From Thermoplasmata archaeon (lineage in GTDB: Archaea > Thermoplasmatota > Thermoplasmata > Lutacidiplasmatales > UBA184), in assembly GCA_030039525.1 (NCBI GenBank), contig JASHVI010000197.1, forward strand, positions 1-37,894: a stretch of 37,894 nucleotides of DNA, in the 5' to 3' direction. How positions within the stretch are numbered: the stretch's first letter is position 1; each line of letters begins with the position of its first letter. The notes beneath the pieces are model-generated. The model worked only from the letters and a program-made list of their open reading frames with translations. It did not search any database and was not told the origin of the DNA. A program made the position numbers and the translations under genes. This document shows positions 1-37,894 of this stretch, piece after piece.

Positions 1-104
1 GGAAGCGGGGTCTCGATGAACCCGAGACGTCGATAGAAGCGAACGCTCGAGGCGAGGTCGTTACACGGGATGATCGGAACCGCTGAGTGGGTCCGCGCCG
101 GCAT
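1..104 (-). CDS. VOC (glyoxalase/bleomycin-resistance fold) family protein, first 34 codons only; the gene runs off the left edge
   Basis: Hand translation of the minus strand from ATG at 104..102 gives MPARTHSAVPIIPCNDLASSVRFYRRLGFIETPL. The DLxxSxxFYxxLGF pattern is the typical first beta-alpha unit of VOC-fold proteins. It is not in the ORF track because the window truncates it. Confidence 0.5.
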   Translation of the reverse strand, partial: MPARTHSAVPIIPCNDLASSVRFYRRLGFIETPL

Positions 105-537
105 CGGCCGGGCAACGCGGCGCTCGACCAAAAGCTCGCCACTCCGATAGGTGCCGACGGGCTCGCACGCTCGTCGGGTGGAATCCTGGCAAAGCTGACG
201 GGCCCCACGCCTTCGCGAGGTGTCCCTCCTTCGGCGATCTACCTGAGCCGGTCCGGTCGACCTCCGAGAACTCGGCGAAGGGGCCCGCCCCGCCGTCCCG
301 ACATCGTCCGCCCGCGCGTCGAGCTCGGTCAGGGACCGACGACGTGCGCTCAGTGGGACCGCGTCGGGGCGAGCCGTACCGCCGGTCCCGCGGACGTGCC
401 CGGTGAATCCGGCGTGTCCTGATGAGCCCTCGATGTCCACAAGCCCGAGCGATCTTCGGACCCCGTAACGCGCCCCCGATGAGCCGGGCACCCCTCCGGC
501 GCTCGCGGGAGGCGACCAGGGGCCTCGCCCGGTCAGT

Positions 538-1431
538 TCAGCCGATGGTTACGTTGTCGAGTCGAATGTAGTTCGGCCCGGTTCCCAAGTTCTCTTCGGC
601 CGTCGCCCGCGCATGCCCCAGGATCGAGGTCCGATCCGCAAGGATCTCGGACTCGGCGACCGCTTGGATATCGATCTCGAGCTGATACCTATCGGTGGTC
701 ACGAAGGGGACCGACACCGGCAGCTTGTCGTGGAACGTGGCGCTGAGCGACGCGTTGCTCCCCGTGACGGTCGAGGTGCAGCCGGACGAACCGCAGGCGT
801 ACATGTCGAGCGACTCGTTGTCGATCGGGTAGGCGTGACTCCAGTAGGTCGAGCTCCAGTAGTAGAAGGTAGAGGTCGTCACGTCGATCACGTACGGCAC
901 CACCTCCAGGTAGACCGAGGCATACTGGACGCAATAGCGCGACACGAAGCTCGAGCGGGCGCACCCCGCGTGCTGGAGCGTCTCGTTCCAGGACGCGCGG
1001 AAGGTGAGATTCGCCGTGACCACCGCCGTGCCGTTGGTCGACGGTCGGAGCGGGAGGAGGATGGTGAAGCCCATCTCCGCGAGCGACTCACTTTCGTATC
1101 CTCCGCCGTCGTACGACGCCGCGCAGGACTTCGCTCCCGTGATCAGGCCGAGGCCCCCCTGGCCGGTGGAGAGCTGGAGGTGGGGCCGATCCGTCACCGT
1201 GAGCCTCGCGCACCCGGACCGACCGTCATCCGTCCAGGGCCGGACGTGGCCGCTGAACGGGGCCGAGAACGTCGTGACGCCATTCGGCAGGATCGCGGGG
1301 GCGGCTCCGGCGGTGCTCAACGAGAGTACGGCCAGAAGAGCAAAGGGTGCGGCCCACAGCGCGGCCCGGACCGCCCTCGGTCCCCGACGTGCGGCGTGGC
1401 ACAGGGCCGGGCCGTTCGCGCGGGCGACCAT
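538..1431 (-). CDS. Secreted Cys-patterned, sequon-rich protein, paralogue A of a six-member family (function unknown)
   Basis: This is the C-terminal 297 codons of ORF 538..1773. I took the start at ATG 1431..1429 (MVARANG...), followed by a hydrophobic signal-like segment (AAPFALLAVLSLSTAGAAP). It has several NxS/T sequons and the CGSSGC motif shared with paralogue B. Its ATG shares one base with the TGA of the upstream paralogue (TGATG). Confidence 0.8.
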   Translation of the reverse strand: MVARANGPALCHAARRGPRAVRAALWAAPFALLAVLSLSTAGAAPAILPNGVTTFSAPFSGHVRPWTDDGRSGCARLTVTDRPHLQLSTGQGGLGLITGAKSCAASYDGGGYESESLAEMGFTILLPLRPSTNGTAVVTANLTFRASWNETLQHAGCARSSFVSRYCVQYASVYLEVVPYVIDVTTSTFYYWSSTYWSHAYPIDNESLDMYACGSSGCTSTVTGSNASLSATFHDKLPVSVPFVTTDRYQLEIDIQAVAESEILADRTSILGHARATAEENLGTGPNYIRLDNVTIG

Positions 1432-2297
1432 CACTGCACCAACAGGCGGTTCAGCGAGAGACCCGCCCCGCCCGCGCCCAGATTGAGCGCGGCGGCGCCA
1501 TTGGCGTGCCCCAGAAAGTGGGTGGATCCGGCTTCGAAGACCACGTCGGTGGTCGCGGTGATGTAGGTGATCCACTGGTAATGATCCGACACCAGCAGGG
1601 ACGAAGTGACCGTGGTGGAGAGACGGTAGGTCCCGAAGTAGCTGGCGGAGGCTCCGGTCACGTTGGATACGCAGCCGGAGCTGCCGCACGTCATCGAGTC
1701 GGTGGTCGAGTTTTCGATCTGGTATCCGTAGAGGGAGTTGGGCCGGAGGTATGATTGGTTGGTCGTGTCCCAAATGAAGTAGTAGATGTCGAGCTCAACG
1801 TAAGCCTCCTGGAAACAGTACGCCCCGTTCGAGCCGGCCGCGCAGGTGGTCGCATTCAACCACTCCCCCCATCCCAATTTCAGGGTCCAGTTCGCCGTGA
1901 CGGATTGCACCCCGTTCCGGGGCACATGGATCGGGATGCTCATGACGATCTGACCCGTGGTTCCGGCCCCGGTCTGGTAGTACCCGCCTCCCGCCGCGCG
2001 CGCGCAGGTCTTGCCCCAGGTGGAAACGCCCAATCCTCCGAGACCGGAGGAGAGGTTGAACCAAGGCCGCGTTCCAACGAGCGAGTGCGAGCAGGCAGCG
2101 AAGGACTTGTCGACCGACACGGACCTCGTCCCGTGGAAAGGGGCGCGAAGAGCGACGGCTGGGTGGGTGGACGCAGCGGACGCAGCGCCCGAGAGGACCA
2201 CGAGGATCGAGAGGGCCCCGACGGTCGCGATCCCGCGTAGTCGGACCGACGCACCGAGGCGACGCGTTGGGGGAGGGCGGCTCGGGACTCGCTGCAA
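1431..2297 (-). CDS. Secreted Cys-patterned, sequon-rich protein, paralogue B (function unknown)
   Basis: 288-aa ORF with a signal-like N-terminus (IATVGALSILVVLSGAASAAS). It aligns by eye with paralogue A: APFxG after the signal, GGLG, VTANxT, CGSSGCxSxVTGxxAS, LGHA...NLG at the C-terminus. Confidence 0.8.
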   Translation of the reverse strand: MQRVPSRPPPTRRLGASVRLRGIATVGALSILVVLSGAASAASTHPAVALRAPFHGTRSVSVDKSFAACSHSLVGTRPWFNLSSGLGGLGVSTWGKTCARAAGGGYYQTGAGTTGQIVMSIPIHVPRNGVQSVTANWTLKLGWGEWLNATTCAAGSNGAYCFQEAYVELDIYYFIWDTTNQSYLRPNSLYGYQIENSTTDSMTCGSSGCVSNVTGASASYFGTYRLSTTVTSSLLVSDHYQWITYITATTDVVFEAGSTHFLGHANGAAALNLGAGGAGLSLNRLLVQ

Positions 2298-2521
2298 CGG
2301 TGGCCGAGCGGGACTCCGCTGGGTTGGTAAAGGGTTTTCGAGGCGTGAGGGATGTCCGTCTCGCTCGACCCCGGGTTCAGAATGCCTGGGTTGTGGACCA
2401 AGCTAGGGGCCCCGCAGCCTACCGCCTCGGTCGCGTGGCGAACCTCGGGAGTCGACCATCCCTGGGCGATGCCCGCCGAGGGCGCGGACCGCGATCCCGG
2501 CGCCCGCCCGCTCGTTGCCCC

Positions 2522-3631
2522 TTACCAAAGACTGGACTGCGAATCCTCGTTCCCGTGCCGGGCGAAGGCCTGTCGGACCGTGGCCGAAATGGCGGAAACG
2601 TCGACGCTCTCGACATGCTCCCCCGTGGCGGAGCCCGACGACCACGCGTGGGGGACCGCCAGCCACTGTCCGGGGTAGGTCGCGTTGGAGCCGGCGCCCG
2701 TGTCGTAGTAGAGCCCCAAGGTCGCTCGGAGGCTGGTCACGTTCGTCACCTCGGAGCAGCACGGGCCGGCCAGGACCCACTCGGCGTCCACGTGACCTCC
2801 TCCGGGCCAATGCGTTCCGACCTCGATCTCGGGGTGCCCTGCGCCCGCGGAGCCGGGCGTGAACAGGATTCGATCGAAATATCCCGAGTATCGAACGGTC
2901 GACCCTTCCTTCACCGCGCCGTAGAACGCGAGGCAGGAATCGTGGGCCCGAGCGCACGTGTAGTACGAGTTCATGTTCGGCCCGACGGTCATCACCGCCC
3001 ACAGGGAGATGGGCAGGGTCAGGTTGTAGATGACCGGTCCGACGCAGTAGTAGAACAGGCCTCCTTTCGACCCGAGGCTCGCGAACGCGGCCTGCCGGCA
3101 CGCGCCGCTCTGGTTCACCGCCATCGAGCCCGGGTCTAGGTCGCGAGCCTTGCTGGACTCGTTCCGGAGATTGTCCCCGAAGCTCACGCTGTAGGTTCCC
3201 CGGACGCATGGCAGCGAGCAGACCTTCCCGTCAAAGCCGACGTTCACGATGTTCTGGGGCCAGTACGAGCCGTTGTTGTTCTCGTCCATGAGCCCGAAGG
3301 CCCCGAGGTTCTCCTGCAGGCTCATGCAGGTGGTCGCGTACGGGTCGACTTTCGGCGGGCAGGAGGCTCGGTTCGAGAGCTTGGCCATCGTCAACTTCGT
3401 GATCTTCGCAAAACCCTCGAACGACGCCGCCGCGTATTGATAGGCGGTCCCATTGGGAGCGACGCCGTAATCGACCACGCCCATGGAGCAGTTCGAGCCG
3501 CAGACCGCCCCCGGCGGGGTCACGCTCGGCGTGGCGGCGGACGCCGCAGCGGCGGGGTTCGCCAGTCCGGCCGATAGAAGAAGCAGCGCCGGAATCGCGA
3601 GCAGCGCGATGCGACGACCGATCCTCAACAT
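2522..3631 (-). CDS. Thermopsin-family (peptidase A5-like) secreted protein
   Basis: ORF 2522..3679. The preferred start is ATG 3631 (MLRIGRRIALLAIPALLLLSAGLANPAAAA, signal peptide). MGVVDYGVAPNGTAYQY, SLQEN and YWPQNIVNV match my recollection of thermopsin hallmarks (GIADYG, QLN, YWxQNV), and the region aligns with the N-terminal part of ORF 10257..12386. Many NxS/T sequons. Confidence 0.7.
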   Translation of the reverse strand: MLRIGRRIALLAIPALLLLSAGLANPAAAASAATPSVTPPGAVCGSNCSMGVVDYGVAPNGTAYQYAAASFEGFAKITKLTMAKLSNRASCPPKVDPYATTCMSLQENLGAFGLMDENNNGSYWPQNIVNVGFDGKVCSLPCVRGTYSVSFGDNLRNESSKARDLDPGSMAVNQSGACRQAAFASLGSKGGLFYYCVGPVIYNLTLPISLWAVMTVGPNMNSYYTCARAHDSCLAFYGAVKEGSTVRYSGYFDRILFTPGSAGAGHPEIEVGTHWPGGGHVDAEWVLAGPCCSEVTNVTSLRATLGLYYDTGAGSNATYPGQWLAVPHAWSSGSATGEHVESVDVSAISATVRQAFARHGNEDSQSSLW

Positions 3632-3948
3632 CCGATCGAGCCTACCTCGCCCGCGGCATCCTTCAGGCTCCTCGGTCAAATGAGCCTATGGAAGGCCGGA
3701 GGCTTCCCTTCGTCGGGGCAGTGGCAGTCCGCCGGGATCACGCGGCGCAAGTCGCGAACCCGGGTGGCGGTCGAGGGCGCATCCGGCCGGCTCCTCGCCG
3801 GGTCCCTTCGGCCGAGAGGGGGCGCGCATCGGGGAAGTGCGCTGCGCGGTCCGCTGCGGGATTCGGTAGGCTTCGAACCGGCCGGAGCCGTGGGAAGCGG
3901 TTGGGGGGGGGTCCAGCGGGAAGGCTGGACCCCACGGAGGGATCGGCG

Positions 3949-4851
3949 CTATGCGATCTTTATCCCGCGGAGTAGGGCTCCGTTCCCGAGGCTGCCCATG
4001 TTGAACTTGGCCTCCGCCGAGGGGGTTCCCTTCGCCTTGGCGTTGTCGAGCTCCACCTCCGAGTCGGTCTCCACGAGGAACGTCACGTAGACCTCGTACG
4101 CGTGGCTCGCGTTCAGGACCGGCGTCGTGAAGTTGTTGTAGATGCTCGTGACGTAGGTGTTCGAGCCGCTGAGCCCCGTGCCCGATCCAAAGCTGTAGTT
4201 CCCGCCGATCGGGGTGCAGGGCGTCGACACGCAGCTGAGCTGGCTGTAGTTCTCGACCGTCGCATAGTCGGCGATCGCCGAGACGAACGAGAACGTGATC
4301 GTGTAGTTGGTGAGGTCCTCGAAGATCGTGTACGTGTAGAGCTCCACCGAGGCCGTGGCCAGGCATTCGGAGAGCGCCGCCGCGTAGTTCAGCTTGCAGT
4401 GCGTGTAGGGGGTCACGGCCCACGAATCGAGCATGTTCAGGGCCCAGGTCTCGTTGACGGTGTACGACCGGTTGGCCGTGATGGTGACCGGTATCGAAAG
4501 GTCGAGGTACGTGTACCACTGCGCTTCGGTCCCGAGGCCCGGCGACTGGCACCCGGAGGCGTTCGACGTCGCGGACGTTCGGAAGGTCCCGGTCTTCGGC
4601 GCCCACTTCGGCTGCTTCTGGACGGTGAACTTCCCGCAGCCGGCGAACCCGCTCGAGACCTGGATCGACGCCCCGACGTGCGTGTACGGCGCGATGATGA
4701 CGACCCCGCTCGTCACCGACGCGCTCGCCGGCGAGAGTAGCATGAGGCTCGCGGCGAGAAACGCGAACGCTGTCGACCCCACCACCGTGAGTCGAATCGG
4801 GCGGGCCATCGGCTTCGGGAGGCTCCTTCGGTTGCTCATGGTGCAGTCCAA
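3949..4851 (-). CDS. Secreted Cys-patterned, sequon-rich protein, paralogue C (divergent)
   Basis: 300-aa ORF with signal-like AFAFLAASLMLLSPASA, APYxH after the signal, a conserved Cys pattern, and the C-terminal motif AEAKFNMGSLGNGALLRGIKIA resembling the A/B termini. Alternative starts are at 4839 and 4809. A TATA-like tatatat lies at 4904..4910 upstream. Confidence 0.75.
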   Translation of the reverse strand: MDCTMSNRRSLPKPMARPIRLTVVGSTAFAFLAASLMLLSPASASVTSGVVIIAPYTHVGASIQVSSGFAGCGKFTVQKQPKWAPKTGTFRTSATSNASGCQSPGLGTEAQWYTYLDLSIPVTITANRSYTVNETWALNMLDSWAVTPYTHCKLNYAAALSECLATASVELYTYTIFEDLTNYTITFSFVSAIADYATVENYSQLSCVSTPCTPIGGNYSFGSGTGLSGSNTYVTSIYNNFTTPVLNASHAYEVYVTFLVETDSEVELDNAKAKGTPSAEAKFNMGSLGNGALLRGIKIA

Positions 4852-4903
4852 CTCCTGCCCGGGCCCCGCCCGGGGTCCTGGGCGCCCTCCGATCCGGTCC
4901 GTC

Positions 4904-4910
4904 TATATAT
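4904..4910 (-). promoter_or_regulatory. TATA-like box upstream of paralogue C
   Basis: tatatat is the only AT run in an otherwise GC-rich intergenic region, about 53-59 nt upstream of ATG 4851. Confidence 0.3.
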
Positions 4911-5059
4911 CTGAGCGACCCCGGAAGCGACCACGTTCACGCTCCGGCGATGCAGCGGAGTTCGAGCACGGGTGGCGCGACGGGAGCGTCTCCCCGGGGA
5001 GCCCCCGGCCGTCGGCAGTCTTCGGAGGCGAACCGACCCCCGATCGAGCTGGGCTAGGG

Positions 5060-5686
5060 CTACTCCGGGGGGCTTCCCCGCGTGATCTCGCCGGCCCGGG
5101 CGTAGTAGTCCAACCGGACGCCCGTAGGGGTCGTCCGGCTCCACGAAAGCGACCACGCGGTCGGAACGGCGCCCTCGCCGAACAGCCGCTTCCCCGAGCC
5201 CAGAACGACGGGGGAGGTGATGAGATAGAGGTCATCGACCAGGTCCGCTCGGAGCAGGCTCTGTAACAGGTTGGAGCTCCCGATGACGTGGAGGTTCGGC
5301 CCGGCCTCGTCCTTCAAGCGGCGGACGGCCCCCGCGGCGTCCCCTTGCAGGAGTCTCGCGTTCTCCCAGCGGAGCTGCTCGAGGGTTCGGGACGCGACAT
5401 GCTTCACGTCGCGGTTGATGATCGCGCCGATCGGGTTGTCGCCATGACGGGGCCAGTAGTCGGCAAAAATCTCGTACGTTCGGCGCCCCAGGACCAGTTC
5501 GTGGGGCAGCGAGTAGAAGTCGAGCACGGACTGGTCCGACGTCTCGTCCCCGTAGTTCATCGCCCAGCCTCCGTGGGAAAAGCCGCCGTCCCGATCCTCG
5601 TCCGGTCCGCCGGGAGCCTGCATCACCCCATCCATCGAGAGGAATATCTGCGCCACGACGCGTCGCGGAGTTCTAGGGGGGCTCAT
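5060..5686 (-). CDS. Dihydrofolate-reductase-like (RibD C-terminal domain) family protein
   Basis: The last 209 codons of ORF 5060..6022, from ATG 5686: MSPPRTPRRVVAQIFLSMDGVMQAPGGPDEDRDGGFSHGGW...RRTYEIFADYWP...HVIGSSNLLQSLL. This is the typical signature of the RibD_C/YwjB-like family. The upstream part of the ORF is Arg-rich junk. Confidence 0.8.
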   Translation of the reverse strand: MSPPRTPRRVVAQIFLSMDGVMQAPGGPDEDRDGGFSHGGWAMNYGDETSDQSVLDFYSLPHELVLGRRTYEIFADYWPRHGDNPIGAIINRDVKHVASRTLEQLRWENARLLQGDAAGAVRRLKDEAGPNLHVIGSSNLLQSLLRADLVDDLYLITSPVVLGSGKRLFGEGAVPTAWSLSWSRTTPTGVRLDYYARAGEITRGSPPE

Positions 5687-6007
5687 CGGATACGCGAGCG
5701 CCGAGTCTTGCCCTGTAATTACCTCGCCTCCACGACTCCGGCACCACCCCGTAGAGACTCGGCCAGGCTCGCACCGATCGCCTGCGTCTCGCTCAACCGC
5801 CCGCGAGCCGAAGCTCGGAGGTCCCCGGGCCCTCTCCCGAGATCTCCTCCGCCGCGGACCGCACCGAAGCGGCGCCGCAGGGTGTCCGGCGCTTAGCCAC
5901 GGGTCCCTACGTCCGAGGCTCGGGGTCGCTCTCGGCGCCGAGCGTACTGTCCCGGTCTTCGAGCGTCGTACCTCGCAAGGACGGGAGAAGACGTACCAAG
6001 CCAATCC

Positions 6008-6018
6008 GTTATACGTCC
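6008..6018 (+). promoter_or_regulatory. TATA-like box gttatacgtcc upstream of the G1-like peptidase gene
   Basis: It lies about 60 nt upstream of GTG 6076. A purine-rich SD-like gagaggtggg (6061..6070) sits between the box and the start. The motif recurs as gtaatacgtc upstream of ORF 7624. Confidence 0.3.
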
Positions 6019-6075
6019 GCACGGCTCGCAGCTGCCGAGCGCGAGCAGAGCCGGCGACTCGAGAGGTGGGTATCC

Positions 6076-7485
6076 GTGAGGTTGTTCGGCGGCGCCTCGA
6101 TGGTGAGTATTGCGGCGGTCGGCCTTCTGCTCCTGACGGTATTGCTGCCCGGATCCGTTTCCGGCACGGCCGTACCGGCCGGTGGGGCCCTCGCCCCGTT
6201 CGTTCTTCCGGGAGTCTCGGCCTCCACCCTCTGGGGAAATCCGGCGTGTCACGGAGGCCCCTTCGACGTCGGTCCCGCGAACCTGACCTCGAGCTCGGTC
6301 GTGACGCTTCCCGCTCCCGAGTGTGACTACATCTACGCCGGAGTCACCAACGGGGCCAACATTACGTCAGCCAGCCTTTCGGCCAACTTGACCTGGCCTC
6401 TCGCGAATTCCAGCTACGCCAAGTGGCGCGGCGCCTCGCAGATCGTCGAGATCGGCTCCGAGACGACCTCCGCCACCCGCGCCTGGAAGTACGTGGCCTA
6501 CCCCTCGTCGGCCAGCTTGACGGCTCCCGCCAACGGGACACCGGAACTCGGAGGTGTGGTCGTCTCGGCGCTCCCGACCGGGTTCCAAACCTACGTCTCC
6601 ACCAACTCCAGCTCCCTGACGGGATCGATCACCCTCCAGTCCCGCGCGTTCGTCCTCCTCGCCGTGGCCGCTTCGGGCGATTACTCGCCTCGCGTCGCAT
6701 CGCCGCTTCAGACGATCGCATCGCGGAGCCTCGGGAAGGGGGACTCCCTGCTGTTCGCGAGCGGCCGCTTCGGAGCGGGCTCGCAGACGTTCAGCGTCTC
6801 CTCGACCCAATCGAGCCCCGACGGATCGATCTCCGCCGTCCTCTACTACTACACCCAGACGAGTGACGTCAGGTCCCCGCTCTGGGGGGGTTATGTGGTG
6901 CCCACGGCGCGCGGGGTGACCGCCGTCAGCGAGGAATACTCGATCCCTCGCATCACGCGGCATTGCGGATACGGCGTCTCCGCGGCCGACATCCTGGTGG
7001 GGATTGATGGCTGGCGCGACTCGACCTCCGAGGTCGTAGGGACGACCTTGCTGTGCACGAACGGGACTCAAACGAACACCGCGTGGTACGACCTGCTTCC
7101 CTCCGCACCCGTAGCGATTCCCATCCCGGTCGCGATCGGACACAGCTACTACGCGTCGGTCGGATTCAACGCCACCACGCAGAACTACACGTTCACCTTC
7201 GTGGATCTCACGACGTCCAGGAGCTTCACCGCGACGGTCCACTCGAGCTCCAAGCCCTTGCGCAACGGGAGCTCGGCGGAGTGGGTCGTCTCGCTGGTGC
7301 CGGCGACCACCGCCAGCGGATACCTCCCGATCGCGAACCTGAGGAAAGGGTTCCGGATCAGCGACTGCCAAGCCACGATCGACGGCCAGACCGGAAAGAT
7401 CGCCGCCTTCTTCAACGACCGGGTTTCGGGACCGACCCACCCGGGTACCCTCGGCAAGACCGGGGACAGTTTCTTCGACCGATAG
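6076..7485 (+). CDS. Secreted protein with a C-terminal glutamic-peptidase (G1/eqolisin, Pfam Peptidase_A4)-like domain
   Basis: GTG 6076 is preceded by GAGGTG (alternative ATG at 6100). Signal peptide: VSIAAVGLLLLTVLLPGSVSG. The C-terminal about 200 aa show WGGYVV, VGIDGW, TAWYDLLP, a VxxxxxTxNYTFTFVDLTT block and SSAEWVVS. These correspond to the G1 motifs WxG, WVGIDG, AWYEWxP and SAEWIVE. The N-terminal about 260 aa have no family I recognise. Confidence 0.65.
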   Translation: MRLFGGASMVSIAAVGLLLLTVLLPGSVSGTAVPAGGALAPFVLPGVSASTLWGNPACHGGPFDVGPANLTSSSVVTLPAPECDYIYAGVTNGANITSASLSANLTWPLANSSYAKWRGASQIVEIGSETTSATRAWKYVAYPSSASLTAPANGTPELGGVVVSALPTGFQTYVSTNSSSLTGSITLQSRAFVLLAVAASGDYSPRVASPLQTIASRSLGKGDSLLFASGRFGAGSQTFSVSSTQSSPDGSISAVLYYYTQTSDVRSPLWGGYVVPTARGVTAVSEEYSIPRITRHCGYGVSAADILVGIDGWRDSTSEVVGTTLLCTNGTQTNTAWYDLLPSAPVAIPIPVAIGHSYYASVGFNATTQNYTFTFVDLTTSRSFTATVHSSSKPLRNGSSAEWVVSLVPATTASGYLPIANLRKGFRISDCQATIDGQTGKIAAFFNDRVSGPTHPGTLGKTGDSFFDR

Positions 7486-7595
7486 GGCGTCGGCCCGGGG
7501 TCGCCCGATCGGTCACCCACCGCGCATCGTCTCGGGACCGCTCCGGCGGTCGTTTACGCCGGGAGGACGGACACGATGGCGCGACAGTGCGCGGA

Positions 7596-7605
7596 GTAAT
7601 ACGTC
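7596..7605 (+). promoter_or_regulatory. TATA-like box gtaatacgtc, spacing suits a leaderless transcript
   Basis: taata lies at -27..-23 relative to ATG 7624. Confidence 0.35.
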
Positions 7606-7623
7606 TCAGCCCCTGCCTGAGGC

Positions 7624-10002
7624 ATGGGCGGCGTGAGCGTCCGACTGCTCGTCCTCGCCGGCCTCGCGGTCGTGCTGATGGGCGTTCCTCCGCTCTCCGC
7701 GGTGGCGGCGGCCCAGCCGCTCTCGCCCGACCGCGTCGCCCCGTCGCTGGCGGTGCCGCCGGCCCTCGCGCCGGCGGTCATCTCTCCGGTCGATGTCGTC
7801 GACTACGTGCCGATCAACATCACCAACAATCAGTCCGTCGCGACCCCCGCTCCCTTCGACCTCCAGCTGTCGGTCAATAGCAGCGCCTACGCCCCGCTGG
7901 AGGCCGGTAATCTCTCGAACGTCGAATTCTTCGGGTCGAACGGCTCGATCGTGCCCAGCTGGTTGGAGTCCGGCGATTCCAACAGTTCCAACGCAACGAC
8001 CTATTGGCTCAACCTCAGCGGAGGGATTCCCGCCACCTCATCGGTCACCCTCTACCTGGGCTTCGGACGCCCGGGAGATTTCCTGTTGAACAACGTGAGC
8101 ACCGGGGAGGCCCCCCAGCTCAGCGCTTCGGGGAATCCCTACTCGCCCGGGTCCACAGGGTACGGTGAGTTCGACGACGGCGCGGCCGTGTTCCCGTTCT
8201 ATCAGGACTTCCAGAACGTCGACCCGGGCCAGGCACCGCGCGTGGACGACAGCACCCCACCGCCGGGCTGGTATTCGAGCCCCCCGACGCACACCGGCTA
8301 CTGCAACTACCCGTTCAACGGGGCGAACGGCTGGGAGGCCAACGGGGTCAACGGATGCGGGGTCGTGTTCATCGGATCGGACTTCCCGGTCAACGGGAAC
8401 CTCACGATCGACATCGACGTCGACTGGGTCCAGACCGTGACTCCCAACTGGCAGGCCCCGTTCGTGGTCAGCTCCTCTCCCACCTCCTACGTACCCACCG
8501 GGAACTTCGCCCTCGAGTGGGACGACTATTCCATGGCCAGCTGCAACACCTTCGGATACGGTTCGAGCTTCGACGCCAAGACCGGACCGGGCGGGACGAC
8601 CCGGCACTCGTTCGGCACCGTGTACACCCCCTTCGTGCTGACCGTGAACGCGAGCCAGGTGGCGATGAACTACAGCACGATCTACACTCCTTCCGGGGGG
8701 ACGTTCAACCGCTCCGGTTACCTCGCGATGGCCGTGCACACCAGCAACTACTGCGGTTCCCGGGTCGGGGGCTGGTGGGTCCGAGAGCGGGCCCCGCCGC
8801 CGAACGGCGTCATGCCCTCGGCGTCGTGGGGAGTCCTCGTCCACGTGGGACATCCGAAGCTCACTCTCGCCGTCACTCCGTCCCGGATCGTGATCCCCGC
8901 CTCCGGATCCGGCTCCTTCACGGTGACGGTGGCCCAGACCGGCGGGGGAACCTGCGGCTCCGGGTGCGTTTCCCTGAGCGCCAGCTCCAGCCCCTCGCTG
9001 ACCCCGGTCGGATTCCTCCTCTTCACGCCGTCCGCGGTACGGCCGGGCCAATCGGCGACCCTGGACGTGATGACCTCCGGGGAGGACGGAGGCGTGCAGT
9101 CCCGGTCGCTCCTGTCCGAGTTCACGACGCCCGGGACCTACAGTCTCTCGATCACCGCGCAGATCTACCCGTTCCCGGCGGTCCACCACCGCGCGACGGT
9201 CGTCGTCGAGCCCACGATGGGACTCTTGAATCACCTGAACTTCACCGGACTCCCGACGAGCAACCTCTCCACGCCGTGCAACCTCTCCCTCGTCATCTCC
9301 TGGCCGACCTGCATCGCGATCGAGCAGAACTCCTACGTCGTGGTCGCAGGGGACTCCCGCACCATCTTCTGGACCCAGGCGATCCTCGGGTACGGCCTCG
9401 ATGCGGGGGGTTCCCCCGCGATCTTCCACACCCTCGCTTTCTGGGAGTACAACCTATCGACCGGGCGAAGGACCCTGTTGGCCCAGCATCGGCTGGCGAG
9501 CTCGTGGAGCCCGACGACGTCGACCGTGAACTTCTCGCTATCCACGGAGATCTCCCTGAACGGCACGATCACCTTCCGGGAGACCTACTTCGACACCTCC
9601 CGGCACTCGGAGACGCAATCGTACACCCTGCCCGGCGGTTGGGGAGGCACGCCGACGTTCTACACGGGTCCCTCCTACAGCGTGACCGGAATCCGGCGAA
9701 GCTTCTACGTCAGCCCGCCGCAGCTCGATTTCGGAGGACCGCCGACCGCGGGGAGCGCCACGCTCGCCCCGGGGACGTTCGGCGCCGTCCAGCGGGCGGA
9801 GCTCGAGCTGGGAACGAGATTCTCGGAGGCCCCTACCCTGGGCCTCGTGGTCCTCGCCGGCGCCACCGGCGATGAGTTCGAGGACCAGTCCGGGGTGCAC
9901 TCCTCTAACCTGGCGTGGGTGATCTCCGCGGGTCCCCCTTCGGCGCCTGCCACGTTCGCCTACGTGAGCGGCGCGGATGACGAGGGGATCTGCTTCTACT
10001 GA
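7624..10002 (+). CDS. Large secreted surface protein: DUF2341-like N-domain, LamG/ConA-like domain, Ig-like domain, unassigned C-terminal domain
   Basis: 792-aa ORF with a signal peptide (LLVLAGLAVVLMGVPPLSAVAAA). YVPINITNNQ...FDLQLSVN...NVEFFGSNGSIVPSWLE...TYWLNLSGGIPATSSVTLYLGFG fits the DUF2341 pattern. GGWWVRERAPPPNG resembles the DWVRVRKY end of the associated LamG-like domain. Very sequon-rich. Confidence 0.7.
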   Translation: MGGVSVRLLVLAGLAVVLMGVPPLSAVAAAQPLSPDRVAPSLAVPPALAPAVISPVDVVDYVPINITNNQSVATPAPFDLQLSVNSSAYAPLEAGNLSNVEFFGSNGSIVPSWLESGDSNSSNATTYWLNLSGGIPATSSVTLYLGFGRPGDFLLNNVSTGEAPQLSASGNPYSPGSTGYGEFDDGAAVFPFYQDFQNVDPGQAPRVDDSTPPPGWYSSPPTHTGYCNYPFNGANGWEANGVNGCGVVFIGSDFPVNGNLTIDIDVDWVQTVTPNWQAPFVVSSSPTSYVPTGNFALEWDDYSMASCNTFGYGSSFDAKTGPGGTTRHSFGTVYTPFVLTVNASQVAMNYSTIYTPSGGTFNRSGYLAMAVHTSNYCGSRVGGWWVRERAPPPNGVMPSASWGVLVHVGHPKLTLAVTPSRIVIPASGSGSFTVTVAQTGGGTCGSGCVSLSASSSPSLTPVGFLLFTPSAVRPGQSATLDVMTSGEDGGVQSRSLLSEFTTPGTYSLSITAQIYPFPAVHHRATVVVEPTMGLLNHLNFTGLPTSNLSTPCNLSLVISWPTCIAIEQNSYVVVAGDSRTIFWTQAILGYGLDAGGSPAIFHTLAFWEYNLSTGRRTLLAQHRLASSWSPTTSTVNFSLSTEISLNGTITFRETYFDTSRHSETQSYTLPGGWGGTPTFYTGPSYSVTGIRRSFYVSPPQLDFGGPPTAGSATLAPGTFGAVQRAELELGTRFSEAPTLGLVVLAGATGDEFEDQSGVHSSNLAWVISAGPPSAPATFAYVSGADDEGICFY

Positions 10003-10210
10003 TCCTCGACTCTCCTTCCTCGCCCAATCAAGAGACGGAAGTCGTCTCCGGCCGGGATGGTCAACAGCACGCGCGCCGGACCCTACGTGGGTTCGGTCGT
10101 GGCGAATCAAATCTCCTTCTTCCGTCGCTTTGGACTCTGCCGGGGCGGGGCCGTTGCTCGCACCCCGAACCGGGTGCGTTCTCTCCGACCGGTCAAAAAT
10201 TTCTCAGGAC

Positions 10211-10218
10211 TATATGTA
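10211..10218 (+). promoter_or_regulatory. TATA-like box upstream of the membrane-anchored thermopsin gene
   Basis: tatatgta lies about 40-46 nt upstream of ATG 10257 and is preceded by an aaaaattt stretch. Confidence 0.35.
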
Positions 10219-10256
10219 TTGGCGAGGGTCCTCGCGCCGTTCCTCGGGGTTGGCGC

Positions 10257-12386
10257 ATGCATTGGAGCCCCGGAATCACCCACGTGGAGGCCCGGTGGAT
10301 GGCCTGGGGGATCTTCGCTACTGCCTTCCTGCTTGGACTCCCAATCGCCGGGTCGGCCCCGGTCCAATTGCCCAGGCCCCCGGGCCTAGCCGGCGAGACC
10401 GCCCCGATCTCGCAGCCGGTCGAGTGGGTCGCGGGTCCGGCCCACGAGGTAGGCTCGGGAAGCGCTGGCCGACCAGACAGTCCAATGCCCGCGGTAGTGA
10501 ATCCGTACCTGTTCGAGTCGGATGAGCCGGCCGCTATCGGTGTCGCCGACTATGGGCTCACCGCTTCCGGAGTAGCGTACAACTATTCGACCCCCGAGTT
10601 CGTAGGAACTGCTTCGATCGGTTCCGTCGCCGTCGCGAGCTCGGGCGGCGCCGGAAAGCTGCTCGGGATCCAACTGAACCTCGTCCTCTCCCTCGGACCG
10701 ACGGGCCACCCCTACGTCTATTGGGTTCGGTTCGCCCCCTGGGTCAACGCCTCGACCGACGTCCTCACCCTGCAGAACGAGGTGTTCAACCTTACTTCGA
10801 CGTCTACGGACAATCCATCTCCCATCTCGGGTCGGGGCGCCATCAACACCGCCGAGGCGGACCAATATCAGTACACGCCGCCCTGTTCGTCGTCGTACCC
10901 CGGCAACTGTGCCGCCCTGTCGTTTCCGGCCCTCATGCAGCTGAGGGCCGTCTCTCAGGACGTCGATGGAGTGCCGGGGCTTGCCATCGCCTACAACCTC
11001 GGCCGTGGATGGATCTCCGAGGACAACATCTCCTTCCCCAGCCTCTCTGGCCTCGCCGACCGCGATTTCGTGGTCAATGGGTCGGGGTACACTCCGACCG
11101 GGCTCTTCTATGACGCCGAGTTCGTTCTGGGCGGTCCGTACCACGGGTACACCCAGACCAACCTGGGTTCGACCATCCAGCTGTCGCTGGACGAGTTCAA
11201 TGGACACAATCTTCAGGTGGTGCCCAACGCCTGGAACTTCGGCGCAGAGTCCTCCAATCGATTCCAAAACGCGTCCACCGTCGTGTCGGCCGCCAACGCC
11301 AGCCCCGCGGACCAAGTCGGGGCCGGGTCGGGCAAGCTCGGCCGACTGTACTCCACCTCGAACGAATCCACGGTGACGGTCGTCGGCGTGCCGACGTCCG
11401 GCGTGCTGACGGTGGATGGCTCTCCCCTCAACTATTCAGGGGGTGAGGCCGTGGTGGAGCTCGCCCCTGGTCGGGTCGCGCTCCAGCTGGTCTCCAACGG
11501 GTCCGTTCTGGCAAGTCGGAACGTGACGTTGACCGCGGGTGAGGTCACCACGATCTCGATGAACGCGTTCTACCCGATTGAGATCGAGGAGGCCGGCCTC
11601 CCGCCCGGAGCGAACTGGTCCATCGACTGGGCAGGTGAGATTCTGAGTTCCAATCTAAGCCATCTCGTCATCCTCGCCCTCAATGGAAGCTACACGCTGC
11701 GCGTCGAGAATGTCACGGGATTCACCTGCAATTTCACGGTCGAGCCGGTCCGGGTTCTCGGTCCTGGCGTGGTTCGCCTGGGCTGGTCACCCTTCCTGTT
11801 CGTAGTGCCCTTCGATGAGACCGGACTCACTTCCGGGACGTCCTGGTGGGTCACTATGGACAACCAAACGGCTCGTGGGGTCGGCCCCACTCTCAACGTC
11901 AGTGCAGGTAACGGATCGTACGCCTTCACCGTTGGTGCGCCCTACGCATTCGTCCCCTGGAGTGCGACGGGAAATGTCTCGGTGGACGGACCTCCAGGCC
12001 CTGTCCAGGTCGGCTTCAACTATCGACTCTCGTTCCTCGCGGGCAGCGTTCGACCCTCAGCTGCCATCGTATCGATCGGGGGAAGCTCGGTTGCGGTCGA
12101 TTCCGGCACCTTCAACGACTCGGTCCTCCCCGGTACCTACTTCGTCAGCGTTTCCGACCTCGGTTATGTTACCTGGTCGCGAAACGTCACCACGACCCCG
12201 GGCAACACGACCGAGTTGGCGATCGCTCTGAACGCGACTCCGTCGGCGGAGAAGCTAAGCCCAGAGTCGGCGCCGGGACCCGACTGGACGCTGGTGGAGG
12301 TTGCGTCAGTGACCGCGGTCGCCACGGTCGTCGGGGTCGCGATCATTCTACTGCGTCGGCGGTCGACCGGTCCGGGTTCGCGGTAG
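10257..12386 (+). CDS. Thermopsin-family (peptidase A5-like) protease with repeated beta-rich C-terminal domains and a C-terminal transmembrane anchor
   Basis: 709 aa. Signal-like MAWGIFATAFLLGLPIAGSAP (alternative start 10299). AAIGVADYGLTASGVAYNYSTPEFVGTASIGSV, LGIQLNLVL and YVYWV are thermopsin-like. The C-terminal WTLVEVASVTAVATVVGVAIILLRRR is a TM helix followed by basic residues. Confidence 0.8.
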   Translation: MHWSPGITHVEARWMAWGIFATAFLLGLPIAGSAPVQLPRPPGLAGETAPISQPVEWVAGPAHEVGSGSAGRPDSPMPAVVNPYLFESDEPAAIGVADYGLTASGVAYNYSTPEFVGTASIGSVAVASSGGAGKLLGIQLNLVLSLGPTGHPYVYWVRFAPWVNASTDVLTLQNEVFNLTSTSTDNPSPISGRGAINTAEADQYQYTPPCSSSYPGNCAALSFPALMQLRAVSQDVDGVPGLAIAYNLGRGWISEDNISFPSLSGLADRDFVVNGSGYTPTGLFYDAEFVLGGPYHGYTQTNLGSTIQLSLDEFNGHNLQVVPNAWNFGAESSNRFQNASTVVSAANASPADQVGAGSGKLGRLYSTSNESTVTVVGVPTSGVLTVDGSPLNYSGGEAVVELAPGRVALQLVSNGSVLASRNVTLTAGEVTTISMNAFYPIEIEEAGLPPGANWSIDWAGEILSSNLSHLVILALNGSYTLRVENVTGFTCNFTVEPVRVLGPGVVRLGWSPFLFVVPFDETGLTSGTSWWVTMDNQTARGVGPTLNVSAGNGSYAFTVGAPYAFVPWSATGNVSVDGPPGPVQVGFNYRLSFLAGSVRPSAAIVSIGGSSVAVDSGTFNDSVLPGTYFVSVSDLGYVTWSRNVTTTPGNTTELAIALNATPSAEKLSPESAPGPDWTLVEVASVTAVATVVGVAIILLRRRSTGPGSR

Positions 12387-12593
12387 AGCTAGCCAAAAGA
12401 CCCGTGGTCGCGGCCGCGTCGCTCTCGAGCGCCGGCTCCCTGACCGGCCGAGTACCGCTGCACCGCATCCTCACCTCCCCTGCGCTCTCCTCAAAGTCCT
12501 CCCGGGACTATCCTCCACCCGTCAGCGGACCGGCTCCGAGGATTGCTCGATAGAATCTTCTGTCGAGCGGCCTGCGTCTCGCCAGGTCAGGTG

Positions 12594-13076
12594 ATGTCGG
12601 CGTGGGAGATGTTCTTCGCCGCGCAGCTCGGGGCCTCCGCCGCGCTCACCGGGCTCCTGTTCGTCGGCATCTCGATCAACATGCCGAGGATCATCGCGAT
12701 CCCCACCCTTCCCGATCTCGCGCTCCGGGCGCTCGTGCTGTTGGTGCAGGTCCTGTTCGTCTCGTCGCTCATGCTCGTTCCCAACATCTCGAGCGCCGTT
12801 CTCGGGGTGGCGCTGCTCGTCACGGTGGTCGGCGGGGGCGCGGCCTCGCTAGCTCTCGCCAACCGGATCCGGCTGCGCAGCGAGAAGCCCTACCGAACGG
12901 GAGCCGTGTGGGGTCAGCTACTGGCCGCCGTCATCGCCGTCCTGTACGTCGCGGCAGCGATGCTCATTTTCCGCGGCTGGACCGACGGGCCCGATGTCCT
13001 GGTCTCCGCTTTCCTACTCTCGTTTCTGGTCACCATCAATGACGCTTGGGTGCTGCTCCTGGAGATTAACCGCTGA
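12594..13076 (+). CDS. Small integral membrane protein (4-5 predicted helices), function unknown
   Basis: From ATG 12594 (MSAWEMFFAAQLGASAALTGLLFVGISI...). It has successive hydrophobic segments separated by short polar loops. The track ORF begins at an upstream TTG (12543). Confidence 0.6.
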   Translation: MSAWEMFFAAQLGASAALTGLLFVGISINMPRIIAIPTLPDLALRALVLLVQVLFVSSLMLVPNISSAVLGVALLVTVVGGGAASLALANRIRLRSEKPYRTGAVWGQLLAAVIAVLYVAAAMLIFRGWTDGPDVLVSAFLLSFLVTINDAWVLLLEINR

Positions 13077-13127
13077 CTCGACGGATGCCCGCACCCCGTC
13101 AAAATCGCACCGGTGCCTGGGGACGGC

Positions 13128-13577
13128 TTACCGTTCAGAAACCTGACTGGTTATGGTGCGGGGCTTGGCAGGAGGCGGGGACCGCCTCAAGGAAGACGTG
13201 ATTTCGACAAGGTTCCCATCGGGATCGTGAAGCTGGAAGTTCCGCAGCCCCATCATCGGGCGATCCGTGGGCGGCGAAGCGATAACCACCCCGATCGACT
13301 TGATCCGGTCGTGCTCGTGATCCGCGTCCTCCACTTGGATGGCAAGAACCACACCCTCGCGTTTTGAGGACCGCGGTGCCGGTGCGGCGAGACCCCCGGC
13401 GGATTTCCAGAACGCCTCGTCCAGCAATACGAGCGTCGAGGGGCCCGAGGAGAATTCCGCGTACGGACCGGCGGGCTCACCCTGGAGGCGAATGACGTCG
13501 CGATAGAACGCGACCGACGCTTCGAGGTCGCGAACAATCAGTATCGGGCCGAAGAATTTCGGGAAGGCTGTGGGCAT
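13128..13577 (-). CDS. VOC (glyoxalase/bleomycin resistance) family protein
   Basis: GPILIVRDLEASVAFYRDVIRL ... FQLHDPDGNLVEI are the typical N- and C-terminal VOC motifs. Confidence 0.8.
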   Translation of the reverse strand: MPTAFPKFFGPILIVRDLEASVAFYRDVIRLQGEPAGPYAEFSSGPSTLVLLDEAFWKSAGGLAAPAPRSSKREGVVLAIQVEDADHEHDRIKSIGVVIASPPTDRPMMGLRNFQLHDPDGNLVEITSSLRRSPPPAKPRTITSQVSER

Positions 13578-13871
13578 CGGGCGCCGTACCCCTCGGCTCT
13601 ATTTCTGCCGCTCGTCCTCTTGCCTGCGATACCGCGGGCGCCCCTCCACCATGCTCCGGTTGCATCGGACAGTGCCGTGAATGTGGGCGTTTTACGCGCG
13701 CCGGGTGTAACTGGCTCTGCGCCCGCCGCCCCCTGTGGAGCGGGCCTCGTGCTCGGCGTGTCCGAGAGCGAGGTGTCCCTCTCGCCCGGCCATTCCCCTC
13801 CGTCCGGGACTCGGAGTTCGCGCCGGAGCCGTCGCGCACGGGCACCAGCGAGACCCCGCCGCTCGTGTCCG

Positions 13872-13878
13872 TTAACTA
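13872..13878 (+). promoter_or_regulatory. TATA-like box ttaacta at -28..-22 of ATG 13900 (leaderless geometry)
   Basis: I counted the distance directly. It is the only AT-rich heptamer in the flanking GC-rich sequence. Confidence 0.35.
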
Positions 13879-13899
13879 GACCCCGGCCTAGCCGACGTC

Positions 13900-14637
13900 A
13901 TGAGCGCCCGGCTTTCGGCGATCGCGTTGGGGGCCGCCTTCGTCGCTATCGTAGTTTCGGGGTTCGCGAGCGGTGCGAGCCCGGCCACCGGCCCCGTCCT
14001 TTTCACCTACACACCATCGTACGCGAGCAGCGGCGGGAGCCCGTACCTCGGAAGCCACGTCGTCATGAGCCCGGGAGCCAACACCCTCCATGGCGTGCAC
14101 GCGTTCAACCTCGCGTCGGGACACGCGGTTCAGAATTCCTCCTCGGCGTCTGGGAAGACCAACGGCAATCCGATCTTCCAGGTCTGGTCCGGGGTGACGA
14201 ATCTCACCTTCAAGTGTACCGCAAGCTGCGCCGCCGTCAGCGGCCCGTCGGTCAAAGTGGTGTGGAAGTTGTCGTGGCAAGCCTCCCTCTACGATGCCAG
14301 CTGCTACCCCGGCACGGGCTACTCGGAGGTTTCCCTTGCGCTCGACGGCAATGTCGTCGATCTGTCGACAACGCCGCGCGCCGCCGTGGGCCAGGGCCGG
14401 CTGGCCATCTACCATGACGAGCTGACGCTGGCGCAAACGCCCGTTGTGACTTCGAAGATCGACCACAGCTATGCCCTCTCATTCCCCGTGACGCTCACCC
14501 ACGGGAACTTCTATCGCGTGACCGAGTACGTGCAAGCGGAGACCCAAGCGGGGGGGTACGGGTGTGGTGCCCGCTCCGACGTGGCGGTCGGCGGGCCACT
14601 GGGCCCCGCGGTTCTCGAATCGATCACCGTGCTCTGA
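13900..14637 (+). CDS. Secreted sequon-rich protein, paralogue D of the six-member family
   Basis: Signal peptide MSARLSAIALGAAFVAIVVSGFASGAS. It shares VKVVWKLSWQASL (compare VRAVWKVAWIVNL in F), SFPVTLTHGNFY (compare SFPIPATLTRGDAY in F and IPVVLSRGHGYY in E) and a GG..GPAVLESITVL-type terminus. Confidence 0.75.
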   Translation: MSARLSAIALGAAFVAIVVSGFASGASPATGPVLFTYTPSYASSGGSPYLGSHVVMSPGANTLHGVHAFNLASGHAVQNSSSASGKTNGNPIFQVWSGVTNLTFKCTASCAAVSGPSVKVVWKLSWQASLYDASCYPGTGYSEVSLALDGNVVDLSTTPRAAVGQGRLAIYHDELTLAQTPVVTSKIDHSYALSFPVTLTHGNFYRVTEYVQAETQAGGYGCGARSDVAVGGPLGPAVLESITVL

Positions 14638-15091
14638 GCGTTCTAAGTCTAGCGCCGCCCCGGAACCCTTCTCCCGTCGGCGCCTCGTTGATTCTTCGGG
14701 TTTTTCCCGGTTGGATCCACCGGAGCGTCGGGCGTCGGCGGCCGGGAAGCTCAGGGTCTGTGCCCGGGCGTCCTACGCCCGCTTCGAGGGTCCTCGCGCT
14801 TGCGGTCGGAGCCGACCGGAGCTGCGGGTCGTAGCCATGACCGCATCCTCTCGGTCCGCTGCGAGCAGGGGGGTGGGATGCTACCCACCGGACTCCCACC
14901 GGCCCCGCGGACGAACGACACGCTGTTCGTCCGCTCCCCGGCGGCCCGCGAGGAACGGGGGCTCCTCTCGGTCGAGGAGGAGGGAACTTACGAGCGGTGG
15001 CTCGAAGGCGCCGCGCGGGGCCGCGAGGCCCACGCCGTACCCGGCGGGGAATCCGATCGCGCGCCGTCGGGGCTGCCGTTCCCGAGGGGGC

Positions 15092-15361
15092 TCACGCGGA
15101 TCCGGACCTTCCGGAGAGCAGGACCGCGATTTCGCGGCCGCACTCGCACGGTCGCACGACGTGGATCGCGCCCCCTTGCTTGGGAACCGCGGGGATCGTC
15201 ACCGAGAACTTCCGCCCGCACTGGTCGCACGTCACGGGCACGCTCGCCTGGACGGGGAGGAAGTGTCGCTTCAGCTTCTCCGCGGTCTCGCGTTGCTTCT
15301 TCCGTTCCCGCGAGCGCTTGAGACCCATGGAGCGCGTGGGGCCCGATGCGTCGACGCTCAT
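15092..15361 (-). CDS. Small Cys4 zinc-ribbon-like protein (hypothetical)
   Basis: The last about 89 codons of the 510-aa ORF 15092..16624: MSVDASGPTRSMGLKRSRERKKQRETAEKLKRHFLPVQASVPVTCDQCGRKF...RPCECGREIAVLL (CxxC...CxC). The composition is protein-like, unlike the Arg/Gly-rich upstream part. Alternative start at 15328. Confidence 0.4.
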   Translation of the reverse strand: MSVDASGPTRSMGLKRSRERKKQRETAEKLKRHFLPVQASVPVTCDQCGRKFSVTIPAVPKQGGAIHVVRPCECGREIAVLLSGRSGSA

Positions 15362-15583
15362 ATGCCCGAGGCCGGGGGGACCCGGCCCCCATGGCGCGGC
15401 GTTCGCCCCCAGCGTTCGCCGGTGGGATCGATCCGGTCGCGCGGTTCGGGACGCATTCGGGGTGCCCGCAATAGCCGGGACCCGGCCGACCCGCGATGAC
15501 ACGGCCGGAAACGACGCAGCAATTGGTCCGACGCTCGAGAAGAGCTGAAAACGGTCGGCGCTATCGCACGCGGGGTCGGAGCC

Positions 15584-16369
15584 ATGGAACGCGCCGGGCG
15601 GTTCAGTCGCTATCTGACGAGAGGACGCGCGGCGATCTCCGTGGTCGGTGCGCTCGCCGTCTGCTCGCTCGTGCTCGTACCGAGCGGCGCGGCCGCCAAG
15701 ACCCCCTTGTACGTGTGGCGCCCTCCGTTTCTCGGCGCGACCGAGTTCAACTACACGAGCTCGTATACGGGGAGCCACTGTGGAGTCACGGCGGGCGCGC
15801 CGATCGCGCCCTTCTTCAACACGTCCACCGGCAGGCTCGCCGCGGAGCTCAACACGACCGCTCGGGAGGGCACGTGCAATGCCGACCTCGATCCGGCGGT
15901 CTACACCGACGTCGGCATCGAAGGTCCGGTCGTTAACCTGACCTCGTGGGGTCTGCACGTGCTCCGGCTCAATTGGAAATTCCACTACAACGCGACCCTC
16001 ACGGTGCACTCGAGCGGGAATCCGGGTTCGGGGTCCACGGATGCGTATGCCCTCTTCTCGTTCACGATCGACCTGGATCTCTGCGACAACACGACCGGCA
16101 CCTGCTCCGCCAGCTCGGGACCCGTCTACTCCGCGCAGGGCCAGATCACCACGGGGGACCGGATCGTGAGTTCCAGCTGGGACGCGCGGATGACGATGCC
16201 GATTCCGGTGGTACTCAGCCGGGGGCACGGCTATTATTGGGCCGTCATCGTCACGGCCGAAGTCGAAGCCTTCGCCGCGGCCGGGGGCGCTTCCAACGCG
16301 GCCACCGCGCAGCTGAATTTCGGACTGCCCGGGAACGAATCCCGACTCACTGAGATCGTGATCCACTAG
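15584..16369 (+). CDS. Secreted sequon-rich protein, paralogue E
   Basis: Signal-like AAISVVGALAVCSLVLVPSGAAA, WRPPFLGAT after the signal, LRLNWKFHYNATL, IPVVLSRGHGYYWAV, and the C-terminal ATAQLNFGLPGNESRLTEIVIH (compare AALNLGAGGAGLSLNRLLVQ in B). Confidence 0.75.
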   Translation: MERAGRFSRYLTRGRAAISVVGALAVCSLVLVPSGAAAKTPLYVWRPPFLGATEFNYTSSYTGSHCGVTAGAPIAPFFNTSTGRLAAELNTTAREGTCNADLDPAVYTDVGIEGPVVNLTSWGLHVLRLNWKFHYNATLTVHSSGNPGSGSTDAYALFSFTIDLDLCDNTTGTCSASSGPVYSAQGQITTGDRIVSSSWDARMTMPIPVVLSRGHGYYWAVIVTAEVEAFAAAGGASNAATAQLNFGLPGNESRLTEIVIH

Positions 16370-16505
16370 GCGGGTCGACGGCGGGGAGCCGAACGGACCT
16401 CTCGAGTCGGCTCCCCGGGGTCCGGGCCTCCGCGCGCCACGGACCGTCGCGTGCCGACCGTGGGGAGCCCGGCGACTCGCCCCGAATCCGAGACGGTCGG
16501 CCGGA

Positions 16506-16967
16506 CTAGCGGGACCGGCCGGGGATCTCGGAGAAACTCGCGGTCCGGGGCATCGCGCGCGCGATTTTGTCCAGCTCGGGGGGCGGGACGCGCGGCTTGC
16601 GATGCTCCAGGTCGAACCAGACACCCTCCGAGGTGACGACCGCGGTCACGTCCTCCGAGGAGTTGCGGAGGGTGTTCACGATGCGGAACCGGACCCCGTC
16701 GGCGGAGATCCCGTCCGCGAGAAGGTCGACGGTGAACGCTTCCAGCAGGCGCAGCTCCTTCCGGTAGACCAGCTCGTCGCGGGTCATCACGGGCCCCACC
16801 CGCTCCTCCGCGAAGCGCTTCCCGGGGAATCCGCGCTCGGCGAAGAAGAGCAGGCGGGTGTCGGCGGCCCGGTGGAGGATCGCCGAGCCGGCCATGTGGG
16901 CGTTCCCGTCCACGTCGCCCCAGCCGACGCGGAACCCTTGACGGAACTCGGGGCCGGGACCCGTCAC
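16506..16967 (-). CDS. Hotdog-fold acyl-CoA thioesterase (4HBT/YbgC-like)
   Basis: VGWGDVDGNAHMAGSAIL... is typical of 4HBT thioesterases. The GTG start at 16967 overlaps the TGA of the upstream hxlR-like gene (GTGA). Confidence 0.75.
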   Translation of the reverse strand: MTGPGPEFRQGFRVGWGDVDGNAHMAGSAILHRAADTRLLFFAERGFPGKRFAEERVGPVMTRDELVYRKELRLLEAFTVDLLADGISADGVRFRIVNTLRNSSEDVTAVVTSEGVWFDLEHRKPRVPPPELDKIARAMPRTASFSEIPGRSR

Positions 16968-17491
16968 GACGGTCCCCTCCGCCTCTCGACCGGCGGATTC
17001 GCGGGCTGTGCCGCCGAGGCGTACTCGAGGAGTCCCCCGAGCAACTCGCCGGAGCGCCCCGGATACGCCTCTTCCATCGTCCGGGGCTTCCCGTCGGGGA
17101 ACACCCTCTCGGCGAGGTGCTTGATCCCGAAGGCGGCCAACGCCGTCAGGACGGGGATGGCATCCCGGCCCTTGGACGTCAGTCGGTAGCGGTACTTCCG
17201 GTGGTCCTTGGGATCGAGGATCTTCTCGACGAGCTCCTCCTGGTGGAAGGTGGAAAGCCGGCTGGCGAGCACCCGGGGCGTGAGCCCCGGATTACGCGCG
17301 AGGAGGTCGGTGAAGGTGGGGGGCGGGCGGGAGGTGAGGTCCCGAAGGATACGGAAGGTCCACTTTCCCGACAGGAGGTCGAGGGTCGCCCCCACCGGGC
17401 AGCTGGTGCTGCCCACGGGCTTCAGCATCCGATCCACCCCTTCGGTGGGGACCTTCGGAGCCGGGGCGGCCCCCGACGCGGCGCGCGCCAT
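16964..17491 (-). CDS. HxlR-family winged-helix transcriptional regulator
   Basis: From ATG 17491. CPVGATLDLLSGKWTFRILRDL...FTDL...GLTPRVLASRL...LVEK...YRLTSKGRD is the HxlR signature. Confidence 0.85.
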   Translation of the reverse strand: MARAASGAAPAPKVPTEGVDRMLKPVGSTSCPVGATLDLLSGKWTFRILRDLTSRPPPTFTDLLARNPGLTPRVLASRLSTFHQEELVEKILDPKDHRKYRYRLTSKGRDAIPVLTALAAFGIKHLAERVFPDGKPRTMEEAYPGRSGELLGGLLEYASAAQPANPPVERRRGPS

Positions 17492-17500
17492 GGATGTGCG

Positions 17501-17518
17501 TATACTTACATCAGTATA
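17501..17518. promoter_or_regulatory. Palindrome TATACT-N6-AGTATA in the hxlR/MFS divergent intergenic region (candidate operator/TATA)
   Basis: tatacttacatcagtata has perfect 6-bp inverted arms and lies 10-27 nt upstream of the hxlR ATG. The hexamer agtata recurs at 17611..17616 inside the AT-rich box aaaagtatag, 27-36 nt upstream of the MFS ATG. Confidence 0.4.
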
Positions 17519-17643
17519 AATTCGTAACGCGCTCCTCACCCGAAGCGTTACCGCGCTACAGCTCATTCGGGGGTGGTCGCGATTGTCGGTCATCGTTATG
17601 TAGTGCTAAAAGTATAGCGATTAGTCCCGAGGCGAGTGGGCGG

Positions 17644-19131
17644 ATGACGTCACACCAGACCGCGGAGCGCGAGGACACGGCGCCATCTCCTGCGACCGGC
17701 CGCGGGCGTTGGACCCTCCTTCTGACGGGAATCGGCTTCTTCGTGGTGATCCTCGACGCGTTGGTCGTCGTCACCGCGCTCCCCACGATCCACGCCGACG
17801 TCGGGGGGAACCTCGCCTCCCTCCAGTGGATCCTGAGCGCCTACCTGCTGGCGTTCGGGGCCGGCATCCTCCCGGCCTCCACGCTGGGGGACAAGTTCGG
17901 CCGGAGGAGGCTCTACGCCGCGGGCCTCGCGATCTTCACGGCCGCCTCGGCCGCCGGCGCGCTGGCTCCCTCCCTCGAGACCCTGATCCTGGCCCGGGTG
18001 GTCCAGGGCCTCGGGGCCGCGTTCATCGCTCCGCTGAGCCTGGCCCTCCTGGGCAGCGCCTTCCCCCCGGAGCACCGCGGGGCGATGATCGGGATCTGGG
18101 GGGCGATCGGAGGCGCGGGTATCGCGGCCGGTCCGGTGGTCGGAGGCGCGGTCACCGAGGGCCTCGGCTGGCAGTGGATCTTCTGGATCAACGTCCCGAT
18201 CGGGATCGTGGCCGTTCTCCTCACCCTGCTGAAGGTGCCCGAGAGCCGCGGGGCCGACTCCCACGTGGACCTGCTCGGGGTGGGGCTCGTCTCCGGGGCG
18301 GGGGTCGGGCTGCTCTGGGCCCTCGTCCAGGGCGCGGTGGTCGGCTGGGCGAGCGCGCAGGTCCTGTTCTCGGCGGTGGCGGGGGTCGGGCTGCTGGCGA
18401 CCTTCGTCCTCTGGGAATCGAGGGCCCGGGAACCGATGATGCCGCTCCACCTGTTCCGGAACCGGACCTTCACGTCCGCGAACGCCGTGGGGTTCCTCAG
18501 CCAAGGAGCGATCTTCGCGACCGCCACCCTCGTGACGGAGTACTTCCAGACCGTCCTCGGCTACTCTCCGCTGGACGCGGGCCTGCGGTTCCTCCCGTGG
18601 ACCGCCGTGCCGCTGCTCGTCGCTCCCTACTCGGGCCGGCTCGTCGACCGTATCGGCGCCCGGCCGGTCATGGTGGGCGGGCTCCTCCTCGAGCTGGCCG
18701 GCTTCAGCCTGTTCACGCTGCTGGCCGAGCCCTCGACCCGTTACTCCCTCCTGCTGGCCCCGCTCTTCCTCACGGGTCTCGGGGTCTCGCTCGTTCTGCC
18801 GTCCGCCCCGATGGCGGTGCTGGGCTCGGTGGCCCGCGAGGACATCGGGAAGGCCTCCGGGACCCTCAACTCCTTCATGCGGTTCGGGGGAGCCTTCGTG
18901 GTCGCGCTGGGGACCAGCGTCCTCGCGGTCGACGACGCCCAGGGTTCCGCGGCGGGGTTCCTTTCGGGGTTCCGACCGGCGATGGAGATCATGGTCCTGC
19001 TCACGGTCGTGGGAGTCGCCTTCGCGCTCGCCGTCCGGCCACCGCCCGTGGGGGCGACCGCGAGGGCGTCGCCGGGTGCGCCGGGGTCGGTCCGACCGGC
19101 CCCCGCCCCCGCGGCGTTGGAAGGAATCTAG
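17644..19131 (+). CDS. MFS transporter, DHA2 (EmrB/QacA-like, 14-TMS) drug:H+ antiporter family
   Basis: From ATG 17644 (MTSHQTAER...). LDALVVVTALPTI, LQWILSAYLLAFG and GDKFGRRRLY (MFS motif A), with many hydrophobic segments along about 495 aa. Confidence 0.9.
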   Translation: MTSHQTAEREDTAPSPATGRGRWTLLLTGIGFFVVILDALVVVTALPTIHADVGGNLASLQWILSAYLLAFGAGILPASTLGDKFGRRRLYAAGLAIFTAASAAGALAPSLETLILARVVQGLGAAFIAPLSLALLGSAFPPEHRGAMIGIWGAIGGAGIAAGPVVGGAVTEGLGWQWIFWINVPIGIVAVLLTLLKVPESRGADSHVDLLGVGLVSGAGVGLLWALVQGAVVGWASAQVLFSAVAGVGLLATFVLWESRAREPMMPLHLFRNRTFTSANAVGFLSQGAIFATATLVTEYFQTVLGYSPLDAGLRFLPWTAVPLLVAPYSGRLVDRIGARPVMVGGLLLELAGFSLFTLLAEPSTRYSLLLAPLFLTGLGVSLVLPSAPMAVLGSVAREDIGKASGTLNSFMRFGGAFVVALGTSVLAVDDAQGSAAGFLSGFRPAMEIMVLLTVVGVAFALAVRPPPVGATARASPGAPGSVRPAPAPAALEGI

Positions 19132-19229
19132 ATGAGGGCGACCGCGTGACGGTCCACCGAGAGCGAGACCCCACGGGACCCGCTCCGACCGAGGACCTGA
19201 CACGCCGTGACCGAGAGCCGGATTCCCGG

Positions 19230-19646
19230 ATGAGGTCCAAGGCATCGAAGCCCGCGGGAGCGAGCGGGACCCCTCCGAAGCAGTTCGAGGCCCGGCTGCG
19301 GCGGACGCAGGACTGGCGAGCGGAGACCTTCGCTCGGCTCCGGGCGTTGATCGTCCGGGCGGATCCCGAGATCGTCGAGGAGCTGAAGTGGAAGAAGCCG
19401 AGCAACCCGGAGGGGGACCCCGTGTGGTCCCACGACGGGATCGTGTGCGTGGGGAACGACCTCAAGAATTCGGTGCGGCTGACGTTCGCGCAGGGCGCGG
19501 AGATCCGCGACCCGACCGGGCTGTTCAACTCCCGGCTCGATAGCAAGTCGGTCCGCGCCCTCGACGTGTTCGAGGGGGACGCCGTGGACGATCGCGCGTT
19601 GATCGCGATCGTACGCGAGGCGGTCCGGCTCAACTCGGTCGACTGA
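19230..19646 (+). CDS. DUF1801 (YdhG-like) domain protein
   Basis: The last 138 codons of the 645-aa ORF 17709..19646, from ATG 19230: ...FARLRALIVRADPEIVEELKWKKPSNPEGDPVWSHDGIVCVGNDLKNSVRLTFAQGAEI... fits the DUF1801 pattern. The upstream part of the ORF is a shadow of the MFS gene. Confidence 0.7.
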   Translation: MRSKASKPAGASGTPPKQFEARLRRTQDWRAETFARLRALIVRADPEIVEELKWKKPSNPEGDPVWSHDGIVCVGNDLKNSVRLTFAQGAEIRDPTGLFNSRLDSKSVRALDVFEGDAVDDRALIAIVREAVRLNSVD

Positions 19647-19771
19647 CGAGGGATACCGGCGGGAAGATCCCCGCGAGGTCGGGAGGATCGGATCGGAGCG
19701 GCTCGCGACCCGCCCACGGTCGCGACCCGGCGTTCCACCCGCCCCGGGGATCCGGGTTCGTCCGTCGTCGC

Positions 19772-20221
19772 TCAGCCGTCGAGCCGGGATCGGAGGTCGT
19801 GGCCGTTCTCGAGGACGGATTTCAGGTTCAGGGCGAAGTACGTCCATCCCCACTCGGCACCCCCGTAGAGATCGGTCCACTTCTCGTCCTTCGGAAAGCC
19901 GGAATGTTCCACCACCAGGAGGGCGCCGTCGTCCTTGGGCTCCACGGAGAGCTTGAACTCGGTGCCCTGCAGATCCACCCCCGGCCAGCTCCACGCGAAG
20001 GTGACGCTCTTGCCCGGTGCCAGGTCGAGGATCGTTCCCGTGTGGGTCGGACCGCCGTCCCAGCCGAGCGAGTAGCGCGCCCCCTTCCGGTCGGTGCCTT
20101 CGGCACGATCCGCCAGCCACGTGACCAACATCCGGGGGTCGGTGATGGCCTCGAAGACCCGGGCGGGCGATGCTCGGACGAAGTACTGGTGGCTGACCGA
20201 TCGGGTTCCCGTCGCCGCCAT
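19772..20221 (-). CDS. SRPBCC superfamily protein (Aha1/AHSA1-like domain)
   Basis: VRASPARVFEAITDPRMLVTWLA...VEHSGFP......WGWTYFALNLKSVLE is typical of the bacterial/archaeal AHSA1-domain family. Confidence 0.85.
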   Translation of the reverse strand: MAATGTRSVSHQYFVRASPARVFEAITDPRMLVTWLADRAEGTDRKGARYSLGWDGGPTHTGTILDLAPGKSVTFAWSWPGVDLQGTEFKLSVEPKDDGALLVVEHSGFPKDEKWTDLYGGAEWGWTYFALNLKSVLENGHDLRSRLDG

Positions 20222-20513
20222 GCCGCTCGCTCCGTGGGGCCCAGCGCGGGACCGCCCTTAACGCTCGAGGGCTGCTCGAAACCTCGGGACCCGGTTCGGA
20301 GCCTCTCGCCTCGCTCGAGTGGGCCGCTCCGGCAGGGGCCTCCAGGGGCTCGAACGGCGCCGGGGACTCCGAACCCCCGGGCGTTCCGAAGGCTCCGAAC
20401 GGCGCGAGGGGGCCCGCTCCTCCCGGTACCGCGCGGAGCGAACCGTGCCTGCCACCCGGCGAGCCGGCTTAAAGAGCGGGCCGACGCTGGACGCCCAGCC
20501 CGCGGAGGCGAGC

Positions 20514-21323
20514 GTGCCCGAGCCGAGATCCTCTTCCGAATCGTCCGTACGGCGCCGTTCCGCGAACGACGGACGGCGCCTCCGCGCGCTGGGTCCGTGG
20601 ACGCTCGGCACCGCCGCGGCCGTCCTGATCCTGCTGGGAGGGTCGGCCGGGGCCGCGGCACCGGCGACCTACCTTCACTGGTCCGCGCCGTTCCACGGAG
20701 CGAGCCTGTCGTTCAGCCCTACCCCGGATAACCACTGCCGAACGGCCGTCGTCGGAGGGCCCCGGATCTTCTCGAAGCAGGGGCGACTGGAGTTCAACCT
20801 CACCGTCGTCGGAGGGGTCAACAGCTCCCTGTGCCCCCGGGGCGGACCCCCCGGCTACCGGTCGACGAGCGCCGAGGGGATCTTCGTGTCGAACTTCACC
20901 TCGACTCGCTCCGGCCCGGTCACGGTCCGAGCGGTCTGGAAGGTCGCGTGGATCGTCAATCTCTCGGTACCGGCGGCGCATCCGTCCGGGTACCTCGCCG
21001 GGGCCGAGGCCTATGGCACGGTCGTCCTCTACGACCGGACGACCGGGGCGACCTGGACGAGTCCCGGCTCGGGCGGCTTCGCGTACGATCACGGGGTCGA
21101 CCTGATCGGGAACGTGACGAACGTCAACGTCAGCTTCTCGAAGCTTCTCTCCTTCCCGATCCCCGCGACGCTGACGCGCGGCGACGCCTACTCGTTGATG
21201 CTCACGCTCGGGATGTCGGCGACCGTCTACTCGGTCGTCCGGTCGTTCGGACCGGTGACCTCCCACGCGACCTTTGGCCCGGCGGGGAGCAAGGCGGGGC
21301 TCGTCAGCGTCTCCATCTCCTAG
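20514..21323 (+). CDS. Secreted sequon-rich protein, paralogue F
   Basis: ORF 20319..21323. I prefer GTG 20514 because a TATA-like gcttaaagagc (20467..20477) lies about 40 nt upstream. Basic N-region (RRRSANDGRRLRAL), hydrophobic TLGTAAAVLILLGGSAGAAAP, WSAPFHGAS after the signal, VRAVWKVAWIVNL, SFPIPATLTRGDAY. The start codon is uncertain. Confidence 0.7.
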   Translation: MPEPRSSSESSVRRRSANDGRRLRALGPWTLGTAAAVLILLGGSAGAAAPATYLHWSAPFHGASLSFSPTPDNHCRTAVVGGPRIFSKQGRLEFNLTVVGGVNSSLCPRGGPPGYRSTSAEGIFVSNFTSTRSGPVTVRAVWKVAWIVNLSVPAAHPSGYLAGAEAYGTVVLYDRTTGATWTSPGSGGFAYDHGVDLIGNVTNVNVSFSKLLSFPIPATLTRGDAYSLMLTLGMSATVYSVVRSFGPVTSHATFGPAGSKAGLVSVSIS

Positions 21324-21397
21324 CGCCCCCGGCCGGGGGCGACCGCAGCCTCCCCGAGAGCGCCTCCCGACTCGCCTCCACGGACCGACCGCCGGGC

Positions 21398-21655
21398 TCA
21401 GCGGTGAGGGCATCCGGCCCAGCAACAGGGCCGGCGCATCCCGCTCCGCATCTTGTCCAGGCCGACGACGATCCGCCGCCTCCGGGTCTCTCCCTTCTTC
21501 GCCGAGGTGACCCAGCAGATCCACTCGTTGCGCGCGAGCGGGGTGATGTCCTTCCAGACTCCGTCCGCCACGGGGTCCGAAGCGACCGCCTTCCGGAAAT
21601 CGGCCGGCATCGTGTGGACCGGGCCCTTGGAGGCTGCCTTTCGCGACATGGCCAC
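21398..21655 (-). CDS. YdeI/OmpD-associated family protein
   Basis: PADFRKAV...W..ITPLARNEWICWV.SAKK.ETR..RI......M..G.RRPCCWAGCPHR is the characteristic C-terminal CCWxGCxHR signature of this family. Confidence 0.75.
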   Translation of the reverse strand: MAMSRKAASKGPVHTMPADFRKAVASDPVADGVWKDITPLARNEWICWVTSAKKGETRRRRIVVGLDKMRSGMRRPCCWAGCPHR

Positions 21656-21890
21656 GCTCGCCCGCTAGCTCGGGCCCCCGGCAGGGGCTCCCGAGGGAGT
21701 CCGGAGATGAAGGACCTTACCCTCCCGGCCCCCGCGGGGCGGAACGGATCGATCGACGCCCCGGAGCCTGCGTTCCCTCGGGATGGAGGTCGCCGTCGGC
21801 TCCGCGCGGGGGAGCCGGGTCGGCCCCCCGGAGTTCGGCTCCGGAGCCACGGCCCCGCCCTTATACACCGTCCGATCGTCGCGGCCGATC

Positions 21891-22727
21891 ATGCCGTGGA
21901 AGTACACGGACGAGTACTATCGGAAGTACACCCGGTCCACCTGGAACTCGGTCGCGAAGGCGTACTCGGGCTTCACCGAGCGGCTCGAGCCCGCCCGTCT
22001 CGAGCTGGTCCGCCGCCTCCGGCCGGAGAGGGGAGAGCGCATCCTGGACCTCGCCTGCGGCCCCGGAGAGCCCGCGATCTCGATCGCCGGCTCCGTCGGC
22101 GAGACGGGCGAAGTGCTGGGCGTGGACCTCGCGAAGGAGATGGTCTCCCTCGCCCGAAGCACCGCCCGGGCCCAGGGGGTCGACAACGTCCGCTTCCGGG
22201 TGATGGACTGCGAGCGGCTGAGGATCCCGGCGGCCACCTACGACGCCGCCGTGAGCGCGTACGGGTTCCAGATCTTCACGAATCCGGAGAAGGCCGCCCG
22301 CGAGGTCCTCCGGATCCTCAAGCCGGGCGGCCGGATGTCGGTCTGCATCTGGGGCACGGGAGCCCGAGTGCCGTATCTCCACGCCATCGTCGGACCGATG
22401 CTCGCGCATGCCGAACCCGACGAGACGGGGTACCTCCCCACCCCCTACGAGCTCGGAGGGAAGGGCGAGATGGTCCGCTTTCTTCGGGAGGCCGGCTTCC
22501 GCAGCGCGTCGGAGACGCGCGTCGCGCACCAGTATCGCTTCCGGGACCCGGAAGAGTACCTCGCCGTGGTGCTCGGAGGGACCCCGATCGGTCACTCCCT
22601 CTCGGAGGAGGAGCCCAAGATCCAGGAGGAGGTGCTCGCGGCGACGCGAGCGAACCTCCTCCGCGCTTCCACGGCGGGCGGGATCCGGCTCTCCGGCGAG
22701 AGCGTCTTCGTGACCGCCCGCAAGTGA
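21891..22727 (+). CDS. Class I SAM-dependent methyltransferase
   Basis: From ATG 21891 (MPWKYTDEYY...). Motif I is ILDLACGPGEPA and post-I is VLGVDLAKEM, plus LKPGGRMSV. A TATA-like ttatac at 21861..21866 lies about 25-30 nt upstream. Confidence 0.85.
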   Translation: MPWKYTDEYYRKYTRSTWNSVAKAYSGFTERLEPARLELVRRLRPERGERILDLACGPGEPAISIAGSVGETGEVLGVDLAKEMVSLARSTARAQGVDNVRFRVMDCERLRIPAATYDAAVSAYGFQIFTNPEKAAREVLRILKPGGRMSVCIWGTGARVPYLHAIVGPMLAHAEPDETGYLPTPYELGGKGEMVRFLREAGFRSASETRVAHQYRFRDPEEYLAVVLGGTPIGHSLSEEEPKIQEEVLAATRANLLRASTAGGIRLSGESVFVTARK

Positions 22728-22734
22728 TCCGAGG

Positions 22735-23220
22735 TCAGGCTGTCCGGGACCGCCGCCGCGCGGGGCGTCGACTCCTCGCGTAGTCCGCCTCGAGCGCCCG
22801 GCGGAAGTTCTCCCAGTCGTGGGCCAGGCCCCGCTCGAGGGAGCGCTTCGACGGGTTCTCCGTGCCGAGCACCATGGGGGTCCGGCGACCCCGGAGCGTG
22901 AGCAGCGTCCGGTCCCTCGGCAAGGAGGTCAGCCGATAGTCGACGTGCCAACCTCGGTAGTTTCCGACGGCCTCCCCGTGCCACCGGTCGGGAGGGTGGA
23001 TGGTCACCGTCCAGCGGCTCCAGACCCAGCCCTCGGGGGTATGGTCGAGGTCCTCGAAGACGACGCGCCCCGGCGAACGCTTCAGGATCCGGCGGCGGAA
23101 TCGAGAGCGCTCGAGCTTGGCATCCGTCGGGGAGTAGTCCGTGCACCAGCGAAGGACGAACGGGATCGGAGCGTTGAACTTCGTTCGAACCACGTAGGTC
23201 TGGGGGCTGGCCTTCGCCAC
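22735..23220 (-). CDS. Hypothetical protein, possibly SRPBCC/START-like
   Basis: 161-aa ORF with protein-like composition. The N-terminus VVRTKFNAPIPFVLRWCTDYSPTD resembles the first strand-helix of SRPBCC proteins. The family assignment is weak. Confidence 0.5.
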   Translation of the reverse strand: MAKASPQTYVVRTKFNAPIPFVLRWCTDYSPTDAKLERSRFRRRILKRSPGRVVFEDLDHTPEGWVWSRWTVTIHPPDRWHGEAVGNYRGWHVDYRLTSLPRDRTLLTLRGRRTPMVLGTENPSKRSLERGLAHDWENFRRALEADYARSRRPARRRSRTA

Positions 23221-23390
23221 CGGAGCGCCTCTCGCGCCGCCCAGCGCGCGACGAGGGATGTACCTTTCCCGAGGCGCGCGGCGAGTCCGACGGTCGCTCG
23301 AGATCCTCTCGGGCGCCGGTCGTCAGCCGTGAGCCCGAATCCGCGGGAGGTGGGCACACTCCATCAGGGTGCCCCGCCTCCCGATGAGCC

Positions 23391-23696
23391 ATGCCGGGCC
23401 CCGACGAGTCGGCGACGCCGCCGTTCCCGGAGCCCCACCGAGGTTCCGAGGCCGCCACGGAGCGACGCCCCCGGGCCGCGGGCGAAGGTCGCCCGGCGCC
23501 CCCGCCTGGGGGGCTTCCGATCCCGTTCCCGGAATCGCTGTGCCATCGGTGCGCCGCGCCGCCGCAGTACATTCGGACCTCCCGGAGCGTCTTCGTCCGA
23601 TGTCCGCTCGTGCCGGAGCGGTATCCTCGGCAGCCGGTGCTGCAGTGCGCGCTGTTCCGCCCCCGGGAGGGCGGTACCGGCCCGCCGGAGCTCTAG
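23391..23696 (+). CDS. Hypothetical Cys-containing protein (conserved-looking C-terminal half)
   Basis: SLCHRCAAPPQYIRTSRSVFVRCPLVPERYPRQPVLQCALFRP resembles a small conserved family I recall with the pattern CxxC...SxFLxC...YPxQPVxxC. The N-terminal half is low complexity and the true start is unclear. Confidence 0.4.
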   Translation: MPGPDESATPPFPEPHRGSEAATERRPRAAGEGRPAPPPGGLPIPFPESLCHRCAAPPQYIRTSRSVFVRCPLVPERYPRQPVLQCALFRPREGGTGPPEL

Positions 23697-23824
23697 CGAT
23701 CCGGACGCCCGAGCGCCGGCGAGTCCGCGTACCCGGGATCCCGGGGGACGCACGGCCGCAGATCGGCGAGGGCCGGCTCTGGCCGACCTCGCATCTTAAA
23801 GATGGGAGGGCGGATTCCCCCGCC

Positions 23825-23974
23825 ATGTGCAAGCGCTGCGCTCCGGGGAGCCTGAAGGATCCCGTGCCCGCCCCCAGCTGCCAGTGTGCCTGCCCGGGTC
23901 CGAAAATCGTCCAAGGGGACGGGGCCAGCCCCATGAAGTGCCTCCTGTGCGGCCACGGGCTCCCCGTCCGGTAG
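23825..23974 (+). CDS. Very small Cys-rich (zinc-ribbon-like) ORF, speculative
   Basis: MCKRCAPGS...CQCACPG...KCLLCGHGLPVR (CxxC...CxxC), from an internal ATG of ORF 23369..23974. There is no other support. Confidence 0.25.
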   Translation: MCKRCAPGSLKDPVPAPSCQCACPGPKIVQGDGASPMKCLLCGHGLPVR

Positions 23975-24029
23975 GTCTCCGACCCGGGGCCCCTACCGGG
24001 CTCCCGCGCCGGCTCGGGGAGCCTTAACC

Positions 24030-24489
24030 GAGCGGTGGCCTGACCGACCTCGGGAGCGTGATCTCCGCGGGGGTAAGCTCGCCCGAAACTGGAGCACGTC
24101 GCGGTCGGGATCCCGGGAGCTCCGAGCCCGAGGGTCGAAGCCGGACAGCGGTTCCTGATCGCGCCCTTCCGGGATCTTGGTGAGCCAGTACTCGCACGGG
24201 GCCGCGATCCCGGGTGTCTCGCGGGTCGCTCCGAGGTCGGCGAGCGCGAGCAAGTTCCAGGCGGTCGAGAGGAACGGCGGGTAGAGCGGGTGGCGCTCGC
24301 TCAGCCACCACCCCCGGGGTCCCGACGCGAAAGAATCTCTCGCGCCCACGGCTCCTCCGGGATCTTCGCCCGAGGGGCACGGACCTCCGGGCCCGACCCA
24401 GGTCGTCCCAGGACTCCCGTCAGCGTGCGGTCGCGAATCGACGGTTGGCTCGGGTCGAGCAGCCAGCTCAGGACCCGGTCGCGCGACAC
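24030..24489 (-). pseudogene. Frameshifted and truncated remnant of an alpha/alpha-toroid (prenyltransferase/terpene-cyclase-like repeat) protein gene
   Basis: Two minus-strand frames join into one protein-like sequence: VSRDRVLSWLLDPSQPSIRDRTLTGVLGRPGSGPEVRAPRAKIPEEPWAREILSRRDPGGG (frame of ORF 24301..24774), then WWLSERHPLYPPFLSTAWNLLALADLGATRETPGIAAPCEYWL (frame of ORF 23993..24349). The switch is at a G/C homopolymer near 24306..24320. The joined sequence resembles the N-terminus of a longer (I recall about 300 aa) family, but it degenerates after about 150 aa. Confidence 0.35.
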
Positions 24490-24532
24490 GAACCCGCCTC
24501 GGACGCCCGCGCCGTGGCCACGGGAGCTCCGG

Positions 24533-25333
24533 TCAGACGCATTGAATCGTCTCGCCCCCGTCGACATCCCACGTGGCGCCGACCGCAAAGCTCGCTCGCT
24601 CCGACGCCAGGAAGCAGACGACGCTCGCGATCTCCTCGGGGCGACCGAACCGCCCGATCGGCAGGGGCCTCGCGTGGTCTTCGAGCCAAGGCCCGATCTT
24701 CTTCTTGTCGCCCCCGGTAAAGATCCGTGCGGCCTTCTGCCAGAGGGCGGTGTCGACCCGACCCGGGCAGACACAATTGACGCGGATCCTGTCCGCGATC
24801 AGCCTCAACGCCATGGACCTCGAGTACGAGACGAGGGCCGCCTTGGTCGCGAAGTAGTCGACCAGGTGGGGCCGGGCCTCGTGGCCCCATATCGAGGCCA
24901 CGTTGACGATGGCTCCGCCGCCTTGGTCCCGCATCAAGGGGGCGACCTCCCTCGTGCAGCGCGCGGCCCCCAGGAGGTTCACCTCGAAGGAGAAGTTCCA
25001 ATCGGCATCGGCCAGATCCTCGGACTTGGCCGCCCAAGCGCCCTCCGAGAGGTCTCCGGCGTTGTTGATCAGAATGTCGACTCGGCCGAATCGCCTCTTG
25101 GCTTTCCGGATCCCTCGTTGGACCTCGGCGGCTTTCGTCACGTCCATCGGAATCGCGAGCGCGACGACGCCGGAGGGCTCGAGGGCCCGCCGCACCTCCT
25201 CCAGGGCCGCGGAGTCCCGCGAGCAAAGCGCGACGTTGGCGCCCTCCCCCGCGAGACGCACGGCGATCTCGCGTCCGATGCCGCGGCTGGCGCCGGTGAC
25301 TATCGCGGACTTTCCTCGGAGCTCGAGGTCCAT
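24533..25333 (-). CDS. Short-chain dehydrogenase/reductase (SDR) family oxidoreductase
   Basis: TGASRGIG (cofactor motif), NNAG and YFATK (YxxxK), plus the C-terminal ASFAVGATWDVDGG. Confidence 0.9.
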   Translation of the reverse strand: MDLELRGKSAIVTGASRGIGREIAVRLAGEGANVALCSRDSAALEEVRRALEPSGVVALAIPMDVTKAAEVQRGIRKAKRRFGRVDILINNAGDLSEGAWAAKSEDLADADWNFSFEVNLLGAARCTREVAPLMRDQGGGAIVNVASIWGHEARPHLVDYFATKAALVSYSRSMALRLIADRIRVNCVCPGRVDTALWQKAARIFTGGDKKKIGPWLEDHARPLPIGRFGRPEEIASVVCFLASERASFAVGATWDVDGGETIQCV

Positions 25334-25548
25334 ACGATCGTCTCAGTCCCCGAACGAGGCCCCACGGTTGAACCTGCCGTAGGCGCCCGAGAATGCCCGC
25401 CGTTCGCCGTCCCTCCCGGGCGTGGAGGGTCGGTCGTTCGGTCGTCGGCCCACCTCTCAATTCGATCGGCCTCCGGACCCCGATCGACGACGCGCGGTGG
25501 TCTCGCCGAGGGCGGCGCCACTACACGTCCCAAAGCGCTGAAGTTTGT

Positions 25549-25588
25549 GTCGGGGGGGGGTGAACCGCAAGAACGTTCCAATCCCAAC
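25549..25588 (+). repeat. Junction repeat U1 (core only; the left extension is degenerate)
   Basis: gtc-G9-tgaaccgcaagaacgttccaatcccaac. It shares the GTCG(n)TGAAC-N9-GTTCxAATCCCxAC core with U2-U4. Confidence 0.7.
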
Positions 25589-25626
25589 CTGGGACGAAAG
25601 GCTCTTGTATGGTCAAACGGATATGT

Positions 25627-25642
25627 GTTCGGTAATCCGAAC
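25627..25642. promoter_or_regulatory. Perfect palindrome GTTCGG-TAAT-CCGAAC abutting the wHTH-MNT start codon (candidate operator)
   Basis: gttcggtaatccgaac ends 1 nt before ATG 25643. The gene product carries a winged-helix domain. Confidence 0.4.
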
Positions 25643-26230
25643 ATGCGCTTCCACGGCACGCTGACCGAGGTCCTTGGCTCGCCGGTTAGGGTGGACCTTC
25701 TCCGGATCCTCGCGAAGGCGCACGGAGGCAGCTTCAGCGGGAGGGAGCTGGCTCGTCAGGTTTCAGCCTCTCCTTCTCAGGTCAACCTCCATCTGTGGGC
25801 GCTAAGGTCGCAAGGACTGGTGAGGGTCTCGACGCTTGGTCGCCTCCACTCGTGGAGTCTCTCGATCGAGCATGCTCTCGCCGAGCCGCTGCAGAGGCTC
25901 TTCGAAGCCGAACCGGCCCTGCTCGAGCAACTGCGGGAACGTCTGGAAGCCACGTTGCGCCCGCTACCGATCGAGCGTGCGATCCTGTTCGGATCCATCG
26001 CGCGTGCTCAAGAGCGTCCGGAGAGCGACATTGACCTCTTCGTCGAGACTCGCGGGAACGCGGAGAAGGAGCGGGTCGCGGAAGCGTTGGGTCGCGCGAG
26101 CGTCGAGATCACTCAGCGATTCGGCAATCCGCTCTCGAACCTGATCCTCACGCGCGCTCAAGTCGAGCGGGGTTGGAACCCCGCCCTTCTCGCGGCCATC
26201 GAGCGGGAAGGGATCCCCCTGCGGACCTGA
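25643..26230 (+). CDS. wHTH-fused minimal nucleotidyltransferase (MNT-type antitoxin of an MNT/HEPN pair)
   Basis: The last 196 codons of the 646-aa ORF 24290..26230, from ATG 25643. wHTH: VRVDLLRILAKAHGGSFSGRELARQVSASPSQVNLHLWALRSQGLV. NTase motif: ILFGSIARAQERPESDIDLFV (GSxxRGx(n)SDxDL). It is a paralogue of 28468..29061. Confidence 0.85.
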   Translation: MRFHGTLTEVLGSPVRVDLLRILAKAHGGSFSGRELARQVSASPSQVNLHLWALRSQGLVRVSTLGRLHSWSLSIEHALAEPLQRLFEAEPALLEQLRERLEATLRPLPIERAILFGSIARAQERPESDIDLFVETRGNAEKERVAEALGRASVEITQRFGNPLSNLILTRAQVERGWNPALLAAIEREGIPLRT

Positions 26231-26234
26231 GCAC

Positions 26235-26636
26235 ATGGCTCCGTATCGCAGCTCCGACGTACCGCGAAGCCGGGCAAGGGTCTACCTGCGCCGTGCCGAG
26301 GAATTGCTCCGGGCCGCGGACTGGGGATTGGAAGAAGGATACGCCAACGTCGCGGCGGTAAATTTCGTTCATGCCTCCATCTCGGCGGCCGATGCGTTTC
26401 TCGTTCAGCAGCTCGGTCAGCGATCGTCAGGAGCGGATCATCACGAGGTCCTGAACCTCCTGGCGAGTGCCACTTCGCCTGAGCGACGGGTAATCGGCCA
26501 GCACCTCCAACGAGTCCTGGACCGGAAGAACGAGGTCGAGTACCAAGACCGGGAAGTGACCCTCGGCGACGCCAAGGAACTCGGTAAGCACGCGCACCGG
26601 CTGATCGAAACCGTTCGCCGAACGCTCCCAAACTGA
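26235..26636 (+). CDS. HEPN-domain protein (toxin partner of MNT)
   Basis: It starts 4 nt after the MNT stop. It has an Rx4-6H-type motif (GQRSSGADHHEV) and aligns with 28070..28465 (GQRWSGQDHAGV; KNEVEYQDREVT versus KNRVEYESREFT). Confidence 0.8.
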   Translation: MAPYRSSDVPRSRARVYLRRAEELLRAADWGLEEGYANVAAVNFVHASISAADAFLVQQLGQRSSGADHHEVLNLLASATSPERRVIGQHLQRVLDRKNEVEYQDREVTLGDAKELGKHAHRLIETVRRTLPN

Positions 26637-26725
26637 GCCTCGTGTCGCGCACAAGGTTCCGGAGAAGCTCGTCCCCGGGCCTGTCGGACCGCCGGATCTC
26701 AGCCGACCGGCCAGGCCGTTGAGTG

Positions 26726-26829
26726 GCTCAAGTCCCCGAGGCACCTCGGTCGACTTGACGCGATTCCTCGTCAGAGAATCGGTGCCCTGGTGTGGGGGGG
26801 TGAACCGCAAGAAAGTTCAAGTCCGGAAC
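26726..26829 (+). repeat. Junction repeat unit U2 (about 104 nt)
   Basis: gctcaagtccccgagg (T-loop-like box) ... cgtcagagaatcg ... gtg-G6-tgaaccgcaagaaagttcaagtccggaac. The first box is 66 nt from the core, as in U3/U4. Confidence 0.7.
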
Positions 26830-26856
26830 GCGGGCGGTCACACGCCCGGCCAGAGC

Positions 26857-27201
26857 TCACTCGAGGTCAGGGATCTTATCGCGGGGGAGGAGGACCATGA
26901 TGGTCCGGGGCTCTCCAGGTCGGCGGCTCAGCACACCCCTCGATCCTAGCCGAACGATCATGGCGTGTGCAGATGGGCCGCGAACTCCAAGGAACTCCGC
27001 GATCTCGTTCTCCGAGGGTGGCATTCGGTGGACCTTGGTGTACCAATAGACGTAGGCGACGAGCTGCCCCTGGGACTTCGATAGGCGACCGGTCGCTTGC
27101 CTGTCTACGGAGGTTCCCCTCGAGGCGAGACCGTCCGTTGCTCCCTCGAGCAGGGGGTCCGGAGACCCCGATCTGACCGGGATCCGACCGTGGGGCGGCA
27201 T
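26857..27201 (-). CDS. LexA/MarR-like winged-helix DNA-binding protein (third gene of the vapBC operon)
   Basis: From ATG 27201, 1 nt after the vapC stop. LSKSQGQLVAYVYWYTKVHRMPPSENEIAEFLGVRGPSAHAMIVRLGSRGVLSR resembles the LexA N-terminal DNA-binding domain pattern (LTxxQ...G.PPSxxEIA...S...HL..LxxKG). Confidence 0.6.
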   Translation of the reverse strand: MPPHGRIPVRSGSPDPLLEGATDGLASRGTSVDRQATGRLSKSQGQLVAYVYWYTKVHRMPPSENEIAEFLGVRGPSAHAMIVRLGSRGVLSRRPGEPRTIMVLLPRDKIPDLE

Positions 27202-27202
27202 T

Positions 27203-27574
27203 CTACCGAACAAACCGCACGCGCGCGAGCCCCTCGAACTCGTGGGCACCGGTCAGGAACTCGTGTCCCCGGTCGAGGGCGTAGACGTATCCCGCAGCAT
27301 CGGCGTAGGAGAACCGGCGGCCGGTGGCGCCCTTCTTCGCGAGGCGGAACCGAGCAATCTCGGGGATGAGGTCCTTCGGAAGGTCGGTTGCGATGGTGGA
27401 GAGTTCCTTGAGGATCCTCATCGCCAGGGCCTCTCCTCCGGCCTCCGTCAGAACGTGGTAGGCTTCGAGAAGGTCCAGAGTCGAGGTGGCCACCTCCTCG
27501 GCCTCGACGAAGTCGTATCGAGAGTTGTCCCGCGCCATTTCGACGATGGCGTAGGAGTCGAGAAAGAGGCTCAA
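27203..27574 (-). CDS. vapC: PIN-domain ribonuclease toxin (VapC-like)
   Basis: LSLFLDSYAIVEM... (first acidic residue), ...SYADAAGYVYAL... and a C-terminal FLTG..EF motif fit a PIN domain. I chose the TTG start at 27574..27572 because it overlaps the vapB TGA (TTGA) and keeps the first Asp. The upstream ATG (27652) would overlap vapB by 80 nt. Confidence 0.75.
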   Translation of the reverse strand: MSLFLDSYAIVEMARDNSRYDFVEAEEVATSTLDLLEAYHVLTEAGGEALAMRILKELSTIATDLPKDLIPEIARFRLAKKGATGRRFSYADAAGYVYALDRGHEFLTGAHEFEGLARVRFVR

Positions 27575-27789
27575 TCTCGCTCCGTCCGTGCCGCCAGGAT
27601 CAGCTCGTCGGTTGGAGCCTTCGAGTGGAATCTTCCCCGGATCTTCGACCAATCTACCTTCCGAGGGATGACGATGTGGACCCTGGTTCCGGGTCTCGCG
27701 CGCAGTTCCTTGACCACCCTTGCCGGGATGAGGACGCCCATCGAGTCCCCCACTTTTCGCACCGTCGCGTCGAACTCCGTCACGCGCAT
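27571..27789 (-). CDS. vapB: AbrB/SpoVT-fold antitoxin (VapB/MazE-like)
   Basis: From ATG 27789: MRVTEFDATVRKVGDSMGVLIPARVVKELRARPGTRVHIVI is the swapped-hairpin AbrB pattern (xKVGxSxxVxIPxxVxxxL). Confidence 0.75.
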   Translation of the reverse strand: MRVTEFDATVRKVGDSMGVLIPARVVKELRARPGTRVHIVIPRKVDWSKIRGRFHSKAPTDELILAARTERD

Positions 27790-27798
27790 AGCAATGAG

Positions 27799-27810
27799 AT
27801 TATAATATAT
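27799..27810 (-). promoter_or_regulatory. AT-rich TATA-like box upstream of vapB
   Basis: attataatatat is the most AT-rich 12-mer I noticed in the window. It lies at -11..-21 of ATG 27789, closer than the canonical archaeal spacing, so the TSS and start need experimental check. Confidence 0.4.
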
Positions 27811-27943
27811 CTGTCCTTCGCATCTCCTTCGGCGACGTGAGCGGTCCAGCGGATCACGCCGTAACACGCTATATCACCGATTCCAGGAAGGTGCTCCGAA
27901 TGGCCCACGGAGTCGGGCGAGGGCACAGCAAGGGCCCTCCGAC

Positions 27944-28047
27944 GTTCAAATCCCTACGGGCCTCCCCCCAAATCCGGGGATTTCACGTCAGGAAACGGAG
28001 ATTCAGATGTCGGGGGGGGTGAACCGCAAGTAAGTTCAAATCTCGAG
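27944..28047 (+). repeat. Junction repeat unit U3 (about 104 nt)
   Basis: gttcaaatccctacgg ... tttcacgtcaggaaa ... cagatgtc-G8-tgaaccgcaagtaagttcaaatctcgag. Confidence 0.75.
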
Positions 28048-28069
28048 CACCCGGCGATAGACGGATCAC

Positions 28070-28465
28070 CTACGGCGGCAGCTGGGGCTTCACCCAAGCG
28101 CGAACTCTTGTCGCACTCTGGCGGACATCTTCGGCCTCCCTCTCGGTAAACTCGCGAGACTCATACTCGACTCGGTTCTTTGCCTCCAATGCCCTCGAGA
28201 TCTGTCGGACGATCCGATCGGAATCGGGAAGGTGCAACGATCCCACCATGCCAATCACGCCCGCATGGTCTTGGCCGCTCCAGCGCTGTCCGGCCCGCTG
28301 GACGGTTAGCGCGTCGCAGGCGGAGACCACGGCGTGGACGCCGAGAAGCCCGACAGTGTTCCAGGCCTGTTCCGTTGCAGCCCGGTCCATCTGTTTCGCA
28401 AAGTCGTTCGATCGTTGCCAGTACACTTCGTAGCGCGCCTTCGGTACGACTTCGGTCCGCCCCAC
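28070..28465 (-). CDS. HEPN-domain protein (toxin partner of MNT), paralogue of 26235..26636
   Basis: 131 aa with the R-x5-H motif GQRWSGQDH. It starts 2 nt after the stop of the upstream MNT gene. Confidence 0.8.
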   Translation of the reverse strand: MGRTEVVPKARYEVYWQRSNDFAKQMDRAATEQAWNTVGLLGVHAVVSACDALTVQRAGQRWSGQDHAGVIGMVGSLHLPDSDRIVRQISRALEAKNRVEYESREFTEREAEDVRQSATRVRAWVKPQLPP

Positions 28466-28467
28466 GG

Positions 28468-29061
28468 TTAATCACCTTTGAGCGCGTCGACTCCCTCTTC
28501 CTCGATCGTTCGGAGAAGCGAAGGATTTCGGGGGTGCCTCGCTTCTGCCCTGGTGTAGATCAGGGCAGAAACAGGATTCCCGAATCGATCCCAGAGTCGA
28601 GATCGCACGCGATCAATCGCCCCCTCTGCGCGCGACCTGTCCTTGGAATCTCGAACCTCGAGGTAGAGGTCAACGTCGCTGTCGGCCCGTTCGTCCCCGC
28701 GAGGGATCGAGCCAAAGAGCCGCGCTCTCTCGAGATTGGCCGGTCGAAGGCCCTCAGATAGGTCGTGGAGGAGTTGCGAGGGAAGACTGGCTTCGTTGGC
28801 GAACAACTCGGCGAGGACCGGTCTCAGCACATGGGCCGAATTCAACCGCCACGAGTAGGACTTCCCAACCACCGTCCGGGTGACCAGCGAAGTCTCCGAC
28901 AGGTCCCGAAGGTCGCGGGCCGTTTGTGCCGAAGACACACCCGCCGCCTTCGCAAGTTCTCGGCCGGTCCAGCTCCGACTCGGCGAAGCGAACAGCACCC
29001 GCAACAGGCCGAGCTTCGTGGTGCTACCCAGCATCGGGTTCAAGGCGTCTCGGAACTTCAT
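28468..29061 (-). CDS. wHTH-fused minimal nucleotidyltransferase (MNT-type), paralogue of 25643..26230
   Basis: From ATG 29061 (MKFRDALNPMLGSTTKLGLLRVLFASPSRSWTGRELAKAAGVSSAQTARDLRDL...). NTase motif: RLFGSIPRGDERADSDVDLYL. The C-terminal block GNPVSALIYTRAEARHPRNPSLLRTIEEEG matches GNPLSNLILTRAQVERGWNPALLAAIEREG. Confidence 0.85.
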   Translation of the reverse strand: MKFRDALNPMLGSTTKLGLLRVLFASPSRSWTGRELAKAAGVSSAQTARDLRDLSETSLVTRTVVGKSYSWRLNSAHVLRPVLAELFANEASLPSQLLHDLSEGLRPANLERARLFGSIPRGDERADSDVDLYLEVRDSKDRSRAEGAIDRVRSRLWDRFGNPVSALIYTRAEARHPRNPSLLRTIEEEGVDALKGD

Positions 29062-29078
29062 GTCTCTTATAAGAGACA
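29061..29078. promoter_or_regulatory. Perfect 18-bp palindrome TGTCTCTTATAAGAGACA overlapping the MNT start codon (candidate operator/TATA)
   Basis: I read it directly. The sequence is its own reverse complement. A second small palindrome, tctcgaga, follows at about 29085..29092. Confidence 0.45.
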
Positions 29079-29206
29079 CATGAATCTCTCGAGATACATA
29101 AGACCATCGCAAATCCGGCTGCCCTGAACTTGGGGTGCCGTGACGTAGAGGGCTGCGAGGGCGAGCCGAGCGCATGGGGGCGAGTGGGCCGCGAACGAGC
29201 TTGGAG

Positions 29207-29310
29207 GTTCAAATCCCTGCGGAGGGCGCGACGAAATCTGACAGTTTCACGTCAGAATATCGATGTCCAGATGTCGGGGGGGTGAACCGCACGAAAGTTC
29301 AAATCCCGAC
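29207..29310 (+). repeat. Junction repeat unit U4 (about 104 nt, best preserved)
   Basis: gttcaaatccctgcgg ... ctgacagtttcacgtcag ... cagatgtc-G7-tgaaccgcacgaaagttcaaatcccgac. Nested inverted repeats GTCGGG/CCCGAC and TGAAC/GTTCA. Confidence 0.8.
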
Positions 29311-29356
29311 CCGGGCCCGCCCCGATCTGCGTCTCACATGGTCGGCGAGCTCTCGG

Positions 29357-29386
29357 TATTGGGGATTATTGGGGCTTCTTCCAATA
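29357..29386. promoter_or_regulatory. Tandem direct repeat TATTGGGG(x2) plus inverted CCAATA upstream of the AbiEi-like gene (candidate operator)
   Basis: tattggggattattggggcttcttccaata. It sits immediately upstream of the TATA-like box. Confidence 0.4.
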
Positions 29387-29394
29387 AACAAGTC

Positions 29395-29408
29395 TTTTAA
29401 TACTAATT
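29395..29408 (+). promoter_or_regulatory. TATA-like box ttttaatactaatt at -30..-17 of ATG 29425 (leaderless geometry)
   Basis: I counted the spacing directly. The flanks are strongly AT-rich compared with the rest of the window. Confidence 0.5.
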
Positions 29409-29424
29409 CCGATATTGTGGGAAC

Positions 29425-29997
29425 ATGCCGCTGACCTACGGCGACGCGCTTCCCTCCCTCTTCGGGTCAAAGCCGTTCACTTCTCGGGAGTTCGCCCGAA
29501 GGGCGAACGCTCCCCGAGCGGCCAAGATTCTCAGCGAGCTGAAGCGACGGGGAATCGTCGAGCGGATGGGGCGTGGAATGTACCGCTGCCTCGGGCCGGA
29601 GGAGCGCCCAGATCTCCGACTTGCTGAGTGGAGTCGGGTCCGGAATGCGGTTCTCAACGGACCGACTAGGAAGGCCTGGACTGGCCGTTCGGCCGTCGAG
29701 CTCTGGACCGGTGGCAGGTACCGGCTTGCGCCCTCGCCTTTCTACCGGGTATTCGAACTGGCCATCCCTGCCAACCGGGCAGAGGATTGGCGAAAGTACC
29801 TGGCCAGCCGGAATGTGGCCACGCACATGGGCAAGAGGGTGGGGTCCCGTGTCGATCTCGTTCCAGTGGCCCGAGTGAAGTCGATCGAGATCGACGGGGA
29901 ACCCGTGATTCCCCGCGCTGAGGTCGAGGCCATCATCGATGGGCATCCTGCTCTCTACGCAGGGGCCAAGGACCTTCTCCTCGATGGACCCAGATAG
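29425..29997 (+). CDS. AbiEi-like antitoxin/transcriptional regulator (wHTH N-domain)
   Basis: PFTSREFARRANAPRAAKILSELKRRGIVERMGRGMYR matches the AbiEi N-terminal pattern (F...L.......L..L...G.l.r..RGlY). It overlaps the next gene by 14 nt. Confidence 0.65.
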   Translation: MPLTYGDALPSLFGSKPFTSREFARRANAPRAAKILSELKRRGIVERMGRGMYRCLGPEERPDLRLAEWSRVRNAVLNGPTRKAWTGRSAVELWTGGRYRLAPSPFYRVFELAIPANRAEDWRKYLASRNVATHMGKRVGSRVDLVPVARVKSIEIDGEPVIPRAEVEAIIDGHPALYAGAKDLLLDGPR

Positions 29998-30691
29998 TCG
30001 CGAACGCGCGGCGGTCCAACTGCTCGACGACTGGCCGTGGGATCTCGGCGGAGTGGTGATCGGAGGGTACGCGGTGTGCGCGTATGGGCCGCCGAGGTAC
30101 TCGACCGATGTGGACGTCGTGATCCCGTTCGCCTCCGCGAATGCCATTCGATCGTGGCTTCGCGAGCGGGGGTTCCAGCTCGAAAAACATTCCACGCCGA
30201 ATCCACAGAACTACGAGGGCCAGGTCGAGAGATTCGTGGGCGGTGACGTGACCCTGGACCTCCTGGCGGGTGCGGTCCGCGATCGTGAAGCCCAGGTCGA
30301 CATATCGGAAGCTTGGATCTCCGCCCGTCCGAGGAAGGTCCGACTCGAGACCCTCGCCGCGCGGACCAATTCCGAGATTCCAATCGCTCGACCCGAGGCG
30401 CTCTGGGCCCTCAAACTTCAATCCGGACGCGACTCCGATCTTTCGGATTTGTTCGCTATCTCAGAAGAAGCCGTCGATACGGACGAGGTGCGTCGCGCGC
30501 TTCTGGACGCACGGAGTCCATCGCTCGTCGACAAGCTTCGGAAAGTCAGAAAGAAGCTGGAAGAGAATCAACTGTACGTGGATTCGTTGAGCCGGCGCGA
30601 GCTCGGTCGGCCATCCGACCCAAAGAATCGCCGCAACTGGTCGAAATTCGTAGCGCAAGTTGACCGGATTCTAGTTCCAACCATTGTTTGA
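29984..30691 (+). CDS. Nucleotidyltransferase-fold protein (AbiEii/DUF-NTase-like toxin candidate)
   Basis: From ATG 29984 (MDPDSRERAAVQLL...). VIGGYAVCAYGPPRYSTDVDVVI fits GGxAx(n)RxTxDxD of Pol-beta-fold NTases. The track ORF starts 45 nt earlier at 29939. Confidence 0.7.
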   Translation: MDPDSRERAAVQLLDDWPWDLGGVVIGGYAVCAYGPPRYSTDVDVVIPFASANAIRSWLRERGFQLEKHSTPNPQNYEGQVERFVGGDVTLDLLAGAVRDREAQVDISEAWISARPRKVRLETLAARTNSEIPIARPEALWALKLQSGRDSDLSDLFAISEEAVDTDEVRRALLDARSPSLVDKLRKVRKKLEENQLYVDSLSRRELGRPSDPKNRRNWSKFVAQVDRILVPTIV

Positions 30692-30728
30692 TGATCTTAC
30701 GTTGGCGGAGCAACTTAATCCCAAGCCG

Positions 30729-30733
30729 TTTTT
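30729..30733 (+). terminator. Oligo-T stretch (possible archaeal terminator for the cassette-4 operon)
   Basis: A ttttt run about 38 nt after the 30691 stop, just before the tRNA 3' end on the opposite strand. Confidence 0.25.
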
Positions 30734-30739
30734 CACAGG

Positions 30740-30842
30740 TGTCGGGGGGGGGATTTGAACCCCCGGCCCCAGGATCTCTCCGGGACCGCCGGCGGGCGGT
30801 CCCCTATGAGTCCCGTGCTCTACCAGGCTGAGCCACCCCGAC
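30740..30842 (-). tRNA. tRNA with CAU anticodon (elongator Met or Ile2) containing a 29-nt intron at position 37/38
   Basis: Reverse complement: GTCGGGG-TG-GCTC-AGCCTGGTA-GAGC-A-CGGGA-CTCATA[GGGGACCGCCCGCCGGCGGTCCCGGAGAG]A-TCCTG-GGGCC-GGGGG-TTCAAAT-CCCCC-CCCCGAC-A. All four stems pair, with one G-U in the anticodon stem. The intron contains a 9-bp helix GGGACCGCC/GGCGGTCCC. G1-C72 and A31-U39 argue against an initiator tRNA. No CCA is encoded. Confidence 0.9.
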
Positions 30843-30883
30843 AGGGAACACGGTCACGGGCCCACGCCCGGGACGGAGGACGC

Positions 30884-31603
30884 TCACGGGGCCGGCGCTT
30901 CGCCTTCGGCCATCGCGGGGGCCTCGGGCGGCGAGGGACCGCCCTCGACGGAGGCGCCGGGGGTCTCCTCGGCGGTTGGCTCGTCCGAGATGGTCCCCAG
31001 CACCTCGGAGCACCGGATCTCGATCTTCTTCAGGGGATAGAGGGTCCGGACCCCGTGGGCGAGGAGCTTCGAGAGGTCCCCGCCGAGCATCTCCTTGACG
31101 AACTCCGCGGCGGTGCGCTGCTGCGCCTCCTCGCGCAGGAGCGTCTCCAGGCGGTGGCGGAGCTCCGTGCGCAGGTGGGTCTGGAGCCGCTGCTCGCCGA
31201 CGGCCACCGGCTTCACCACGATCTGCACGCCGTCCTTCGTGGTGACCTCGAGCGAGAGGTCGATCTTCGAGCGCTTGCGCCGGGCGAGACGGCGGACGAA
31301 GTCGCTCGTGAGCTCGTGGCCGATGAACGTCGTCTCGGCGACGTGCTCCCCGGAGACCCGCTCGACGCGGAAACGGAGCTTGATGTGGGCCTTCCCGATG
31401 TCCGCGCCGCCCCCGATCTCCTGGAGGCTCATCTCGAGGGTCCGGCCCACCACCTGCTCGGGCTCCGAGGCCATCGTCTCCCCGAGCTCGGCGTGCTGGA
31501 AGACCCCCGGCGCGCGGACCTTGAACCAGTGCTTGGAACGCCACTTGTCCTTGACGGTCCGGGCCAGCGGCGCCTTCTTCGCCGGGGCCTCCTTGTCGGC
31601 CAT
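30884..31603 (-). CDS. rps3ae: 30S ribosomal protein S3Ae (eS1)
   Basis: From ATG 31603: MADKEAPAKKAPLARTVKDKWRSKHWFKVRAPGVFQ...GRTLEMSLQEI... is the characteristic eS1 N-terminus (KDKWKxKxWYxVxAP). It has an acidic/Ala-Pro-rich C-terminal tail. A TATA-like cttaagtaac lies at about 31631..31640. Confidence 0.9.
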   Translation of the reverse strand: MADKEAPAKKAPLARTVKDKWRSKHWFKVRAPGVFQHAELGETMASEPEQVVGRTLEMSLQEIGGGADIGKAHIKLRFRVERVSGEHVAETTFIGHELTSDFVRRLARRKRSKIDLSLEVTTKDGVQIVVKPVAVGEQRLQTHLRTELRHRLETLLREEAQQRTAAEFVKEMLGGDLSKLLAHGVRTLYPLKKIEIRCSEVLGTISDEPTAEETPGASVEGGPSPPEAPAMAEGEAPAP

Positions 31604-31768
31604 GGGTCGCGCGGCCGCCCACCCGAGTCCGTTACTTAAGACCTCCGACGAGCGCCGAGGAGAACGACGCGGTCCGGCCGCCCGGCCGGGGGAGGCCGGC
31701 ACGTCGCCGGGACCCGCCGGCCGGCGGAGCCATCCCTGGGAGGGGCCGGAACTTCGGGCAAACTATTT

Positions 31769-33340
31769 GTGGCGACCGTCGGTCCGCGCCGCGTGCCGAA
31801 CTCGTCGAGCCCGGCCCGCACCGAACCCGCGATCGGGACCCGCGGAACGGCCGACCAGCTGCTGAAGGCCGGGGCCCGGCCGGAGGCCCCCTCGGAGCGC
31901 TTCCGGGCCGAGATCCTCGGGCTCCTCGCGGCCTCTTCCGGGACCGGACGATCCCGGGAGGACGCCTTCGCCGAGCTCTTCCCCCACACGGTCCTCCCGC
32001 TGAACGTCTCGGAGGACGTCGTCACCTCTCTCGTCTCGGGGGCCCATCTCCTCTTCTTCGGGCCCTCGGGCGCCGGCAAGACCAGCCTCGCCCGCGACCT
32101 CTGGGACCTGTATCCGAAGGGGGCCTGGGTCGTGCCGGGGTGCCCGGTCCAGGACCACCCGCTCAGCGTCTGCGACGCCGCGACCTACGCGAAGTTCCCC
32201 CCCTGCCCGATCTGCCGGCGGCGGTTCGCGCCGAAGGGGGAGATCGGTCAGTTCAACCCCGCGACCGTCGACGCGAAGAACGTCCCCGCGGAGTACGTGC
32301 GCCTCCGGGAGGGCTTCGGCTTCGCCCGGCTGCAGGGGAGCTCGGAGGTCTTCCCCGACCACCTCACGGGCAACATCAACCTCCGCAAGCTCGAGGAGAT
32401 CGGGGACCCGATGAGCCCCCTCGTCCTGGAGCCGGGCAAGCTCTTGCAGGCCAACCGCGGGCTCCTCCTCGTCGACGAGATCGGGAAGCTCCCCCTCGGC
32501 ACGCAGAACGTGCTCCTGCAGGCGCTCCAGGAGGGGACCGTGACGCCGGCGAAGTCCCGGGAGACCTTCCCCGCGACGTTCGTCGCGGTCTGCACCTCGA
32601 ACCTCTCCGACCTCGACAACATCAACGATCCCCTCTCCGACCGCCTGACGAGCCTCCTGGTCGGGTACAACCCGCGGCACTCCGACAACCGACGGATCGT
32701 CGCCATCGGAAGGGCGGGGGACGGCGTGGCCTACGTGCCCGAGATCCTGACCGACGCCGGGGTCCGGATGATCGAGACCTGGCGGAAGAAGGTCTCCGAC
32801 GAGAACCCGGACGTCGGCGAGGTCGGCTCGAACCGGACCCTCCTCGACGTCGCCGCTCGCACCGCGGCGATCGCGACGCTCGCGGGTCGACCGGTCCCGC
32901 TCGAGGAGGACCTGAAGGCCGGCCTCACCCACGCGATGCGCGGACGGATCCGGGCCCGCTCCGGGGACTCGTTCCGCCAGAACGCCGACCGGGTCCGGGA
33001 GTTCATCGATTCGAACCTCCCGGAGGCGCTGAAGCGGAGCGCCGGCGTCTACTGGTGCCGGTACTACAAGGGCGTCCTGAGGGAGAACAAGCCGGAGGCC
33101 GAGGCGCTCGTCGCCGAGGGCCGCCGACTCGGCCAGGACGAGTCGCTCCGCGGACAGGTCGCCGAGGGGGCCGCGGTCTTCCCCCACTTCCAGCCGTTCG
33201 CCAAGTTCGTCTCCGACCGGGAGCGCTTCCCGGGCTCGCTCCGCCCGATCGAGGCCGCCATCGGCACCTTCGGGCTCCTCGAGCGGCACTCGCTCTTCGA
33301 GTGCGCACCGGAGGACGCCGACGACGACCCTCTCCCCTGA
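31769..33340 (+). CDS. AAA+ ATPase of the Mg-chelatase ChlI/BchI-like (MoxR-related) type with a Cys4 insertion
   Basis: Walker A is LLFFGPSGAGKTSLA and Walker B is LLLVDEIGKLP. Also NVLLQALQEG and a sensor-1-like FVAVCTSN. The insert after Walker A (VPGCPVQDHPLSVCDAATYAKFPPCPICRRRF) resembles the CPxxC...C..C insert I recall in ChlI/BchI. The start is uncertain (GTG 31769 or GTG 31793). A TATA-like aaactattt lies at about 31760..31768. Confidence 0.85.
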   Translation: MATVGPRRVPNSSSPARTEPAIGTRGTADQLLKAGARPEAPSERFRAEILGLLAASSGTGRSREDAFAELFPHTVLPLNVSEDVVTSLVSGAHLLFFGPSGAGKTSLARDLWDLYPKGAWVVPGCPVQDHPLSVCDAATYAKFPPCPICRRRFAPKGEIGQFNPATVDAKNVPAEYVRLREGFGFARLQGSSEVFPDHLTGNINLRKLEEIGDPMSPLVLEPGKLLQANRGLLLVDEIGKLPLGTQNVLLQALQEGTVTPAKSRETFPATFVAVCTSNLSDLDNINDPLSDRLTSLLVGYNPRHSDNRRIVAIGRAGDGVAYVPEILTDAGVRMIETWRKKVSDENPDVGEVGSNRTLLDVAARTAAIATLAGRPVPLEEDLKAGLTHAMRGRIRARSGDSFRQNADRVREFIDSNLPEALKRSAGVYWCRYYKGVLRENKPEAEALVAEGRRLGQDESLRGQVAEGAAVFPHFQPFAKFVSDRERFPGSLRPIEAAIGTFGLLERHSLFECAPEDADDDPLP

Positions 33341-33503
33341 CCGCCCGATCGAGCTCCCCGACTGCTCGCTCTACCCCGAGGACGTCGGCCTCGAGGACCT
33401 CTTAGAAGGCATCGATCGGGCCCGACTCACCAAGATCCTCGCGGAGGAGGGGATCGACGGGGCCCACCGTCTGATCGAGGAGGAGGCCCGGAGGGACCCC
33501 GCG

Positions 33504-35135
33504 ATGGCGGACCGGTTCCGGGCCCTCCGGGACCGGCTGCGACGCCAGGCCCAGCGACGGGTCTCGCGGCTCGCCGGGGAGTACGAGCGTCGGCAGGAGG
33601 CGCTCGAGGTCGTCTCGCGGAACGAGCAGGCCCGGCTCGACGCGGAACTGAAGGCCCTCGAGGAGCGCCTCGAGCGCTCCCGGAAGCTCGACCTGTCGAG
33701 GATCCTCGACGACGCGATGCTCGGGGACCTCTCGAACGCCCTCCTCCTCCCCGACTCCTCCTGGCTGAAGCCCCCACCGCCTCCCTCTCTCTGGGCCCGG
33801 ATCCGGGCCGCCTTCGCCCGTCTCGTGGCCTTCTTCCGGCGGCTCTTCGGCCGCGGGACGCCCGCGCCACCCGAGAAGTCCAAGGGACGCAGCCTCACCT
33901 TCGCGATCCCGACCGGCGCCGGGCGCTCCCTCGGCGCCTCCGAGATCGGGGACGCGCTGGCCCGGCTCACCCCCTCCCAGCAGGAGGAGTTCCGGGGGAA
34001 CCTTTCCCGGACGATCGAGGCCAAGGAGCGGGACGTCCGCCAGGAGGCCGAGGAGAAGCGGAAGGAGGCGGAGCGCCAGCGCCGATCGCTCGAGGCGGAG
34101 CGGGAGGAGGCGAAGCGCCGGGCCGAGAAGGAGGTCGACTCGAGGGTCCGGGAGGCCGAGGCGAAGCGCGTCGACCGGGAGCTCAGGGAGCGGGGGCTCG
34201 TCGCCGAGCGGGAGGGCCAGCTCCAGGTCACCTACGGCCTCGTCGAGCGGTTCGCCCGCCTCCTGCTCGAGGAGGAGAGCCGGGAGCTCGCGAAGGACCC
34301 GAGGCTCTCCCCGCAGGGCTCGGCCTCGACGGGGATCTACGAGAAGGCCCGCCTACTGCGGGCCGACGAGGTCGCCCACCTCGACCTGCCGTCCTCGGTG
34401 GTCGCGGCCCGCCTGCAGGGCCTGAAGCACATCGACGAGACGACCAGTTTCATCTACCGGGAGGTCACGAGCGAGCGGGTCCACGTCGTCCTCGCCTTCG
34501 ACAAGTCCGGCAGCATGGCGGAGGGGGAGAAGCTCCCCGCCGCCAAGAAGGCCCTTCTGGCCCTCTACGTGGCGATCCGCCGCCGCCACCCGGACGCGAC
34601 GATCGATGTCGTCGCGTTCGAGAACGAGGTTCGGGTCCTCGACCTGTTGGAGCTGTGGGAGTGCTCCCCCGGCGCCTTCACCAACACCGCCGAGGCGCTC
34701 CGGACGGCCCACCTCCTCCTCCGGTCGACCCGCGCGAGCCGCAAGGAGGTCTACCTGATCACCGACGGTCTTCCGGAGGCGTACACCGACGAGGACGGGC
34801 GGGTCCGGGCGGGACAGCTCGAGGTCGCCCTCGACCGGGCCCTCGAACGGGCCGGGGAGCTCGCGACGGTGAAGCCGCTGAAGGCCTGCCTCATCCTGCT
34901 CCGCTCCGAGCACCCGGAGTACGAGGTCGCCGCCCGGAAGCTCGCCGAGCGGCTGCAGGGGGAGCTGGTCGTCACCGACCCGAAGCACCTCGGCGTCGAG
35001 CTCCTGATCCGCTGGATCGGCGGCACGGAGACGATCCGCAAGGCGCCCCAGGTCCAGGCGCTCCCGGCTCGGAGCGCCGCCGCGCCGGCCCGGACCGGTC
35101 GACGCCGCAAGGCCGACCGTCGGATGGGCGGCTAG
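33504..35135 (+). CDS. Coiled-coil protein with a C-terminal von Willebrand factor A (VWA) domain
   Basis: The N-terminal about 300 aa are Glu/Arg/Ala-rich heptad-like (RQEAEEKRKEAERQRRSLEAEREEAKRRAEKE). The C-terminal domain has a complete MIDAS: VVLAFDKSGSM (DxSxS), FTNTAEAL (T), YLITDGLPE (D). Confidence 0.85.
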   Translation: MADRFRALRDRLRRQAQRRVSRLAGEYERRQEALEVVSRNEQARLDAELKALEERLERSRKLDLSRILDDAMLGDLSNALLLPDSSWLKPPPPPSLWARIRAAFARLVAFFRRLFGRGTPAPPEKSKGRSLTFAIPTGAGRSLGASEIGDALARLTPSQQEEFRGNLSRTIEAKERDVRQEAEEKRKEAERQRRSLEAEREEAKRRAEKEVDSRVREAEAKRVDRELRERGLVAEREGQLQVTYGLVERFARLLLEEESRELAKDPRLSPQGSASTGIYEKARLLRADEVAHLDLPSSVVAARLQGLKHIDETTSFIYREVTSERVHVVLAFDKSGSMAEGEKLPAAKKALLALYVAIRRRHPDATIDVVAFENEVRVLDLLELWECSPGAFTNTAEALRTAHLLLRSTRASRKEVYLITDGLPEAYTDEDGRVRAGQLEVALDRALERAGELATVKPLKACLILLRSEHPEYEVAARKLAERLQGELVVTDPKHLGVELLIRWIGGTETIRKAPQVQALPARSAAAPARTGRRRKADRRMGG

Positions 35136-35247
35136 CGGTGGTCCGCCCGGGGACCTCGCCCCCGACCGGGAGGCCCGGGAGACGTCCCTTTCCGCTCCTC
35201 GGGCAACTTTATGCGGCCCCCCCGGCTGTTTCGTCGGGGAGGATCCG

Positions 35248-35703
35248 ATGACCGACACCCCCGAGCAGGCCGAGCTGCGGCGCCACCTGAGCGAGCTGAG
35301 GAAGGCCGCGCACGCCGTCGGCCGCGACGTCGCCCTCCACGTCGAGGACCTGAAGAACATCGACCAGAAGATCGAGCGTCTCGGCCACCTCGTCGGCAAG
35401 GAGGCGAAGTACGCGGCCTGGGAGATCGAGGACGACATCACGGCCCTGGGCCGCGGGCTCGGCAAGGACCTCCGGGCGCTCCCGAGCGCGATCGCCGACG
35501 GGGCCGAGGCCGCGGGCACCGCCGTCGCGGGGGCCGTCAGCACGGCCGCCCGGGCCACGGGGGAGGCGATCTCGAACGCGGGTCATCGGGCCTCCGAGGG
35601 CACGAAGAACGCGCTGGCGAGCGCCGCCGGGGTCCGGCGGACCCCGATGAAGGAGTGGCACCCGCCCTCGCCGGCCGCGGAACGGCCGGCGGACGACGAC
35701 TAG
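35248..35703 (+). CDS. Hypothetical alpha-helical, Ala-rich protein
   Basis: The ATG is preceded by the SD-like ggggagga (35237..35244) and a TATA-like aactttatg (35205..35213). The sequence has an amphipathic helical character. I recognise no family. Confidence 0.5.
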   Translation: MTDTPEQAELRRHLSELRKAAHAVGRDVALHVEDLKNIDQKIERLGHLVGKEAKYAAWEIEDDITALGRGLGKDLRALPSAIADGAEAAGTAVAGAVSTAARATGEAISNAGHRASEGTKNALASAAGVRRTPMKEWHPPSPAAERPADDD

Positions 35704-35799
35704 TCCATCGGCCCCAGCTCGGTCGCGTCCCGACGGGGCTCCCGGCGGGACCCGGGCTGCGGGCGCGCCCCCGCGCGCGGGAGCCTCGTCCGCCGGAGC

Positions 35800-36165
35800 C
35801 TATTCCTCGGGCACGAGCCAGAGGACGTTCCCGTCGGGGTCGCGGATCTTCGAGACCCAGCCCCAGGGGCGCTCGGTCGGCGGCTGGGCGAAGGCGACGC
35901 CCCGCTTCTGGAGCTTGGCGGCCGCCTTCGCGAAGTCGGAGTCGACGGTGAGGAGGATCCCGGTGTCGGTCTCGGCCTTCGAGGGGCCCTGGCCGTCCTC
36001 GGCCTCGCAGAGGTGGAGCTGCATCCCCTTCTTCGGGTAGCCGACGACCGTCCAGTGCTCGTCGTCGTCGGCGATCTGCTTGAACCCCAGCTTCTCCTGG
36101 TACCAGCGCGCGCTCTTCTTCCGGTCCTTCACGACGACCGCGACCGAGACGGGACGGATCTTCAT
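35800..36165 (-). CDS. VOC (glyoxalase/bleomycin resistance) family protein
   Basis: VAVVVKDRKKSARWYQEKLGF ... IRDPDGNVLWLV. Its ATG overlaps the methyltransferase stop (ATGA). Confidence 0.85.
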   Translation of the reverse strand: MKIRPVSVAVVVKDRKKSARWYQEKLGFKQIADDDEHWTVVGYPKKGMQLHLCEAEDGQGPSKAETDTGILLTVDSDFAKAAAKLQKRGVAFAQPPTERPWGWVSKIRDPDGNVLWLVPEE

Positions 36166-37052
36166 CGCTCCCTCGACCGCTCGACTCGTCGCGCGCGGTC
36201 ATTACGCTTCCGAGCCTCGGCAGGGCCGGCCCGCCCGAGCCGCTCCTGGGCGACCCGAAGGTACTCGGCGTCGAGGTCGAAGCCGACGAACGGGACCCCG
36301 ACGCGCACCGCGGCGACGGCGCTCGCCCCGATCCCCACGAACGGGTCCGCAGCGAGCCGGATCCGGCCGACCCCGTGGAGCCGGTAGCACCACTCCGGGA
36401 GCTCCGGCGGGAAGCTGGCCGGGTGGGGGCGGTCGGAGGCGCGGAAGCGGATCGTCTCGTACGGGAGGAACCAGGTGTTCCCCCGGCAGCGCCGGTCGGC
36501 CCCGGCGGAACGCCACCGGGCCACGTTGGACTTGTCCTGGTACGGGACGCCGATGGCGAGGCGGTCGAGCGGGACCGCCCCGGAGCGGGTCAGGTGGAAG
36601 ATGTACTCGTGGGCGCCGTGGACGTACCGGTCCGAGACGAGCGGCTTGTAGTGGCCGACGGCCAGGTCCCGGTCGAGCCCGGCGGAGCCGCCGACGAAGG
36701 CCCGGTCGATGGCGATCGACTTCACCCAGTGGAGGACGTTCTGGAGCCGGAACCTCTCCGCGAGGACCCGGACCGAGTCCCACGGCAGGAACGGGTCCCT
36801 CGGGGAGCCGCCGAGGTTGAAGAAGATCGAGCCCTCCGGGGCGAGGGCGTGGTCGAGGGCGTCGCGCACCTCGGCGAGGAAGCCGAGGTACTCGGCCCGG
36901 GGCCGGTCGTCCTCGTAGGCGCCGTACGGGACGCCGAGGTTGTACGGCGGCGAGGTGACGACGACGTCGACGCTCCCGGCGGGAAGCGCCCGGAGCCCCG
37001 GCCGGCAGTCCTCAAGGATCAGGCGGACCGAGGGGGCCGGCCCCTCGCTCAC
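36162..37052 (-). CDS. Beta-class N4/N6 DNA methyltransferase (SPPY motif, probably N4-cytosine), no cognate nuclease seen
   Basis: From GTG 37052, which overlaps the TGA of the ATPase gene (GTGA). Motif IV is VVTSPPYNLG near the N-terminus and motif I is ADPFVGIGASAVAA near the C-terminus (order IV then I, so beta class). Part of ORF 36162..37580. Confidence 0.85.
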   Translation of the reverse strand: MSEGPAPSVRLILEDCRPGLRALPAGSVDVVVTSPPYNLGVPYGAYEDDRPRAEYLGFLAEVRDALDHALAPEGSIFFNLGGSPRDPFLPWDSVRVLAERFRLQNVLHWVKSIAIDRAFVGGSAGLDRDLAVGHYKPLVSDRYVHGAHEYIFHLTRSGAVPLDRLAIGVPYQDKSNVARWRSAGADRRCRGNTWFLPYETIRFRASDRPHPASFPPELPEWCYRLHGVGRIRLAADPFVGIGASAVAAVRVGVPFVGFDLDAEYLRVAQERLGRAGPAEARKRNDRARRVERSRER

Positions 37053-37894
37053 CGGGCCGCGGCGGCGATCGGGCGCCCCGGCGTCGGGGGCTTCGCCCGG
37101 TCCCGGTCGGCCCGGGCCTCGGCGAGGGCCTTGTCGGGCTCCTTGTAGTAGAAGGAGACGATCCGCCCGACGTCCCGGTGCGTGAACGGGTGCTGCCGGG
37201 TCGACTGCGCCTCCTTCCACTCGAGGTACTCGAGGATCTCGACGCGCTGCCGGACCTCGCGCTCCATCTCCTTCATCGTGAGGTTCTTCATGATCGCGAC
37301 GCGCTCGTAGACGTAGGAGTGGCCCGAGAAGAGGAAGGTGTCGTCCGGCGGGTTCCACGAGTAGACCGAGTTCGTGATCAGCTCGTTGGTCTCGGGGTCG
37401 AGCCCGACGATCTCCGTGAGCGACTGGACGCGGCGGGTCATCTTGTTCCCGACCTTCACCTGCCGCTGGAGGAGGACGAGGTTGAGCGCGCTCACGAGGG
37501 AGCGCGGCAGCGAGATCGGCGGGTTCTCCATCCGGTGGACCATCGCGGAGACCGACTCGGCGTGGAAGTTCGTGTAGCACGTCTTCCCCGTGGCCATCGC
37601 CTGGAAGACGATGAACGCCTCGGCCCCCCGCACCTCCCCGACCATCAGGTACTGCGGCCGCTGCCGGAGCGCCGCCGCCAGGAGGTCGAACATGTCGATC
37701 TCCCCGGGGGCCTTCCCGGAGACGAGGTTCTTCGCGCCGAAGCCGGCCCGGGTGAGGGACGGGACCCAGTTCTCGTGCGGGAGGTTCAGCTCCCGCGTGT
37801 CCTCGATCGAGACGATCTTCATCTGGGGCGGGATGAACAGGAGCGTCGCGTTCAGCGTGGTGGTCTTCCCGGAGGCCGTCCCCCCGCAGACCAT
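37049..37894 (-). CDS. Type II/IV secretion-system ATPase (archaeal FlaI/ArlI or type IV pilus assembly ATPase), C-terminal 281 codons; the 5' end lies beyond the window
   Basis: Walker A is GGTASGKTTTLNA. Also IEDTRELNL, Walker B/Asp box QYLMVGEVRGAEA and a His box TNFHA. The ORF is open to the right edge. Confidence 0.9.
   Translation of the reverse strand: MVCGGTASGKTTTLNATLLFIPPQMKIVSIEDTRELNLPHENWVPSLTRAGFGAKNLVSGKAPGEIDMFDLLAAALRQRPQYLMVGEVRGAEAFIVFQAMATGKTCYTNFHAESVSAMVHRMENPPISLPRSLVSALNLVLLQRQVKVGNKMTRRVQSLTEIVGLDPETNELITNSVYSWNPPDDTFLFSGHSYVYERVAIMKNLTMKEMEREVRQRVEILEYLEWKEAQSTRQHPFTHRDVGRIVSFYYKEPDKALAEARADRDRAKPPTPGRPIAAAAR

Follow-up and report, generated by a model that had tools for sequence, protein, structure and literature searches.

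Gene organization of the locus

The window, a 37,894-nucleotide stretch of DNA from a Thermoplasmata archaeon, contains six open reading frames that had been singled out as a secreted paralogous family, and each was found at the coordinates originally given. Paralogs A (538-1431, 297 aa) and B (1431-2297, up to 288 aa from a TTG start) of the A/B subfamily and paralog C (3949-4851, 300 aa at most) of the C subfamily lie on the minus strand, while D (13900-14637, 245 aa; D/G subfamily), E (15584-16369, 261 aa; E subfamily) and F (20514-21323, 269 aa from a GTG start at 20514; F subfamily) lie on the plus strand. All six look like coding sequence in their base composition (GC3 0.78-0.93, GC2 0.52-0.62), and the genes called by NCBI on a second assembly of this organism agree with them. 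For B, C and F, it is uncertain which start codon is used. NCBI calls B at 229 aa, which leaves out its signal peptide and APFHG motif, and the mature part of B spans 1434-2174; C probably starts at the ATG at 4839, which gives 296 aa, and the NCBI call for F is 292 aa with its start at 20445. A six-frame scan of the window returned exactly six family copies, and a seventh, G, lies just outside its left end. The reported one-nucleotide overlap of A and B is real: the minus strand reads ...GTG CAG TGA TG GTC..., and within TGATG the stop codon TGA of B shares its A with the ATG start of A. Because the stop and start codons overlap in this way, B and A are probably carried on a single transcript and translated together.

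The sequence-only reading had also described the copies as interleaved with secreted acid proteases, and the window does encode two thermopsins and one Peptidase_A4, each with a signal-like N-terminus. A thermopsin (peptidase A5) of 385 aa is located between B and C on the minus strand (2522-3679; PF05317, E 1.3e-24), and on the plus strand we found a Peptidase_A4 of the glutamic peptidase/eqolisin type (6076-7485, 469 aa; PF01828, E 1.4e-18) and a 709 aa thermopsin with a C-terminal PEGA/CarboxypepD_reg part (10257-12386; PF05317, E 3.6e-46). The plus-strand neighbour at 7624-10002 (792 aa) has a signal-like N-terminus and only a weak DUF2341 match, and is not a family member. One further A4 peptidase was found at locus L001, and the source organism has seven family copies and four acid peptidases within about 30 kb.

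The window carries ribosomal S3Ae and intron-bearing tRNA genes, and the loci of the relatives carry the archaeal markers eRF1, Sec61beta, RFC and TBP. The informative contigs have a GC content of 57-74%, and several of their sources are soil metagenomes. Lutacidiplasmatales have been described with about 69% GC and with thermopsin and A4 among their most prevalent extracellular peptidases (PMC9287336), and the GC content and soil sources of the family-bearing contigs fit this description. The source archaeon is probably a high-GC member of the Thermoplasmatota from acidic soil, of the Lutacidiplasmatales kind.

Homology and breadth of the family

A profile HMM made from 142 proteins, all of them from other organisms, matched all six copies, with E-values of 5e-54 to 1.5e-18 scaled to a library of 1.8 billion proteins (1.8e9), and aligned with each of them end to end, so that the six are true paralogs. 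Pairwise alignment gave 130 bits for A and B, 35-39 bits for A/B against C, and 29-37 bits for D, E and F among themselves; for the cross-group pairs A-D, C-D and C-F, pairwise alignment alone gave no significance. When the ABC profile was compared with the DEF profile using hhalign, the probability was 96.8% (E 2.7e-10, 238 columns). An exhaustive profile search yielded 468 cluster representatives, and among the best 150 of these 468 the lengths ranged from 154 to 331 aa and nearly all aligned end to end with the profile.

The idea of a locally expanded, diverging family did not hold. C, D, E and F are nearer to proteins of other organisms (39-76% identity) than to their paralogs in the window, with which they share at most about 31% identity in local BLAST alignments; the D ortholog P0004 of another organism is 76% identical. 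Only A and B form a tandem pair, and their identity is already 34%. Judged by these identities, C, D, E and F represent old subfamilies that share a location and did not arise by a recent local expansion. At least five old subfamilies are clustered in one genome, and three further loci (L007, L013 and L017) have two to three family copies each. The family is an undescribed archaeal one with members in other organisms too, and is not private to the window locus.

In agreement with the earlier failure to name a family, none of 151 members reached Pfam thresholds, none of the seven members tested matched NCBIfam, and PDB sequences included no family match. When PDB chains were searched by hmmsearch with a 70-sequence family profile at E ≤ 10, only signal-peptide-like matches were returned, and 8OKH (Bd1399) was absent from them. 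DUF4360 (PF14273) was matched by 0 of 151 members at the gathering score; one member gave E 0.0059, which is at noise level, and no second member gave any match. A single Kunitz_legume match among 81 members (E 0.11) was likewise noise. Membership of the thermopsins (A5, PF05317) was rejected on the basis of 0/151 Pfam matches and hhalign probabilities of 0.6% and 0.3% against the two thermopsins of the window, and membership of the glutamic peptidases G1 (Peptidase_A4, PF01828) on 0/151 Pfam matches and 0.4% against the A4 peptidase of the window. The 151 members did not match Pfam CBM or lectin models, there was no match to Peptidase_M73/TasA in Pfam, and scanning the GTDB representative genomes with subfamily motifs gave no match.

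Sequence motifs and export features

The motifs VxxxWxxxW and PVxLTxGxxY and the similar C-terminal strands were confirmed in all the proteins for which they had been quoted, as was CGSSGC in A and B. The APFxG-type motif was present in the proteins quoted, but D carries TPSY in place of AP[FY]. Within the family, the (A/P)-P-(Y/F)-x-G segment is conserved about 8-10 residues past the predicted cleavage site, and the last β-strand, L-x-S-[IV]-x-[IV], is conserved in the alignments and reaches the C-terminus. Individual copies differ in detail: A has SAPFSGH and 6 sequons, along with three Cys pairs, one of them in the CGSSGC hairpin; the C subfamily has a conserved C-x-L-N-Y-x4-S-x-C motif; D has only 2 sequons; E has RPPFLGA and 7 sequons; and F has SAPFHGA and 6 sequons.

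Signal peptides were assessed with a heuristic requiring a positive n-region, a 12-residue hydrophobic window and A-x-A at -3/-1. The signal-like N-termini described for the six were present in every copy, with 1-7 K/R followed by a window of mean KD 2.25-2.92 and then an ASA-, AGA- or AAA-type site. An N-terminal hydrophobic window was found in 137 of 151 relatives, and the AP[YF] motif lies a median of 14 residues downstream of it. No sequence out of 157 had a 15-residue C-terminal window with KD > 2.0, and neither a PGF-CTERM signal nor a class III (pilin) signal peptide was found. With a C-terminal hydrophobic segment absent from 157/157 sequences, a surface protein anchored as an S-layer, PGF-CTERM or C-terminal TM protein was rejected.

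The proposed Cys patterning was seen in an exported, Cys-patterned family, but D lacks the first Cys pair. At HMM columns 64 and 93, 128 of 151 members have Cys in both, 21 have it in neither, and only 2 have it in one of the two. A second, optional pair occupies columns 144/152, the family columns include no conserved C-terminal Cys, and the Cys count of the mature part is even in 132/151. Sequon richness was borne out for five of the six copies, which exceed composition-shuffled expectation (P 0.0015-0.022), but D is not enriched. The family median is 6 sequons per protein, and sequon columns recur. Since signal peptides, co-varying Cys pairs and enriched sequons occur together with no C-terminal anchor, these sequence features indicate that the members are Sec-exported, disulfide-bearing glycoproteins.

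Predicted structure

An AlphaFold2 model of mature B (1434-2174), obtained with a 70-sequence alignment, had a pLDDT of 95.4 and a pTM of 0.90. The modeled protein is an elongated β-sandwich of 14 strands with no helices, in which both terminal strands are placed, and the self-contained domain comprises about 215-255 residues. When the model was searched with Foldseek against the PDB, no structure reached TM ≥ 0.5. The best match was Bdellovibrio bacteriovorus Bd1399 (8OKH, CASP15 T1194; E 1.6e-5, probability 1.00), and the other neighbours were non-enzymatic β-sandwiches, namely carbohydrate-binding modules, lectins and tail-fibre heads. The 50 best Foldseek matches in the PDB included no pilin, thread or TasA chain. 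A type IV pilin-like or donor-strand subunit was rejected, since the cleavage-type motif comes after the hydrophobic segment and the monomer is complete in the model (pLDDT 95).

Possible functions

From the sequences and the model, we give about an even chance to the members being non-catalytic, acid- and protease-resistant secreted glycoproteins for binding, adhesion or coat formation. We favour such a role over the other functions proposed because there is no C-terminal anchor, the fold is complete and self-contained, and invariant residues of a catalytic type are missing.

A different role is suggested by the neighbouring genes, in which the family members would be partners of the adjacent thermopsin and A4 peptidases, acting as inhibitors, maturation chaperones or substrate-presenting subunits; in this role they would keep the acid proteases of the wall-less cell from attacking it, or direct these proteases to substrates. 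The seven copies and four acid peptidases of the ~30 kb region are consistent with this, as are the signal peptides on both sides, and the arrangement is repeated in a different organism, where a thermopsin-PEGA gene is about 280 bp away from two tandem copies at L013. However, the co-occurrence with thermopsin that the sequence-only reading had suggested checking was seen at only two of seven informative loci, those of the source organism and L013, and the five others, including loci with two to three clustered copies, lack a thermopsin or A4 peptidase: three (L007, L017 and L019) have neither within 10 kb, and L011 and L009 have neither on their shorter contigs. Protease linkage is not obligatory, and it may be coincidental in thermopsin-rich genomes. 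Furthermore, the copy or subfamily number does not follow the number of peptidase genes, and the family does not resemble known peptidase inhibitor or propeptide families. We therefore regard a protease partnership as unlikely. To a broader proposal we assign a similarly low likelihood, namely that the family represents a secreted glycoprotein of a structurally new type, which would be a hallmark of uncultured Thermoplasmatota from acid soil and would take part in extracellular protein foraging with thermopsin and eqolisin peptidases. If this were true, the members might be protease-resistant subunits for capturing or presenting substrates, or for shielding the cell against the acid proteases it makes, and the old subfamilies would supply different specificities.

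The members could alternatively be novel extracellular enzymes, such as an acid-stable hydrolase that uses a β-sandwich scaffold like that of the eqolisins. Conservation in the family is strongest for G, P, W, Y, C, L and A and for one Asp (93%), which sits in a D-x-T-x-G turn, and in an H/D-x-Y motif the first position alternates between His and Asp (88% combined) and the Tyr is conserved in 93%. With a frequent His (56%), these provide conserved polar positions, the candidates being Asp177, His/Asp238 and Tyr240 in B numbering. D, H/D and Y/F occur together in 127 of 151 members, all three motifs are at strand ends, in hairpins predicted at one end of the sandwich, and β-sandwich acid peptidases do exist, with one of the Peptidase_A4 type encoded next door. 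The conserved Asp with the nearby H/D and Tyr could form a metal or active site. Nevertheless, no family column holds an invariant residue of catalytic grade. Some members carry N, E or T in place of the Asp and paralog G lacks it, the D-x-T-x-G turn doubles as a sequon site in 40% of members, the H/D position alternates, and the His is found in only two of the seven local paralogs. In addition, hhalign against the thermopsins and the A4 peptidase of the window stayed below 1%, and the convincing fold matches include no enzyme, which makes an enzymatic function quite improbable.

There is also a slim chance that the proteins are subunits of an extracellular lattice, sheath or filament in which old subfamilies co-assemble. 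Co-assembly would account for the retention of several divergent copies side by side, as in the genome with at least five subfamilies and the three loci with two to three copies, and the apparent translational coupling of B and A is in keeping with it. Archaeal surface structures are typically heavily glycosylated, which the family would fit, and weak Foldseek matches to the flagellar sheath protein FlaA1 and to viral capsid jelly rolls were obtained. However, these matches have TM ≤ 0.26, the membrane anchor, PGF-CTERM and class III signal peptide are all missing, and assembly or secretion machinery is not consistently adjacent across loci. Since the confident model already shows a complete monomer that has both of its terminal strands, donor-strand exchange is not indicated. 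Lastly, that Ala/Gly/Ser/Thr-rich, high-GC composition and generic signal peptides merely mimic shared motifs has next to no probability and was refuted, since, in spite of the insignificant A-D, C-D and C-F pairs and of some alignments that take in the signal peptide, the independent HMM matches 6/6 copies end to end at E ≤ 1.5e-18, hhalign joins the two subgroups, the alignment yields a model of pLDDT 95 and the Cys columns co-vary.

For the favoured binding, adhesion or coat proteins, we propose that export would proceed through Sec, followed by cleavage by signal peptidase I. The exported protein would be oxidised to form one to three disulfides and N-glycosylated at about six sequons, and would then act in the acidic extracellular space that it has in common with the thermopsin and A4 peptidases. 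While variable loops and the old subfamilies would give different specificities, the fold would be maintained by the conserved end of the sandwich.

Comparison with known systems

Eqolisins (Peptidase_A4) and thermopsin resemble the family in being secreted, beta-rich proteins of similar size in an acid environment, and are encoded in the same cluster; in contrast to eqolisins, the conserved columns of the family do not include a pair like the Gln/Glu dyad. Recurrent weak Foldseek matches were obtained to jelly-roll and concanavalin-like modules (CBM16, CBM22, CBM61, CBM11, ConA, and phage or giant-virus tail-fibre and collagen-like heads), with TM ≤ 0.37 and E ≥ 3e-5. These modules are all-beta sandwiches that serve as extracellular non-catalytic binding domains, as is proposed for the family, and jelly-roll-type binding modules typically diversify into many paralogs. 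Whereas such modules are attached to enzymes or fibres, the family is a stand-alone single domain, in which we identified no sugar- or metal-binding motif.

The match between Bd1399 and the B model is local only (TM 0.25/0.33, rmsd 10.7 Å). The Bd1399/DUF4360 domain has about 165 residues, in contrast with 215-255 in the family, which is archaeal and heavily sequon-rich. The disulfides of Bd1399 are C13-C50 and C128-C164, whereas the family pair occupies the N-terminal quarter and a C-terminal staple is missing; a disulfide layout of the Bd1399 type (N-terminal loop to β5 and β11-12 loop to C-terminus) was rejected as the Cys pairs of the family sit elsewhere. Bd1399 is a secreted protein of unknown function with a signal peptide and a single elongated 14-strand β-sandwich with disulfides (PMC10792529), and the family likewise appears to combine a signal peptide with a single elongated 14-strand sandwich held by disulfides.

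Six homologous genes for putative secreted proteins

The six open reading frames that a sequence-only reading had marked as paralogous secreted proteins, A (538-1431(-)), B (1431-2297(-)), C (3949-4851(-)), D (13900-14637(+)), E (15584-16369(+)) and F (20514-21323(+)), hold as it described them. Their translations agree, the sister assembly of the same organism has an NCBI gene call for each of the six, every motif quoted was found in the protein stated, and the 1-nt overlap of A and B was recovered as TGATG, in which the stop of B and the start of A share one base. The GC content of the six frames is 0.78-0.93 at third codon positions against 0.52-0.62 at second positions. As for the starts, B as publicly annotated (229 aa) is probably too short, since its start lies beyond the signal peptide as well as the conserved APFHG motif; for C, the ATG at 4839 is the most likely start. 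The call for F at 20445 (292 aa), within an ORF region of 20319-21323(+), results in an unusually long n-region.

Using pairwise BLAST and phmmer, A and B matched at 130 bits and either of them matched C at 35-39 bits, and D, E and F matched one another at 29-37 bits. The copies thus fell pairwise into two subgroups with weak cross-links only via B, and several cross-group pairs were non-significant alone. When a profile of A, B and C was aligned with a profile of D, E and F, hhalign gave a probability of 96.8% (E 2.7e-10, 238 columns), and all six were matched at full length by an HMM whose 142 source proteins came exclusively from other organisms; for a library size of 1.8e9 proteins, the E-value was lowest for C (5e-54) and highest for D (1.5e-18). 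Based on these two comparisons, the homology of all six is secure, and a six-frame scan found exactly six copies within the window.

The suggestion that the set had expanded locally did not stand in the sense of a recent burst, as C, D, E and F are each more closely related to proteins from other organisms than to the other window copies. C is 39-40% identical to P0011 and P0010, D 76% to P0004 and 48% to P0009, E 32% to P0028, and F 39% to P0046 (P-numbers denote family proteins, mostly from other organisms), and only A and B, at 34%, are mutual nearest relatives. As such, the copies represent at least five old subfamilies that are located together.

Export signals, cysteines and sequons

In all six window copies, a positive n-region leads into a hydrophobic core of KD 2.25-2.92, after which comes a site of the Ala-x-Ala type, and a hydrophobic N-terminal core is present in 137 of 151 relatives. 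An (A/P)-P-(Y/F)-x-G motif, with Pro at 89%, follows the core at a median of 14 residues downstream, and no member has a C-terminal hydrophobic segment. In the full-length numbering of B, the conserved columns are G-C69-G (Cys 86%), P-x-F...T-G85 (Gly 98%), C98 (85%), G129-x-H131 (Gly 79%, His 56%), W137 (81%), C152 and C161 (66% and 52%), D177-x-T-x-G (Asp 93%), (H/D)238-x-Y240 (H or D 88%, Tyr 93%), A269 (85%) and L282-x-S-(I/V) (Leu 93%). An extra insert with a Cys-flanked hairpin, which reads CGSSGC in A and B, is found in A, B and C and is absent from D, E and F.

The two main Cys columns co-vary with hardly an exception, with both cysteines in 128 proteins, neither in 21 and only one in 2, and the mature part has an even number of cysteines in 132 of 151. 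Considering that such co-variation and even counts are the signature of disulfides, the proteins appear to be extracytoplasmic. Five of the six window copies contain more sequons than expected from shuffled sequences. Across the family, the median count per protein is six, and sequons recur in particular columns; in 40% of members, one of these recurrent sites falls within the D-x-T-N-G-(S/T) turn.

An undescribed archaeal family

With a profile of 8 sequences, an exhaustive HMMER search recovered 468 cluster representatives at E <= 1e-3, with 101 at E <= 1e-10. Among the best 150 of the 468, lengths range from 154 to 331 residues, and almost all of these proteins align with the profile over its whole length. 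Word-indexed searches with B alone and with 7-sequence and 70-sequence profiles returned only self matches, P0004 (an ortholog of D) and P0060. The first impression that the proteins belong to no named family was borne out: none of the 151 members attained a Pfam threshold, each weak match being a singleton, NCBIfam had no match to the seven members compared with it, and PDB had none by sequence, whether single sequences or a profile were used. Likewise, tblastn with C found no match in plasmid and phage collections, and two subfamily-motif scans found no relative in GTDB representative genomes. A scan of JGI metagenomes added three short soil contigs with no gene context.

The GC content of the member-carrying contigs is 57-74%, and some of the material is labelled as soil, such as the ENA record GD_farmland. 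Archaeal marker genes lie on the informative ones (L-numbers denote contigs carrying family members), namely eRF1, Sec61beta and RFC on L007, TBP on L019 and thermopsin on L013. The window, an entire contig of 37.9 kb at 67% GC, encodes ribosomal protein S3Ae (30884-31702(-)) and, adjoining it, a tRNA gene of 103 nt (30740-30842(-); Rfam RF00005, 56 bits, full model 1-71) that ARAGORN did not report. As its span implies an intron, the S3Ae and intron-bearing tRNA genes together mark the window as archaeal. Lutacidiplasmatales have been described with a GC content of ~69% and with thermopsin and A4 peptidases (PMC9287336), and from the match in high GC, soil source and these peptidases we infer that the family's contigs probably come from archaea of this kind. 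The evidence strongly supports a real, undescribed and archaeal family.

Gene neighbourhood and the acid proteases

Interleaving with secreted acid proteases was confirmed by Pfam, which assigned a thermopsin (2522-3679(-)), a thermopsin with a PEGA domain (10257-12386(+)) and a Peptidase_A4 (6076-7485(+)), all three with signal-like N-termini. Between the A4 peptidase and the thermopsin-PEGA gene lies a 792-aa protein (7624-10002(+)) with a signal-like N-terminus, whose sole match is a sub-threshold DUF2341. In the second assembly of the same organism (GCA_030046255.1), the region is split over JASIDW010000197.1 (L001) and JASIDW010000015.1 (L002), and L001 reaches past the left end of the window. 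There, ~2 kb beyond window position 1, it encodes a D-like paralog of 248 aa, G (P0002; L001 6901-7647(-)), and adjoining G, just outside the left end of the window, a second secreted Peptidase_A4 of 274 aa (L001 5960-6784(+)), so that the full cluster comprises seven paralogs and four acid peptidases in ~30 kb. The interval also holds genes for RibD_C, glyoxalase, 4HBT thioesterase, HxlR regulator, MFS transporter, DUF1801, AHSA1 and methyltransferase proteins; with such a mixture it is no single operon and is rather a region rich in exported proteins.

Elsewhere in the window, the stretch at 26000-30700 has a GC content of 0.61-0.64 against 0.67-0.74 in the remainder and carries a nucleotidyltransferase whose N-terminal domain is HVO_A0261-like (28468-29175(-)), together with an AbiEi/AbiEii pair, a toxin-antitoxin system of type IV (29425-29997(+) and 29939-30691(+)); this stretch is probably a horizontally acquired islet. 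It is followed, beyond the tRNA and S3Ae genes, by an AAA ATPase with PrkA/MoxR-like matches and a VWA-domain protein (31769-35135(+)), and by a T2SSE-type secretion/pilus ATPase truncated by the contig end (37049-37894(-)).

Informative contigs from seven organisms were sampled for context. As a rule, family copies are clustered locally, with 7 copies beside 2 thermopsins and 2 A4 peptidases in the window organism, 2 tandem copies on L013, 2 within 4 kb on L007 and 3 on L017, and single copies on L011, L019 and L009. L013 has a thermopsin-PEGA gene and a 2024-aa CarboxypepD_reg protein. A conserved three-gene module was rejected, since the 772-aa neighbour on L013, in a position analogous to that of the 792-aa window protein, is not homologous to it. 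Neither thermopsin nor A4 was found within 10 kb on L007 (Sec61beta, SppA and housekeeping genes) or L017 (Kelch propeller and phosphoesterase), within 10 kb on one side on L019 (TBP and PKD proteins), on the 11.9-kb contig of L011 (Peptidase_M3 and TPR) or on the 6.9-kb contig of L009 (PQQ propeller and MFS).

Adjacency to thermopsin or A4 genes was seen in two of the seven loci and was lacking in the others on the contigs sampled. The adjacency is suggestive, and it could be chance in genomes with many thermopsins. That the family proteins act as partners of these proteases is the alternative that survives best, and we consider it unlikely. Kinship with the neighbouring thermopsin or A4 peptidases was rejected (hhalign probability <1%).

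On L007 (8853-10891), P0012 lies directly downstream of SppA (Peptidase_S49) and Sec61beta, a secretion-related setting with no acid protease nearby. Kelch-type beta-propeller proteins adjoin members in two unrelated contigs (L010 3161-4216 and L017 4004-5977), and PKD-repeat proteins do so in a third (L019 6429-8366 and 11846-13050). The usual neighbourhood of the family may be one of genes for other exported, beta-rich proteins in general, not of proteases in particular.

Predicted fold

The AF2 model of mature B, computed from a 70-sequence alignment, reached pLDDT 95.4 and pTM 0.90 and is an elongated beta-sandwich of 14 beta-strands, several of them 17-20 residues long, with zero helices. 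It replaced a first model from 8 sequences (pLDDT 70.6), whose Foldseek matches were meaningless. Judging from the strand map, the G-x-H, D-x-T-x-G and (H/D)-x-Y motifs would share one end of the sandwich, each at the end of a hairpin; Cys69 and Cys98 would sit at the same end of neighbouring hairpins, and the CGSSGC cysteines are predicted on either side of a hairpin turn.

The plan to model the fold and search for likenesses yielded a confident model and, in Foldseek against PDB, no structure reaching TM 0.5. The top match was Bd1399 (8OKH; E 1.6e-5, probability 1.00, TM 0.25/0.33), followed at E >= 2.5e-4 by capsid jelly rolls, the sheath protein FlaA1, carbohydrate-binding modules and lectins, and in BFVD the matches, to tail-fibre and collagen-like head domains, were all weak (TM <= 0.37). 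Several observations argue against a catalytic role. None of the conserved columns holds an invariant residue, the best-conserved Asp lies in a turn that is frequently a putative glycosylation site by its sequon and is missing from paralog G, the H/D position switches between both residues, and the fold neighbours are binding modules. That the proteins are enzymes is improbable, slightly more so than a role as protease partners, and that they are subunits of an assembly is the least likely of these three readings.

Implications and closest known architecture

Acid-soil Thermoplasmatota are abundant and uncultured and are thought to feed on peptides via secreted acid proteases, and to our knowledge their exoproteome is essentially uncharacterised. 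The signal peptide, disulfide signature, sequon enrichment, confident beta-sandwich fold and lack of an anchor are all strongly supported, and the family adds a new domain to a well-known general class, the secreted beta-sandwich glycoproteins. We propose that the proteins would be exported, cleaved, glycosylated and oxidised, and that outside the cell, in the compartment of the acid proteases, they would serve as binding or coat modules with no catalytic role.

The family is a multi-copy component of the exoproteome, with seven genes in ~30 kb in the window organism and 2-3 per locus in others, and has neither a Pfam or NCBIfam model nor a solved relative. Annotators gain a new domain, as an HMM and a model at pLDDT 95 now exist, and experimentalists gain a small, single-domain, disulfide-stabilised scaffold that is probably acid- and protease-stable. 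A functional link to thermopsin or eqolisin, if true, would provide the first known accessory factor for these poorly understood archaeal peptidases; without it, the family would still be a useful marker of the lineage's surface biology, one more domain and no new principle. Its main value, and a moderate interest, lies in being an unannotated, structurally distinctive part of the exoproteome of uncultured acid-soil archaea.

Among known systems, Bd1399, a relative of DUF4360, is a secreted protein whose elongated beta-sandwich has 14 strands and is locked by disulfides (PMC10792529). Membership of DUF4360 itself, raised by this fold match and one weak Pfam match, was rejected, as the Pfam match was confined to 1 of 151 members and the PDB profile search was negative. 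Since these sequence tests fail, Bd1399 represents the closest known architecture and not the proteins' own family.

Follow-up and report, generated by a model that had tools for sequence, protein, structure and literature searches.

Probable attachment sites in a tRNA-anchored array of small toxin-antitoxin cassettes of a Thermoplasmata archaeon

Serial integration at a single tRNA gene, with partial copies of the tRNA left between the elements, is an established process, and accretion of this kind has been described for archaeal tyrosine-recombinase elements and for tycheposon islands (PMC6563490; bioRxiv 10.1101/2020.12.28.424599). The locus analysed here, a row of small toxin-antitoxin (TA) cassettes beside a tRNA gene, resembles such tandem arrays (Prochlorococcus tycheposons and archaeal arrays) in several respects: insertion appears to be at the 3' end and leaves the tRNA intact, partial copies of the tRNA lie between the elements and at the far end, and the island deviates in composition, with a related empty site that carries no array. 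The growth from the tRNA-proximal end and the partial tRNAs between elements that characterise tycheposon islands are seen here as well. However, tycheposons carry a tyrosine recombinase and a replication module of their own, and the present cassettes do not; they are TA operons of 1.1-1.4 kb without integrase, replication or structural genes, and they are bounded by a complete two-arm site of fixed geometry that holds two mimics of the tRNA T-loop in its arms.

Most of the reported archaeal integrons likewise lack a nearby integrase (PMC9668308). Integrons (attI/attC with IntI, and the archaeal CALINs) are similar to the present array in stockpiling many small cassettes, often TA, at one locus, in their bounding sites of about 100 nt, in a cassette order that is shuffled between genomes and in a recombinase that the cassettes do not encode. 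In contrast, the array described here has neither an attC consensus or hairpin nor an IntI, its cassettes lie in both orientations with upstream regions of their own, and its platform is the 3' end of a tRNA instead of an attI beside intI. No IntI with attI was found at the head of the array, which is flanked by the gene of a short-chain dehydrogenase (SDR) and by the tRNA, and no tyrosine recombinase was found in the window; nor do the units form the attC hairpin of R'' (RYYYAAC) and R' (GTTRRRY).

CIMEs and mobilisable genomic islands are bounded by att sites, have their integrase encoded elsewhere and accrete beside their target, and they are bacterial and usually larger. The cassettes here are like them in being non-autonomous, att-flanked elements that would be mobilised in trans. 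To our knowledge, such islands have not been known to take the form of multi-cassette TA arrays built with a site design of this kind, and none has been described in Thermoplasmata. A literature search found no system equivalent to the TA cassette arrays.

The island at the tRNA gene

The window (the whole stretch of 37,894 nucleotides that was analysed) is high-GC DNA, about 0.72, with a lower-GC island (0.59-0.65) at about 25400-30800. The island extends from directly 3' of a tRNA(CAU) gene out to the repeat unit U1 and contains four TA modules; the SDR gene abuts its left edge, and the gene of ribosomal protein S3Ae (rpS3Ae) lies beyond the tRNA. The rpS3Ae of the window is also present on GCA_030046255.1. 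The tRNA is of methionine type and the host is a soil archaeon. As the Rfam match shows a 31-nt insertion after the anticodon CAU, this is an archaeal intron-containing tRNA. ARAGORN gave no call on the window and missed this real tRNA too, which Rfam detected. The tRNA ends 3' in GGGGGTTCAAATCCCCCCCCCGACA, and the + strand reads TGTC-G9-ATTTGAAC at 30740-30760.

The + strand carries four copies of the core of the repeat unit, the starts of successive copies being 1240, 1219 and 1263 nt apart, and the units U1-U4 sit exactly at the module boundaries, between the four modules and once at the far end. When at most one mismatch is allowed, the window has 8 occurrences of the box GTTCAAATCC, where 1.1 are expected, and none of 100 shuffles reached 8. 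The features are given below in order of coordinates, with R1 denoting a sequence-only model of the full unit.

25503-25593, + strand: U1, far-end junction, attR-like; partial R1 match (model positions 28-115, E 8.4e-11)
25548-25560: TGTC-G9 of U1; 25561-25574: its spacer; 25575-25584: its box 2 variant GTTCCAATCC
25594-26721, + strand: cassette 1, a wHTH-nucleotidyltransferase (MNT) at 25643-26230 and a HEPN protein at 26235-26636 (Pfam NTP_transf_2, Polbeta, HTH_20, HEPN)
26722-26838, + strand: U2, full junction between cassettes 1 and 2 (R1 78.9 bits, E 4.9e-23)
26726-26735: box 1 variant GCTCAAGTCC of U2; 26767-26776: CTCGTCAGAG; about 26790-26800: TGTG-Gn; 26815-26824: box 2 variant GTTCAAGTCC
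26839-27939, - strand: cassette 2, a LexA-like wHTH at 26857-27249, a PIN-like protein at 27203-27574 and an AbrB/MazE-like protein at 27571-27792 (Pfam LexA_DNA_bind, MazE_antitoxin)
27940-28058, + strand: U3, full junction between cassettes 2 and 3 (R1 80.1 bits, E 2e-23)
27944-27953: box 1 of U3; 27984-27993: CACGTCAGGA; 28008-28019: TGTC-G8; 28020-28033: spacer; 28034-28043: box 2
28059-29201, - strand: cassette 3, HEPN at 28070-28465 and wHTH-MNT at 28468-29062 (Pfam)
29202-29321, + strand: U4, full attP-like junction between cassettes 3 and 4; best R1 match (93.7 bits, E 1.2e-27, model positions 2-121)
29207-29216: box 1 of U4, GTTCAAATCC
29248-29257: CACGTCAGAA of U4
29272-29275: TGTC of U4, followed by the G7 run at 29276-29282
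29283-29296: 14-nt spacer of U4, TGAACCGCACGAAA
29297-29306: box 2 of U4, GTTCAAATCC
29322-30739, + strand: cassette 4, adjacent to the tRNA, AbiEi at 29425-29997 and AbiEii at 29939-30691 (Pfam AbiEi_4, AbiEii)
30740-30842, - strand: tRNA(CAU), intron-containing, the proposed integration target (attB/attL; Rfam RF00005, 56.1 bits, E 1.2e-09)
30740-30752: proposed crossover segment in tRNA(CAU)

A preliminary description of this DNA had read U4 as two T-loop-like boxes with a core of TGAAC / 9 nt / GTTCA, and this anatomy is indeed present. U2 and U3 have the same layout as U4, with boxes 1 and 2 in the same orientation and 89-90 nt apart; here the G run is preceded by box 1 at 68-69 nt and by CACGTCAG at 28 nt. 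U1 consists of the core without box 1, with a degenerate CACGTCCC in the same register (CACGTCCCAA at 25524-25533). The G run measures 9, 7, 8 and 7 nt in U1, U2, U3 and U4, respectively, in agreement with the variation of 7-9 nt that had been noted before.

The origin of the unit from the 3' end of the tRNA, also part of that description, was compared with 1000 dinucleotide shuffles for each test and holds against these controls. The left arm resembles the reverse complement of the tRNA(CAU) 3' end with p = 0.000 in U1, 0.004 in U3 and 0.007 in U4, U2 being the exception (p = 0.19), and similarity to the sense 3' end was found for the side of box 2 (p = 0.003-0.05) and for box 1 (p <= 0.011). 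The left arm, TGTC-G7-9-TGAAC, equals the + strand reading of the tRNA 3' end minus ATT, and is thus a copy of that end with the orientation it has in the tRNA. Direct repeats of the 3' segment that are oriented in this way stand both at the far boundary and between the elements.

The cassettes of the island, of about 1.1-1.4 kb, are small TA modules in both orientations with AT-rich upstream regions of their own, and according to Pfam their gene content is of TA type only, with no integrase, replication or structural genes. Homologous cassettes are found in related genomes. Cassette 1 has a counterpart in the loci L022 and L006 (about 70% DNA identity), and homologues of cassette 2 occur, arranged differently, in L008, L011 and L022 (tblastn). 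The segment 27938-29314, which covers cassette 3 with both half-sites, is 83.7% identical to L008 11386-10007 at a different position in the array: towards the tRNA, the order is the LexA-like wHTH cassette 2 and then the HEPN-MNT cassette 3 in the window, and the reverse in L008. Cassette 4 shares 70.7% identity with the cassette nearest the tRNA in L009/L010; its own tRNA-side end has neither box 1 nor the CACGTCAG arm, and R1 gives no match at the tRNA junction. The partners of the LexA-like gene vary among arrays (tblastn), and some of the rearrangements break outside the units, which counts against the att-site reading given below.

Two half-sites and the proposed point of exchange

A search with the core pattern matched four Thermoplasmata MAG contigs and three short metagenome contigs, and the rpS3Ae-tRNA locus of further relatives was added, which gave arrays in L008, L009/L010, L011 and L022. 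The same architecture recurs at the same tRNA in other Thermoplasmata contigs. The unoccupied target is found in L012-L014 and L021, where the same rpS3Ae-tRNA locus has no array and no units; the tRNA of L012-L014, which ends in CCCCCCTCCGACA and has no C9 run, represents an empty-site relative. In L015-L020 an integrase-like gene lies at the tRNA. R1 found no match in the array-less loci L012, L015, L018, L021, L024 and L025, and none elsewhere in the window. In viral contigs the core pattern had 0 matches, looser patterns gave 18 loci of which none was convincing by R1 and which on inspection were chance matches, and the scan of these contigs found no circular or free form of a cassette.

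All of the 23 units catalogued have TGTC-G(6-10), a spacer of 13-15 nt and GTTCRAATCC, and in all full units the G run is preceded by CACGTCAG at a distance of 27-28 nt and by box 1 at 68-70 nt. Invariant alignment columns are confined to the boxes and the G run. The spacer falls into at least three types, TGAACCGCAAGAAA in type A, TGGWTTGACGAAKA in type B and (A)ACATYNCCGAAAR in type C. Types B and C have TGGWTTGAC and (A)ACATYNCC, respectively, in place of the TGAAC arm, with the geometry otherwise kept, and since TGAAC/GTTCA is absent or altered in these types, the inverted repeat is specific to type A.

In the 11 related Thermoplasmata contigs compared, the unit falls into two halves, and three kinds of junctions can be told apart by R1. 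Between cassettes the match is full-length (model positions 3-121, E 1e-18 to 1e-27). Fused to the true tRNA, in L003, L008, L011 and L022, only the left half is matched (positions 3-89, i.e. box 1, CACGTCAG and TGTC-Gn; E 1e-14 to 1e-15). At the far ends of the arrays only the right half is matched (about 61-120), with the 14-nt spacer and box 2 joined only to TGTC-Gn, as in U1 of the window and in L001, L002, L003, L004, L006, L007, L009, L011 and L022. The proximal boundary has an intact tRNA (56.1 bits in the window) followed by flank derived from an element, the arm with box 1 and CACGTCAG (P' below) being fused to the tRNA in the four loci named. In the window the proximal flank is not P'-like, and the tRNA-adjacent cassette is without a P' arm in the window, L002 and L009. 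These cassettes either have another type of site or were already in place when further cassettes entered at the distal unit instead of at the tRNA, and both routes yield the junctions that are observed.

The halves of a unit travel with different cassettes and assort independently. Units L004b and L022b are 93% identical in the P' arm, 64% in the spacer and 45% in the right flank, and conversely the window's U3 and L008a are 86% identical in the right flank and 66% in the P' arm. The window's U4 and L008b bound the same HEPN-MNT cassette on the same side, and their P' arms are 78% identical against a background of 50-60%. The three junction types and the assorting halves, observed directly like the link to the tRNA and the lack of an integrase in cis, make up an attL/attR/attP-like pattern of serial site-specific integration. 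It is therefore likely that the units of about 104 nt are attP-like composite junctions in a tRNA-anchored array of integrase-less TA cassettes. The preliminary description had suggested the core site of a tyrosine recombinase (dif, attC or att-like), and of these an att-like site, most plausibly of a tyrosine recombinase, is supported by the junction types and the assortment of the halves.

According to the mechanism that we propose, site-specific recombination would bring cassettes into the 3' end of tRNA(CAU) or into a unit that was there before. Read in the direction of the tRNA, the site would have three parts. The first would be a short P arm, consisting of box 2 (GGATTTGAAC) and the 14-nt spacer, which would belong to the cassette on the tRNA side. 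The second would be the exchange segment C(n)GACA, the acceptor 3' strand of the tRNA with the discriminator base, or TGTC-Gn on the + strand. The third would be a P' arm of about 70 nt, belonging to the cassette on the far side, in which CTGACGTG and box 1 keep constant distances of 28 nt and 68-70 nt, respectively. Recombination of a circular cassette P-O-P' with the tRNA B-O-B' would leave tRNA-O-P' as the near junction and P-O-B' as the far one, and the internal P-O-P' junctions, that is, the 104-nt units, would arise by repeated insertion. The recombinase, most plausibly a tyrosine recombinase, would be supplied in trans. As the left-half and right-half classes overlap only in TGTC-Gn, the exchange can be placed within this segment, which we suggest with moderate confidence from the alignment of the half-units, and a homopolymer at the exchange point would account for the variable length of the G run. 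Boxes 1 and 2 may be arm-type protein-binding sites that copy the stretch of the tRNA beside the exchange point, and not RNA structure; such putative binding roles are assigned to box 1, box 2 and CACGTCAG because these are invariant and stand at fixed spacing.

The design is reminiscent of a lambda-type attP, which has a short exchange segment shared with the target, asymmetric arms (here about 25 and about 70 nt) and repeated motifs at fixed distances. In the present site, however, binding to the arms is putative and no symmetric core-type half-sites were recognised. No inverted core-type half-sites are obvious around TGTC-Gn, which is unusual for tyrosine recombinases.

The inverted arms around a 9-nt spacer had been put forward in the preliminary description as the crossover core itself. 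The core GGGG-TGAAC / 9 nt / GTTCA-AATCC would then be cut in the manner of lox or dif, with inverted recombinase arms, a 9-nt overlap and unit-by-unit exchange in the spacer. In favour of this, type A units of different genomes show strong conservation of both the inverted pentamers and the 9-nt spacer, L001 has a palindromic variant at 7750-7800, and recombination of unit with unit would fit the tRNA-proximal AbiE cassette that is conserved in the window and in L009. Nevertheless, the TGAAC arm is the very part that types B and C have replaced. Nothing corresponds to the 9-nt spacer CGCAAGAAA in the tRNA target, where the sequence is CCCCGGCCC, yet tRNA-P' junctions occur; the half-unit matches start or stop at the G run and not at the spacer; and the identity of L004b and L022b has dropped already inside the spacer. 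Compared to the dif/Xer system, with its single chromosomal site, arms of about 11 bp and a spacer of 6-8 bp, the present units occur in four copies at cassette junctions, have a 9-nt spacer and do not conserve the arms in types B and C. We thus regard a crossover in the 9-nt spacer as unlikely and place the exchange in TGTC-Gn.

Other readings of the units

The units could also be inert scars, that is, att sites or flanks of larger elements that have decayed, with no present function and a similarity due to recent descent only. Islands of decayed elements beside tRNAs are common, no integrase is present in cis, and there are degenerate copies (U1 of the window and L022 at about 15435). On the other hand, the positions and sequences of the boxes are invariant while the intervening sequence has drifted to 50-60% identity and rpS3Ae is 74-92% identical, and the cassettes are uniformly small and intact TA operons, each with two arms, that have been reshuffled between genomes. 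Decay alone seems improbable, a little more so than the crossover in the spacer; under the att-site reading, the cassettes may still be mobile.

A third reading takes the unit as transcribed into a structured tRNA-like or T-loop small RNA, or as a piece of a split or permuted tRNA. It draws on the T-loop-like GTTCAAATCC that is present twice per unit and on a nested hairpin that can be drawn for U4 (-15.2 kcal/mol). The folding of units and cores is not unusual on either strand, with z-scores of -1.64 to +0.27. In an alignment of 12 full units the three proposed stems (16 pairs) have 0 compensatory changes, all of the column shuffles (500/500) reach the observed pairing, and the local hairpin is paired in 42% and the outer GTC:GAC in 57% of the cells. 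RNAalifold retains only the invariant pairs GGGG/TCCC and GAAC/GTTC, with a covariation term of -0.03 kcal/mol. Of the nested stems that had been proposed, the inner TGAAC:GTTCA can form in type A and the outer GTCGGG:CCCGAC is confined to U4, and the local pairing CTGAC/GTCAG between the boxes, although present in U4, is likewise specific to that unit. Rfam at E up to 10 over 24000-31500 gave only chance-level matches besides the true tRNA and none on a unit, ARAGORN, which overlooks the intron-containing tRNA as well, found no tRNA on the units, and no covarying pairs indicate a cloverleaf or T-arm. A split or permuted tRNA was rejected, as no T-stem flanks either box. Nor does such an RNA fit the differences in G-run length, which are not multiples of 3, or the independent exchange of the halves. 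Altogether, the small-RNA reading of the preliminary description is not upheld and appears very improbable to us.

A coding function was considered as well: the ORFs at 29174-29434 and 26719-26949 share the peptide GGVNRxKVQ. It was rejected because the changes in G-run length are not multiples of 3 and the halves recombine independently.

Finally, short TA-rich cassettes that alternate with repeats of about 100 nt and have no integrase close by might suggest a canonical integron cassette array (CALIN) with the units as attC sites, but this is scarcely credible, as there is no R''/R' pair (GTTCAAA violates GTTRRRY, and AAC and GTT are only 9 nt apart) and no long imperfect palindrome or stable hairpin, both cassette orientations occur, each with an AT-rich upstream region of its own, and the array is anchored on a tRNA gene from which its site is derived.

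A candidate recombinase and what the array may mean

No Pfam integrase was found in the ORFs of the island or outside it in the window, a tblastn search with the tyrosine-recombinase family of Thermoplasmata gave nothing in the window or in the array loci, and the array-bearing loci showed no integrase gene or remnant, inside an element included. In related genomes (L015-L020 and L024), the gene of a protein of 448-470 aa (about 460 aa) follows the same tRNA immediately on its 3' side; in L025 it lies beside another tRNA. The protein has no Pfam match, and phmmer against PDB sequences gave nothing. The family is large in Thermoplasmata (262 matches), and some of its members are annotated as integrase by JGI. 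A profile search pointed to XerA at E 0.17, which is only suggestive; the AlphaFold model (pLDDT 77) matches the fold of XerA 4a8e at E 1.5e-7, followed by IntI, XerH, Cre and lambda Int, and the conserved Arg, His and Tyr positions of the family fit a tyrosine recombinase. The protein is thus predicted from its model to fold as a tyrosine recombinase, one to which lambda Int is only distantly related. For the elements of L015 and L018 that bear an integrase, no far att site was found within the DNA examined. As the trans-acting enzyme of the arrays, the family is the leading candidate, although we name it tentatively.

The mechanism as such is known; what sets this array apart is the minute size of the cassettes, a three-box site of fixed layout that mimics the T-loop, and behaviour like that of an integron in Thermoplasmata. 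It is conceivable, and we put this forward with reservation, that soil Thermoplasmata possess an integron-like cassette system independent of bacterial integrons. In such a system the 3' end of tRNA(CAU) would be the docking site, T-loop-mimicking sites of about 105 nt would take the role of attC, and cassettes of one operon each, mostly of TA or defence genes, would be captured, stockpiled and reshuffled by a trans-acting, lineage-specific tyrosine recombinase that Pfam does not recognise.

As a practical lesson, T-loop-like motifs between genes beside a tRNA should be read first as components of att sites and not as RNA genes. The array also offers a testable substrate, about 105 nt long, in which three boxes are defined and the exchange segment measures about 11 nt, together with a candidate family of archaeal recombinases. 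If the cassettes are mobilised in trans, they would represent a second, independently evolved route to cassette arrays, in Archaea and with a tRNA gene as the platform, and the recombination site would imitate the T-loop region of the tRNA itself. Such a system would account for the exchange of TA and abortive-infection-type modules among uncultured soil Thermoplasmata.

The tRNA(CAU) gene and its 3' end

The arrays of toxin-antitoxin cassettes and junction units lie 3' of an intron-containing tRNA gene, which was recovered by Rfam:
window 30740-30842, minus strand: tRNA(CAU), 103 nt with a 31-nt intron
ARAGORN reported no tRNA on the window, including none at this position. Scans relying on ARAGORN only would overlook the key context. 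In three related loci at the same site, a second copy of the T-arm 5' half and loop, CCGGGGGGTTCAAATAT, lies in direct orientation about 12 nt past the tRNA end, and a further locus carries a degenerate copy:
L015 10853-10870: direct copy
L018 10858-10875: direct copy
L024 7962-7978: direct copy
L021 about 10885-10900: degenerate copy
In a palindromic unit variant of another relative (L001 7750-7800; TGTCGGGGGGGGAATCCGAACCCCCC/GGGGGTTCGAATATT), the right arm is the same T-arm-half and loop motif, inverted. One more tRNA-3'-end-like duplication was seen in an unrelated viral contig (L027, IMG/VR IMGVR_UViG_3300028892_001774; 2860-2960, minus strand), with CGATACAGGACACGGGTTCGAATCCCCGGCTTAG in two direct copies about 60 nt apart.

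In the array-free relatives (L012 10780-10960, and likewise L013 and L014) the same tRNA ends in CCCCCCTCCGACA instead of C9-GACA, and the uninterrupted C-run is therefore possibly tied to integration, for which it may be required or of which it may be a product.

A candidate recombinase family

Genes of the family of about 460 aa lie directly 3' of a tRNA gene:
L018 10897-12291, plus strand
L015 10995-12341
L024 8001-9413
L025 4314-5762
The family is widespread in Thermoplasmata (262 database matches), a Pfam search gave no match for it, and its predicted fold is that of a tyrosine recombinase.

Acid-protease genes and cassette-associated elements

Towards the left side of the window, three secreted acid-protease-type genes, two thermopsins and one peptidase A4, are clustered (2522-3679, 6076-7485 and 10257-12386), which fits a Thermoplasmata lifestyle that is acidophilic or soil-based.

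The tRNA-proximal cassettes of the window and the related locus L002 hold different genes (AbiE versus an AAA-type ATPase) and share an upstream element of repeated ATTGG ... CCAAT motifs, which may be an operator or promoter:
window 29355-29395: TATTGGGGATTATTGGGGCTTCTTCCAATAA
L002 4150-4215: TATTGGTGTTTATTGGTCATTTGCCCAATAA

A small LexA-like winged-helix gene occurs in four arrays with differing toxin-antitoxin partners, conserved over about 80 aa (67-83% identity):
window 26857-27105, minus strand
L008 9738-9977
L011 13003-13239
L022 12294-12521
It usually adjoins the side of the unit bearing box 2, the T-loop-like box of its right half, and its product could be a regulator or, more speculatively, a recombination directionality factor.
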